This document shows, piece after piece, positions 1-64,000 of a DNA stretch of 64,000 nucleotides. Under the pieces are notes generated by a model. It searched no databases and was not told the DNA's origin. It worked only from the letters and a program-made list of their open reading frames with translations. The number at the start of each line of letters is the position of its first letter. Position 1 is the stretch's first letter. Both the position numbers and the translations under genes were made by a program. The stretch comes from Octopus vulgaris. Its lineage: Eukaryota. The DNA is taken from positions 60,388,001 through 60,452,000 of the forward strand of contig OX597827.1 in the NCBI GenBank assembly GCA_951406725.2, given 5' to 3'.

Positions 1-18
1 GTTAATATCACTGACAAA

Positions 19-1512
19 ATGTCTAAACAGAAAGAGTCGCAGAATAAAGAAGTTTCCCTCGTTCGTGAAGTTTGTGGGGAAACATCCCCTTCAAAAGACA
101 TGTTTATTAAACATGGAGAGATGCACAAAACACAGAAAGGTAGTAACAACAAAAATTCTTGTGAACCTGTTTCAACATTCTCTACACTTTTACCTCAATA
201 CATTAAACGTGGAGAGATAAGTAAAACAGAGAAAGGTAGTATGAAGGATATTTCTGAATCTGTTTCAACATTGACTTCACTTTTACCTCAATACAGTAAA
301 CATGGAGGGATGCACAAAATAGAAAAAGGTAATAATAACAATAATTCTTGTGAATCTGTTTCAACAACGCCTTCACTTTTACCTCAATACAGTAAACATG
401 GAGAGAGAAATAAAACAGAGAAAGGTAGTATCAAGGATATTTCTGATTCTATTTCAACATTGACTTCACTTTTACCTCAATATATTAAACATGGAGAGCT
501 AAACAAAGGAGAAAAAGATGATAACAAAGATACTTCTGAATCTGTTTCAACACTGTCTTCACTTTTACCTCAATGCATTAAACCTGGAGAGACAAATAAG
601 CCAGAGAAAGATGGTGACAAGGATATTTCTGAATCTGTTTCATCATTGTCTTCACTTTTACCTCCGTTCATTAAACATGGGGAGATAAACAAAGCAGAAA
701 AAGATGGTAACAAGAACACTTCTTCAGGATCTGTTTCGACATTATCTTCAATTTTACCTCAATACACCTGTGATATTTGTGGGAAATCTTTTCCCGCTAA
801 TAAGAAGTTAACTCGACACATACGAACACATTTTAGAGCAAAGATTTTTCAGTGTGATGTTTGTGGAAATTCATTCTCCCAAAAGAGTGATCGAGACCGA
901 CACAAGAGGGTCCATTCTGGAGAAAGACCCTACCCTTGTGATGTATGTGGGAAATTCTTTTCCCGAAACAGCCATTTAAAAATCCACAAATTGACCCACT
1001 CAGGTATAAAACCTCATCGCTGTGAGACTTGTGGAAAATCGTTCTCACAGAATTGTGATCTGGAAAGACATATACGTGTACACACAGGAGAGAGACCATT
1101 TAAATGTGATACTTGTGAAAAAAGATTCTCTCAAATTAACGAACTAGGAAGACATAAACGGATACATACAGGAGAAAAGCCATATTCGTGTGAATTTTGT
1201 GAGAAAACCTTTTCTTTAAATTGCATTTTAGTAAGACACAGACGAATTCATACTGGAGAAAAGCCCTATGTTTGTGAATTTTGTAAGAAATCGTTTTCCC
1301 AAAATAGCATTCTTGTAAAACATTTGCGAATGCACAATGGTGGGAAACCTTATCAATGTAAGATTTGTGGTGAGGCATTCACAACAAAACGCCTTTTATC
1401 TGACCACACAAGAACACATACTGCAGATGGTCCTTATCCCTGTCAACTTTGTGGCGAAATCTTTTCTCAATATACAGATATAGTAAAGCATTTAGCAATA
1501 CACACTGGCTGA
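19..1512 (+). CDS. C2H2 zinc-finger protein (9 tandem fingers, N-terminal 31-32 aa repeats); paralog A
   Basis: 497-aa ORF with nine C-x2-C-x12-H-x3-H fingers, mostly with TGEKP-type linkers. The first ATG matches that of the paralog. The 5' UTR lies outside the window. Confidence 0.93.
   Translation: MSKQKESQNKEVSLVREVCGETSPSKDMFIKHGEMHKTQKGSNNKNSCEPVSTFSTLLPQYIKRGEISKTEKGSMKDISESVSTLTSLLPQYSKHGGMHKIEKGNNNNNSCESVSTTPSLLPQYSKHGERNKTEKGSIKDISDSISTLTSLLPQYIKHGELNKGEKDDNKDTSESVSTLSSLLPQCIKPGETNKPEKDGDKDISESVSSLSSLLPPFIKHGEINKAEKDGNKNTSSGSVSTLSSILPQYTCDICGKSFPANKKLTRHIRTHFRAKIFQCDVCGNSFSQKSDRDRHKRVHSGERPYPCDVCGKFFSRNSHLKIHKLTHSGIKPHRCETCGKSFSQNCDLERHIRVHTGERPFKCDTCEKRFSQINELGRHKRIHTGEKPYSCEFCEKTFSLNCILVRHRRIHTGEKPYVCEFCKKSFSQNSILVKHLRMHNGGKPYQCKICGEAFTTKRLLSDHTRTHTADGPYPCQLCGEIFSQYTDIVKHLAIHTG
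109..768 (+). repeat. Coding tandem repeat, 7 units of 93-96 bp (KHGE...LLPQY)
   Basis: Seven 31-32 aa units are visible in the translation. Units 1+2 resemble units 3+4. Confidence 0.9.
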
Positions 1513-2667
1513 GGAACGTATTGTCATGAGGTTTACAAGCAGAGGATTTGATGAAGTAAAGAACTTTTCTTGGCATACAAAAATACATGCAATCAAAAGA
1601 ATTTAAACTTTTAATTTTGTGTGTGAGGACATATATTGGATATAAATTGATTGATTTGGACACAAATACATAAGGGATAAACTTTTCTGTCTGAGTAAGA
1701 TATTTCTTTTTTCTCCTGTCCATTGCTTGATGAGGTCACCCAATTAAATTGTTCTTCTAATAGATGGTCACTTTGAAGTTCTAAAGAAGCAAACATAAGG
1801 CAAAACATTCAAGAATGACACAGTAATTCTCCTGTCCATTGCTTGATGAGGTCACCCAATTAAATTGTTCTACAGTAACTTTGATATTTTATAAGAAAAG
1901 TAAATAATACATTTACTGATATGCATTAAACACAGTTATGCTGGAATTAAATAAATAACGAGTCACACAAAGCAACATTGAATAAAATATAATTGTACTC
2001 AACTACATTTAGCACTTTGCTATAGGGCTGTGAAAGATGAATTCATTATTCACTGCTGACAACGTACAGTGATTCGGAAACACATGCGCCCTACAATCCA
2101 GTGACATCCTTCATAGCTTTATTTGTTTTCATACATTTGTTCATGAGGTGTATTTTCTCCTGGGACTATTATCACAGCGAAAAGTTTTCCCGTATCTAAA
2201 TGTTTTTTTTTTTTTGGTGGGGTTTTTTTTTCACACAAGATGAAATTTTGAAATGCCTATGCTGATGTTATGAATGTAACAAAACTTTGAAAGAAAACAC
2301 TGAAAATTGTTGAATTTGGAGTTGTATGATGGCAGATATTGGTGAAGTTATGGTCAAAGAAATCAAGGAAGGACATAACATATCAGAGAGGAATTACTGT
2401 TGTTATATAAGTATTATGGCATGTGTTAGCTGGTGAAATCATAATGCAATTTCGATTCCTTGTCATGAACAACCAAGATAATTATACCAGTTTGTTGGTG
2501 TAATACAAGTGAATGAAAATGTAATGTGTGTTGGTGATGGAAGGGTATTTGGGGAAAATGGATCAAGAAACATTTGAGAATAAATAATTAGGTTTCATGT
2601 TTTGAAAGAATTTTAACATTGTGATGCAGAGAGACATTTTGTATTCCAGAATGGCAAAAATGTCCTT

Positions 2668-3055
2668 TAACCTTCCAGCATTTAAACCAACCATATCCTG
2701 CAAAAATAATGTACCCGTTTTATCTTCAAACTGGCCTCTCACATTGCCAAGTTAAAAACAAATGCTTAAGAACTATCACGTTTTAGGTATTGATCTCTTG
2801 GATTAAAAGAGGAAAGACGTAACCATTTCCTGTATATTAACTGCTTTGTATTTTATTGATCCAGAGGAAATTATGAGCAAAGTTAACTCATCCTATGTAA
2901 AAAAAAATCACTGGAAAATGTTACAATTTTATTCTAAAAATAAACAATCACGTCATTGAAATCTCAAAGCTACAAGGTGATGCATGACTAATTCATATCA
3001 ATGTGAATAAACAGACATTACATTTGTCAGAGAAATCTGGATGCTAAAAGTTTAA
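2668..3055. mobile_element. piggyBac-like MITE, degenerate, with internal insertion
   Basis: ttaaccttccagcattt...gctaaaagtttaa. Homologous to the copy at 4263-4484 and TTAA-flanked. Confidence 0.55.
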
Positions 3056-3108
3056 ATCAAGGAGAAAAGGAGAAAGAATCAGCTGAAAATGTTTCATCTG
3101 GAGTCACT

Positions 3109-3445
3109 TTACTCTTTTACTTGTTTCAGTCATTATTCTTTGTAAGCCTAGTACTTATTCTATCGGCCTCTTTTTGCCGAACCGCTAAGTTACTGGGACG
3201 TAAACACACCAGCATCGATTGTCAAGCGATGTTGGGGGGGGGGGGGGGCAAACACAGACACACACACACATATATATATATATATACACATATGACAGGC
3301 TTCTTTCAATTTCCGTCTACCAAATCCATTCACAAGGCTTTGGTTGGCCCGAGGCTATAGTAGAAGACACTTGCCCAAGGTACCACGCAGTGGGACTGAA
3401 CCCGGAACCATTTGGTTTGTAAGCAAGCTACTTACCACACGGCCG
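3109..3445 (-). mobile_element. tRNA-derived CORE-type SINE (octopus OR-like family)
   Basis: Reverse complement of the gtgtggtaagtagcttgcttac...accttgggcaagtgtcttc consensus seen in many copies here. ACCTTGGGCAAGT resembles the MIR/CORE motif. Confidence 0.8.
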
Positions 3446-4262
3446 CTCAGCTTTTTTTATCATAGAAAAGTCAACACCCACCACTTGTCTACTGCTCCTT
3501 CTACAATAATGCATGACTCTCAGTGGTGGTATCATGAGTTTTTGTCTTTTGCTACCTGTTTGGTTGCATCTATGAAATATAAATAACACCAGAAATCAGA
3601 TGTTACTATAAAGCATGCTCACCAATATTTCATTAAAAAATTATTTCTTCTTTAGTATTTCACAGACATTTCTTTGAATCAGAATGAATTTAATTTGAAA
3701 TTTAAATTTGCAATTGTCAAATTAAAAACGAATGCTTAAGAACAAAATAGACATTTTCACTGTTTTTAGATATTGATCTCTTGGATTAAAAGAGGAAAGA
3801 CGTAACCATTTCATGTATATTAACTGCTTCGTATTTTATTGATCCAGAAGAAATTATGGGCAAGGTTAACTCATCCTATGTAAAAAAAAAAATCACAGGA
3901 AAATTTTGATAAATGACTGATTTAATAGGTTTTATTTAAAACATTGAATAAAGTGTGATTTTTCTTTTTCAAGTATATGTGATGGCATTTTTATTTTCAT
4001 TATTTATGGTATTAAATGAAATATAACCTTTTGTTTTTCCTGTGGTTGTATTATACTGTTTACTAATTGACCTCCCAGCGAAATTCTAAACATGGAACTA
4101 AGGTGTGTGAACCAAAATTCTGTAATACATTTAGTTGTTGCTGTTATTGTGGCTAATTAGCTTACCGGTCAAAGGCATTCCAGTGAAGACCTTCCTGTTT
4201 TATTTTCAGGCATCGCTTATCTAAGAGTACTTTATTCCATGTGTTGTTTTGTTTTGTTTTTC

Positions 4263-4484
4263 TTAACCCTTTAGCATTTAAACTGGCCATATCCAGCCCA
4301 AATATTTTATTTGTTTTATGTTCAAACTAGCCAGATCTTACTTCTCACACGTAGCCTACAATGTCACTTTAAACATAATCACATCATTGGATTCTCAAGG
4401 TTACAAACAATGCAGGATAAATTCAAAATGATGTGAATAAATATGCATTATAGCTGATTGAATAATCTGAACAATAAAGGGTTA
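4263..4484. mobile_element. piggyBac-like MITE
   Basis: TTAA-CCCTTTA...TAAAGGG-TTAA termini. Confidence 0.7.
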
Positions 4485-4694
4485 AAATAACAGAGTGTGA
4501 TTTGAAGAAATTTGTCTGTTGTTTCTAGCAGATTGAGCAGCCTGTCTTGTTAGCCCATAATGCAATTTTCTTTGATGTGCTTTCCAGTCAGAACTATCTT
4601 AGAAATACATTATCCACTGTGTAGTTCTGTGTTTAAAAACAATAATGAATGATTTAAAAGGAATTTGGTTATTATTTTTAACAGGACAGATGAC

Positions 4695-4950
4695 TGCATA
4701 CAGATTTCTTTATAGGTTCAAATAATAATCCTTTCTAATTTTGGCGCAAAGTCAGAAATTTGGAAGAAAGGAGGCAAATTAATTACATCGACCCCTGCAT
4801 TTTGCTGACACTTTATTTTATCAGCTCTGAAAGGAAGAAAGGTAAAGCTGACCTCAGCAGGTTTTGAACCCAGAATGTAAAGTGTTGGAAGAAATGCTTC
4901 TGAGCATTTTGTCCAATGCACTAATGATTCTTCCTACTCTCCACCTTATT
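4695..4950 (-). mobile_element. SINE family 2, degenerate
   Basis: Similar to the reverse complement of the 32221-32455 copy. Confidence 0.6.
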
Positions 4951-6257
4951 GACCAAGTTATGAAAGCAACATAACGAAGAGAAATAATTAGCTTAGATGA
5001 GATGTTCTTTTAAATTTGTGCTAGGACACTGCTGGTGTCACCAATGCCCTCTTCTTAGTGAGGTGTCTACAGAAGAATTTCTTAGCAAAGAGAGCAAATA
5101 TCAGTCTTTCACACATTAATTTGTGTAGGTTGAACTATGCAAAACATTATAGAAAGAAACCTAACTGTTTCTTTCAATACATACATCTAAAGTGAAATTT
5201 TTTCAGGGGCCTTTAAAATACTTTTGTGGATCCCCAATTTACAATTTTGTTATGTAGACCCCCAAAAATCCTATACAGACCTTGGTTGAGAACCACTGCT
5301 TTTAAGGATCTCTAGAGTAATGTTACTCAACAGCTTGCATACCTTTTTTTTGGAGGTACGCTACATCTAACATTAACATGTCCCCTTCCCTTTTAGAAAG
5401 TAATTTGAGGGAAATTTTGGCTGCTAGTTCTAACAAGTCAATCTATCAAACAGAGTATCTTTTATTTGTTCATGCTGCAAACATTAGAAAATAGTATCCA
5501 CTTGGGTTATCCCTATATGGAGTTAATAATTACCCTACACCATAAACTCATTTCCTGACTGTATAAATTTTATATATTTCTGACCATGAACATCTTATAG
5601 AAATATAATCCTACATAAATTTATGTCCCAGAATGATATAACATAATGACATATTACTTAGTATGCTATCAAAAAGGATCCCCCAGTAAGTTTACCATTA
5701 CGAAAATAATGCTTTGGTTTTTATTGTCTTCATTGTTCTAAATAAAATTGATATATCAAACATTGTTAATAGTGATGCTAGCAGTGAAAGAACATAGCCT
5801 AGTAGTTAGGTTAGTATTGGGTTCACATCACATGGTGGTGAGTTCAATTCTTAGACTGGGCAGCATGTTGTGTCCTTGAGAGCTGTTGTGTCTAAGACTG
5901 GATCCCTTTCTTAACACCAGCCACTTTTCAGGTGTAGTAGGTGCCTTTTGGAGGTGGGGTTATTAACACTGGCAAAGTCACCATGTGACTTACATGATCA
6001 GAGAGCTACGGCATCAGAGAAAGAGAAATGATGGCAAGTTTGGATTAGGTTTTGAGAAATTAAAATACAATGGGAGCGACAGGTAAGGGTTTTATTTGCT
6101 GAGAGTGTTAATAGAGAAGCTAAGTGTTGAGGAAGAGAAATAAAAGGGAAAGAGTAGTAGCAGGGCTTAGTGAGAGTGAAAAGGATGGTGGGATAGGGTG
6201 AAATAGAAAATTCAGGGCTACTCTGTAATATATATGAATATATATAACAACATGCAG

Positions 6258-6335
6258 CTCAGTCTGGGATTCGAGCTCACAACCTCACGATCATAAGCTC
6301 GACGCTCTAACCACTGAGCCATGCATCTTCACTAT
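6258..6335 (-). mobile_element. tRNA-like SINE head
   Basis: Minus strand reads tggctcagtggttagagcg...gctcgaatccc (A and B boxes). No clean acceptor stem. Similar to the heads at 61165 and 61395. Confidence 0.55.
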
Positions 6336-6414
6336 GGCTACTACACTTTCAATTACTAGAATACTAATAGAAAATATCTACTACTTCTAGGGATTCTCCT
6401 GGATATTCAAGAAA

Positions 6415-6860
6415 AGCTGTTGCTTGTGCACTGTCAGTGTTTATTGCTTCTGCACCTCTGCTTATCTACCTGTGATACCACTGCATCTCTTGTGTGACCA
6501 TAGTTTGCACTGGGTACTATGTGGCATTTCTAACAACTCCTTTTCTATATGTTAAGCAAGGATATTTCCCTGATGGAAGCAGAATCCTATTTGTTTGCCC
6601 ACTTAACTAAAACTTTAGTTTTTACTATTAACTTTGAATCCCTTTGCTTCCAAGTTCTGTTTTCACTCTTGGAATTTCTTTTCTAATTCTACTACAAATT
6701 CAGCTGCAAGAATAAGATCATCAGCATACAGTAGGTCCATGGGCAACTGGCCTTAAACACTATTATGACCTGAATGACTGTGATAAATAAGAAGAGACAG
6801 AACCAAGCCTTGTACACAAAATTCCTCATCATACTCATTGCTAACTCTCATATATTTCCC
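6415..6860 (-). pseudogene. RTE-clade LINE reverse-transcriptase fragment
   Basis: Minus-strand translation gives CPWTLLYADDLILAAE...LEAKGFKVN..KTKVL, interrupted by stops. Confidence 0.75.
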
Positions 6861-7119
6861 AAACTAGTCTCAGCTTAACTATCTTATCACACACTCTGAC
6901 TACCTCGATCACTTTGCCTACTCATTTCTCTGCCAAAAGTATGCCTTCACAGTCTACACCATCACTATTGCTTGCCCAAGATTCTCATGCATATATTTGC
7001 ATACTTTTTTCTATTTTTGGACAGAATTTTCCATAGGCATCAACACAAACTTTCTCACTCATAACACCTGTATGTTCTGAAAATGTAATTTTCCCAAATA
7101 AAAAGCACTTCATATTCAA

Positions 7120-7201
7120 AGCTCTGATGAAGCTATAGAGTGTTATCCAGGTACTCAACTAAGAGTCCACCACATCTTATTAGCAGAAACAGTTGTAAGC
7201 T
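7120..7201 (+). ncRNA. Type I hammerhead ribozyme motif
   Basis: agct-CTGATGA-a-gcta...tagc-a-GAAA-cagttg-TA-agct: stems I and II pair and the core is intact. Confidence 0.65.
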
Positions 7202-7274
7202 AATGAAGTTTATTACATAACCTTTGTTGTTTCTGGTGTCATCACTTAGTTCCTAGGCATATATTATATATCAT

Positions 7275-7630
7275 AGGCACAGGAGTGGCTGTGTGGTAAG
7301 TAGCTTGCTTACCAACCACATGGTTCCGGGTTCAGTCCCACCGCATGGCACCTTGGGCAAGTGTCTTCTACTATAGCCTCGAGCTGACCAAAACCTTGTG
7401 AGTGGATTTGGTAGGCGGAAACTGAAAGAAGCCCATTGTATATATATGTGTGTGTCTGTGTTTGTCTCCCCAACATCACTTGACAACTGATGCTGTGGTG
7501 TGTTTACGTCCCCGCAACTTAGCGGTTCGGCAAAAGAGACCAATAGAATAAGTCCTGGGATCGATTAGCTTGACTAAAGGTGGTGCTCCAGCATGGTCAC
7601 AGTCAAATGACTGAAACAAGTAAAAAAGAG
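7275..7630 (+). mobile_element. CORE-type SINE (OR-like)
   Basis: Full-length match to the other copies. Confidence 0.8.
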
Positions 7631-7648
7631 TATATATATATATACATA

Positions 7649-8843
7649 TCAGGTCAAGATTTTGAACTGAAAGTTTATTTTACTTTATCTCAACAAAAAG
7701 CAATATAGTTAATCAAAGTATACACCTAAATTATCAAAACAATTTTGCCATTTTATCAGAAGCTTATTTATGCTGGCAGCAAAGAATTTTGGAGAGCAAG
7801 AGGTGATGAAATCATGAAAGGCTGTTTTTGCATCTTCTTCAGATTTGAAGTTTTTTTTTTCCTTGCAAAAAGTTGTCTAATGCCTGGAAAATGTGAGTCA
7901 GTCGATGCAAGGTGTGGTAAGTACAATGGATGACAGAGTACTTCCAAGTTCAGTTCCTGTAACTTGAGTAGCATTCTTTGTGTAACATGTGGTCGAGCAT
8001 TGTCTTGCAAGAGAACTGGCCTGTCTCTATTGACCTGATGTAGACATCTGCTGTAATTGACTTACCAGGTCTCATGAAGCTGTAGTGGATGACACCAGCA
8101 CTGGACCACCAAATAGACATCATTAGCTTTTTTTGGTGAATATTCTGTTTTGGATTGTTTTGGCACCTTGTCTCTATCCAACCACTGTGCAGAATGCTTG
8201 CTATTGTTGAAAAGAATTCATTTTTCATCACGTAACAATATGATGCAAAAATGGTTCACTCTTATGCCATGACAGCAAAAAACAGCAAGTTTCAAGATGT
8301 GCCATTTGATGCTCAATCAGTTTGTGTGGTACCCACTTGTTCAGCTTCTTTGCCATGCCAATTTGTTTCAGATGGGCCAATACAGTTGGAATCAAAACAT
8401 CAAACCTTGTTGCTAACTCACACGTAATTTGTGATGTATCTGCTTCCACTACATTTTTCAGCTTATTATCCACCTTGGCCTCAGGTCTAGCACAGGGCTG
8501 ATTTTCAAGAGTAAAGTCACCAGACTAGAACTTCTCAAACCATCAACATACAGTGCACCCATTTGCCACATCTTCACCAAACACCTCATTGATGTTTTCA
8601 ACTGTCTGGGATGCATTGGTTCCATGACAGAACCATAACACGAATTTTTTATCTATCCATGGGTTCACAAAAATTTATTTACAAGAGAAAACTTACAATA
8701 TAATCAGACACCATGAATTGCATTTCAAAAAGTGATGATGGAACTCTTCAATGTTGTAAAACAAAGAATTGTCAGGAAAAAACATTAGTTAACAACTGTC
8801 AAACTTGATGCATAAGAAAATCGAACATTTCATTCTTAATGAC

Positions 8844-8847
<4 letters not shown>
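7649..8847 (-). mobile_element. mariner transposon with decayed transposase
   Basis: Frameshifted ORFs contain WVPHKL, QDNARPH and HPLYLPHLASTDSHF (the YSPDLAPSD motif). Imperfect TIRs tcaggtca/tgacctaa are flanked by TA. Confidence 0.9.
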
Positions 8848-8881
<34 letters not shown>

Positions 8882-8885
<4 letters not shown>

Positions 8886-9255
8886 AGCAGTATCGCCCGG
8901 CGTTGCTCAGGTTTGTAAGGGAAATAACTATAAAGCATTTTTAGAGAGTTATAGCAAAAAATGGAAAAAAATATGGTAAATTTTTTTTGAGAGTTAAAAA
9001 AGGATGGAGTTGCGTCCCCTAGACAGTTTGTGGTTCGTGTTTCTGATTCTCGACCCCATGTCGAATTTATCGATTTTTTTTCAGAACTGGGGGAACTTTT
9101 CAAAATTTTGGCTGCGTTAGTTTTGAATTATGACATTGGGCTATGTGTGTGTCAAGTTTCATCAGAATCGGTTGAAAGCCGTGGTCAGGGTGAGGGTACA
9201 AGCAAACAGACACACAGAAACACGCACAGACAAACTGCCGTTTATATATAGAGAT
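8882..9255 (-). mobile_element. Non-autonomous Helitron/DINE-1-like element
   Basis: Minus strand starts atctctatatataaa, has a (CTGT)-type microsatellite near the 5' end, and ends in a GC hairpin followed by gcttgt. Confidence 0.55.
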
Positions 9256-9272
9256 ATATATATATATAAATA

Positions 9273-9667
9273 TGGAGTGGCTGTGTGGTAAGTAGCTTGT
9301 TTACCAACCACATGGTTCCGGGTTCAGTCCCACTGCGTGGCACCTTGGGCAAGTGTCTTCTACTATAGCCTCGGGCTGACCAAAGCCTTGTGAGTGGATT
9401 TGGTAGACGGAAACTGAAAGAAGCCCGTCGTATATATGTATATATACATATATGTGTGTGTGTATGTTTGTGTGTCTGTGTTTGTCCCCCTAGCATTGCT
9501 TGACAACCGATGCTAGTGTGTTTATGTCCCCGTTACTTAGCGGTTCGACAAATGAGACCGATAGAATAAGTACTGGGCTTACAAAAGAATAAGTCCCGGG
9601 GTCGAGTTGCTCGATTAAAGACGGTGCTCCAGCATGGCCGCAGAAAATGACTGAAACAAGTAAAAGA

Positions 9668-9669
<2 letters not shown>
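9273..9669 (+). mobile_element. CORE-type SINE (OR-like)
   Basis: Full-length copy. Confidence 0.8.
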
Positions 9670-9707
<38 letters not shown>

Positions 9708-9710
<3 letters not shown>

Positions 9711-9866
9711 ATAAAAATAAGCAACAAGGATATCCAAGGTAGAGTAGTGCAATTGTTTCATGCTACTTCATTTTATTAAACACTGTAAGTATTACATCAG
9801 TTTTAAACAATTTTGAAACAATTGTACTACTCTACCTTGGATATCCTTGTTGCTTATTTTGATTAT
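9708..9866. repeat. Inverted repeat (about 53-bp arms), Penelope-like remnant
   Basis: Arms 9708-9760 and 9814-9866. The right arm carries GAAA-caattg-TA, the 3' half of a hammerhead. Confidence 0.7.
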
Positions 9867-10344
9867 AATCACCCCATTTGATTTATATGGATAATACCAT
9901 ACAATATTCTGGTGCCTTTAACTTAAGTACCATATTCATCTGAATCTAAATTTTGCTGAACTTATATATATATAGATAGATATAGTTTCCATATCCAAAA
10001 TTTTATTCACAAGGCTTAGGTCAACCTAAAGCTTTTGATGATATACTGTGAAGTAGGCATCTTACTTCTGCATCCATATTTGGAAGAAAGAAATGGTGTG
10101 AGGATAAAAAAAAGAGAATAAAAAACAATCAATTCTTTAATATTTATTGGTTCTTTTGAATGCATAATGTATATTATCAATTGATATAAATTTTAAAAAG
10201 AAAATAAAATCATTTCATGCTTTCTTTTTGAAGGTGGGAGAAGTAACCAGAGGTGGGGAGAGAATGACAAACAAAAGATTAACTATAAATAACAAATAAG
10301 TTTTCAATACAAGGCTTTATATTCTTTATTTTTATGTAAAGAAC

Positions 10345-12290
10345 AAGCTGTGAAATATGTGGCAAATATTTCTATGTGAATTCTAACCTTGTAATCCACA
10401 AACGTATACACAATGGAGAGAAGAAAAAAAATACAAAAAAAAAAAAACAGGTTTTAAATAAATAAAAAGAAAAAAAAATTAATTAACAGTCATTGTGAAA
10501 CCTATGTAGGATTTCAATGTCTGAGAACTGTCCACTTGAAACAGGTGGAAAATCATTCTTTGATAATTTTAAAACTTGTAGTAGACAAACGAGTACAGAG
10601 TACAGAATCTTTTAGTGAAGGCTGAGTAGCCTCATTACTCAGAGAGATACACAGAGCAACAAAATCTTACTGCTGTGATATTTCTGGACAATTGTACTGA
10701 CTCAAAAGAGGTTGATGCTACAGAACAGTAAAACAATTGACTCGAGTAAGATTTCTCGATAAAAATATGAACTACAAAAACCTCTCTCTTTCTGTCCATA
10801 TAAGTATTTGCACTCTAAATATAAAAAGGACATTTATCTGTGCTAAATTTTTGGGTAGTCATGAGTTTAAAATTTTGCCTCAACAATTCACATTTGAGTC
10901 ACAGAGCCAGTGAAAAACCTTATTACTGTGATATTTGTGGAAAATCATTTTGCTACTTTTTGTGGGTCTTTTGGTTAATGTCACAAAGACATGTCAGGAA
11001 TATGCCTTACGTTAACCAGATAAATTTCAAAGAGTTTTCAAAGAAATATTCATGTAAAGTTGTAAGAAATGCTACACCAATATGTCATACTAAACAGACA
11101 GATAATAAAAACAGGCATAAGGTTCATTTCAAAGAAATATTCTTGTAAACTTATGAAAAATGCTACAACAAAATGTTATGTTAGGTAGACATAAGCTTCA
11201 TTTCAAAGAAATGTTCGTGAAAAGTTTTAAGAAATGCTTCACCAAAATGTCACATTAGGTACACAGATAATAAAAACAGGCATAAAGTTCATTTCAACTA
11301 AATATTCTTGTAAACTTGTGAAAAATGCTACACCAAAATGTTATATTAGGTAGACATAAGTTTCATTTCAAAGAAATATTCACGTAAAGTTATAAGAAAT
11401 GCTACACCAAAATGTTATATTAGGTAGACAGACATAAGGTTAATTTTGGTTGGGTTCCTGTTTTTATAACTTCGTCAGAGAAGCCAGGTAGTGTCTATGA
11501 CCCTTGCAGGCTCTAAAACACAACAACACTGTGGAATGTGTGGTAAAACATTATCTAAACAAAAACCATTCACTTTACACAGAAAAATTCATTGTTGTTG
11601 CAGTCAGGTTTGTGAAAATTTCAATTTTTTTTTTAATATTTTAATTCTCTCTAAACAGCGGTACTTCAGGAAAAAAAAAACATTATGGTACACATTGGAG
11701 GAAAGCCCCATCATTGTGAAATTTGTGGGAAATCTTCTCTGAATATTCAACACTTGTGAATCCTAAATGTGTCTGCATTCAAGAAAATCCCTACCACTGT
11801 GAAATTTGTGGAAAATATTTTGCCGGAAATAGTTATTTAAAGAAATATGAAAATTCACATTACAGAAAAATCTTATCACTGTGAGCTCTATGGTAAATCC
11901 TTGAAGACATTAAACTTGTAGTCCTCACACATATTTGTAGGATGAATCTGTATCACTGTGTAATGTGAGGAATTATTATCTGTCTGTGAATTCTTGCTTT
12001 CTACTTCATAAACAACGATGCGTTATGAAAGACTTATTTGACAGAAATTTTACTTCAGTGCCTACAATTTATACAGCAAGAGTACATTAATGCATGATTT
12101 GTGGTGCAAAGTAATTATACTCAATGACATATAAGAGTGCTGACTGTAATATCTGCATTAAATACTTTTGACAGAAATTTGGCAGAGAGACAAAAATAAA
12201 TATATTCAAAGGATAGAAAAACCTGTTCAGTTTAATTTTCATAGCAAAACTGTCATAGGAAAATTTTCATTGATATAACATGAAAAGGTT
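10345..12290 (+). pseudogene. Decayed C2H2 zinc-finger array
   Basis: Fragments CEICGKYFYVNSNLVIHKRIHNGEK, SEKPYYCDICGKSF, HCGMCGKT, HCEICGKS and YHCEICGKYF, broken by stops, frameshifts, a poly-A run and a minisatellite. Confidence 0.85.
11030..11440. repeat. Minisatellite with alternating about 91/73-bp units
   Basis: A tttcaaagaaatattc-like anchor recurs near 11036, 11127, 11200, 11292 and 11366. Confidence 0.85.
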
Positions 12291-12572
12291 CACAAATTTA
12301 ATAAAAGTTTATTGAAGAAGAAAAAGATTGTGAAACAATCATTTCTTACAGCTTCATTTCTTATAGCCAAAATTGAAGATCTTTGGACAGAAAAAAAATT
12401 ATCAAAAAGTTCAATGATACGATTTTTAATATTTATCGTGAAAATTTCACTGAGATAATTTTAAAGAAAAAAATAGTCAAGATTTGTTGCTCACAAAATT
12501 TGGACAAGACAGCTTACCAGATATACTCTTGAAGAGGTAAATATTTTTACATTTTTATGTAACGCCATGGAG

Positions 12573-15500
12573 CAATGCTTCTTAAACTGGAGAATAGTTC
12601 ATTCAAGAATGGATGAAACTAAGATGAATGAATGATGAATGATAATTTACTCAGACAATATTTTTTCTATTTTTGCTATACTTAACCTGTAACTTCATCT
12701 ACTTTAATGCCAGAAGCATAACTTTATATATTTATCATCATGATCATCATTTAGCATCTGTACTTCATGCTGGCAGGGATTGGACCTGATACATATGTAT
12801 TAATCAAGAATGAATTCTGTCTACACTCAGGAGACTCGAGTTCCATTTTTTTAAGTAATCTGAAGGTAGACTATGCCATTTTCTTGTGGTAACATTCTGT
12901 ATTTGCTACTGTAATCAACTTCAGTATTTTGTGAATTTTGATTTAATAAACCACTACTGCTGGAGACAAAACCAGGATAGCATTGGAACAGCACATGGAT
13001 CATTATTTCCAAACATTAAGGTCAGTGTATCCAATATTTTAGTTACGGCTGTAAAATCCATATCCATTATTTCACTTGCTCCGTGGGATAGTTGGTGATT
13101 TATTGGATTTGTAATTACTTCAAATAGTGTCACAAAATGATACTCTTTATTTCAGGGGTAAGTGATGCATTAAAAAAAATGCCAGTATTGTTCTTCATTA
13201 TCACCTCTTTATTTGCTTATTTGCAATATTCATACCAGTTGACCATATATTTTTGAAGATTTCTTAAACACTTCTACATAGACTTGAATTTGCTGAGGAT
13301 GATCTTTTACCATTTTTCTTGCTGGCAGATTAAAACATTGTCTTTGTTGAAGTATCTAAAGAAACTAGCTGTAAAGGAAGAACGGGCAAAAGGAAACAGA
13401 TCAGTAACAAGAGAAAGTGAAACAAACAGCAGTCAGGAGAGGATATGATTAGGAGACATGTCTCTCATGAAAGATAAAGAAACTGCCTGATAACAAGGTA
13501 AACAATGCAGTTATCTGATTACAGGTGATGACTCTGTTAATGATATGAACAAGGGGAAACTTAAACAGAAAAAGAAATACAAGAACCAAAGTACCTCCTT
13601 CTCAAAATTCAAGAAAATTGGAAAAGAGAATATTAAGATTGAATTTTTTCCTTTCTCAAAAGAACCAAACAAGCCATATTCTTTCAGCTTGGTGCAACCA
13701 GCCAGTACCTGGCACCTTCAAAATTAGACCCATTTAAGACAAAAAACAACCTGCAATAATCAAAACAAGTATAGTTTTTCAAAAACCCTCATATTTGTGA
13801 AAGTAGCAAAATTTCTTCCATTCACTGGTAAAGAAGGAATCAATGATTAAAAATGGCTTTACCTTGCCTCTTTCTTCAAGTAGAATATGTAGTCATGAAC
13901 GATAAAAATAATCCATACACAGAAGCTGATAAAGGTGTGAAACCATGTAAGAAAGAAAAGAGAGAAAGTAGTGTAAATTCTTTTAACCAATGACAAAAGA
14001 ACGAGGATATTAATCACGAAAAATATTCAGGAGTCTACAACTGACACAAAAATTTAGACATCAAAGATAGAATCAGATCTGCTAATAACTGCCTTTATTT
14101 ACTGCATCAAAACTCTGGATGAGTTTGCGTCACTTATGCCTCAGAAATAGACAATTTTACTGAGTCATCTGAACAAAGAAGAAATGAAATTGATCATAAA
14201 TGTCCATAAGAATCACAGCAACTCTTGTGGCAGCAAAGAATTACTTGAAAAGATCCTACTTGGATCTTGTCCCCTACAACTGATCTAGGATCAATGACTT
14301 GAAGGCTCAGCTTAATTCTCTTAAGAACAAGACTGAAGATAACCAAAAATACAGTCTGTCAAACAATCCCATTTGTCCTGCAATCTTATCTCATTCCATC
14401 TTCCCTACTTCACTCTCAAATCCTGACACCATGGCTGCCAAAGCCACCACCAAAATAGTGACTGAACATTCCAAAAGAAAGAAGTGGCTTTCATGACCGT
14501 TTGATTGCAGAAGAGAAGACCTGGATTATTACATGATGACGGAATTGTTGGAAGCACCATTTTTTGCTCTGCAGTTTTTATGCTATGAACATTAAGAATG
14601 ATGCCCAAGTTATTGAGCACAGTCGTTTCCCGAACCAAAGCTTAAGAAAAATTGTCAAACATTCTCAATTTTGCTTGTAAGTCAGAGACAAAATTATAGA
14701 TGAATTTATTTTCTCCAAGCTTCATGAATTCATAGGAAATGGAGATTTTTCTCAGAGGAAATGTATTGCCATGACAACAGATGATGCAACAGCCATGATG
14801 ACTCAGTAATAGCAAATAATACTACTATAACTGAATGCCGATTAGACAATATTTGATAAGAATTCCACAGAATAATCACTGTTACCTAGTGCTCCGAGTA
14901 GCAGTGAGTGCTAGTCATAGAAGCTGTAAAAGTTTCATATATTCAGTGACCTGTTTGGTACAGCAGTGAAGAAAAAGAGAATGTCATCCACCAAGCACCG
15001 GTGGTTTCCTCTGAACAATTATACAAAGAACAATGAGACAAGATGCATCAATGAACTCATAGAAACCAAAAGTGAGTTTACTGTGGTCGCAAGGAGAGAT
15101 TGGACAGTCTGGAACATGCATCTCTAGGATTTCACAAATGCTGAAGTCCAAAAATATTTTATTTTGTTAGTCAGGAGTATGTTGTCCAGGATAACAGAAA
15201 TGAAAGACTAATGATACATATTGTACAAAGTCAAGAATCCGTTTTATGATTGAGTTCATTTTATATTCAGTGCCATTATCACATCCTCAGAATCTAAATA
15301 TCATTGTCTTGAACCAAACTCCTTTATTACTATATAAAACAAACAGAATTCAGTGTGTTGATTCAGGCTAATTCTTATCAAAAACAGCACCAGTGTCTGT
15401 CATTCATTCATTCATCAATAGGGAATATGGCTTAAACTTCTTGTCAGGTTTCACTTCATCATATATTTAAAAATCAATGAAAATATTAACAAAACTGGTA

Positions 15501-17320
15501 TCTTATGAATGTTCATTACTATGTTTCACTTTATTCATGTTCTAGATATCACTAAAGTTCATGATGTGACCTGCACATAAAGGATCATAGATTAAGAGAT
15601 TTCAGCACCAGATGCTTTGTAAAATCTACTGACATTTTATCTATCATGTCACCAACAAGAACGTGTGTAATTATAAAGAATAGGGAAAATATTTTTACCC
15701 AAAAAAACTAAAGTACAATGAAGTGCTTTCCCATAATACATGCCAATAGTATTTGGAAACTGCACACCAGACACAACCAAGTTGTGATTTGTTATATAGG
15801 ATATTGATTATCTGAAAAGATAGGTGCAACACAAATTAATGGAACACCATCAGAACAGAAATCCTGTTATGAAAGATCAAAATCGTATCAAAGAAAAATC
15901 CCAAAATTGTCCCACTGTACACTGTTGTTTACATCAGGAAACATCAGCTGACAAGAAATTGGGCATTTGTAGCTATGGCCAGAAATTGAAAGCACTGTTG
16001 CAAAATGTGGTGAAAATAGTCAATTCTATTATTCACCTACAAGCAAAAGAATTTCAACTGTTTTCAGAGCTATAAAGAGAATATCTCCACAGATCAAGAT
16101 TCTTCTCTTGTATTCTGAAGTTCAGTGGTTGTTACATGGAAGAGTCCTTGATAAAATGAAATGTTTGTACATTTTACTAGGCAAAGTAACAAGAAGGCAA
16201 GGCTTCACAATGATGATTTTTTTTTTTTTTAGCTGACCAAACTGTGTTACATGACTTTTGCTTTTTGAATATTTGAATCAGTTCACTTGTCACTTCAAGG
16301 TAAAAAAAAAAAAAAGGTAACAACTTCAATGCCCTTGGGAAAGGAGAAGATACCATGAAAATCAAACATATGCCATAGCAATGTTCAGAAGGTAATTTCT
16401 CACATTTTGAAGTTTTTCAAAGAGAATAAGTGGGAAAGAAAAACACACTGATCTGGAGAAAACACTGAGGGATAGCATTTTTGGTTATCAGAAGGACTTG
16501 AAGAAATCAGATCCATTTATCACCAACATTAAGTAGCAGATTTGGTGAACATATTAGAAGTGTTGATGGAGTTTCAGTATAACTTCAGTCATAAATCATC
16601 TTCTGAGATGTACTCCTACTGTGAAGACTATCAGCTGTTGGATAACTTGTTTTCCCTTCAATACACATCAACTGACTTGAAGGTCCTCCACCATTGGCAA
16701 TAATGGCAATTTTTTTCCTGCTGAATGAGGATTTTCAACATTGGTAAGATTGCAAAAAAGAGAGAGAGAGAGAGAGAGAACAGAATTCATTTCAGGCTGT
16801 TGATCCAATAATGTGAGTTGCTTTGGAAAAGAAACAATCTCAGAGAAACTTGGTAGCAGAATACAGGAATATCCTAGTTATTGGTGATAAAAAATATACA
16901 TGTAAGTCTGGGTATAAGTCAACTGCTTGTCATTTATTTCTGATAAGCATACACAAGAAGGAAAAAAAACATTGATTCTAAGAATCTAATTCTAAATTCT
17001 AAAATTGTTGATTACTAATTTTATATAAAGTAGAAAAAAATTTTCATAATTTTTCCATCCTTAAATTTTTATCACTCTGATGAATTTTCTTTATACATTT
17101 TTAGGATGTCCAAGAAGTTGAATAATTAAACTTAAGATGAATTAATTTGTTTTTTGCTCATGTGAGAAAATCAATTATAATTAAATAAAAATTATACAAT
17201 GGAGTAAGATGAAAATTACTAAAAAGAAAAATAAACATGAGAAAATTTAGTTGTGGGTGAATGAAATTTCATGATAAGGACTCATACATGAATGACACAA
17301 AAATAGTTTAAGAAGCACTG
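12573..17320 (+). mobile_element. Degenerate hAT (Buster/Charlie-like) transposon
   Basis: TIRs caatgcttcttaaact and agtttaagaagcactg. Transposase remnants: CIAMTTDDATAM (about 14762), HCCLHQE (about 15920), LLLYSEVQWL (about 16102) and GFSTL (about 16729). Confidence 0.7.
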
Positions 17321-20300
17321 CTATAGCACAAGAGTTAAGCTGCTGGTGAACTGAATCAAAAGGACCAAATTCAATTCCTTTTTAAAGCGAATTTAGTTGT
17401 AAGTTAATGAAATTTTAAGATGAAGACTAGAGGGTGAATAACACAGAAATAGTTTAAACAACACTGCTATAGAGCAAATGTTTAACCACATTCAATTCCA
17501 ATCTGAAGCAAATTCATTTTTGCCACTCATGAATTGATGATTATTTTACTGAATAAGAAATTTCTATTTCCATGTTCCCCTTAGATTCCCCAGTACCAAT
17601 AAGCACATTGCTGTGTTCCTCTATTACAGCAGATTTTATAAAATGATCGGATGGTATTAAGTTATTAAGTGTCTCTATTTTAACAAATTACCAATGGTTT
17701 TTCAGTGACACTTAGCATACACCACCATTAAACAAATTAAAAAAAGAGCTTTAGCAAGTCAATGAGGGCATTTGACTTGTCAGAAATTAAACTTCTCCCA
17801 AACTACATTCCACTGTCTTAAAAAGGAAAAAAAAAAAAAAAAAAACGGAATGGGTACATTAGAAAACATGATCCTGTATTAACCCTAGACAGATGGAATG
17901 ATTGTGGTTGGAATGTTTTTGATCACTGGTGCACTTAATCAAGAGTGAACTGGATGCTAATCAACAGTAAGACAAGATCTTTGGTTTGTTTGTTACACTT
18001 TATAAAAAAGGTAATTTATCAAAAGCATTCCATCTTTTATGTTGTATTTTAAGATAGCAGTCACCATGAACTATCCATAGATTGTGGATATAGTTTGTGC
18101 TGCTTTTTAACTTGAAGGGCTTAATTAGTCATATTAACCCCTGGTACTTATTTTATCAAACTCTAATTGTCAAACCGCAAAATTACAGTAGTAAAAAAAA
18201 GACACAAATAGACACCAGCACCAGTTTTCAAACCAGTGTAAACATAATCACAGACAAGGACACAAACACATACATCTACGACAGGCTTCTCCACAAGATA
18301 TTGGTCAACCAGAGACTTGCTCATGGTGCCATGCATGAAACCATGGGGTAATAATTACATTTTTCATTATTTTTTTTTTTGTTGGCAATCAGCAGTTTTG
18401 AAATATTTTCAAAGCAGAAGATAACAAATCCAAATTTTCTTTCTTTTTTTTTTTCTTTTCTGCAGGAATTCAAGTATAAAATAAAATGTCAATGCAAACC
18501 AGTATTTCTGTTTTCTGTATTTGGTGACATGTCAGCATGAGAATATCACCAAACTGTTCGTTCTTTACTGCAGAATATCATTAAAAAAAATGTTTTTGTT
18601 CATTTTTGCAATACATATAGAAGTTTCCAGAAAAGAAAGATTTGATTAATAATACTAGGATGAATATATATGGAAGGATTCATTAAATTGGTGGTTATTC
18701 AATGGAAATAAGCAGGAAGGAATGAGTTCATTTATAATAAATGCGTGAGGCATGAACAGTAATATAATAATTTCATAAAATAAAATGTCATCTTTAAATT
18801 ACAGTATATACATCATGTTTATAAACATATACAAAAAGAAAAAAAAAAGAGAGGGATAAAAAGAGATACTACAGAATATTTTGAAGATACACTCTTAATA
18901 AAGACACATTAAACATTAAATTCTTCCATTTGTGCATAGAACATAGTTTAAAGAAGTGATTTTCAAAACACAAAATCACACATCTCATGATATAAATTTC
19001 CACATTTTGTTATGGTAGTATATTTGAAAAACTGTACAGTTGGATATATAACGTGAATTATCAAAGCAATACATCATGTCACCAGTCTGTAAGAGTTTGC
19101 AAAGGTGGTGGACACAGTCTCTTTTTCCTTTGACTAACTTATAAAAAAAAAAAATCAAAATATCATAATGATGTATAGGATATTAGTTATATATCATAGA
19201 AAATATCATTGAGATATACTGTAAAAAATACAGAAATGAGAATAGTGTATTAAACTAGTATTAAGTGAATGACAATTTACATAATGCAAATTAAATGGAA
19301 CAGTTTATCAGAAATATATTACATCATATAATTTGAGGAGATGGAATGGTAGGGACTGCCCTATTGTGTAATTAAAAACAATTGCCTGATAATTAGAGAC
19401 ACAAGATGCATGTCTAGAAAGCCTGTCTTTCCTGTTTCAAATTGCTGCTCATAACAGCCAATGTCTAGCTGTTTATATCTTATCAGCAACTAATGTAATT
19501 CATCTGTGGCCAAGATGATTAATTCATAACAGCTCAGTCCACCTTGCTGTGGTAACTTAAATAGTTACTATAGCAAGGTGAAACAGCCTACAGTTGTAAG
19601 CATCAGGTTTTTCTTATTTCTGTTAATTTGCAGTGCAGATTTAACATCCTCCTATGGGGTATAGGATATTTAGGAATGGGCTGTTAGGATGACTTATCCT
19701 AAAACACTAGATGAAAACAAAATGCCCCTACAACCTGATGGCTTATGGGACTCCCCACTTACCTCTATATCACCATCACCTGAGGAAAATCAATCAATCA
19801 ATATTATATTTATCTTCTGGCCTGGTATTTTGGGTGGTAGACACAATCCATTGTCCAATTTAACACAAACCCTTGGCTATCAAGTCCCTTTAGCAGATTC
19901 CACTCTGTTGCGAGCATTTGGGCCAGGTCTCCTGTCTAAGGATAACCTCCTCGTTCACCAGTTTCAGAAGCCATGGGCAATGCCCTTCCTCCCCTGACTA
20001 AATTATTCAAAAAACAAAAAAAAAATGGAAAAAAAAATCATAATGATTACATGAGCGTGCAGCAAAATGAGTTAAGATGCCCAATTAGGTGACTTCATTT
20101 ATTAAATAAATGCCACAGGACAAAACACAAATATCACAACATCTTATTGCCTTTAAACAAAACAGATCTATATATCTAAATAGATAAATTTTGTGGTGAA
20201 AATAAAGTCAGTCAAGATTGCAACTCAAGTCCAGTCCCTGGCTGTAGCCATTTGCCCACCATTTTAAGCCAACTAATACCATTAAAGGTCATGAGCCATG

Positions 20301-20364
20301 TGTATACAGGTATTTGTGCTTATTCAAATGAAAACAACATTTATCTCATTAGGATTAATGAAGA

Positions 20365-20500
20365 AGTGTTAGGAAGGGCATCCAGCTACAGAAACCAAGC
20401 CAAATCAGGCTGAAACCTGGTGCAGACTTCCAGCTCTGGTCAAACTGTCCAACCCATGCCAGCATGGAAAACGGACATTAAAAAATGATGATGATGATGC
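20365..20500 (+). mobile_element. RTE LINE 3' end with (GAT)n tail
   Basis: ttaggaagggcatccagc...catggaaaacggac followed by gatgatgat. Confidence 0.7.
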
Positions 20501-23239
20501 CGGCGATGAAATATTTCTTTCAGCATTTCTTGTTAAAAAGCAGGAGGTATTTAAGCAAGAGTTAAATGTTTTTTTTTTATTTTAACAATCTGAAAGCAAA
20601 AGACATCTAACCATAATTCACATTCAATCGCTCATGAAAAGCAAGTGAAGACTGCAATATAAGGGCAGTACTTTTTTGTGTCTATTTGACTTTCATTTTT
20701 TACACTAATATTTTGGGGCAAGTAGTGAAACTCACTCCATCATATTTTAATTCCTCCATAAGTTTAAGGGCATTTCATCATTGATATCAGCTTATAATTT
20801 ATCTCGAGCCTCAACTTAAATCACACCCTAACATGTTAAAAAAAGACACATTGGACCATGAAGACAGAGATATTCAATGCCAGGAAACCTGACAGGATGG
20901 TTATGGAATGCCTTTGATTATCAGTCTGCTCAACAAAAGGTAACTAGGGCTCAAGAACAACTAAATGCATTACAGGGTTTAGATCCAGGCACCAGTTTCA
21001 ATTTTAATTTTGCTATTAATTCTCTCAGGGTCAATAAAATAAGTAATAGTTATTACACCAGAAATGGCTACATTTTTTTCCTTTTTCATCAACTGACCCC
21101 ACCAAAAAAAATCAATATTTAACCCTTTTATTACCCAACTGATGTTGCAATACATTGACCTTTATTTCAATTAAATTTGAAATTAACAAATTTAGTAAAA
21201 TAATTTGTCGTCATTAAGTTGGTGTTTAGGACACCAACCTTTTTGAAATTTTGACAGATTTTAATTCTGAACACTTTAAAACACAAAATGATGCATCATA
21301 AAAGGGTAGAATGAAGCAGGTTCTTCCTGTGTGAACTATTCAGTTATAACAGTACAGAACATGTAGACAAACACAGGAGACCATCATGTGGCTCATAAAA
21401 TTTCATGCTCCATACATTCACAATTATTTCAACAAAGGAGCTATTAGTCTGTGTCGCACAACCAATGAGAAACAGCAGCCAAATTGCTCTCAAATAACAC
21501 TCCTTTGAAATCACACTTTGGACAAATGTAGTCACTTGTGCACAAAAAGGCAGGTTGATAACAACAGCAATGCATTTGTATGATCAGAATTAACTCGAGA
21601 CTAAGCATTTCAAACTTGACCAAACGAATATAGCCATCAGTTGTATAGTCAATGGCTCATACTCAACCATCCTTCCCCTAAGAAACATTTTTAAGTATGC
21701 TTTAGGTGGATAAGATATTGGATATCCTTCTCTTTGATTGTGCCTATGATCATAACACTTTATTCTGCATTTCTTCAGTCTCCTTAGCTGTTGAGAATAA
21801 GTACTCATTAATCTAAGTATGTTCAACTTCAAACCAGAAGCCATATTCGGTCTAGATTTTGGTTCTGATTATAGACTTCATAAGATGGCCAATTTGTATC
21901 ATAAACTATTTCATAAGGCAATGGTTAAGTCTCTATACAATTACTCAACCTGCTAGAAATAGCAGCCAAATTCCAGCTTAAATCATACCCAACTGTTTTT
22001 ATGTATAGAAATTATATATATATATATAATTTTAACATCCACTTTTCCATGCTTGCATAGGTTAGAAGGAATTTGGCAAGGCAGATTTTCTATGGTCGGA
22101 TACCCTTCCTGTCACCAATTCTCACCTCTTTCCAAACAAGGTAATATTTGCCTATCACCAGAGGTGTTTCCATAGCAGGTTGGAAATGAAGGACACACTC
22201 AGTATGATGATGACACTCATTTACAACTATCAATGTGGTGCCTAGACTAGGGAACATACACATGACAAGTTTCCTTCAGTTTCCAGCTACCACATCTACA
22301 CCCAAGGCTTTGATCAGTCCACAGTTATAATAGAAGACACTTGCCCAAGGTGACACACAGTGGGACTGTATACAAAACCACCTGATTGGAAAGCACACAG
22401 CCAACCCTACACTTATTTACACAATATAAATATAGCGTGTATGTGATGGTGGGGAGGAATGTATATATCATGTGTAAGTGCATTGCTAAATGATTTACTG
22501 GGTTGATTTATATAGTGGTCTCCTGCATAAATATGCAGTTTGAAATATTTAAATACGAGGTGAAAAGATGCTGTGACATTCATGCCTTTTTAAGGCCATT
22601 TTCCAGTTTAAATGAATGAAGTGGTTCCAGAAAGGAACAGAAACCATATTGTGAATTCTACAATAACTCACTGTAACACTTGCCGCTACACTCATGTAAT
22701 GATAGAAATTCCTTAATATTTGACTCCCTGATTATTCATGTCCATCCTTGGGTTTTTTCTATCATAACTTCAACATTATCTGCCAGTCACCAAATAGCCA
22801 TACTACTCAAAATTCAAAAAAGTCTCAGAAGTTTCTTTCAGTCTTGTTATATTCATAAATTCAATAATGGCATTTCAATATTCCATCTTGTGTGCAAAAA
22901 AAAAAAAATCTTTGTGATTAGGAATTGCTGTGTCATTCTTGAATGTTTTGCCTTATGTTTCCTTCTTTAGAACTTCAAAGTGACCATCTATTAGTAGAAC
23001 AATTTAATTGGGTGACCTCATCAAGCAATGGACAGGAGAAAAAAAGAAATATCTTACTCAGACAGAAAAGTTTATCCCTTATGTATTTGTGTCCAAATCA
23101 ATCAATTTATATCCAATATATGTCCTCACACACAAAATTAAAAGTTTAAATTCTTTTGATTGCATGTATTTTTGTATGCCAAGAAAAGTTCTTTACTTCA
23201 TCAAATCCTCTGCTTGTAAACCTCATGACAATACGTTCC

Positions 23240-24730
23240 TCAGCCAGTGTGTATTGCTAAATGCTTTACTATATCTGTATATTGAGAAAAGATTTCGCCA
23301 CAAAGTTGACAGGGATAAGGACCATCTGCAGTATGTGTTCTTGTGTGGTCAGATAAAAGGCGTTTTGTTGTGAATGCCTCACCACAAATCTTACATTGAT
23401 AAGGTTTCCCACCATTGTGCATTCGCAAATGTTTTACAAGAATGCTATTTTGGGAAAACGTTTTCTTACAAAACTCACAAACATAGGGCTTTTCTCCAGT
23501 ATGAATTCGTCTGTGTCTTACGAGAACACAGTTTAAAGTAAATGTTTTCTTACAAAACTCACAGGCATATGGCTTTTCCCCTGTATGTATTCGTTTATGC
23601 CTTCCCAGTTCGTTAATTTGAGAGAATCTTTTTTCACAAGTATCACATTTAAATGGTCTCTCTCCTGTGTGTACACGTATATGTCTTTCCAGATCACAAT
23701 TCTGTGAGAACGATTTTCCACAAGTCTCACAGCGATGAGGTTTTATACCCGAGTGGGTCAATTTGTGAATTTTTAAATGGCTGTTCCGAGAAAAGAATTT
23801 CCCACATACATCACAAGGGTAAGGTTTCTCCCCAGAATGTATTCGCTTGTGTCGGTCTCGATCGCTTTTACGAGTGAAGGAATTTCCACAAACATCACAC
23901 TGGAAAATCTTTGCTCTGAAATGTGTTTGTATGTGTCGAGTTAACTTCTTATTAGCGGGAAAAGATTTCCCGCAAATATCACAGGCGTATTGAGGTATAA
24001 GTGAAGATAATGTCGAAACAGGTCCAGAAGCATCCTTGTTACCATCTTTATCTGCCTTGCTTATCTCCCCATGTTTAATGAACGGAGGTAAAAATGAAGA
24101 CAATGATGAAACGGGTCCAGAAGTATCCTTGTCACCATCTTTCTCTGGCTTATTTGTCTCTCCATGTTTAATGTACTGAGGTAAAAGTGAAGACAGTGTT
24201 GAAACAGATTCAGAAGTATCTTTGTTATCATCTTTTTCTCCTTTGTTTAGCTCTCCATGTTTAATATATTGAGGTAAAAGTGAAGTCAATGTTGAAACAG
24301 AATCAGAAATATCCTTCATACTACCTTTCTCTGTTTTATTTCTCTCTCCATGTTTACTGAATTGAGGTAAAAGTGAAGGCGTTGTTGAAACAGATTCACA
24401 AGAATTATTGTTATTATTACCTTTTTCTATTTTGTGCATTCCTCCATGTTTACTGTATTGAGGTAAAAGAGAAGTCAATGTTGAAACAGATTCAGAAATA
24501 TCCTTCATACTACCTTTCTCTGTTTTACTTATCTCTCCACGTTTAATGTATTGAGGTAAAAGTGTAGAGAATGTTGAAACAGGTTCACAAGAATTTTTGT
24601 TGTTACTACCTTTCTGTGTTTTGTGCATCTCTCCATGTTTAATAAACATGTCTTTTGAAGGGGATGTATCCCCACAAACTTCACAAACATAGGAAACCTC
24701 TTTACCCTGTGACTCTTTCTGTTCAGACAT
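23240..24730 (-). CDS. C2H2 zinc-finger protein (1 N-terminal finger plus 9 tandem fingers); paralog B
   Basis: The first in-frame ATG is at 24730 (MSEQKE); the ORF-track start at 24811 is a GTG. Highly similar to 19-1512. Confidence 0.93.
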   Translation of the reverse strand: MSEQKESQGKEVSYVCEVCGDTSPSKDMFIKHGEMHKTQKGSNNKNSCEPVSTFSTLLPQYIKRGEISKTEKGSMKDISESVSTLTSLLPQYSKHGGMHKIEKGNNNNNSCESVSTTPSLLPQFSKHGERNKTEKGSMKDISDSVSTLTSLLPQYIKHGELNKGEKDDNKDTSESVSTLSSLLPQYIKHGETNKPEKDGDKDTSGPVSSLSSFLPPFIKHGEISKADKDGNKDASGPVSTLSSLIPQYACDICGKSFPANKKLTRHIQTHFRAKIFQCDVCGNSFTRKSDRDRHKRIHSGEKPYPCDVCGKFFSRNSHLKIHKLTHSGIKPHRCETCGKSFSQNCDLERHIRVHTGERPFKCDTCEKRFSQINELGRHKRIHTGEKPYACEFCKKTFTLNCVLVRHRRIHTGEKPYVCEFCKKTFSQNSILVKHLRMHNGGKPYQCKICGEAFTTKRLLSDHTRTHTADGPYPCQLCGEIFSQYTDIVKHLAIHTG

Positions 24731-24989
24731 TTTGTCAGTGATATTAACCTTTATTGTCGGCACAATACTTGACAGAGAAGAATTGTCATTTTCAGTAAAG
24801 ATTGTAAACACAGAACTGCAAATATCAGTACATAATTTCTTCTGTCTGTCTACTTGTACATGTTTGTAGATAATTGATCATGGTCAGAAACAGTTGAATG
24901 AACCACACTTTGCATGAATCAACAACACTCTCCCACAATAATGTAGCTTCAGTTGAAATATTTCTTCACCTTCCTGGCAAAATGAATGC

Positions 24990-25012
24990 CTGAAAAATAC
25001 AATAAGATTTTC
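24990..25012 (-). promoter_or_regulatory. Probable splice acceptor of the paralog B coding exon
   Basis: Minus strand tcttattgtatttttcag|g, about 260 nt upstream of the ATG. Confidence 0.5.
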
Positions 25013-25201
25013 TTAGATATGGTAAAATACAAGGAATAGAATGGTTATTATTATTATCATAATCAAGTTCAAATCCCACCAGTGTAGATTATGCCTTTTT
25101 ATTGTTTCCATAAAATAAACACTAGTAATATATTGAAGTTGATTTTTTACTTCCTTCATTAACAGTATGTGGCTAAGACCAAAATTAAAAAGTGACCATT
25201 A

Positions 25202-25420
25202 TTAACCCTTTTCATACCAACCCACGAGTCAGTTCTTGGTCTTACGATATAGGCTTTGTTCTTAAAGTGAACTAAATCAAAACTTTCCATCAATTCTATG
25301 TCAATGTTCCAAACACCAGCTTAATAATGACAGTCATTTTATTAAATTCTTCGTTACTTTCAAAATAAATTGAGACAAAGACGGAATATCTCAACAGAAA
25401 TATAGTAACAAAAGAGTTAA
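25202..25420. mobile_element. piggyBac-like MITE
   Basis: ttaacccttttc...aaaagagttaa termini. Confidence 0.55.
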
Positions 25421-26483
25421 GGCAGTATTCTTGCAGAATTGTTAGTGTGTCGGACAAAATGCTTAGCAGCATTTCTTCCAGCTCTTTGCATCCTGAGATC
25501 AAATACCTCTAAGACTAACTTTACTTTTCATTCTTTCAGGGTCGATAAAATAATGTAGGAATCAAGAACTGGGATGGAAGTACTCGACGCCCTCCGCCCC
25601 ACTTAAAATTGCTGGTCTTGTGCCAAAATTTTAAATTATTATTATTATTGCTGATAATGAAGACAGTAATTAGCAGAGTGCTGTAACAAAATGCTATATT
25701 AAGAGTTCAAATTTCACAAAGTAACCTGTGACTTTCATTCTGTTATGGTCAATGAAGTAAATACCAACTATGTACTGAAGTTAATTTAATCAACAATAAC
25801 CCCACCATTAAAATTCTGTCACTTTATGCCCATGTGAGAAATAATTAACATCATCATCATAGATCTATTAAGTATGGTTCATTAAATGTTTCCTGGCCAC
25901 ATAATCATCATTATATCTGCTTTTCCACGCTGGTATGAGTTGGATGAGTTTTATCGCAAGCAGTATTCTACAACCAGATGCCCTACTTGTTAGAACCTCT
26001 GGTTTTTTAATAAGAATATCAATGCCACAGGTGCTCAAATATCAAGACTGATGAAACTCATGAGCTAAGAGATGTACAGATTACAGGAAACATGAACAAA
26101 CATTACCATTTTTGTTCAAACGGTGTCAATGTGAAGACACATTCAAATACGTGTGTGCGTGCACGCACGCATGTGTGTATAGACATCAACATTCTAACAT
26201 CTTGTTCCTGTCAAACTGTCTTACACAGTTTAACATGAACAGGAAAGTCAGAAGACTACACCTAACTCTACTGACCGGATGCCCTTCTTAATGCTGACCA
26301 CTTTACAGAGTATATGTAACAGGTACTTTTTATATGGCACCAGCAGCAGTGAGGTCACAAGTAACTTGCAGGACAAGAACCCCTCAAATAAAGGGAGTAG
26401 TATTAAGAGACAGAAAGGTGACTTGCATTAGAAGAGACATGACTTCCTTAGATGGAGAAGAGAAAGAGGAAATATATATAGTT

Positions 26484-26514
<31 letters not shown>

Positions 26515-27133
26515 AACAAACTAGTTCAAATCCTTATTAGAGTATCTGCTTAAATGGAGTCTGGGATCAGGCTTGTTTGTGCCAGCATCAAGTTGCATAA
26601 GTTGTAATAATCTAATCTAACCAAATAATGATATTTTGAAAACATTTAATATGTAGGTTTCAGATCTGCATATGTGATAGGAAATACAACCCATTAAGCA
26701 ATATATATATATATATATATATGGCTGTGTGGTTAAGAAACTCATTCTGGAACTATGTGATTTTTTAGAATTTAGTCCCACATTAGAACATCTTGGGCGA
26801 GTATCTTCTAAAATAACTTCATGCCAACTAAACCAAAGTCTTGTGAACAGATCTAGTAGATAGAAACTTTAAGAAGCCTGTCTCATATATGTGTGTCATC
26901 ATTCGTCTGTCTTCTATGCTAGCATGGGTGGGACGATTTCATAAGAGCTAGCCAGGCAGAAGCCTGCACCAGACTTCTGTGACTATTTTAGCAGGGTGAC
27001 CTTCCTAACACCAACCACTCAGCAGAGTTGACTTGGAGCTTTTTACGTGGCACAAGCAAATGAGGTGAGTAGTGTATATAGAAATGTTTATGTGTATGTA
27101 TGACACACACACCGCTTGACAACTGGTGTTGGT

Positions 27134-27164
<31 letters not shown>

Positions 27165-27657
27165 TGTCAAACGATGAGATGAGTGCTCAACACTACATTG
27201 GTGGATATACAATTTCTTTATTTGTAAATTAAGGTTATCATTGGTTCCATATTAAGAAAAGTAGGAAAATATCTTAGTGTCTTAACAATTTTTCAAGCTG
27301 ATCACATGGAGAAAGGTGTTCGCCTCAATTCTGGAAAACAGTCTAACTTTGTTCATGTGATTTCTTGAAGTCACGTACATAAAACACATGAGAGAATAAA
27401 CACACGCATTATATATTCATTCTTCACTCGCTAATTATTGTTCTTATTTTATCTTATGTCAACTAAATGGACTAAACAGAACAGGATACACATGGAAGAG
27501 TCACTGAAGAGGTCACGAATGTGTGATGAAAGATTTCCAGACAATGGACATACGATAAAACACGAACAATAATAAATGAGTGGAAAACGAATATATAGTG
27601 CATGTGTTTATTTGGCAAGAAAACAAAAATGACCATCTCAAAATATAACAATATCTC

Positions 27658-27905
27658 TAGTAAAGATTGTTTGCCAACATAACACAGCAGTCCTGGTTTA
27701 GGACTAAAGTTGCTGTAATTTAGCCCCAGGAGATGTCGTCTCCAGCTGGCTATACAACATGATCTGTGTCCTTACATTTTCGAAAATGTAAGGACACAGA
27801 TCATGTCGTACAGCCAGCTGGAGGTGACATCTCCTGGGACTAAATTACAGTAACTTTAGTCTTAAACCAGGACTGCTGTCTTATGTTGGCAAACAATCTT
27901 TACTA
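27658..27905. repeat. 248-bp spacerless palindrome
   Basis: The arms pair around ttttCGaaaa at 27781/27782 with scattered mismatches. Confidence 0.92.
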
Positions 27906-28493
27906 CAAAGTACTGTTGCTGAATATCTCAAGTTGTGAGATTTAAAAAAAGTAATTTTCTAATAACAATATCTGTTGCAATACACAATTTCACACCAGGA
28001 ATCTTGCAAAACATATTCATAAGCATATATAAATACACACGCATACATTTTATCAGCCAAGCAGAACGAAGGGCACAATTGTAATAAATGCACTTCGGTT
28101 TTCCACTGAGAGAAACAAACAGCTTCGTTAAGTGTTGTGGTCTTAGAGGAAGGAAAGAACAAGGTCGTACATGTAAGACACAAGACTTTGATACTTAATC
28201 ATATACAATTACAAAAGTAAAGAAAAGTAAAGGTAATGTTATGTATGTCTTAAATAGCTATCATGCTACCATGATACAATTATTTCAGTTTCAACACACG
28301 ATTTTCAATCAAATCATTTGCCAAAACAAGTAAATACTTTGAAAATGAGTAATTAACTTTAATTACTTAGTCATTTAAAGGTATAAATGGGCTGCAGCAA
28401 TGCTGTGGCACTGCCATCTGTATGTTTGTGATTTTGTTCTTGGGTACAAAGTGTATGTCATATATATGTATGTATAAATATATACACACACAA

Positions 28494-28706
28494 TGAAGGT
28501 GCTGAAAAATTCCTGGCTTTAAGAGTATCATGCAAAACCTGGTTGGAGGCCCAACCTTCTGAGATCTTTTACAGGGCCTAGAAAAACTGAAGGACCACTA
28601 CAATAAGTGCGTGAATCTGAGAGGGGAATATGTTGACTAAAATCATAATTAACTGAACCTCCTGTATTATCTTTTAACCAAAGCCAGGAACTTTTCAGCA
28701 CTTCAT
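28494..28706. mobile_element. mariner-like MITE
   Basis: TIRs tgaaggtgctgaaaaattcctggcttt and aaagccaggaacttttcagcacttca. The same end recurs at about 63966. Confidence 0.7.
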
Positions 28707-29487
28707 TGTGTGTGTGTGTGTGTGTGTGTGTCAGTAGTTGTGCGAAGCAGTAACGGGAAATAATCAAACTTTAGGTCAGTTCCAATACGTTTGGGAGACA
28801 GTTTAACTTGTAATTGTTATTTCAGGGCAGTTTACTGTGTAGAAGAAATTCTCAGTTTAGGTAAAAACATGTAAGAACACAATTATCAGCTGAAAGCACG
28901 CTCTAGACTGATAGCTACAATTCTAGTTTGTTGGCTGTCTTCAGGACCAGATACCAAGAGAGGCAACTCTGAGCTGACTGGAAATCTTTAGCATTATAAA
29001 AAACTTCAGTAAATACTAGTTACTGGTTTGTTCATGAAGGCTACCAGGCCAGAATAAATATGTTAGTTGCATGAAACTAATGATGGGAAATAAACCTTAA
29101 GTCAGTTCAAATGTGTTTAAGACAATCAACATCATTTGAATGAGCTTTCAGTTTATAAACACTGCCAAGAAACCTGAATATGCTTTCAAAGTGGACTGTA
29201 AACAACATTATCTTGGTGAACAGTGGAGCTTTTGTCTACAATTACATGCAAAGATAAAGGGAAATACAGATTCATTCATACATACATACATATATGCACA
29301 ATAGGGATTTTTAGTTTTCCTCTTGTAATTTCACTCACGAGGTACAAGGTTGGCCCACAGATATAGTACAGTACAGAACAATCAACAGTGCCCACACAGT
29401 GGGAGCTAAGTACATGATTCCAAAGTGAACTTCTTAACCACAGAGGTATATCTGCAGCTATTACATATATATGTGTGCATGTATGTA

Positions 29488-29533
<46 letters not shown>

Positions 29534-29644
29534 CATCTATAGTGTGTAAATAGAATAAACATTAAAAAAGGCAAGGAGAAAAATGTTTTACAAATAAGGT
29601 ATTGGTTTAAGGGATAAATATTATATATATATATATATATATAA

Positions 29645-29805
29645 CTACACTCACGGAGTGGTTGGCATTAGGAAGGGCATCCAGCCGTAGAAACACTGCC
29701 AAATCTGACTGGGCCTGATGAAGCCTTCCAGCTTCACAGACCCCAGTTAAACCGTCCAACCCATGCTAGCATGGAAAACGGACGCTAAATGATGATGATG
29801 ATCAT
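29645..29805 (+). mobile_element. RTE LINE 3' end
   Basis: Family consensus plus (GAT)n tail, inserted in a (TA)n tract. Confidence 0.75.
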
Positions 29806-30899
29806 CATCATCATCATGTTGAACCATTAAACCTTACACATTTAAAAGCAGTCTTTTCTGAGTTGTCAACCAAACAACATAAATGTAAATGTTAGCAAGT
29901 TCCAGACAACCCTAATACAAATGAAAGCAATTACCCTTAAAAATTACTTTAAGAAGCCCTCCAAATTTTGTGTCTCAATTCATAAATGGAGAACTGCTGG
30001 ATTGGTGACAGCAAAATTGCTGAGCCAAGAAGAAACATACTCAGAGCAATTTTAACAGAATTGAAACGACCTCTGAGCTGACAAGGAGACTCTTATCTGT
30101 ATGTGATAAAACATGCTGGTGGACTCTAGTTAATCATCCATCAACGTGTTCAGCCAACCACCCTCCATTTATTCAGAATAATCTCTCAAAATCTATATCC
30201 TTGATAGAATTATAATTAATTTCTTAAACCTAATCAGATTGTAGAATTTTCAATCAGAATGATAAGTTAACCTCCCAAAGCTGTACTGACGATAGAATCT
30301 GAATAGGAAATTTGAGTGACGCTTTATATTAAGGCCTTCATCTCAAAATAGTTAAAGATCACAACCAAAATCATTCAAATAATATTCGATACACACTCGA
30401 AACGTTTTAAAATTTTCTAAAGAAACAAACAATAATGCTATAACAATTAAATTTCTCATAATGTTCTTGTGTAAAATATATATAAAACTAAAGAAGCACA
30501 GTAGTGCTCCTTCCCATATAGCAGTGATTCCATCAGATTGTTCTAGTAAAAAAAAAAAAAAAAGTAATAATACCGGATGCATTATGTTACAGTTTTCAGT
30601 TAGTAAATCTCGCCACAAATTGCAAATAAGCTTTAACATACCCAAGATATTAACATTACTTCAAGAGGGCAAATTAACAAAACAACTTTGGGGAATTTTA
30701 CAGCACCCACACGAATTACAATGCTAGAAATAAAAATTTTAAGATCTCACATTATAAACTTCTTGGAGACTACCGTAAATAGAGAGGGAAAAAAAACTGA
30801 TTAATCATTTTTTAGTTGGTAAAACTAACCAAATAATATTCAGGTAATATTAAAATGAAACTAACTTGCAGAATATTAAAAAAAAAATTGAAGGAACCC

Positions 30900-32050
30900 T
30901 TCGATGACACGAAACACATCCTGCTCTGTAGTATTCATTGATATTGAAACAGCAGAAACAAAGAAGCAAACCTGTTTTTTTTTATATATATTATATATAT
31001 ACGAATTAACTGTATGTTCGAGGTCTTGATCTTAATTCATCTTCCTCGTTAAGACATAACAAATCATTTCTTCGTTCGACGAATTAATAAACCACCTGAC
31101 ATTTTATCTTTGTACAGAGTGATTTCCCTTCACAGACATAACCGATCGATTATTATCATTACTATTTTTATTATTATTACTACTACTACTACTAGAGAAA
31201 CGTAGTCAAATGAAATATTAATATTAATGAAATGTTCTCTCGTTATCAAATAATAATCAACGACGAGCAAGAGAACAGAGTGTAGTGTCTCTATAGCCGC
31301 AGGCCCTGCTAAATTTAGTAATCAAAATCTCCCTCGAATTTTATTTAAGACGGCGAGGTGCATGTAATGCGCATTAGCCATGTTACGAGAAGCTTTACGC
31401 CTCAAAATAAGATCGAGTGGTCACGACTGGAATAACCTTTGATGTGATCGATTCAATTAGGGCTGATTAAGGGTGATCAACTAAAAACAACAATCAATCA
31501 ACGGATCAATCGCTAAACAAACTACCAAATATCTCCCTACGCATTCCATTACCATCATCTTACAAAAAGCAATGAATTACAGTCGTAATGAATTCTGAAA
31601 CAATATGTTTGAAATATAGTAAAAGACGAGACGGCCATAGCAGGAATACCGGCAGATCTATGTAAACGTTAATAATAATTATAATAAATAACAATGAAAT
31701 GAATAAACAGCAGTCAATAGATTTCGTCATAAATTTAAGATAGCACATCTTCGTTTTAAGTGAGTTCCGGCAAGGTTCGAATACAAAATGGATTTCTATG
31801 TAATTTCAAAAAAGAAGTTAGTGGGGAGCGTACAAGTACCTGTGGTGATTCTCAATGTAGATAAAAATAACATAAGAAGAACAAGAATCGGCAGAACTTT
31901 ACTTCTTCTACGAAGCAGCTTCTCCTCGGTTTTATCGGCAAGCCGGTAAAGACCTACATAGCGAGCGACATGGCCGTGGCGCAGAGCTGTTCGCTTCAGA
32001 GTCACGTGTTTCCGGTTCAGTACTACTGCGGGGCACCTTGGGATGACCCA
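30900..32050 (-). promoter_or_regulatory. Candidate promoter / first-exon region of paralog B
   Basis: Largely non-repetitive and visibly richer in CpG than the preceding 30 kb. Lies upstream of the minus-strand gene. Confidence 0.3.
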
Positions 32051-32220
32051 CAATTTTCATGTGTATAAAGCTAAAATCAATAATTTTATATATACACACA
32101 CACACACAGACGATTGTGTGTGTGTGTATTATAAGATAATATCAATAACATATTTTACATAGTCCAAACATTATCTGGTACAGAACTCAATACACTGGAT
32201 AGAGTGTATAGATATGTATT

Positions 32221-32455
32221 AAGGCGGTGAGCAAGCAGAAACGTTAGCACGCCGGGCGAAATGCTTTGCCGTATTTCGTCCGCCGTTACGTTCTGAATTC
32301 AAATTCCGCCGAGGTCGACTTTGCCTTTCATCCTTTCGGGGTCGATAAATAAAGTACCAGTTACACACTGAGGGTCGATGTAATCGACTTAATCCCTTTG
32401 TCTGTCCTTGTTTGTCCCCTCTGTGTTTAGCCCCTTGTGGGTAGTAAAGAAATAG
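32221..32455 (+). mobile_element. SINE family 2 (gtcgactttgcctttcatcctttcggggtcgataaa core)
   Basis: Full-length copy. Others lie at about 25420, 53235, 56350, 62483 and 63150. Confidence 0.8.
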
Positions 32456-32814
32456 ATATGTATTTATTATACCTAAAAGATAAAGTAGCTTCCTGAGTCA
32501 CATTGACACAAAGGGTCAATCTCCTGGTTCCTGTGGAATATATATTCCTATTTGGACAGGATGCCAGTCTGTCATAGGAATATTCATATTTGCCAGCTGA
32601 GTGAACTAGAGCAATGTGAAATGAACACATCATGAGTCCAACACCCTAACCACTAAGCTACACACCTCCACTAATTGTATCTAAGTTGACATTCTTCCCT
32701 TGAATTTCACCCTCAGCTTGGCTGGGCATGACGGTGAAACTTAGAGTAGAATGTTGACATTGATACAATAGCACACACAAATGCATTTGTTTATGTGTGT
32801 GCATGTTTGTGTAT

Positions 32815-33470
32815 ACATCATCATCATCGTTTAACGTCAGCTTTAAATGCTAGCATGGGTCAGACGGTTCAACTGGGGTCTGGGAAGCCAGAAGGCTGCA
32901 CCAGGCCCAGTCTGATCTGGCAGTGTTTCTACAGCTGGATGCCCTTCCTAACGCCAACCACTCCATGAGTGTAGTGGGTGCTTTTTACATACCAGACGAG
33001 GCTGGCAAACAGCCACGATCGGATGGTGCTTTTTACGTGCCACCAGCACAGAGACCAGTCAGAGCGGCGTTGGCTATGGCCACGTTCGGATGGTTCTCTT
33101 ACGTGCCACTGGCACTGGTATCACAGCTACAAATTCCATTGGTGTTGATCGATTACGATTTTGATAGACAAAGAGAGGGAGATAAATACATTTATTGATC
33201 TATATATGTATCATCATCATCATCATCGTTTAACGTCCGCTTTCCATGCTAGCATGGGTTGGACGGTTCAACTGGGGTCTGGCAAGCCTGAAGGCTGCAC
33301 CAGGCCAGTCAGATCTGGCAGTGTTTCTACAGCTGGATGCCCTTCTTAACGCCAACCACTCCGAGAGTGTAGTGGGTGATTTTATGTGCCACCGACACAG
33401 GTGCCAGACGAGGCTGGCAGACGGCCACGCTCGGATGGTGTTTTTTATGTGCCACCGACACAGGTGCCAG
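32815..33470 (-). mobile_element. Two tandem RTE LINE 3' ends
   Basis: Each starts with (CAT)n-cgtttaacgtc on the plus strand, at about 32815 and 33210. Confidence 0.75.
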
Positions 33471-33560
33471 ACGAATTCAAATAAATGCATATATACACTT
33501 ATATGCATATACACACATCTAGATACATACACACACACACACACACACATCTAGATACAT

Positions 33561-33592
<32 letters not shown>

Positions 33593-33599
33593 GTGTGTG

Positions 33600-33637
<38 letters not shown>

Positions 33638-34529
33638 CACACACACATGTCTGTCTTTATATTTATTCCCCCACTACCACTTGATAAGCAGTGTTGATTT
33701 GTTTATGTTGTAAAGCGGGTTTCTCCCACTGGTGCGATGTGTGACTACTGTTGTACTGCAGTTGCTGTTTTATACTAGTAGCCACAGTAGTTACAAGTCA
33801 TCGGATACCATTATACCTCTTCCTACTGGAATAGTAATACACTAACTTCTTCGGTCTTACTATCACTGATAGCTCCACAAGACACTGACTAGAACTCTTG
33901 ACTCTCGGCCCTCTCTTGATGACTGCCTATTGGCTGCTCCTACCACTTTTTACTGGGAGGGGTATAGTTTCAGTATACAACAGTTCACATCCCTATAACT
34001 TAGCAGTTCAACAAAAAGAGACCAATAGAATAAGTACCAAACTTAAAAACAAGTCCAGGGGTCAATGTGCACAACTAAAACCTTCCAAGGTGAAACCCCA
34101 GCATGGCTGCACTCTAATGATTGAAACAAAGATAGAACATGTCTGTAAATAGGTTGTCAAAGGATCTGATGTTCTTATATCTATTTGCTCTAACAAAGCA
34201 AAACAGCTGTGATGAAATTACTGATAATAATTATGTTTATAATGACAGACAGATAAATAGATATGGTGATGCAAACAGGAAAAATAGATTTCAAATATGA
34301 GTATATGTATATTTTATTAATATTTAGCAGAAGCAACAGAGTGTCTCATGTATAGAGAGTTTCACTTTGGCACTAAACAAACTTAGTAAGTGGCAACACA
34401 CAAAATTCTTGGCCCTTGAGTTATTCTATATATATACTAAAGGGCTGAGTCTCATGCATTGGCACTTATCAAACTACTAGATATTAATAAAATATAGTTC
34501 TATATGTATTGAGGAATTATGTACATTTA

Positions 34530-34940
34530 CATTTGACAGGTGCCTTGGAGAAATTTCAAACCTGGGTTCTCATTCCTAAGGTATTTTTGATGTTGTTGTT
34601 GTTGTTGTTATTATTATTCAGGTCACTGCCTGGAATCAAACTCAGAATCTTGGGGTTAGTAGCCCATGCTCTTAAGCACTACGCCCCTGGGCATATGGCA
34701 TAGTGGTTAAGAGCACAGGCTACGAACACCAAGATTCTGATTCCAGGCAGTGACCTGAAGACTAATAATAATAATAACAATAACAATAATGATGATATCG
34801 AAAAATACTTCAGGAATGAGAAACCAGGTTCGAAATTTCCCCCAAGACACCTAATGAAGGCTAGAGAGTATATCAGCCGAAATGTTGTGTTTACAACAAA
34901 CAAGATAAGGACAAATATCCGTCAAATGTAAATAATGTAA
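34530..34940. mobile_element. Head-to-head palindromic dimer of a tRNA-headed element with a hammerhead-like 3' part
   Basis: Inverted symmetry about 34688 with tRNA-like A/B boxes in both arms. The right arm has cac-CTAATGA-a-ggct..agcc-GAAA-tgtt-gtg. Confidence 0.7.
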
Positions 34941-35255
34941 ATCATCATCATCGTTTAACGTCCGTTCTCCATGCTAGCATGGGTTGGACGGTTCGACCGG
35001 GGAACTGGGAAGCCAGAAGGCTGCACCAGGCTCCGGTCTTATCTGGCAATGTTTCCACAGCTGGATGCCCTTCCTAATGCCAACCACTCCGGGAGTGTAG
35101 TGGGTGCTTTTTACGTGCCACCTGCACTGGTGCCAGGCGAGGCTGGCATCGGCCACGGTCGGATTGGTGCATTTTACGTGCCACCTGCACGGAAGCCAGT
35201 CGAGGCGGCACTGGCTTCGGCCACGATTCGCGGATTGGTGCATTTTACGTGCCAC
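34940..35255 (-). mobile_element. RTE LINE 3' end
   Basis: Family consensus. Confidence 0.75.
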
Positions 35256-35544
35256 CTAATTAATAAAAATATACTGACAAGAAAAGCGAAAGTGAAAGAG
35301 ATAGGCAAACAGACAGAGATCTCTATTGTTGACACAGATTCTGAAATTTTAAAATTAAGCGAAAATTCTCAAATTTGGTATATTGATGTAGTTTTCACAT
35401 GGAATTCAATTTTATAGTTCATTTATTCTAGAAAAATTTTAGTAAAATATTACAGGTTTAAATTTTGATCATTTTTACCCAATCAGAAAACAGGATTTGG
35501 AAACTCATCATTTTGTGTGTGATAAGCTCTTTATCATAAAATGA

Positions 35545-35885
35545 AAGCTTCCTTCCCAACCACAAAATTCTGGGTTCAGTCCCACTGCATGGCACCTTGA
35601 GCAAGTGTCTATTCTAGCCTCTGGCCAACTGAAGCCTTGTGAGTAGATTTGGTAGATGGAAAGTGAAAGAAGCCAATTGTGCATGTGTGTGTGTGTCCCA
35701 CCACAGCTTGACAAATGGTGTTGGTGTGTTTACATTCCCATAAGTTAATGATTCAGCAAAAGAGACAGAATAAGTACTAGGCTTGAAAAACAAAAAAAAA
35801 AGGCCTGGGATCGATTTCTTCAACTAAAACCCTTAAAGACAGTGCCCCAACATGGCAGTAGTGAAATGACTGAAACAAGTAACAG
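35545..35885 (+). mobile_element. CORE-type SINE, degenerate
   Basis: Family similarity. Confidence 0.7.
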
Positions 35886-36269
35886 ATTAAATAGATTAAA
35901 AGACGGAGTTTTACACAAAATGAAAGCAATGCATGAGAGATAATACACATGGAGAGAAAAACAGAGTGACAAAAAGTGTGGTAAATATATAAAGAAAGAT
36001 TGGTGGTGACAGATAGAGAGTAGGAGAGTTGTCAATCTAAAACTTAAGGTATTTCTCATAGCAAATTATATATTTTTATTATAATTTGTGGAAGACCCTC
36101 TTTTGGGACACAGATTTCCAAAATCAAATTCATTTTTCTCTAAGACAACAGTTTCAGAGCCTTTCAAGGCTAAACCCAGATACATTCGTATTTATATAGT
36201 AGAAGATATGTGTGTATTTGTTCATGTATGTATGTATGTGCGTGTATATATATATATATATATAACTAT

Positions 36270-36495
36270 TTGAGCGTGGCCATTGCCAGTACCGCCTGGC
36301 TGACCTTCATGCCGGTGGCACGTAAAGGCATCCACTACACCCTTGGATTGGTTTGCATTAGGAAGGGCATCCAGCCATAGAAACTCTGCCAGATCATATT
36401 AGAGCCTGGTGCAGTCATCTGGCTCACCAGTCCTCAATCAAACCGTCCAACCCATGCCAGCATGGAAAGTGAACGTTAAATGATGATGATGATGA
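36270..36495 (+). mobile_element. RTE LINE 3' end
   Basis: Family consensus plus (GAT)n tail. Confidence 0.7.
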
Positions 36496-36599
36496 TATGT
36501 GTGTGTGTGTGTATGTATATATATATATATATACAAACAAGTTAATGTTCTGAAAAGACACCTACATAGATTGCACATCCAATTTGGACCACCAAAAGT

Positions 36600-37160
36600 T
36601 GCAGATAAATTCTGATCTTTGTGGATCTTAAAATGTCTTTTGAGGCCTCAATTAGATTTGCAAACCTTCTGGCATACACTTAATTCAAAGGTGTGCACAG
36701 ACATAAAGGCAGAATAGTTGGTGGAGGTTTGTTTTCCATGGGTTCGCAGATGAGATTTGAGCCCAGCAAAAGACAGGCATGGTCTGTCACAAATTGCGCA
36801 CACAAAAAGGTCGTTGTCATTCACCATCTCAATCATAACATTCCCCCTTAGATCTCTTTTCAGTCTTACATGCGTTATCCTGGCCTCTTCAAATGCTTTC
36901 ACTCCAATCCACAATTTTGTTTGCCATCAAACTCGATCCGAAGCAAGGGTTTTTATGTCCTCTGGACCCATTCCAAGTGACTTCAAAGTAGTCCTCATGC
37001 TGTCCTTAAACCTTTTTTTAAGTTTACACTGATAGCATTTCCCTTCTGCAAGATCACCATAAAACAGCTGTTTCTTCATGCGTTCATCCGCCATTCAAAC
37101 AATATGGCCACACCATCTCATTTGGTTCTTCAAAATCATAGCTTTAACTGAGGTGATGCC
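36600..37160 (-). pseudogene. RTE/BovB-like LINE ORF C-terminus with terminal C2H2 fingers
   Basis: RWCGHIV*MADERMKKQLFYGDL...RFKD...ASDR..W...AFEEAR followed by CAICDRPCLSFAGLKSHLRTH. Confidence 0.8.
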
Positions 37161-37259
37161 TTTCCCAACGCCAACTACTCCAAGAGTGTAGAGGCTGCTT
37201 TTATGTGCCACCGGCACGAGGGCCAATCCGGCGGTAGTATATAAATATATATATACATA

Positions 37260-37312
<53 letters not shown>

Positions 37313-37439
37313 CATACATCAATAGGCTCGAAATGTAAAAGACGTTTTCTATTCCTGAGCATTATACTAATACATCTGTTTGTTTTGTACACCACCTGTC
37401 TTCGTCTTTTGTGTTTTTTGTAAACTCTCCCTATATATG

Positions 37440-37528
<89 letters not shown>

Positions 37529-37529
37529 T

Positions 37530-38112
37530 CAAAATCAAACCAAATCAACATCAGTGGAAATTGCAGCTGTGGTTAAGCGAACCATCCGATCGTTTGTCCA
37601 TTGCCAGCCTCGCCTGGCCCCCGTGCCGTTGGCACGTAAAAGCACCATCCGCTCGTGTCCGTTGCCAGCCTCGCCTGGCCCCCGTGCCGGTAGCACGTAA
37701 AAGCACCATCCGTTCGTGTCCGTTGCCAGCCTCGCCTGGCCCCCGTGCCGGTAGCACGTAAAAGCACCATCCGTTCGTGTCCGTTGCCAGCCTCGCCTGG
37801 CCCCCGTGCCGGTAGCACGTAAAAGCACCTTCCATTCGTGTCCGTTGCCAGCCTCGCCTGGCCCCTGTGCCGGTAGCACGTAAAAGCACCATCAGTTCAT
37901 GGCCGTTTGCCAGCTCTGTCTGGCACCTGTGCAGGTTACATGTAAAAAGCACCCACTACACTCACGGAGTGGTTGGCGTTAGGAAGGGCATCCAGCCGTA
38001 GAAACACTGCCAAATCTGACTGGGCCTCATGAAGCCTTCCGGCTTCACAGACCCCAGTTAAACCGTCCAACCCATGCTAGCATGGAAAACGGACGCTAAA
38101 TGATGATGATGA

Positions 38113-38115
<3 letters not shown>
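37530..38115 (+). mobile_element. RTE LINE 3' UTR with internal 61-bp tandem array (about 5.5 copies)
   Basis: A gcacc anchor recurs at 37642, 37703, 37764, 37825 and 37886. Ends in a (GAT)n tail. Confidence 0.85.
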
Positions 38116-38159
<44 letters not shown>

Positions 38160-38160
38160 T

Positions 38161-38540
38161 ATCATCATCATCATCATCATCGTTTAGCGTCTGCTTTCCA
38201 TGCTAGCATGGGTTGGACGGTTCAACTGGGGTCTGGGAAGGATGCACCAGGCCCAGTCTGATCTGGCAAAGTTTCTACGGCTGGATGCCCTTCCTAACGC
38301 CAACCACTCCGTGAGTGTAGTGGGTGTGTTTACATGCCACCAGCACAGGTGCCAGATGAGGCTGGCAAGCGGCCACGATCGGATAGTGCTTTTTACGTGC
38401 CACCGGCACGGGGGCCAGGCAAGACTGGCAGTGCTTTTTACGTGCCACCGGCATGAGGCCAGTCGGGGCCACATTTGGATGGTTCTCTTACTTACCACCA
38501 GCACTGGTATCACAGCTGCAATTTCCATTGATGTTGATCG
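38161..38540 (-). mobile_element. RTE LINE 3' end, tail-to-tail with the previous copy
   Basis: Family consensus. Confidence 0.8.
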
Positions 38541-38597
38541 ATTATACGTATATATACATTTATATTATGTATATTATGTATATATATATATTATGTA

Positions 38598-38644
<47 letters not shown>

Positions 38645-38656
38645 TATGTATACATT

Positions 38657-38695
<39 letters not shown>

Positions 38696-38697
38696 AC

Positions 38698-38745
<48 letters not shown>

Positions 38746-38789
38746 ATATGTATATATATATATCATCATCATCATCATCGTTTAACATA

Positions 38790-39575
38790 TCATCATCGTT
38801 TAACATCCGTTTTCCGTGCTAGCACGGGTTGGACGGTTTGACCGGGGTCTGGGAAGCCAGGGGCTGCACCAGGCTCCAGTCTGATCTGGCAGAGTTTCTA
38901 CAGTTGGATGCCCTTCCTAATGCCAACCACTCCGCGAGTGTAGTGGGTGCTTTCTACGTGCCACCTGCACAGGTGCCAGGGGGGTCCGGCATCGGCCACG
39001 ATCGGTTGGAGCTTTTAACGTGCCACGTTCGGATGGTGCTTTTTATGTGCCACCAGCACAGAAGCCAGTCGGGGCGGCGCTGGCATCGGCCACATTTGGA
39101 TGGTGCTTTTTATGTGCTACCGGCACAGGAGCCAGTCAAGGCAGCGCTGGCAACGGCCACGTTCGGATGGTGCTTTTTATGTGCCACCGGCACAGGTATC
39201 ACAACTACTATTTCCATTGATATTTATTTCGATGTTCATGTTCATGTACTTGACTCAACAGGTCTCCTCAAGCACAACGGGATGTTCTGGAATCCAGGGT
39301 ACTTTGAATGGGCAGGGGCTATGCGGAACTGGTGCAGGAAGCAGCCCGGGTCTTTGCAGTCACAGCATATCTCCAGAGATCGCGGTCCTTCGCCATTGCC
39401 TCAGTGAGGCCCAACGCTCTGAGGTCATGCTTGACTACCTCATCCCATGTCTTCCTGGGTCTACCTCTCCCCCTGATACCTTCAACTGTTTGGGAGTGGC
39501 ACTTCTTCACAGATCTCTCCTCATCCATCCGCAGTACATGACCATACCATCGCAAGCGTCGCTCTTGCACACCAC
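38790..39575 (-). mobile_element. 5'-truncated RTE LINE: ORF C-terminus plus 3' UTR
   Basis: [20 protein letters not shown]...RGRGRPRKTW...DRDLWR runs directly into the (GAT)n-tailed 3' sequence. This identifies that abundant repeat as a LINE 3' end. Confidence 0.9.
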
Positions 39576-39739
39576 ATATTTATATATACGTATATATATG
39601 TATTATGTATATATGTATATATATATATGTATATATTTATATACACCTATATATATATATATCATCATCATCATCATCGTTTAACGTCCGTTCTATATGT
39701 ATATATATATATATATATATGTATATATTTATATATACG

Positions 39740-39778
<39 letters not shown>

Positions 39779-39917
39779 ATATGTGTGTATATATATATAT
39801 GTATATATTTATATATACATATATATATGTATGTACATATATATATATGTATATATTTATATATACATATATATGTATATATTTATATATACATATATAT
39901 GTATATACGTATATATG

Positions 39918-39948
<31 letters not shown>

Positions 39949-39952
39949 CGTA

Positions 39953-39989
<37 letters not shown>

Positions 39990-39992
<3 letters not shown>

Positions 39993-40400
39993 ACTTATAA
40001 ACAAGAGCAAAAGAAAAGAACTTCTAATGCCAAATATGCCGAAAACAGACACATCATTAATAACCATATAATTCATCACGAGGTGTGCTGGAGAATTTCT
40101 ATTTTGGATATATTTGGGGTACTTAATTGTGCTCATGACTTAGTGTGTTGCTTCTTCCATGTGTATAAGTAAGTATTTCATTTATTACTTTGCTGCATTT
40201 ATCACTGACGAAGAGAAGGTTCTTATGAATTAACTCTGAAATCAGGTCCGATATGATAATAACGGAATTTTTAGTCATTTCTGCCGGCTTTCTTCGAGAC
40301 GCGTGCTTATAGTGATGTATTATATGGTTATTGACAATGTGTCTGTTTTCAGCATATTTGGCATTAGAATTTTCTTTCTTTTGCTCTTGTTTATAAGTTG
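39990..40400. repeat. Inverted repeat (about 90-bp arms) enclosing a hammerhead-like motif; Penelope-like remnant
   Basis: Arms 39990-40079 and 40312-40400. Motif atca-CTGACGA-agag...ctct-GAAA-tcagg-TC-cgat at about 40201-40252. Confidence 0.7.
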
Positions 40401-40478
40401 TTTATAAATTTAACCTTTAAGGTATTCTTTAATATGCTGGCCATTGATAGTTTTTTCGAAAACTTTTATCCTATGTTA

Positions 40479-40553
<75 letters not shown>

Positions 40554-40724
40554 AGCACTAAGAGCACCATCTGAGCGTGATCGTTGCCAGAGCAGCTAGA
40601 TGGTAGATATACATGTATATATATATATATATGTGTATATATATATATATATATGAATATATACATATATATATATATGAATATATACATATATACATAC
40701 ATATGAATATATACATACATATGA

Positions 40725-40766
<42 letters not shown>

Positions 40767-40767
40767 G

Positions 40768-40801
<34 letters not shown>

Positions 40802-41604
40802 TACACATATGTATATATATACAGGGTGTACAAAGAACAATAAGGATTACGTTAGGATACATTTGAAATACTTAGTATATATATGTTTACTATGTGTGTA
40901 TATAATAAAAATGTCTATATATTCTCAATACCTTGCCAATAGTCCTCAAACAACTATGAAGCATAGATCTGTCAGTGATCTGAGAAGAAGTAGAGAAATT
41001 TTTATCTTAGAATGCATATCAAAGCGGGAAAAGCAAAGAAGGGTAGTTCTATCCAACTCACTCCTTCATCAGGAATGATTTTAGAAACTGGACCAGGATG
41101 TAAGTCACAAATAAGTATTATCAGTAATGGGAGTGCTACATGTTAGTCACAGCTTCTAACTGAAACTGTTAATAGAATATATATGCATATATAGGTGCAG
41201 GACATCACCAATGGTACAAATAACATTCACACGAGAGATAAATACAGGACGTGGACAGTTCTTATAGGAGAAAAATGAGTGAAATATGTAAACAATGAGA
41301 AAAAAATGGAAAACAGGACAAGTTAACAGAGAAAAAGGACCCTTCATCAGTTGTCAGCTGTCTATCTACTCCTCATTTCGAGCATTCAAACGACAATATG
41401 AGTCTTGAAAAACAGTAGCTCCCGTAAATTCTAAAATAAAATTTAGGATTTATGGAGGGTCAAAGTTGGGAACAAAAAAATAACAGTGGAGACATACAAA
41501 GAAACTGAACGAAAATAGACATGCAGAGTCGTTAGACTAGAATGAAAGGAGAATAGTGAATGCTGGGAGAGACATTTTTTGAAAAGAGAAAAGATAGAAG
41601 AGAG

Positions 41605-41752
41605 TAGTTGGTGTTAGGAAGGGCATCCAGCCATAGAAAACCGTACCAAATCAGACTGGATCCTGGTGCACAATTCCAGCATGCCAGTTCAGTCAAACTG
41701 TCCAAACCATGCCAGCATGGACAGCGGACGTTAAATGATGATGATAGTGATG
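41605..41752 (+). mobile_element. RTE LINE 3' end
   Basis: Family consensus. Confidence 0.65.
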
Positions 41753-41771
41753 ATATATATATATGTGTATG

Positions 41772-41808
<37 letters not shown>

Positions 41809-41810
41809 AC

Positions 41811-41853
<43 letters not shown>

Positions 41854-41856
<3 letters not shown>

Positions 41857-43084
41857 GGGTTGGACAAAACAATGGAAACATCTTAAAATTTCCAACAAAT
41901 TTATTTTATTATGGGGTAGGACCACCTTTGGCAGTAATTGCTGCTTGAATTCTATGAAATATGGACTCGTACAAAGTTTGAATTGTTTCCAAAAGTAGTT
42001 TTGTTCATTCTTCAGCTAAAACAGTCTCCAGTTCTTGTAGTGATGATGGTGGAGGATATTGACTCCATACTTGTTTTTCAAAAATACACCATAATGTTCA
42101 ATAATATTGAGATCTAGGGACTGCGGTGGCCAGACAAGATGTTCAACTTCACTAGAACATTCCTCGTGCCATTCAGTAACAACTTTTGCTGTGTGAATTG
42201 GTGCATTATCATCCTGAGAGATTGCGTTTCCCTCCAGAAACAGTTCCACAACCATAGGATGAATTTGATCAGATAAAATGCTTAGTCTTGACTATTAATT
42301 CTGCCATGAAGGAAAACCATTGGGTTAGCAAATTTCCAAGATATAGCCCCCCCCCCATTCGCACAGATCCTCCTCTGTGTTTAACAGCTGGAAGAAGGCA
42401 GTCTGGATCAAATGCTTCTTCTGGCTGTCTCCACACATATACACGACTGGTGGTCAGAAATAAGGTAAAGGATGACTTGTCCAAGAAAATAACATTCTTC
42501 CACTGCTCAAGGGACCAATTCTGTAGGTTTTTACTCCACTCTAAATGCTTTGCAACATTTGTTTTTGAAAGTAGTGGTTTTCTGATTGCAGCCCTCCCAT
42601 GAAATCTGGCTTTGTGCAACTCCCAGCAAACAGTTTTTGTGGAAACTGGGTTCTCAATGTGGTCATTAAGCTCTGCAGTAATTTTGGGAGCTGTATTTTT
42701 GTGATCCTTTCTAACAATTCACTTAAGAGACTGACGGTTCCTATCTGAAAGTTTTGGTTTTCTTCTGGAATTTTGTTGCGATGAGGAGGTTTTTCCCTCT
42801 TTCTCAAAGGCTGTCATCACTTTTGAGACAGTACTGCTTGATACACCAAACATTTCGGCAGTTTTCGTTATGCTAGCACCTGCCATGCGAGCACCAACAA
42901 GTTGCCTTGTCATTTTAATGAATTTTAATTATCTTTTTCTGGTAATATGTGAAAAGAAACAGCAATTTTAGCAAAACATTAAATCAAAAAACATAAAAAT
43001 AAACAAGCATTTGACGGTTTCATAGATATTTCAAAATTATAATGCTATGATGCTAGGTGTTTCCATTATTTTGTCCAACCCCTG
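41854..43084 (-). mobile_element. Tc1-like transposon (DD34E-type), frameshifted
   Basis: TIRs caggggttggacaaaa(c/t)aatggaaaca. Motifs include WKNVIFLDKSSF, QDDNAPIH and WPPQSLDLNIIEH. Confidence 0.92.
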
Positions 43085-43091
43085 TATATAT

Positions 43092-43151
<60 letters not shown>

Positions 43152-43324
43152 AAAAATATATATATATATATACATATATTAAAAAAAAATATATATATAT
43201 ACATAAAAAAATATATATATATATATACATATATAAAAATATATATATATACATATATAAAAAAATATATATATACATATATAAAAATATATATATATAC
43301 ATATATAAAAAAATATATATATAC

Positions 43325-43357
<33 letters not shown>

Positions 43358-43536
43358 AATATATATATATACATATATAAAAATATATATATATACATAT
43401 ATAAATATATATATATTGTTATATTTCGGAATGGTCATATTGCCAGTTTAGCCAATAAAAACACACGCACTATATATTTGGTGTTATTTTGCTTCAGTGT
43501 TATTTATAAAAAATCTTGCACAACAAATATTTAAAC

Positions 43537-43612
<76 letters not shown>

Positions 43613-43660
43613 TAAATATATATAAATAAATACATATATATATAAATACATATACATATA

Positions 43661-43990
43661 CAGTGGGGGGAAATAAATATTCGTACATGTCAAAATTCTT
43701 TATTTATTTAATTTCTAATGAACATAAATGGGATATACCAAAACTATATTTGCATACACATGCATAAACTAAGAATATGCAAAAGAAACTAATAAATTAT
43801 AGTAACTAATGAATTTATATACAATTATAAATATTTAGGGGTGAAAAAAGTATTTGTACAGAATAAATGTATGATTTTCTATGCCATAAAATACTGTTAA
43901 AATAATTTTTTTACTAGAACTTTCTCGTTTGTTCCAATAATCTTATCAGTTGTCATTTTTAAGTGTCAAAACGCTAGCTTCTTCATTCAG
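43661..43990 (+). mobile_element. End fragment of an IR/DR-type Tc1-like element
   Basis: TA-cagtggggggaaataaatattcgtaca, with an inner repeat gggtgaaaaaagtatttgtaca about 180 bp inside. Confidence 0.5.
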
Positions 43991-43999
43991 CACTGAGAC

Positions 44000-44154
44000 A
44001 ACATATATAATGCATGTGTATATACATATATATATATATATGGTATGTATATACATATATATATACATATATATATGTATATATAAATATATACACATGC
44101 ATACATATTTGTATCTGCCTGTATGTATATACATACATACATGTGTATTTGTGA

Positions 44155-44203
<49 letters not shown>

Positions 44204-44387
44204 TATACATATATATAGATACATACATGTGTATTTGTGAATATAATATATATATATACATGTATTATATATATATATATAAATTTATATATATACATAT
44301 ATATATATCAATTTATACATATCTAAATATACGTGTGTGGATATATATATATATATAATGTATGTGTATATACATATAGTGTATGTG

Positions 44388-44422
<35 letters not shown>

Positions 44423-44564
44423 ACATGCATACATATTTGTATCTGTCTGTATGTATATACATACATACATGAGTATTTGTGAATACATATATATATATAC
44501 ACACACATATACATATATATAGATACTTACATGTGTATTTGTGAATATAATATATATATACATG

Positions 44565-44616
<52 letters not shown>

Positions 44617-44666
44617 TTATATATATACATATATATATCAATTTATACATGTATATCTAAATATAC

Positions 44667-44701
<35 letters not shown>

Positions 44702-44820
44702 AACACATGCATACATATTTGTATCTGTCGGTATGTATGTATGTGTATGTATATATATATATATATATATATATACATACATACATACATGTGTATTTGT
44801 GAATATATATATAGAGAGAG
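44000..44820. repeat. Tandemly duplicated compound (TA/CA) microsatellite block
   Basis: catgcatacatatttgtatctg recurs near 44096, 44424 and 44706. Confidence 0.75.
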
Positions 44821-44854
44821 AGATGATGATGATGATATATATATATACACACAT

Positions 44855-45690
44855 AAAATCAAATGGAAATTGTAGTTGTGGTCACCGTGCTGGTGGCACA
44901 TAAAAAGCATCGTTCAATTGTGGTCGATGCCAGCCCTCTGTGGCCCCTGTGCTAGTGGCATGTAAAATGCACCCATTACATTCTTGGAGTGGTTGGCATT
45001 AGGAAGGACATCCAGCTGTAGAAATACTGCCAGGTCAGACTAGAGCCTGGTGCAGCCTCCTGGCTTCCCAGACCCCAGTCAAAACGTCCAGCCTATGCAT
45101 GCCAGCATGGAAAACAGATATTAAACAATGATGATAATGATGTGTATATACACATATATATATATATATTTTATATCATCATCATCATTTAACGTCTGCT
45201 TTCCATGCTAGCATGGGTTGGACGATTTTGACTGAGGGTTGGCGAGCCAGATGGCTGCAGCAGGCTCCAATCTTGATCAGGCAGAGTTTCTACAGCTGGA
45301 TGCCCTTCCTAATGCCAACCACTCCAAGAGTGTAGTGGGTGCTTTTTACATACCACCGGCACGGGGGCCGGTAAGGCAGTACTGGCAATGACCTCGCTCG
45401 AATCTTTTTACACATGCCACCAGCACAGGTTCCAGTGAAGCGATGTTGGTAGCGATCACGCTCGAATGGTGCCCTTGTACGTGCCACGGGTACAGAAGCC
45501 AGTTGGCTGCTCTGGCAACGACCACGCTCGGATGGTGCTCTTGGCACCCGACTAGCACAGGCATGAGTGCCTGTAAGGCGACGCTGGTAACGATCATACT
45601 TGAATAGCCGCTCTGTCAATGATCACACTCATATGGTGCTCTTTGCACCCCGCTAGCACAGATGCCAGTCATCAAATTGATTTTGATTTT
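44855..45690. mobile_element. Tail-to-tail pair of RTE LINE 3' ends
   Basis: Copies at 44855-45142 (+) and 45175-45690 (-). Confidence 0.75.
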
Positions 45691-45695
45691 GATTA

Positions 45696-45734
<39 letters not shown>

Positions 45735-45797
45735 CATATATGTGTGTATGTATATAGATTGCCAACATGGAAAGCAGACTTTAAATGATGATGACGA

Positions 45798-45831
<34 letters not shown>

Positions 45832-45903
45832 AATAGACTCTTATATATACATATGTTTGTATATATACTCACACAGACACACACACATACATATATATAT
45901 ATA

Positions 45904-46083
45904 TTTTCTTTTTGTTGTGTTCTTTCAGTTCAACCCTTGAAATATATAAATATATATATATCATCATCATCATCATCATCATTTAGCATGGAAAGCGGAC
46001 GCTAAATGATGATGATGATGATGATATATATATATATTTATATATTTCAAGGGTTGAACTGAAAGAACACAACAAAAAGAAAA
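45904..46083. repeat. Near-perfect inverted duplication centred on a tiny LINE tail
   Basis: Arms of about 84 bp around a 13-nt spacer atggaaagcggac. Confidence 0.9.
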
Positions 46084-46306
46084 ATTAGGCAAAAACAAAG
46101 CAAATGGAAAATTAGACTAAAACATGATACACTAACATTTCACACCTGATTTTCTCGTCAGTCACTGACCAAGAAATCCTAGTGGTTTCATGCTTTTTAC
46201 ATCAACAGATATATATGTGTGTATGTATGTATGTATGTACCTACGTATCTATGCTTGTATGTATACACACACATATATACACACACATATATATACATAT
46301 ACAAAT

Positions 46307-46355
<49 letters not shown>

Positions 46356-46390
46356 CATACATTTGTATATTAACATACAAATATATATAT

Positions 46391-46736
46391 ATATCTATTA
46401 TATAAAATCTGTTCTGTCTGTCTGTGTGTATGTCTTCTAGGATCTCAGGCATCCTCCATCCGATTGCGCTCAAATTTGATATGTAGATACCGATGGTATC
46501 AGCGCATGTATAAGTCTTGAAAATATTACAAAAATCGATTCCAGGTGAGAATGCAATCAATAAAGCTGTGGGAACGTGCATTTGTATGCGCAAGTGCATC
46601 AGCTGTTGCGATCGAAACTACGCGTGAGAAAATTGCACGCTGTCTCAAATTTAGGTTAAATCAAGTGTTTCTCAAAGGGGCGGCCTATGGGACAGTCAGC
46701 ACCGTCCATTGGATGGGGGGGGGCGTTTTGCTCGTA
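46391..46736 (+). mobile_element. Non-autonomous Helitron-like element
   Basis: 5' atctattatataaaa followed by (CTGT)n. 3' hairpin ccgtcc...ggatgg then gctcgt. Confidence 0.5.
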
Positions 46737-47199
46737 TATATACATACAAATATATATATATATATATACATATATACACACATACATTTGTATATAAACA
46801 ATCAAATATATCTATATACATGCATATTCACACACACACACACACACACATACACCCATATATCCAAAAATATTAATAACTGATGCTAAAATAACAATAG
46901 CTTAACACTTAAAGTGATCATTTCTCGTTTGATGAGAATATATTTTTCAATAATTAACAAATAACTATGAAAAATTCCAGCTTCATCAAAGAGCCAACTT
47001 TATGATCAAATACCTTTTCCTGAGTATATTTTACCCATGGCCATATATGCTTTTATAGAAAACTAGAAATGAACAACATTTCTTGTTATGATGATACTCA
47101 TTTATAATCATGTTATGTCAAGGCAAAGGTACACACAGACAGACATGTACATATTCTTAGATGGTGATGATGATGAAAGCATGATTTCGCAAATTTCGC

Positions 47200-47610
47200 T
47201 CATACCTAGGTTAGAGGTATTATGCATGAGAAATGATTTTAGTGAAATTTTGACTTATGTAAGAGACTGCACCAGGTAAAAACCTTATGCTTTTGATATT
47301 TGTGAGAAATTAATCATCCACAGTCACAAAAAAAAGACCATATTGTAAAAACACAAAGAAAAACACAGTAGTAAAAAGTGATACAAAAACATGCTAAGTT
47401 TTACCTCTTTGAATTTTGTGATTTAGTATTCAAATGAAATATAGAAAAGCACAAAGAAGTTCATATGAGGGGAAAATCTTTTAAAACTGGAATTGTTGGA
47501 ATCATATTTTCTGAAAGATCCAGCAGGAAATTCTTGGATTCTATAGCAAAGACACAGAATAGTTGTGTCAGGAACAGATTACGCAAAGCAAGTAATAAGT
47601 ATTGGGCAAA
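47200..47610 (+). pseudogene. Highly decayed C2H2 zinc-finger remnant
   Basis: Remnant peptides KPYAFDICEK, YLFEFCDLVF and KHKEVHMRGKSF. Confidence 0.5.
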
Positions 47611-48041
47611 TATGGAGTGGCTGGCGTTAGGAAGGGCATCTGGCTGTAGAAACACTGCCAGATCAGACTGGAGCCTGGTGCAGCCCCCTGGCTTCCCAGA
47701 CCCCGGTTGAACCGTCCAACCTGTGCTAGCACGGAAAACGGACATTAATCGATGATGATGATGCTTTCGTTTCATCCGGTAATAAGCATAGGTCATGCAG
47801 ACTATTTCAAACTGTTTGTCGACGTCGTCATCGTTTAACATCCTCCTTCCATGCTGGAGCCTGTGTCTGTTTTGGCATGGCTTTTGATGCCCTTCTTAAC
47901 ACCAACCACTCCGTAGAGTGGGCTGAATGCTTTTTACGTGGCACTCACATGGGCAAGGCCAGTTTTGGCACAGTTCTTATAGCTGGATGTCTTTCAAACG
48001 CCAACCCCTTTGCATATTTTAGTAATTAGAGCTAAAGACAC

Positions 48042-48462
48042 GGTACTACTAGCGAACAGTGGTCCCGGTGCGCGCATCCGCGCTAGCTAGTCGTAAGTAG
48101 TCGATCCTACGACTTTTTAACCCTAACCCTAATTGTTTAACCCTAACCCTAAGCTTAGTTTGTTTATAATAATAATTTATTTACTGAGTTTAAAATATTA
48201 TTTATTTTGTTCGAAAAATATTTAATTTGTTTAAAAAAATTATATACATAGTTTTAAAAAATAATTTATTTATTTAGTTTTAAAAAATATTTACTTCGCG
48301 TTTTATTTACTTTGTTCGAAAAATATTATTTAATTTTCTTTGATATGTATTCAGCCTTGAAATACAAACATACGCACAAGTCGTTGTAGGATCGACTACT
48401 TACGACTAGCTAGCGCGGATGCGCGAGTGCGCGCACCGGTACCACTGTTCGCTAGTAGTACC
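48042..48462. mobile_element. MITE with GGTACT termini, about 70-80-bp TIRs and telomere-like repeats (Merlin-like?)
   Basis: ggtactactagcgaacagtggt...accactgttcgctagtagtacc, flanked by taaagacac and taaagacat. Confidence 0.85.
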
Positions 48463-50069
48463 TAAAGACATATGGTTTATGTTTGGGGTTTCGTGAAGGG
48501 ATGTATGTGTACGTGTACTTGCACATAACAGAACAGAATAAGAGAACTAGGAATCCTTATAATATTGATAACAAAGAGTCCACTTCTAACTGGGAGAGTA
48601 GGACCCTCAAAATCGTAGATTTATGGCATCGAGCTCACTTAACATCCCTTTAACGTCCTCAATTGGTCAGAAACAATATATTTTTCAATAATTGATAATA
48701 ATTACAAAAAAATTCCTATGTTGATTGTTGAATCAATTCGATAAAAAGACACAGCTCTGAAACTATGATCAACGTTGTAAATTCAGTCAGATTTTATCTA
48801 GGGTTTATTAAAATTTTTAAAGTTAATATTTCGTACAAATATCGCCAATGTCTGTATGCAGTTTATTATATTCGTCACGTTCTTTTGTGTTAACTATTTA
48901 TGACAAGAAAAGAATGATTCCACTCATCGTCTATCGCTTCAAAGAATCGTTGGCAGATTTTCACTAATTGATGTACACGTAGTTGTGCAATATGCGCTCG
49001 TGGCCTCGAATATGTTTCTATTTGGTATGCATTAGAGTTATTTATGTGAAATAGCAGGCGTTTAAAATTGTCGACTTTTAAGTTGGTATAAAAAAAATAA
49101 TAAAAGACGTTTGCGATTAAAAGCATTTCTCGATACATTTACAAATAAACCAATAAATAAGAGTTAAATTTAGATTTCAAAATGGAAGCTGGAAACCAAG
49201 AAAGATTTTCATCCCACCTCTCTTTACCAAAATCAGATCTTGCCACACAAATTATATGCAGATTTATAAGCCATTTATGAAGAAAAACATCAACAATTTA
49301 AAATCAATCCAAAAACAATAACATTAACAAAAAAAAAAAAAAAGAACGGCCTTCAGATGGCCACACCACATACCGAGATATATGAGCACATTCTTAACAG
49401 AATGGAGGCTGAAGATTCCTGTCCTTCGATGTTAAGAAACTAGACTTTATCATTATGAACAACCTCATGCAGGTGCACTGTTTATCGATCGTGTGAATTA
49501 CTGGAAACACGAAGTGGTGTATAACAACAGAATTGGGTATTTTAAAGGACACATTAAACTGAAAAGCATTTATGGTTTAAACGTATGAATAAAATGATAC
49601 CTATTGATAATACAGAATCTTCGCGACTAAGCACCCACTAAAAGGCATGTAACTAAAAACATCTCCTTCTATAGGCTATAAGCCCCGTCTTGGGTCTTCG
49701 ACTAACGATTCCTCTCACAGGGTCGTAGCAGCTGGGAAATTAAAGTGAGTAGCTGACAGAACGGGTGCACTACTAAAGACTAGCATGATCCTATACGGCA
49801 TCTTCTATCGGAACAGAATTATAATAATAGATGAAGAAAGATGTTAAAAAGGAATAAAATTAAGATTTTCGTTACGTTCTCTTCGGCGTAGAGTGACTTC
49901 CCTTGTCCGCGATAGGCTTAACTAAACGATAATCTGCTGCCCCCTCTATACAAAATTTTATTCTTGGTCGGAACCTTGAATATTGTATTCACATTTTATG
50001 AAATATATATATATCTTTGCTACCCACAAGGGGCTAAACACAGAGGGGGCAAACAAGGACAGACAAACG

Positions 50070-51581
50070 GGTACTTGTCTATTGTCGTGGTCCCGGTTTC
50101 GCACACGCAAATTCGCGCGCGCGCGCGCCAGACGTAGGTACTCGATACTCGAGATCCTACGAGGTGACTTGCGCATGCGCAGTGCAGAATTCGCGCGTGC
50201 GCGTTAAACCCCCCCCCTAAAAAAAAAGGTGTTGGATTTCACTAAAAATATATGTGTGTGTGTGTGTGTGTATATATAACATTTTCAATTTTACACAAAA
50301 AAATTACATAGTCGCTTTCCTCGCGGATTTACAGAGAAATGAATTAATTACTATTTTACAGAATAAAATTAATGAATTAATTATATAAATTAAATAATTC
50401 TTGAAAATTAATTAATATTAATAATATTTTTTGAACAAAGTAAATAATTTATAAAACTTGGTTAATAATTTTTTTTACACAAACGCGAACGTATATAATT
50501 TGTGAAACTTTTTTTTTTTTACAGACGTATATAATTTGGTAAACTTAATGAATTAATTTCTTATCATCATCATCATCGTTTAACGTCCGTTCTCCATGCC
50601 AGCATGGGTTGGACGGTTCGACCGGGGATCTGGGAAGCCAGAAGGCTGCACCAGACTCCAGTCTTATCTGGCAATGTTTCTACAGCTGGATGCCCTTCCT
50701 AACGCCAACCACTCCGAGAGTGTAGTGGGTGCTTTTTACATGCCACCCGCACAGGTGCCAGGCGAGGCTGGCAACGGCCACGGTCGGATTGGTGCCAGTC
50801 GAGGCGGCTCTGGCATCGGCCACGATTCGGATAGTGCTTTTTACGTACCACCAGTCCAGGGGTCCTGGCATTTGCCGGGTGCCACACTTGCCCCAACATG
50901 TCTTCGCAAGCAAAGGGGTTGGCATGGGTGCCTGTCGTGGGATGAGGTTCGATATCAACTTCGCTTGCCTCAACAGGTCTTTGTGTATAAATGTATAAAT
51001 TTTTCGCACTAAATTCTTTCCGTAGAATTTATAAAAAAACGCGCAAAATTATTCCGTAGACTTTATCAAATTAAAAAACGCAAAATTAATATATTTTTTG
51101 AAATTGCAAATTATTTAGAATATAAAACAAATTAAGTTAAATTTTAAAAATAAATGTCATATACTTATACTCTGTAAGGTGCTGTGTTCACACTTCAATT
51201 TACTATTTTCTAGAAATGTTGCTTTTCTAATTGAAACAATTTTTCTCAATCTCCATTTAAAAGTCCATAATGCCTCTTGAGCCATATCAAAATGAACAAC
51301 TTTGAATTACCCGGTGGTGGTGGTGGTGGTGGTGGTGTGAGGTTCTAATTTTTTTCTGATCTCTCTTTGCCCCCTCTTTATCTCAGTTGTTCATTCAGCT
51401 AATATTTAGAAAAATTTTCGCGCCCAATTTTTGTTGTCGCGGGAAAAGATGAACGATTTAAAATAAATATATCTTAATTGTAGTGTGAGAAAGTATATAT
51501 ATTCTGATGACAAAATATATTATCTTTCAAAAACATCCCAAATTTATAGACTATATCGTGTAGGTTTAAGAAATATATATA

Positions 51582-51612
<31 letters not shown>

Positions 51613-52980
51613 ATATATACATATATAGTAGAGAATGAAACATCTTTCATCTGTCTCCCCACCACACCTCCATCTAGGGGGGGCAAAGAGAGATCAGAAA
51701 AAAAAATTAGAACCTCACACCACCACCACCACCACCGGGTAATTCAAAGTTGTTCATTTTGATATGGCTCAAGAGGCATTATGGACTTTTAAATGGAGAT
51801 TGAGAAAAATTGTTTCAATTAGAAAAGCAACATTTCTAGAAAATAGTAAATTGAAGTGTGAACACAGCACCTTACAGAGTATAAGTATATGACATTTATT
51901 TTTAAAATTTAACTTAATTTGTTTTATATTCTAAATAATTTGCAATTTCAAAAAATATATTAATTTTGCGTTTTTTAATTTGATAAAGTCTACGGAATAA
52001 TTTTGCGCGTTTTTTTATAAATTCTACGGAAAGAATTTAGTGCGAAAAATTTATACATTTATACACAAAGACCTGTTGAGGCAAGCGAAGTTGATATCGA
52101 ACCTCATCCCACGACAGGCACCCATGCCAACCCCTTTGCTTGCGAAGACATGTTGGGGCAAGTGTGGCACCCGGCAAATGCCAGGACCCCTGGACTGGTG
52201 GTACGTAAAAAGCACTATCCGAATCGTGGCCGATGCCAGAGCCGCCTCGACTGGCACCAATCCGACCGTGGCCGTTGCCAGCCTCGCCTGGCACCTGTGC
52301 GGGTGGCATGTAAAAAGCACCCACTACACTCTCGGAGTGGTTGGCGTTAGGAAGGGCATCCAGCTGTAGAAACATTGCCAGATAAGACTGGAGTCTGGTG
52401 CAGCCTTCTGGCTTCCCAGATCCCCGGTCGAACCGTCCAACCCATGCTGGCATGGAGAACGGACGTTAAACGATGATGATGATGATAAGAAATTAATTCA
52501 TTAAGTTTACCAAATTATATACGTCTGTAAAAAAAAAAAAGTTTCACAAATTATATACGTTCGCGTTTGTGTAAAAAAAATTATTAACCAAGTTTTATAA
52601 ATTATTTACTTTGTTCAAAAAATATTATTAATATTAATTAATTTTCAAGAATTATTTAATTTATATAATTAATTCATTAATTTTATTCTGTAAAATAGTA
52701 ATTAATTCATTTCTCTGTAAATCCGCGAGGAAAGCGACTATGTAATTTTTTTGTGTAAAATTGAAAATGTTATATATACACACACACACACACACATATA
52801 TTTTTAGTGAAATCCAACACCTTTTTTTTTTAGGGGGGGTTTAACGCGCACGCGCGAATTCTGCACTGCGCATGCGCAAGTCACCTCGTAGGATCTCGAG
52901 TATCGAGTACCTACGTCTGACGCGCGCGCGCGCGCGAATTCGCGTGTGCAAAACCGGGACCACGACAATTGACAAGTACC
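50070..52980. mobile_element. 2.9-kb foldback DNA transposon with 1.3-kb arms, inserted in a SINE
   Basis: Arms 50070-51374 and 51679-52980. TSD gacaaacg at 50062-50069 and 52981-52988. The flanks rejoin into a family-2 SINE. Confidence 0.92.
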
Positions 52981-53443
52981 GACAAACGAATTAAGTCGAT
53001 TACATTGACACCAGTGCATAACTGGTACTTAATTTATCGACCCCGAAAGGATGAAAGGCAAAGTCGACCTCGGCGGAATTTGACATTTTATGAAATATAT
53101 TCGAGTCTTTTTTTTTTTTATCAAAGAAAGATATATGTTTTTATTTAATACGTCGCGTAAAATAAAATATAAATCCGAAAGAAGAACGTTGTAGATTGCT
53201 TGGAGCATTGGGATACAGAAGTAAAATAAATAATCTTTTCTACTCTAGGCACAAGGCCCGAAATTTTGGGGAGGTGGGGGGCAGTCGATCAGATCGACGC
53301 CAGTACGCAACTGGTACTTAATTTATCGACCACCGAAAGAATGAAAAGCAAAGTCGACCTCGGCAGAATTTAAACTCAGAACGTAAAGATTGACGAAGAG
53401 ATAAAATAAATAATGGAGAGCCTCTAACAATGCGAAAGGTAAA

Positions 53444-53627
53444 GTTGAGTAACCTTAATGTATTTCAGGCACAAAGGCCCATCATCAGACGTAAACGGCT
53501 TAGAAATGTGAGTCTATGTAGATGTCGGTTTGATGAGAAATGGCAGGATCTACATACACCCACATTTCGAAACAGTTCACTTCTGACGGTGAACCTTTGT
53601 GCCTGAAATATATAAAGGTTTCTCAAC
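53444..53627. repeat. Old imperfect palindrome (about 185 bp)
   Basis: gttgag..tttcaggcacaaagg..tatgtagat is mirrored by atctacata..cctttgtgcctgaaa..ctcaac. Confidence 0.75.
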
Positions 53628-53931
53628 TGTCCCTTTTGATTTAACATAAATCCGTTTCAATTCAGTTAATATTTAACAAAACAATTGTTAATAAATGAAA
53701 ATCACAAAAAATTCCAATGAATCCGGGACCTTTTCCCAAACCAAAATAAGGGATTTGCAGCATATTAGGAGGTCGGGGTACTTGATTCCATGCAAAAAAT
53801 CCGAGTTTTTTTTTTTTTTTTTAGTAAAAATTGTACAGGTTTACTCTGAAAAATTACTGTTTTATGTTCTATATTGTAATTTACTACAATAGTCCCTTGC
53901 AAAGGTGTAGACAACCAATGGAGAAAGTACC

Positions 53932-54150
53932 ATTCTTTTACTTGTTTCAGTCATTTGACTATGGCCATGTTGGAGCATCGCCTTTAGTCGAACAAATCAA
54001 CCCCCTGGACATATTCTTTGTAAGTCTAGTACTTATTCCGTCAGTCACTTTTGCTGAACTGTGAAGTTACAGGGACATAAACACACCAGCATAGGTTGTC
54101 AATCGATGTTGAGGGGACAAACACAGACACAAAAACATATATACACACAC

Positions 54151-54187
<37 letters not shown>

Positions 54188-57100
54188 CGGGCTTCTTGCA
54201 ATTCCGTGTACCAAATCCACTCACAAGGCTTTGGTTGGCCCAAGGCTATAGTAGAAGACACTTGCCCAAGGTACCAATAAGTGGGACTGAACCCAGAACC
54301 ATGTGGTTAGTAAGCAAGCTACTTACCACACAGCCACTCCTGTGCCTATATTTGTAAATCTGACATAACAGAGTGGTGTCATAAACTTCATGACTTTACA
54401 GTATAGTCTATAAGCCACCAATACTTGAGACAACTTAAGTGTCCCCTCTGCTTCATATCAGACTCTTTTCAAATTTACTACTCTACATGATGAAATATCT
54501 TCACTTAGGCTTACAGCTGACATCTCTTTTATTTCTTTTATATTAGCATGTATTGTTGCTGCTAATTCTTAAATACATTAAGACATTGATCAGTTAATAT
54601 GCTGAAATCACACACCAATTCTGATAGTCCTATGAAGTTATTTTAGTTAACATTTTAAAATATATTAGGAGTGGCTGTGTGGTAAGTAGCTTGCTTACCA
54701 ACCACATGGTTCCAGGTTCAGTCCCACTGCATGGCATCTTGGGTAATTGTCTTCTACTATAGCCTCAGACTGACCAAAGCCTTGTCAGTGGATTTGGTAG
54801 ACGGAAACTGAAAGAAGCCCATCGTATATATGTAGATATATATATATATATGTATGTATGTGTATATATTTGTGTGTGTGTGTTTGTCCTCCTAACATCG
54901 CTTGACAACCGATGCTGATGTGTTTACGTCCCCCATAACTTAGCGGTTTGGCAAAAAAGACCGATAGAATAAGTACTAGGCTTACAAAGAATAAGTCCTG
55001 GGATCAGTTTGCTCGACTAAAGGCAGTGCTCCAGCATGGCCACAGTCACATGACTGAGAAAATTAAAAGAGTAAAAATATTTGAAATTGTATAACAAAAA
55101 CAAAAATAAATACGAGTGATGAAACACATTCACATAAAGCGGAATAAAATTAACACATGGTGGAAACACTTTGGTGGAGGATGGCAGCAGAGAGGAATTT
55201 TAAGATGGATAATTCAAAATCTGTAAACAATTTCAAGCATTTGGGAATCTGTCAGAAATGTAGTTGAAGTAAGAACAAAAATATAGGAAGGTAGACCAAA
55301 GTTGTTTCTTTTTTCTTGTGTCTATAGTTGTGTGGGAGTCATTGGTGGGACTGCAGTAGGAATGCTCCTGCCTTAGCTTATTCAAGCAGCTGAGCCAGAG
55401 AGAGAGAGAGAGGAAAAATTGTCCCAGTGTTGGTTGGTACTTTATAGATGAAATTAAAAAGGAATTAAGCTAAGCAAATTAATATTGTAATTGCTACTAA
55501 AAGGGCAGTCAATTGGCAGAATTGTTAGATCATCAATCAAAATACCTTCTGGTATTTGTTCCATCTCTTAGCTCTTTAAATTCTATGTTCATATCTCCTC
55601 AAAGCCAATTTTGAGCAAGTGTCTTCTACTATAGCCTCGGGCTGACCAAAGCCTTGTGAGTGGATTTAGTAGACGGAAACTGAAAGAAGCCCGTTGTATA
55701 TATGCATATATATATATATATATATAAATGTATGTGTGTGTATATGTTTGTGTGTCTGTGTTTGTCCCCCTAACATCACTTGACAACCGATGCTGGTGTG
55801 TTTACATCCCCGTAACTTAGCAGTTCAGCAAAAGAGATGATAGAAGAAGAACTAGGCTTACAAAGAATAAGTCCTAGGGTCGATTCGCTTGATTAAAGGC
55901 GGTGCTGCAGCATGGTCACAGTCAAATGACTGAAACAAGTAAAAGTAAAAGAATAAAAGAAAGAGAGAGAGAGATAAGATTTTGGTTGTGTGCTAAGAAC
56001 TTTGCTTCCCAACCACATGCTTCTGTGTTCAGTCCTATTGCGTGGTACCTTGGGCAAGTGCCTTCTATTATAACCCTAGGCTGACCAAAGCCTTGTGAGC
56101 GGATTTAATAGAAGAATACTGTAAGAAGCCCATCATGTGTGTGTGTATGAGTGTGTTTGTGTCTCCTTGTCTTTATATTGCATGATAGTCGTAAATGAGT
56201 CTCACGGTCATAAAGGCAGTGCTATTCATTCCCAATATTCTACCAGATCATGTTTGGCCATGGGAAAGTATTAGCTTGCTTGGAAACAGGTAAGCGCTGG
56301 TGACAAGAAGGGCATCGGGCCATAGAAAATCTTCTTCAAATAAACTTTGTCTTTTCTACTCTAGGCACAAGGCCTGAAATTTGGGGGGAGGGGGCTAGTC
56401 GATTAGATCGACCCCAGTACGCAACTGGTACTTAATTTATCGACCTCGAAAGGATGAAAGGCAAAGTCAACCTCGGCAGAATTTGAACTCAGAACGTAAA
56501 GACAGACGAAATACCACTAAGCATTTTGCCCAGCGTGCTAACGTTTCTGCCAGCTCGCTGCCTTAAATAAACTTTTTCTTACCCATGGAAGCATAGAACG
56601 GTGGATGATAAATGATGATGACAATGACAACAAAGAAGAAGGAGGAGGAGGAGGTGGTGGTGGTGGTGGTGGCGGCAGCAATGATTTTGATGATAACAAT
56701 GATGATGATGCACTTTTAAATTGGTTTTCAGTGGTCTATCAGTTTAAAGCCATTTGCTGTAGACTTTCCAAGAAATACAGTACTGCCTCGTATTGTGACT
56801 TGAAGTTTTAAAATTCAGATCTTCTCGTTTTGGGTCTCTTTACTCTTTACTCTTTTACTTGTTTCAGTCATTTGGCTGCGGCCATGCTGGAGCACCGCCT
56901 TTAGTCGAGCAATTCGACCCCAGGACTTATTCTTTGTAAGCCCAGTACTTATTCTATTGGTCTCTTTTGCCGAACCGCTAGGTGACCAGGATGTAAATAC
57001 ACCAGTATCGGTTGTCAAGCAATGCTAGGGGGACAAACACAGACACACAAACATATACACACACATACATACATATATACGATGGGCTTCTTTCAGTTTC

Positions 57101-57240
57101 CGTCTACCAAATCCACTCACAAGGCATTGGTCGGCCCGAGGATATAGCAGAAGACACTTGCCCAAGATGCCATGCAGTGGGACTGAACCCGAAACCATGT
57201 GGTTGGTAAGCAAGCTACTTACCACACAGCCACTCCTGCG
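53932..57240. mobile_element. SINE cluster
   Basis: CORE-type copies at 53932-54345(-), 54667-55075(+), 55610-55960(+), 55980-56150(+) and 56836-57240(-). Family-2 copy at 56350-56565(-). Confidence 0.8.
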
Positions 57241-57389
57241 TCTTTTACAATTGATGTTTTAATTTTTAGTACCATGAATTTGAGAAAAATCTTCACAAAT
57301 TTCTTTTGGTACTTTTATTTTCAAGGAATATTGCTTTATTAATTTCTTAGTTGCACACTGTTTGTGGAATATGTAATATATGATACAAT

Positions 57390-57565
57390 ATACTATTTAC
57401 ATTATTTACATTGGATGGAAATGTGTCCTCATCTTGTTTGTTGTTACCACATTTCAGGTGATTTACTCTCCAGCCTTCATCAGGTGTCCCGATAGAAATT
57501 TGAACCCAACCCTGGGTTCTGATTCCTAAGGTATTTTTTTGCTGATGCTATTATTATTATTATTA
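57390..57565 (-). mobile_element. Second copy of the hammerhead-bearing element seen at 34530-34940
   Basis: Minus strand reads gacac-CTGATGA-aggctggagagtaaatcacct-GAAA-tgtggtaacaacaaacaagatgagg. Confidence 0.7.
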
Positions 57566-57864
57566 TGAGTGAGAGAGCAGTGCATGCCATCAAAGTGACA
57601 CTGGGGTAAAATATACAAAGCCCAGTATACCTATCATGACTACCCGTCTAAGGGTACACTAGGCACATGCATCACAACCATATGTGCACGATATGGTGAT
57701 CTCATATCAAGATAAACATTTCTGCTTACCTTTGGGTACCCCCTCATGTTGGATCTACAAATTCAATATCCCTACATATCTCACATCTATTTTGTATTCC
57801 TCCACCTCACTCTCTGTTTTGTATTTTATCTAAATTAATTATTTCTTAACCATCCTCTCACACC

Positions 57865-57912
57865 GTCTCTGATGAAGGGATATGATAAATATCCTGGAAA
57901 CAGCTGTAAGAC
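57865..57912 (+). ncRNA. Minimal type I hammerhead ribozyme
   Basis: gtct-CTGATGA-a-gggatat-gataa-atatcct-g-GAAA-cagctg-TA-agac. Confidence 0.8.
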
Positions 57913-57974
57913 CTTCTATTCATAAATGTTCTAAAATCTACATGACCTTAGTTTTTAATCTCAGTACGCAAAAA

Positions 57975-58206
57975 ATTAACACCATTTGAGCATGGCCGTT
58001 GCCAGTACCGCCTGACTGGCCCTCGTGCCAGCGACATGTAAAAGCACCAACTACACTCTCAGAGTGGTTGGTATGGGGAAGGGCATCCAGCTGTAGAAAC
58101 TCTGCCAGATCAGATTGGAGCCTGGTGCAGCCATCTGGCACACCAGCCCTCAGTCAAAGCGTCCAACCTATGTCAGCATGGAAAGCAGACGTTAAACGAT
58201 GATGAT
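57975..58206 (+). mobile_element. RTE LINE 3' end
   Basis: Family consensus. Confidence 0.7.
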
Positions 58207-58225
58207 ACACACACACATACATATT

Positions 58226-58270
<45 letters not shown>

Positions 58271-58977
58271 GCAAGTGAGAGTAAATGTATGTTTGTGTCT
58301 CATTCTTCAAAAACATATTAGGCCACTGAAAAATATTACCTTCCTTGGAAATAAGGAAGGGTTGGTGACAAAAAATGGCATGTGGCTGTACAAAATTTGT
58401 CTCAGTAAACTCTGTTTGGCCCATGCAAGCATGGAAAAGTGGACATTAAAAACAATGATGACAATATTTAATTGTTTGGTATTATTATTATTTCATGAGA
58501 ATAGTATTTATATCAGCATAGATTGCCAGTTACCAAAGTTATACATGTGAGGTGAAAGACATTGTAACTTAAATAAATAGAAGAAAATAAAGAATCACAA
58601 TACCATGATGCAATTGTTTTTGAACAAATTTCTTTAATGATATTTTTTTTAGTTTAATAAATTAACTTTAAATTAAAAGTAATTTTCTCAAAATTCTTCA
58701 TCTCCTCTTTGATTAAATTCTGAAAAAGTTATCTGGAATCATCAGAATGCCAATTACCTTTCTGTAATGTGTATTTGTTCGATAATTACACAAGAAATGA
58801 TACTTAATACATTCTACAATAACAAGAGACAGACAGACAGAGTGGGAGAGAGTGTGTGCGCGCACGAGACTTACAATCAAACTTTTACTGAATTATTTCT
58901 TACATATTTCACAATGATATGGAATGTATTTGTTTATGGGCGACAAGTTTAGAATTCAGAGAAGTTTTCCAAACATT

Positions 58978-59793
58978 TCACAGTGATGTAGCTTCATGTT
59001 CTCCAGCGTGACTGCGTTTATGATTTATAAGAGAAGAATTACTGGAGAAAAATTTCCTGCATATTTCACACTGATATGGCCTTTTTCCAGTGTGTAGATT
59101 TTTATGTGATTTTAAAGTAGTATTTTTACAGAAAGACTTCCCGCATATTTCACACTGATATGGGGTTACTCCCGTGTGCATTGCTTTATGTCCGTTTAAA
59201 GTACTCTTGTAACTAAAAGAGACCCCGCATATTTCACACTGAAACGGTTTCTCTCCCGTGTGAATTCGTTTATGTACTTTTAAAGTACTCTTATCACTAA
59301 AAGAGTTACCACATATTTCACAACGATATGGCTTTTCACCCGTGTGAATTCGTTCGTGTCCTTTTAAAGTACTGTTTTGACTGAAAGCGGTTCCGCATAT
59401 TTCACAATGGAAAGGTTTTTCTCCCGTATGGACTCTTATGTGTGATTTTAAACTACTATTCTCAATGAATGCTTTCCCACACGTCTCGCAGTGAAAGGGT
59501 TTTTCTCCCGTGTGTGTCCTCACGTGAATTTTTACATGGCTACTACGGGCAAAATTTTTCCCACATATTTCGCACTGAAATGGTTTTTCCCCCGTATGTA
59601 TCCTCACATGTCTTTCCAAATGGCTATTACGGAGAAAAGATGTCCCGCATATTTCACAATGATATGGCTTTACGCCAGAGTGTATTCGTTTGTGCCTATT
59701 TAAATACCCAACAACGAAAAATGATTTCCCACAAATATCACAATGATAGGACCTTTCTTCAGCATGCCTTCTTCTGTGCGTTTCTAGAGCCAT
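58978..59793 (-). CDS. C2H2 zinc-finger protein (9 tandem fingers, no effector domain seen)
   Basis: Nine intact fingers with TGEKP-type linkers. The first ATG is at 59793; the track start at 59826 is a GTG. The true start is uncertain. Confidence 0.8.
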   Translation of the reverse strand: MALETHRRRHAEERSYHCDICGKSFFVVGYLNRHKRIHSGVKPYHCEICGTSFLRNSHLERHVRIHTGEKPFQCEICGKNFARSSHVKIHVRTHTGEKPFHCETCGKAFIENSSLKSHIRVHTGEKPFHCEICGTAFSQNSTLKGHERIHTGEKPYRCEICGNSFSDKSTLKVHKRIHTGEKPFQCEICGVSFSYKSTLNGHKAMHTGVTPYQCEICGKSFCKNTTLKSHKNLHTGKRPYQCEICRKFFSSNSSLINHKRSHAGEHEATSL

Positions 59794-61164
59794 GTCATTT
59801 ACAAATGATTTCCAACTTTTTTTCACAAAATCGTCTTTCTACAATGAGTTTTCTCTTGTGCATTTTTAAAAATCAAACCTTGACAAATACTTCACAATGA
59901 CTGGATTTACCACTGCAACATCTACACATATGTGGACAACAAGACTAAGTGAAAATAATTTTCTATAAATTCCACGCCTCCTCTTTGATTCGATTCTGGA
60001 AAGTTATCTGGTATTACCAGAACACCAATATCTTTCTGCCATGTGTAGCGCACTTCCTAATGAGAAAAGGGAGAATGAACGTTATCAATATCTGTAACCG
60101 CAGACCTCATGTGTATTTGTTTGATAATTACACGAGAAATGATACTTGACATATTCCACAATAACAATGCTTATTTATTTACTCTCCACGAATGTCACAG
60201 AGAAATGTGTTACTTCACACTGTATTGTTACGTATCTTTCAAAATGGGTACACTAAAAGCTATTCTAACGAGTACCTTTTAGTGAGTATTTTTTAATGAA
60301 TATTGTAGATAAGAACATTCCAAGAGACAAACAGTTATCTCAGGATTATCATCATGATAGACGTCTTAATACATATTGGTTCTCCACAGTTGTTTCAGTA
60401 TGATAATTTGCGAGTTTTCATAATAGGGTTCAGTTTCAATTGCTTGGGATATTACAAAACGTAAGACAAACGAACCACTTTTTTTACATTGTATAAAGGA
60501 ATTCAATATACAACCACACAAATTTGGAGCTTACACTTAATAATTATATATAGATATATAAAATTAAATATGATTCGCAATTAGTGATAATTAAATCAAT
60601 TACGAACTAAATTAGATTTATATTTCTCCAAGGACGTAAATGGAATATGAAACAGAATTTGAAAATAACTATCGAGACTTTCTTTTTTAATGTGTTAAGA
60701 TCCGATCAAACATATCGATAATTGCTGTATAAAATGGTTATTGAACAGTTACAGCTGATATAGATAAGGGAGATCACTGTATTGTGTATGTTCTGTAAAG
60801 TATTCTGTGTATTGAAATAACGGCATATATTTTATATAACTGGGAGTGTTGTTTCTACTGGTACACCTGTGTCGAATGCTGTTGTTATTATTATTATATG
60901 AATATAAACATAACATACTTAAATAGATCTGCTATGGAAATATGTTATAGAATTTGGTATTTACCGAATAAGATTATGGATGTTGATTATTCTCTCGTTC
61001 CCGTCGAACTGGATCACGTGATTCACTCACATTGGTAAATGTTTACCAAAAAAATTTCAGAAAGAGCATGTGTTCAGATATTGTGTACGTAAACAAAATA
61101 CTATGCGTAAATACTAGGTAATATGATAAATCTCGGGTTATATCTATATATTTGTATGATGCAT

Positions 61165-61680
61165 GTGGAGACGCGTGGCTTCGTGGTTAGTATGTTGGAC
61201 TCGTGATTGTAAGATTGTAGTTTCAGTTCTTGGACCGGGCGATGCTTTATGTTCTTGAGCAAAACAATTCATTCCATGTCGGTCCAGTTCACTCAAATGG
61301 CATATATATTTTCAAAGGGAAATATATATGTCATGGAAACTGAGAAACTGGTCCAATGTGTCTTATATGACTCGATGGGGAGTCATATGATAGGCTTGGA
61401 CTCGTGGTTAGGGCGTTGCATTCACGGTCTAGCAATCGTGATTTCAATTCCTAGACCGGGTGGTGCATTAGGTTCTTGAGCAAAACCCTTCATCTCTGGT
61501 TGCTTTGCAATCACTTCGACTCCTGACGCGTGGTACACTGTGCACCTGTTCAGACGATGTCGATTTGGTGGAGAGAGTGAGCTAATGTGCGGCAGGAGCA
61601 TTTGATCACTATAAACAAATCATTTGTGGAAGTCGTTCGGCAAAAGCTGAACGCTCATACGTTGTCTTCGACAGGAGAGT
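61165..61680 (+). mobile_element. Two tRNA-headed SINE copies (third family)
   Basis: gtggttag...ttc(t/c)t(g/a)gaccggg...ttcttgagcaaaac occurs twice, at about 61165 and 61395. Confidence 0.55.
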
Positions 61681-61693
61681 CTATCATGATATA

Positions 61694-62185
61694 CCGTAAA
61701 TCCTCGAGTATAATACGCAGGGGATTTTTAAGGGGCTGTACCTCTGAAAAACCTAAACCTAATGTATAATACGCGCCCCTTCTCTAACTTGAGTCAAGAA
61801 GGTCTATATAACGTTCTTGGTTTGTAAAAATGTATACTGTAACGTCTTTTGTTATTGTATATATAACATAATGCAAACGTGTAGCTTTTTTGGGCATTTT
61901 GTTTGCAGAAAATAAAGAAATAACAGTAATAACGTTTAATATATGTTGCTTACTGCAAGTTATGGATGATTCTTTTATGACTTCATTGCTTTCAGGCTTA
62001 GCTTAAGGTATTTTCGTGCCTGACATCACCATATGCGTCTGAATAAACATAGCCAGACAGCAAATAGAGTCTTCAATATTGCTTAGAAAATAATTTTCAT
62101 TTTTAACCTCGTATATAGTACGCACTAAGGATTTTGACCTTTAAATTTTGGGAAAAAAATGCGAATTATACTCGAGGATTTACGG
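61694..62185. mobile_element. pogo/Tigger-like MITE
   Basis: TA-ccgtaaatcctcgagtataa...ttatactcgaggatttacgg-TA. Confidence 0.85.
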
Positions 62186-62482
62186 TATACTAAAACACGT
62201 ACATGCTTCCAAGATTAGAACGAGATGCAAAGGTGGCATGCATATTTTTCTAGGTGCAGGCATGGCTGTGTGACAGCTTTTTAGTATATTTGATATACAA
62301 AAACTGCTTGTCTTAGCAGTTCACTAAAAAGAAACCAATAAAATAAGTACAAGGCTTTAAAAAGCAAATACTGGGTTCAATTTGCTCAACTTAACCCTGC
62401 AAGTCCAATGACTTATAAAAGATAATATATATAATTCAATATTTGATATGCATATAGTGAACGTCCCAAATTAAGGCACCCT

Positions 62483-62870
62483 TAAGACGGCGAGCTAGCA
62501 GAAACATTAGCACACCAGGTGAAATGCTTAACGGTATTTCGTCTGTCTTTACGTTCTGAGTTCAAATTCTGCCAAGGTCGACTTTGCCTTTCATGATTGT
62601 TGAATTAAGTACCAGATACGCACTGGGAGCGATATAATCGACTTAATCTATTTGTCTGTCCTTGTTTGTCACCTCTGTGTTTAGCCCCTTGTGGGTAGTA
62701 AAGAAATAGGTATTTCGTCTGCCGTTACATTCTGAGTTCAAATTCCGCCAAGGTCGACTTTACCTTTCATCCTTTCGGGATTGATGAATTAAGTACCAGT
62801 TGCGTACTGGGGTCAATCTAATTGACTGGACCCTGCCCCAAATTTTGGGCCTTGTGCCTATAGTAGAAAA
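62483..62870 (+). mobile_element. Two tandem family-2 SINEs
   Basis: The family core is repeated twice. Confidence 0.75.
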
Positions 62871-63454
62871 AAAAAAAAAAAGTAAAGGCACCTTTGGGAT
62901 TTGTGATGTTGTAATTGGGAAAATTCTGTTGCAAGGCCCAAATTCCTCAAAATGTTTTGTGTTCCTCATTAGAGGAATAAACCAGTGTATCAAAAAATAC
63001 CTACTGTTTATTCAAAAATGGTTCACAGTACAACAGTATAAATGAATCAGTATAAATAAACAATAAAACCATCAATAGTTTCAAATGGCAAGTTTGGTCA
63101 AAACTTAAAACTCCATTCTCACAATTATTATTATTATGGATTGGCAGAATGAAGCGAGCAGACAGAATCATTAACATGCCAGACAAAATATTTAGCTTCA
63201 TTTTGTCTTTAAGTCCTGCATTTAAGATTCTGCTGAGGTTGACTTTGTTTTTCATCTTATCAGGGTCTGTAAAATAAGTACCAGTTGAGCAGTGGAGTCA
63301 ATGTAATTGACTATCCCTCTCCCACAAAATGTCAGGCCTTGTGCTTGTGACAAAAAGGATTGTTATATTATTAGAGAGTTGGACAAAGTGTCTTGCAGTG
63401 TTCAGTTATGGTCCCTTACATTCTGAGTTCAAATCCCACCAAGATCAAGGTTAC

Positions 63455-63762
63455 TTCAGAGAAAGATAGGGAGAGAAGGAAAGAAAGGAAAAGAGAGGGA
63501 GAGAAAGAAAGAAAAGAGAAGGAGAGAAAGAAAGAAAGAAAAAGAGAGGTAGAAAGAAAGAAAAGAGAGGAAGAGAAAGAAAGAAAAAGAGAGGGAGAGA
63601 GAGAAAGAAAGAAAGAAAAAGAGAGGGAAAGAAAGAAAGAAAAGAGGGAGAGAAAGAAAGAAAAGAGAGGGAGAGAAGGAGAAAGAAAGAAAAGAGAGGG
63701 AGAGAGAAAGAAAGAAAGAAAAGAGAGGGAGAGAGAGAAAGAAAAAAAAAGAGAGGGAAAAC
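63455..63762. repeat. GA-rich low-complexity tract
   Basis: About 300 bp of almost pure purine on the plus strand. Confidence 0.9.
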
Positions 63763-64000
63763 AAATTATTTATCTAAGGTTTCTCTGGCAATTTCAAACC
63801 AGAGGATTTCCACACAATGACAATTTGGGATCAGAATCAACAAAAATATTTGTAAACTAGGGAGTTCAAATGCTTTTTTGGAGATACAAACATTACAATG
63901 CTTCATGTATAAAATTTTGTATGTGTTGTTAGAAAGGAGCGTAAATTTATTTCAGTAGTTAATTATGAGTGGGGTGCTGAAAAGTTCCTGCCTTTGTGTA

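What the first reader, a model, noticed from the sequence alone, without database searches (positions are those of the whole stretch)
19..24730. Inverted ZNF paralogs show mosaic identity: conversion tracts that spare specificity fingers
Seen: most of the repeat domain, fingers 8-9 and about 315 bp of 3' UTR (1512-1826 vs about 22925-23240) are almost identical. Fingers 1-3 and 5-6 carry many synonymous changes, and more distal 3' homology (about 2225-2400 vs 22700-22900) is much weaker. Amino-acid changes hit base-contacting helix positions: finger 2 position -1 is Q vs R, and finger 6 position +3 is I vs V. Inference: an old inverted duplication under repeated gene conversion, with selection keeping the DNA specificities different.
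Basis: partly seen in the sequence, partly recalled or inferred. Interest (0 to 1): 0.7.

Follow-up and report, generated by a model that had tools for sequence, protein, structure and literature searches.

The report
Zinc-finger twins that overwrite each other
Two zinc-finger genes facing each other 21 kb apart in a likely octopus genome are identical in some stretches yet about a fifth different at their edges, most likely because they have repeatedly copied pieces onto each other; this is a known process, and only one of nine fingers hints that selection may keep their DNA targets different.

Summary
Copy A (19-1512, +) and copy B (24730-23240, -) are tail-to-tail nine-finger C2H2 genes with 76 substitutions in 1829 bp, very unevenly spread: identical runs of 464, 197 and 143 bp, against a finger-2 peak (pS 0.62) and flanks about 22% diverged. 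It is not an assembly artefact: 4 of 5 DNA-like public runs give one contig across the 464-bp tract, and 4 of 4 keep fingers 1-2 as two forms. Old duplication plus repeated gene conversion is well supported. 'Selection spares specificity fingers' is only partly supported. Seven of 9 fingers have identical contact residues, 2 of 11 amino-acid changes at contact sites is what chance gives (2.0), finger-6 I/V is conservative, and some clusters match neighbouring repeats or fingers of the same gene. Finger 2 (Q/R at -1) stays a candidate: neutral simulations reached its peak in 2 of 1722 runs, protected-site ones in 34 of 1119. No distant orthologue was found. Precedents: ZXDA/ZXDB, ZFX/ZFY, opsins. 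The scan noted ordinary paralog conversion before in bacteria (e1-1564482, e1-1033760). New member of a known kind.

The parts
19..1512 (+). Copy A ORF, 497 aa: broken finger 0, seven ~31-aa repeats, nine C2H2 fingers
   Evidence: the ESM Atlas holds this exact sequence
23240..24730 (-). Copy B ORF, 496 aa, tail-to-tail with A; finger 0 intact
25..81 (+). Divergent island at finger 0 (10 differences); first Cys is Arg in A, intact in B (24691-24623)
   Evidence: both types seen in 4 of 4 runs
82..278 (+). Identical tract, 197 bp (B 24667-24471)
106..766 (+). Seven tandem 93-96 bp units, from the helix end of finger 0 to the start of finger 1
573..1002 (+). Divergent island: repeats 6-7, 3-bp indel (717-719), fingers 1-3
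847..930 (+). Finger 2 of A (B 23905-23822): 16 differences, pS 0.62; codon 880-882 Gln vs Arg at helix -1
1003..1145 (+). Identical tract, 143 bp, covers finger 4 (B 23749-23607)
1146..1291 (+). Divergent island, fingers 5-7 (17 differences); Ile/Val at finger 6 +3 (1225)
1292..1755 (+). Tract of 464 bp without substitutions: end of finger 7, fingers 8-9, stop, 243 bp of 3' UTR
   Evidence: one contig in runs X14, X15, X19, X20
22996..23460 (-). Partner of the 464-bp tract in B
1827..2200 (+). A-only insertion of about 370 bp, starting with a 45-bp copy of 1711-1755; marks the 3' edge of high identity
2230..2470 (+). Old distal 3' homology (B about 22890-22625), 23% mismatches plus gaps
24749..25204 (-). 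B upstream region, homologous to A upstream of the window start (about -520 to 0), 22% mismatches in its distal part, with a shared splice-acceptor-like TTTTTCAG

Best explanation
A nine-finger C2H2 gene exists as two tail-to-tail copies 21 kb apart whose shared exon is a mosaic of identical and diverged stretches, likely because an old duplicate pair has been patchily overwritten by repeated gene conversion, with the diverged islands likely mostly neutral and finger 2 the only candidate for protection by selection. Shown: two copies, flanks about 22% diverged, zero-difference tracts, sharp edges at large indels. Inferred: purifying selection kept the exon similar enough to go on pairing, while indels let the flanks escape; islands are stretches not recently converted, and some clusters were added by unit-to-unit exchange within one gene. 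The two proteins are predicted to read nearly the same DNA, differing at most at finger 2.
For: Mosaic far beyond chance. Flanks 22-23% diverged on both sides, while 243 bp of UTR and about 49 synonymous sites show no substitution. High identity ends at a ~370-bp insertion on the 3' side and at 100-, 29-, 9- and 4-bp indels on the 5' side. Two copies found by DNA and protein search. Runs X14, X15, X19, X20 give one contig over the tract, at about twice the depth of single-copy flanks, with distinct A and B exits; X14, X15, X18, X20 keep fingers 1-2 as separate A and B contigs. Contact residues are identical in 7 of 9 fingers, with no enrichment of changes at contact sites. A 619-642 matches A repeat 2 over 24 bp and covers 4 A/B differences; B finger 6 matches B finger 7 over 20 bp and covers 4. 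Possible segregating tract edges at finger 3: X15 is A-type at 963-984 but B-type at 1002; X6 is A-type at F2 and F5-7 but B-type at F3.
Against: Finger 2 is more diverged than the flanks (11 of 18 synonymous sites vs 0.22, p = 0.0004; vs 0.35, p = 0.02). Neutral models reached 16 differences in a finger in only 2 of 1722 kept runs, against 34 of 1119 with protected sites. No donor for finger 2 was found within the gene or in the genome (next hit 77%). Differences lean towards the helix-coding stretch (18 of 41 in 24 of 84 bases, p = 0.03, window chosen after the fact). No GC rise in converted tracts. No orthologue tree, so 'repeated' rests on within-species patterns. Contigs drop small bubbles, so the finger-3 hints are weak.
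Confidence: 0.6

Rival explanations
1. Selection shields finger 2 (and perhaps fingers 0 and 6) from conversion because A and B bind different sites; the Gln/Arg change at -1 would shift the finger-2 triplet from GCA to GCG (recognition code recalled, not tested). This is the Teshima-Innan divergence peak.
For: Finger 2 has the highest synonymous peak (pS 0.62, CI 0.37-0.83) and the only non-conservative contact change. Protected-site simulations give the peak about 25 times more often than neutral ones (34 of 1119 vs 2 of 1722). The B-type island has the full 18 differences in X14 and X15, 16 in X18, and 29 plus the 3-bp gap in X20.
Against: No excess of amino-acid change (F2 dN 0.07 vs dS 1.3; 2 of 11 at contact sites). 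Even the protected models reach the peak only 3% of the time, the settings are my own, and the statistic was chosen after seeing the data. Finger 2 has Arg instead of the usual Leu at +4 and a non-canonical linker to finger 1, so it may not contact DNA canonically. F6 I/V is conservative. The runs come from the same or very close species.
Confidence: 0.3
2. One recent replacement or re-duplication of the exon, followed by uneven mutation or selection, with no repeated conversion.
For: One event would also give old flanks and a similar exon.
Against: Synonymous differences range from 0 to 0.62 between neighbouring fingers (heterogeneity p = 2e-5); one event needs three separate islands as old as the flanks to survive inside it.
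Confidence: 0.07
3. The identical blocks come from assembly collapse or polishing, or the copies are two alleles assembled side by side.
For: One of the laid runs may be the source sample; the assembly method is not known here; Logan contigs drop short bubbles (the 85-bp finger 5-6 bubble was merged in X19, X20, X5, X6).
Against: 4 of 5 DNA-like runs from 4 studies give one contig over the tract with two exits (X18 has no contig there); the 167-bp fingers 1-2 segment stays as two contigs in 4 of 4; both copies have their own unique flanks in the same runs.
Confidence: 0.03

Closest known systems
ZXDA/ZXDB (mammalian X-linked zinc-finger pair; PMC2724270, passages)
   Same: Two-copy C2H2 zinc-finger paralogs from an old duplication, with GENECONV tracts of about 460 bp in human and chimpanzee.
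   Different: Conversion there is shown across several species; no finger-level island or contact change is discussed in the passages seen.
ZFX/ZFY exon 7 (PMC6125247, passages)
   Same: The zinc-finger exon is converted while the rest of the gene diverges.
   Different: X-Y pair, whole finger exon tends to be homogenised; here the pair is intrachromosomal and the finger exon itself is a mosaic.
Red/green opsin exon 5 peak (PMC3924837, passages) and Drosophila Pre28 CG18281/CG17637 (PMC2588116, passages)
   Same: Neighbouring duplicates (about 24 kb for the opsins) with a local divergence peak amid converted sequence; model for the finger-2 reading.
   Different: There the peak is shared across species, with known functional or excess non-synonymous sites; here neither is shown.
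BMP8A/B, DDX19A/B, TUBG1/2 mosaic evolution (PMC2720389, passages)
   Same: Two-copy pairs under 1 Mb apart, one inverted, with concerted and divergent segments.
   Different: Those pairs have multi-species trees and were tested for GC rise; no GC rise is seen here.
Cephalopod C2H2 expansion (PMC9068888, PMC12513265, PMC10547256; passages)
   Same: Poly-C2H2 genes in a cluster; four more finger arrays lie within 65 kb downstream of B.
   Different: Conversion is mentioned for cephalopod protocadherins, not for C2H2 genes (0 occurrences of the word in PMC12513265 and PMC10547256).

Membership tests
Duplicate pair under interlocus gene conversion (mosaic evolution) | Two nearby copies, constant copy number | tested here: met
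   2 matches in G000 by DNA and by protein (counts are lower bounds); stop codons 21.7 kb apart
Duplicate pair under interlocus gene conversion (mosaic evolution) | Identical tracts longer than chance inside older homology | tested here: met
   464 bp, 0 of 100000 permutations; flanks 22-23%
Duplicate pair under interlocus gene conversion (mosaic evolution) | Pattern present in independent data, not an assembly effect | tested here: met
   4 of 5 DNA-like runs
Duplicate pair under interlocus gene conversion (mosaic evolution) | Paralogs closer than orthologs in converted segments | not testable with these tools
   No orthologue; G000 has no relatives held; runs of organisms B and C are too close and their contigs merge the copies
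Duplicate pair under interlocus gene conversion (mosaic evolution) | Raised GC in converted tracts (common, not required) | tested here: not met
   GC3 0.23 in F8-9 vs 0.35 in F1-3; UTR tract 0.31 vs distal 0.33
Selection-maintained divergence peak (Teshima-Innan type) | Local peak flanked by homogenised sequence | tested here: met
   F2 pS 0.62; identical tract from 1003
Selection-maintained divergence peak (Teshima-Innan type) | Peak improbable under neutral conversion | tested here: inconclusive
   2 of 1722 neutral vs 34 of 1119 protected runs; own settings, statistic chosen afterwards
Selection-maintained divergence peak (Teshima-Innan type) | Excess of amino-acid or functional-site changes in the peak | tested here: not met
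   2 of 11 at contact sites vs 2.0 expected; dN far below dS
Selection-maintained divergence peak (Teshima-Innan type) | Same peak kept across species | tested here: inconclusive
   B-type island present in 4 of 4 runs with 3 organism labels, all very close
Selection-maintained divergence peak (Teshima-Innan type) | The copies differ in function | not testable with these tools
   Needs a binding assay
Kruppel-type poly-C2H2 zinc-finger gene | Tandem C-x2-C-x12-H-x3-H fingers with TGEKPY-like linkers | tested here: met
   9 fingers per copy; best relatives are generic ZNFs at up to 52% identity
KRAB, SCAN or other named effector-domain ZNF | Recognised N-terminal effector domain | tested here: not met
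   Pfam gives only a marginal HLH hit (E 4.4e-5, 23.6 bits vs cut-off 20.7)

The most novel reading that the evidence does not exclude
A single Gln/Arg change at the -1 position of finger 2, predicted to switch a GCA site to a CpG-containing GCG site, is held apart by selection while conversion erases the rest of the two genes. This would be a finger-level divergence peak in a zinc-finger pair, fed by a second layer of finger-to-finger and repeat-to-repeat exchange; a crossover in the finger-4 tract would also invert the 21-kb spacer and swap fingers 5-9 to give chimeric readers.
Probability: 0.25. Interest if true: 0.55.

Novelty: new member of a known kind. Interest (0 to 1): 0.3.

Why it matters
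Cephalopods have very large C2H2 families that are usually described as growing by duplication and divergence. This pair shows that conversion can keep old copies looking young (95.6% identical overall with flanks 22% apart), which misleads dating and orthology calls. If finger 2 is held by selection, it gives a compact natural test of whether one contact residue can justify keeping a duplicate zinc-finger gene. If not, it is a tidy example of a known process.

Tried and rejected
Orthologue hunt: N-terminal region search found nothing (273-870 aa only); exact look-ups found neither ORF; full-length and finger 7-9 searches gave only generic ZNFs; the one representative hit, P0121, is a bacterial TPR protein and was rejected. 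These blanks do not show that orthologues are absent. ESM Atlas: feature scores under 0.9 and TM under 0.35, leads only. Pfam HLH hit rejected: marginal score, repeats lack the basic region and second helix (bHLH pattern recalled). Third-gene donor for finger 2: not found. Expression: no RNA holder listed; runs X5 and X6 are only guessed to be RNA and hold A-type contigs and B-specific 3' flank, not used as evidence. X18 has no contig over the 464-bp tract, not counted either way. Dating against organism C was dropped: its A flanks differ from the reference at 13 of 332 and 13 of 420 bases but its B flank at 0 of 574. Mismatch-rejection simulations mostly ran to full divergence (17 of 1800 kept) and say little. 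The first difference list ignored the 3-bp gap and was replaced. GENECONV itself was not available; a longest-run and sum-of-squares permutation stood in. Searches found no report of conversion between cephalopod C2H2 paralogs; no supplements were opened.

Full report
Setting. The window is G000:C14:60388001-60452000 of a 2.8-Gb genome. The label 'octopus' comes from earlier scan notes on this genome and fits the large C2H2 family seen; no call of mine named the species. Six-frame scans find nine tandem C2H2 fingers at 763-1503 (+) and 23989-23249 (-), plus further arrays at about 59, 68, 75 and 85 kb. Copy A is a 497-aa ORF, copy B a 496-aa ORF, tail to tail. DNA and protein searches of the genome with the N-terminal part find these two places only.

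Observation. The alignment has 76 substitutions in 1829 bp, a 3-bp indel and a T-run indel. Differences per finger are 4, 16, 4, 0, 4, 11, 2, 0, 0. The longest runs without substitution are 464 (1292-1755), 197 (82-278) and 143 bp (1003-1145). None of 100000 random placements gave such a run, and synonymous differences alone are uneven among fingers (p = 2e-5). Homology continues on both sides at 22-23% mismatches with large indels, including about 520 bp upstream of the window start.

Artefact test. I laid 7 of the 24 listed runs. Of five DNA-like runs, X14, X15, X19 and X20 give a single contig across the 464-bp tract at roughly twice the depth of unique flanks (124 vs 55-60, 30 vs 9-16, 66 vs 35, 14 vs 7-10) with separate A and B exits; X18 has no contig there. 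Fingers 1-2 stay as separate A-type and B-type contigs in 4 of 4 runs, the B type with 18, 18 and 16 differences over 167 bp (the assembly has 18) and, in X20, 29 plus the gap over 294 bp (the assembly has 29). Limits: these are contigs, depth is not copy number, short bubbles are merged, and one run may be the source sample. They exclude a hidden 20% divergence in the tract, not single differences.

Mechanism. Old flanks, an exon with zero-difference tracts and edges that fall at large indels are what interlocus conversion predicts (PMC3924837, passages). Purifying selection alone cannot explain 243 bp of UTR and about 49 synonymous sites without a change. That conversion was repeated is inferred from three separate tracts and from weak hints of variable tract edges at finger 3 (X15, X6). 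A second layer is suggested by in-register matches within one copy: A 619-642 equals A repeat 2 over 24 bp and spans four A/B differences, and B finger 6 equals B finger 7 over 20 bp and spans four. So some clusters may be imported, not merely spared; shared ancestry of the units could also give such matches.

Selection clause. Residues -1, +2, +3, +6 are identical in 7 of 9 fingers. Two of 11 amino-acid changes hit these positions, as chance predicts. dN is 0.03-0.04 against dS 0.34-0.41 in the islands. Finger 6 I/V is conservative. Finger 2 is the exception: pS 0.62, above the flanks (p = 0.0004 at 0.22, 0.02 at 0.35), with no donor in the gene or genome. In forward simulations kept only if total divergence resembled the data, neutral conversion gave 16 or more differences in a finger in 2 of 1722 runs (2 of 954, 0 of 751, 0 of 17) and protected-site models in 34 of 1119 (15 of 726, 19 of 393). 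A simpler model pointed the same way. This favours shielding, but both rates are low, the settings are mine, local mutation-rate differences were not modelled and the flanks may understate the age. By the recalled recognition code, R6/D3 with Q or R at -1 would read GCA or GCG; finger 2 lacks the usual Leu at +4, so the prediction is soft. I put selection on finger 2 at about 0.3.

Comparison. Conversion between zinc-finger paralogs is known (ZXDA/ZXDB; ZFX/ZFY), as are mosaic inverted pairs and selected peaks. All papers were seen as passages only; Teshima and Innan 2008 was seen only as cited; no supplements were opened. Searches found no such report for cephalopod C2H2 genes. No orthologue could be obtained, so the defining tree test is open.

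Verdict. Real, well-supported mosaic conversion in an old inverted pair; a new member of a known kind. The title claim shrinks to one candidate finger. Interest 0.3.

Noticed in passing
window 106-766 (+) and 24643-23987 (-): The seven 93-96 bp repeats start with the helix end of finger 0 (IKHGEMH) and end at the start of finger 1 (LPQY), so they look like a tandem expansion of the finger 0-finger 1 spacer; no relatives found, marginal Pfam HLH hit.
   Followed up: partly
window 58-64 vs 24691-24685: B keeps an isolated N-terminal C2H2 finger; A has lost its first cysteine. Both types occur in 4 of 4 runs. This may be a larger functional difference than finger 6.
   Followed up: partly
window 50070-52980: A 2.9-kb element with 1.3-kb inverted arms (98.7% identical), flanked by an 8-bp direct repeat (50062-50069 and 52981-52988) and inserted into a SINE-like repeat; likely a young non-autonomous DNA transposon (8-bp duplications are typical of hAT elements, recalled)..
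   Followed up: partly
window 58978-59838 (-); G000 C14 at window-equivalent 68.0-68.6 kb (+), 75.5-76.5 kb (+), 85.3-86.7 kb (-): Further C2H2 arrays in alternating orientation; the 68-kb and 86-kb arrays are 74.5% identical and inverted, with no sign of recent homogenisation.
   Followed up: partly
window 10349-11900: Degraded zinc-finger remnants inside the spacer between A and B.
   Followed up: no
window 1827-1871: A local 45-bp duplication in A keeps the B-type base at the position matching 1756, so A's base at 1756 is likely the newer one.
   Followed up: yes
window 1706 / 23045: The T-run is 6 long in A and 7 in B in the assembly, 8 in contigs of X14, X15, X19, X20, X5 and 6 in X6; the one indel in the long tract is unstable or an error.
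   Followed up: yes
L001 950-1281 and 3326-3742; window 22450-23023: In run X20 (organism C) the A flanks differ from the reference by 3-4% while the B flank has 0 of 574 differences; unexplained.
   Followed up: no
window 36648-36926 (-): Short ORF with a single atypical C2H2 finger, possibly a retroelement remnant.
   Followed up: no

Follow-up and report, generated by a model that had tools for sequence, protein, structure and literature searches.

The element found at positions 50070 to 52980 of the window (the whole 64,000-nucleotide stretch of Octopus vulgaris DNA that was analysed) appears to be a non-autonomous derivative of the Merlin superfamily, an assignment supported by its homology to a Merlin transposase locus. 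Its two long inverted arms share a piece of a LINE retroelement together with mutations that arose later, and this sharing is likely to have come about through occasional copying of one arm from the other during recombinational repair.

Structure, insertion site and family

An earlier note on this DNA had described near-identical arms with a spacer of about 300 bp between them, an 8-bp target-site duplication and insertion into a SINE, and all of these features were confirmed. A total of 1,125 nucleotides of the 1,305-bp arms are 100% complementary, the spacer measures about 300 bp (306 by one cut used) and the element is flanked on both sides by the exact 8-bp target duplication GACAAACG. In the aligned stretch of the arms (to 51345), the differences consist of substitutions at 50080, 50100 and 50109 and a 2-nt indel near 50129, all of them within the outer 60 bp, as well as variable run lengths of homopolymers and (GGT)n. 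The mismatches noted earlier in the outermost 60 bp or so are real, and their cause lies in subfamily-diagnostic alleles of a mosaic left end and not in decay. The LINE piece is 419 bp long and its left and right copies are identical as claimed, although the bounds first given for it (to 50990 and from 52060) did not hold (Table 1).

The host of the insertion is a SINE-type repeat for which 32 flank-to-flank matches, in the window and the fetched loci, cross the insertion junction; the overlap is exactly 8 bp in all of the 15 matches printed. Contigs from all four sequencing runs go from 50067-50070 straight into the sequence right of the element, and no contig of the four runs bridges either element-flank junction of the window copy, so that the insertion rests on the assembly and the target duplication. 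The contigs of the four runs stop at the host SINE, where presence or absence of the insertion in other individuals is unreadable. The depth summed over the family terminus, which is no measure of copy number, suggests that the family is present in all four runs.

Table 1. Features of the element and of its insertion site (window coordinates).
Feature	Position	Strand	Remarks
Whole non-autonomous Merlin-derived foldback element	50070..52980	.	2,911 bp
Left arm	50070..51374	+	1,305 bp
Right arm	51676..52980	-	1,305 bp; subfamily-B terminus
Spacer	51375..51675	.	
Left target-site duplication	50062..50069	+	8 bp
Right target-site duplication	52981..52988	+	8 bp
5' flank, left part of host SINE-type repeat	50005..50069	.	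other copies cross the junction uninterrupted
3' flank, right part of host SINE-type repeat	52981..53085	.	other copies cross the junction
Left terminus with subfamily-A alleles (50080, 50100) and subfamily-B body	50070..50130	+	
Segment homologous to the end downstream of the L058 Merlin transposase gene	50070..50456	-	
AT-rich subterminal repeats	50457..50562	.	common to other elements of the same Merlin clan
LINE 3' piece with (GAT)n tail, left arm	50563..50981	-	
LINE 3' piece, right arm	52068..52486	+	identical to left copy
Deleted pieces of a second Merlin family, left arm	51009..51337	-	85-97% identical in blocks to L059/L061/L073

The terminal 27-mer of the element was found 173 times genome-wide as an exact match (85 + 88) compared to 0 and 0 for the reversed control, and the element is therefore not a chance structure. 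The family, in which 71 of the ends are of type A, comprises roughly a hundred elements and is young. Target duplications of 8 or 9 bp, scored with at most one mismatch, flank 69 of the 76 two-ended copies (42 of 9 bp and 27 of 8 bp). The first set of 70 sequences contributed 52 of 59 two-ended copies, its 11 one-ended loci being left out of the counts, and the second set of full copies contributed 17 of 17. The many duplications exclude an assembly inversion, which the earlier note had allowed for, as the origin of the structure.

Internal deletions, which an unstable palindrome would be expected to suffer, were found in fifteen of the two-ended copies. Some of them are reduced to 82-122 bp of bare ends, and such collapse products with just two ends left occur at L090, L092 and L093, the first of which sits within an older, LINE-free relative. 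Four copies with two ends (L091, L190, L194 and L200) have no target duplication and are candidates for ectopic-recombination breakpoints. At L206, two family members with differing duplications are separated by 58 bp, as expected from local hopping. The surroundings in the window contain C2H2 zinc-finger open reading frames (including 23240-24877 and 58978-59838) and the window is part of a zinc-finger cluster, in which positions 1-1712 and 23040-24748 form an inverted zinc-finger gene duplicate that is 95-96% identical and carries 93-bp coding repeats.

Merlin ancestry and the LINE cargo

A search for the IS1595/Merlin domain returned 150 scored matches, of which 30 loci were fetched. One of them, L058, starts with the same terminus as the foldback element and aligns with positions 1-387 of the arm, where identity is 96-98% within blocks and 84% over the whole alignment, gaps included. 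This locus has an open frame of 298 codons with a DDE_Tnp_IS1595 domain (PF12762, E 1.3e-19), and residues D136, D197 and E238 of its product occur in motifs that we take to be catalytic. The first part of the spacer matches the region upstream of the L058 transposase frame (96% over 78 bp) as well as L130 and L136. As both the ends and the spacer are homologous to this transposase locus, the element was classified as a Merlin derivative, in agreement with the affinity to Merlin/IS1016 that the earlier note had suggested alongside MULE-type foldbacks. The termini begin with 5'-GG. Of three elements in the same terminal clan that contain transposase fragments, two are flanked by a duplication of 8 or 9 bp. 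The coding content of the element is just a 14-codon transposase scrap (51193-51234), found among the pieces of the second Merlin family together with subterminal repeats and a 5' region.

The left arm and the spacer are collinear with a Merlin; the right arm repeats the downstream end. In the transposase loci closest to the element (L058/L132, L130 and L131), the downstream terminus alone is seen and there is no upstream one. The earlier note had proposed a search for an autonomous partner. L058 carries the same terminus, and no two-ended autonomous parent was found among the 40 scored of 68 candidates, nor among 30 further loci. Since the closest transposase loci have one terminus, the TIR (terminal inverted repeat) length of the parent and a fold-back origin are inferred, and it is plausible that a fold-back gave a one-ended Merlin its second end. 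In the relative L136, an inverted copy of the downstream region occurs at the same inner boundary.

Several other Merlin-related structures were observed. Twenty-seven of the 30 further loci (L148-L174) form a homogeneous family of derivatives of about 700 bp, in which parts of both Merlin families are mixed and for which no second terminus was seen within 1.5 kb. A 421-bp MITE of the same terminal clan lies at 48042-48462 of the window with a 9-bp duplication containing one mismatch. In L130, a Merlin transposase copy is folded back over 1,099 bp at 98.5% (3440-4535 and 5182-6275). This is an independent fold-back, which also mirrors the end of an inserted element that looks Helitron-like by its helicase motifs. 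Long inverted arms also surround transposase pieces of other, distant Merlin families in L143 (3024-6223) and L142 (4001-5967), which suggests that fold-back is common among the Merlins of this genome.

The LINE piece was found in all 120 arms of 60 full copies with at least 98.4% identity, in loci that were fetched by outer arm, terminus or spacer and not via the LINE. The search for copies with and without the insert that the earlier note had proposed thus recovered both kinds, as four relatives (L230, L231, L232 and L238, among 15 matches) contain the empty LINE site, and these are older; the LINE piece thus went into a relative in which this site was unoccupied. The filled site lacks a clear duplication, having lost a few bases and gained about seven. 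The last 232 bp of the piece match all 20 fetched loci at 85-89%, and an RVT_1 domain lies upstream in two of these loci (E 5e-32 and 1e-15). By this homology the cargo is the 3' end of a reverse-transcriptase LINE, with its 5' 190 bp derived from a sister subfamily. The more specific label RTE, taken from C-terminal motifs that we presume to be characteristic, is plausible, so that the earlier description as an RTE 3' fragment stands for the LINE and less firmly for the clade. The broader claim of a DNA transposon that carries retroelement cargo is borne out, with the LINE 3' piece present in both arms of a Merlin derivative.

A reading of the cargo as a SINE with a fixed 5' end was rejected because the copies continue into a reverse-transcriptase frame; the common start was the truncation point of the query. 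A search of the cargo against Rfam gave just microsatellite-driven matches below the gathering score. In the LINE family (L339-L357), a PHD/C1-like cysteine finger below the Pfam cut-off follows the reverse-transcriptase domain, and tandem 3' repeats of about 330 and 62 bp are present. Five loci (L288, L289 and L283-L285) contain the LINE piece in one arm; these could be later deletions and not precursors with the RTE piece in one arm.

Probable copying between the arms

The mirroring of mutations was counted in 59 copies over 1,073 clean columns, with homopolymer and microsatellite columns masked. L203 (a duplicate of L202) and L207 (in which the arm cut failed) were dropped beforehand, and a mirrored 6-bp deletion at arm position 99 was left uncounted since it recurs in a short repeat. 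A total of 94 singletons and 27 doubletons were found. Nineteen of the 27 doubletons occur in both arms of one copy, where the chance is about 0.9% each, and 17 of 21 do so without CpG sites. The distance within copies is smaller than that between copies both in subfamily A (15 copies; 0.46% versus 0.98%) and in subfamily B (42 copies; 0.15% versus 0.20%), with a permutation p of 0.0001 in each. The mirrored alleles form a nested ladder (267/992/1064, then 128, then 11/31, then 964 and then 694), in which L058 supplies the ancestral state at site 11 and for which one-arm intermediates exist at sites 964 and 694. Larger mirrored changes consist of a 37-bp deletion in L193 and a deletion of about 115 bp within the LINE in L278. 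Most new mutations, namely the 94 singletons, stay unmirrored.

Some of the copying may take place where an element already sits. Matching flanks (257/263 and 278/280, with the right flank at 98.5% over 4.6 kb) identify L202 and L203 as duplicates of a single insertion. Between the two, each arm differs at site 1030, a pattern that suggests conversion in place, although this is one site and it adjoins a T run. The second duplicated pair, L191/L192, shows no mirrored difference. Mirrored private changes compared to singletons number 13 versus 50 in the older subfamily and 5 versus 44 in the younger, and the higher mirrored share in the older one fits either conversion in place or unsampled source copies.

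These observations can be accommodated in the following sequence of events. An internally rearranged Merlin would have acquired pieces of a second Merlin family, and later the LINE piece in one of its arms. The element is prone to form a hairpin, and a break inside it or close by would have been repaired using the other arm as template, so that two downstream ends came to enclose what had been the upstream region. The resulting element would then have been moved in trans, by cut-and-paste, by a Merlin transposase like that of L058. Arm-to-arm conversion would have taken place at least five times in the ancestry of the youngest copies, and it probably also acts in place after insertion. The arm-to-arm copying that the earlier note had invoked for the LINE insert is supported by the mirrored mutations and the empty-site relatives, and is refined from one event to a recurrent process.

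Obligatory fold-back or hairpin replication, by which one arm is re-made from the other at every transposition, would account for the many young copies with zero substitutions between the arms and for the nearly constant mirroring of diagnostic alleles. We nevertheless regard it as very improbable, as single-arm deletions have been passed on unmirrored, one of 35 bp in L025 and L221 and another of 36-37 bp in L179, L188, L213 and L224, and the copying is therefore occasional and not part of each jump. Five doubletons on the same side of two different copies, as well as allele 694A, which is confined to a single arm in L021 and L034, point the same way. A 36-bp deletion common to a four-copy sublineage is in the right arm of three copies and the left arm of one, as a spacer flip would give. 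A single ancient fold-back followed by assembly or polishing artefacts that made the arms of each copy alike is very improbable. Near-identical arms some 300 bp apart do invite mis-mapping, the arm-specific variants are those of the assembly, and consensus polishing could contribute some of the mirroring. Polishing should, however, mix alleles and favour the majority one, whereas the subfamily alleles are consistently mirrored (13-16 copies each, with 0-2 exceptions), the 94 one-arm variants survive in the assembly, and the mirrored 37-bp and 115-bp deletions exceed the scale of polishing.

It is more improbable still that the element is a foldback of MULE/FB or P/Galileo type that resembles Merlin merely at its ends. 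Arms longer than 1 kb are typical of MULE/FB foldbacks, and GG ends with 8-9-bp duplications are compatible with MULEs. Such arms are likewise typical of P/Galileo-type foldbacks (PMC3573991, PMC4168063), but here the ends, the subterminal region and the spacer are all homologous to DNA around a Merlin transposase gene, and the sole linked transposase in the profile search for the IS1595/Merlin domain is that of Merlin. Occasional arm-to-arm copying within a Merlin derivative is thus the reading that we retain.

The window copy is itself a mosaic with subfamily-A alleles at its left end and subfamily-B alleles at its right. Its body is late B, as the derived B allele 964A is found in both arms. 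To judge from the allele pattern, an older subfamily-A copy most likely served to overwrite the outermost 21 to about 120 bp of the left side, a change that has not yet been mirrored on the right. It is unlikely that the mixed ends are instead a transitional state retained since subfamily B arose, or the product of a local assembly error. The left end is identical to that of L028, the A copy closest to B, and one-arm intermediates are known for other alleles, both of which would suit a retained state. Allele 964A, however, is carried neither by L028 nor by at least 10 B copies whose ends are entirely of the B type, which places the window body inside B, and A as the minority type is unlikely to be created by polishing. 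The private A at 50109 is missing from the contigs of three of the four runs, including one possible source run. L200 is likewise mixed A/B and has no duplication.

End types, known systems and implications

The LINE-bearing core occurs with five end types and is about 98-99% alike among them. One of these end types is unrelated in sequence; its two arms match, 8-bp duplications flank it in L278 and L279, and it is also found nested inside another end type, the use of an inner terminus being an alternative to switching in this case. In a tree of the inner core, used solely for this purpose, the end types intermingle, with low support on most branches and a long L081/L179 branch that is attributed to a shared deletion. 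We tentatively raise the possibility, which we hold to be somewhat short of even, that the LINE-tagged core is an end-switching parasite that has serially swapped its outer 250-400 bp for termini of different Merlin families. If this is true, a one-sided end replacement from another copy would become a matched pair through arm-to-arm conversion, the core could follow whichever transposase is active, and the window copy would be a half-finished end switch. No transposase for the GGTAAA end type was found in 14 fetched stretches; distant Merlin matches lie about 4 kb away in three of them, with no second terminus to link them. Elements with GGTAAA ends (L324-L327 and L333) have the spacer and inner boundary of the foldback family with different arms of 460-670 bp, and a fragment of GGTAAA-type subterminal repeat occurs near the element at 53733-53857 of the window.

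The element resembles Merlin/IS1016, as described in the cited part of PMC8101967, in its 5'-GG termini, 8- or 9-bp duplications, link to DDE_Tnp_IS1595 and internal tandem repeats. It differs from that description in that the end lying downstream of the transposase gene has given rise to its two ends, and in its 1,305-bp arms with retroelement cargo and no coding capacity. Merlin TIRs are given there as 24-462 bp, and as the arms fall outside this range the element is filed as a variant Merlin derivative and not as a typical member; TIR length is in any case considered unreliable for classification (PMC3573991).

Very long TIRs around a short spacer are shared with Galileo/Foldback-type elements. 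In the cited portions of the work on Galileo, a member of the P superfamily in Drosophila willistoni and D. mojavensis, conversion was proposed as the cause (PMC4168063, PMC3573991) of features also seen here, namely non-autonomous copies with TIRs extended past 1 kb, an element inserted in one TIR that ends up in both, and chimeric copies with the ends of two subfamilies. The phenomenon itself (insert transfer between TIRs, TIR extension and chimeric ends) is therefore already known from Galileo. The Galileo inserts reported there are DNA transposons and the chimeras have no target duplications, whereas here the cargo is a LINE and the mosaic copy has a perfect duplication; the octopus family also belongs to another superfamily, and its mirroring was quantified in 59 copies, in which the events form a nested ladder. 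As in the tandem-TIR MULEs, Pack-MULEs and Pack-TIRs, in the parts of the reports cited (PMC3310237, PMC8277862), acquired sequence joins extended TIRs, and those elements also have nested inner and outer termini and capture by template switching. The octopus family is unlike those MULEs, so far as described there, in that the inner terminus type also serves as the actual end of other copies, with 8-bp duplications in L278 and L279, and in that each arm holds a mirrored copy of the cargo.

Sex-chromosome palindromes undergo arm-to-arm gene conversion, and their inverted arms, likewise separated by a short spacer, show mirrored mutations. They are fixed, large and single-locus, whereas the present palindrome is mobile, 2.9 kb long and found at about a hundred sites. 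A literature search outside subscription journals and Repbase found no description of a foldback Merlin and no comparable count of repeated mirroring. Eighteen Merlin families, two of them recently active, were counted in an octopus in the accessible part of one report, the text of which gives no sequences (PMC13282606), and the foldback family may already sit unremarked in such a repeat library.

The family extends foldback behaviour to the Merlin superfamily and provides countable support for TIR conversion in the form of a nested series of mutations present in both arms, of intermediates with the change in a single arm, and of one duplicated insertion whose two copies differ in each arm. 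The identity between the TIRs underestimates insertion age, by about half in subfamily A. Finally, the roughly one hundred young near-palindromes of 2.9 kb offer a natural assay of how inverted repeats convert and collapse, and are possible points of rearrangement in the genome.
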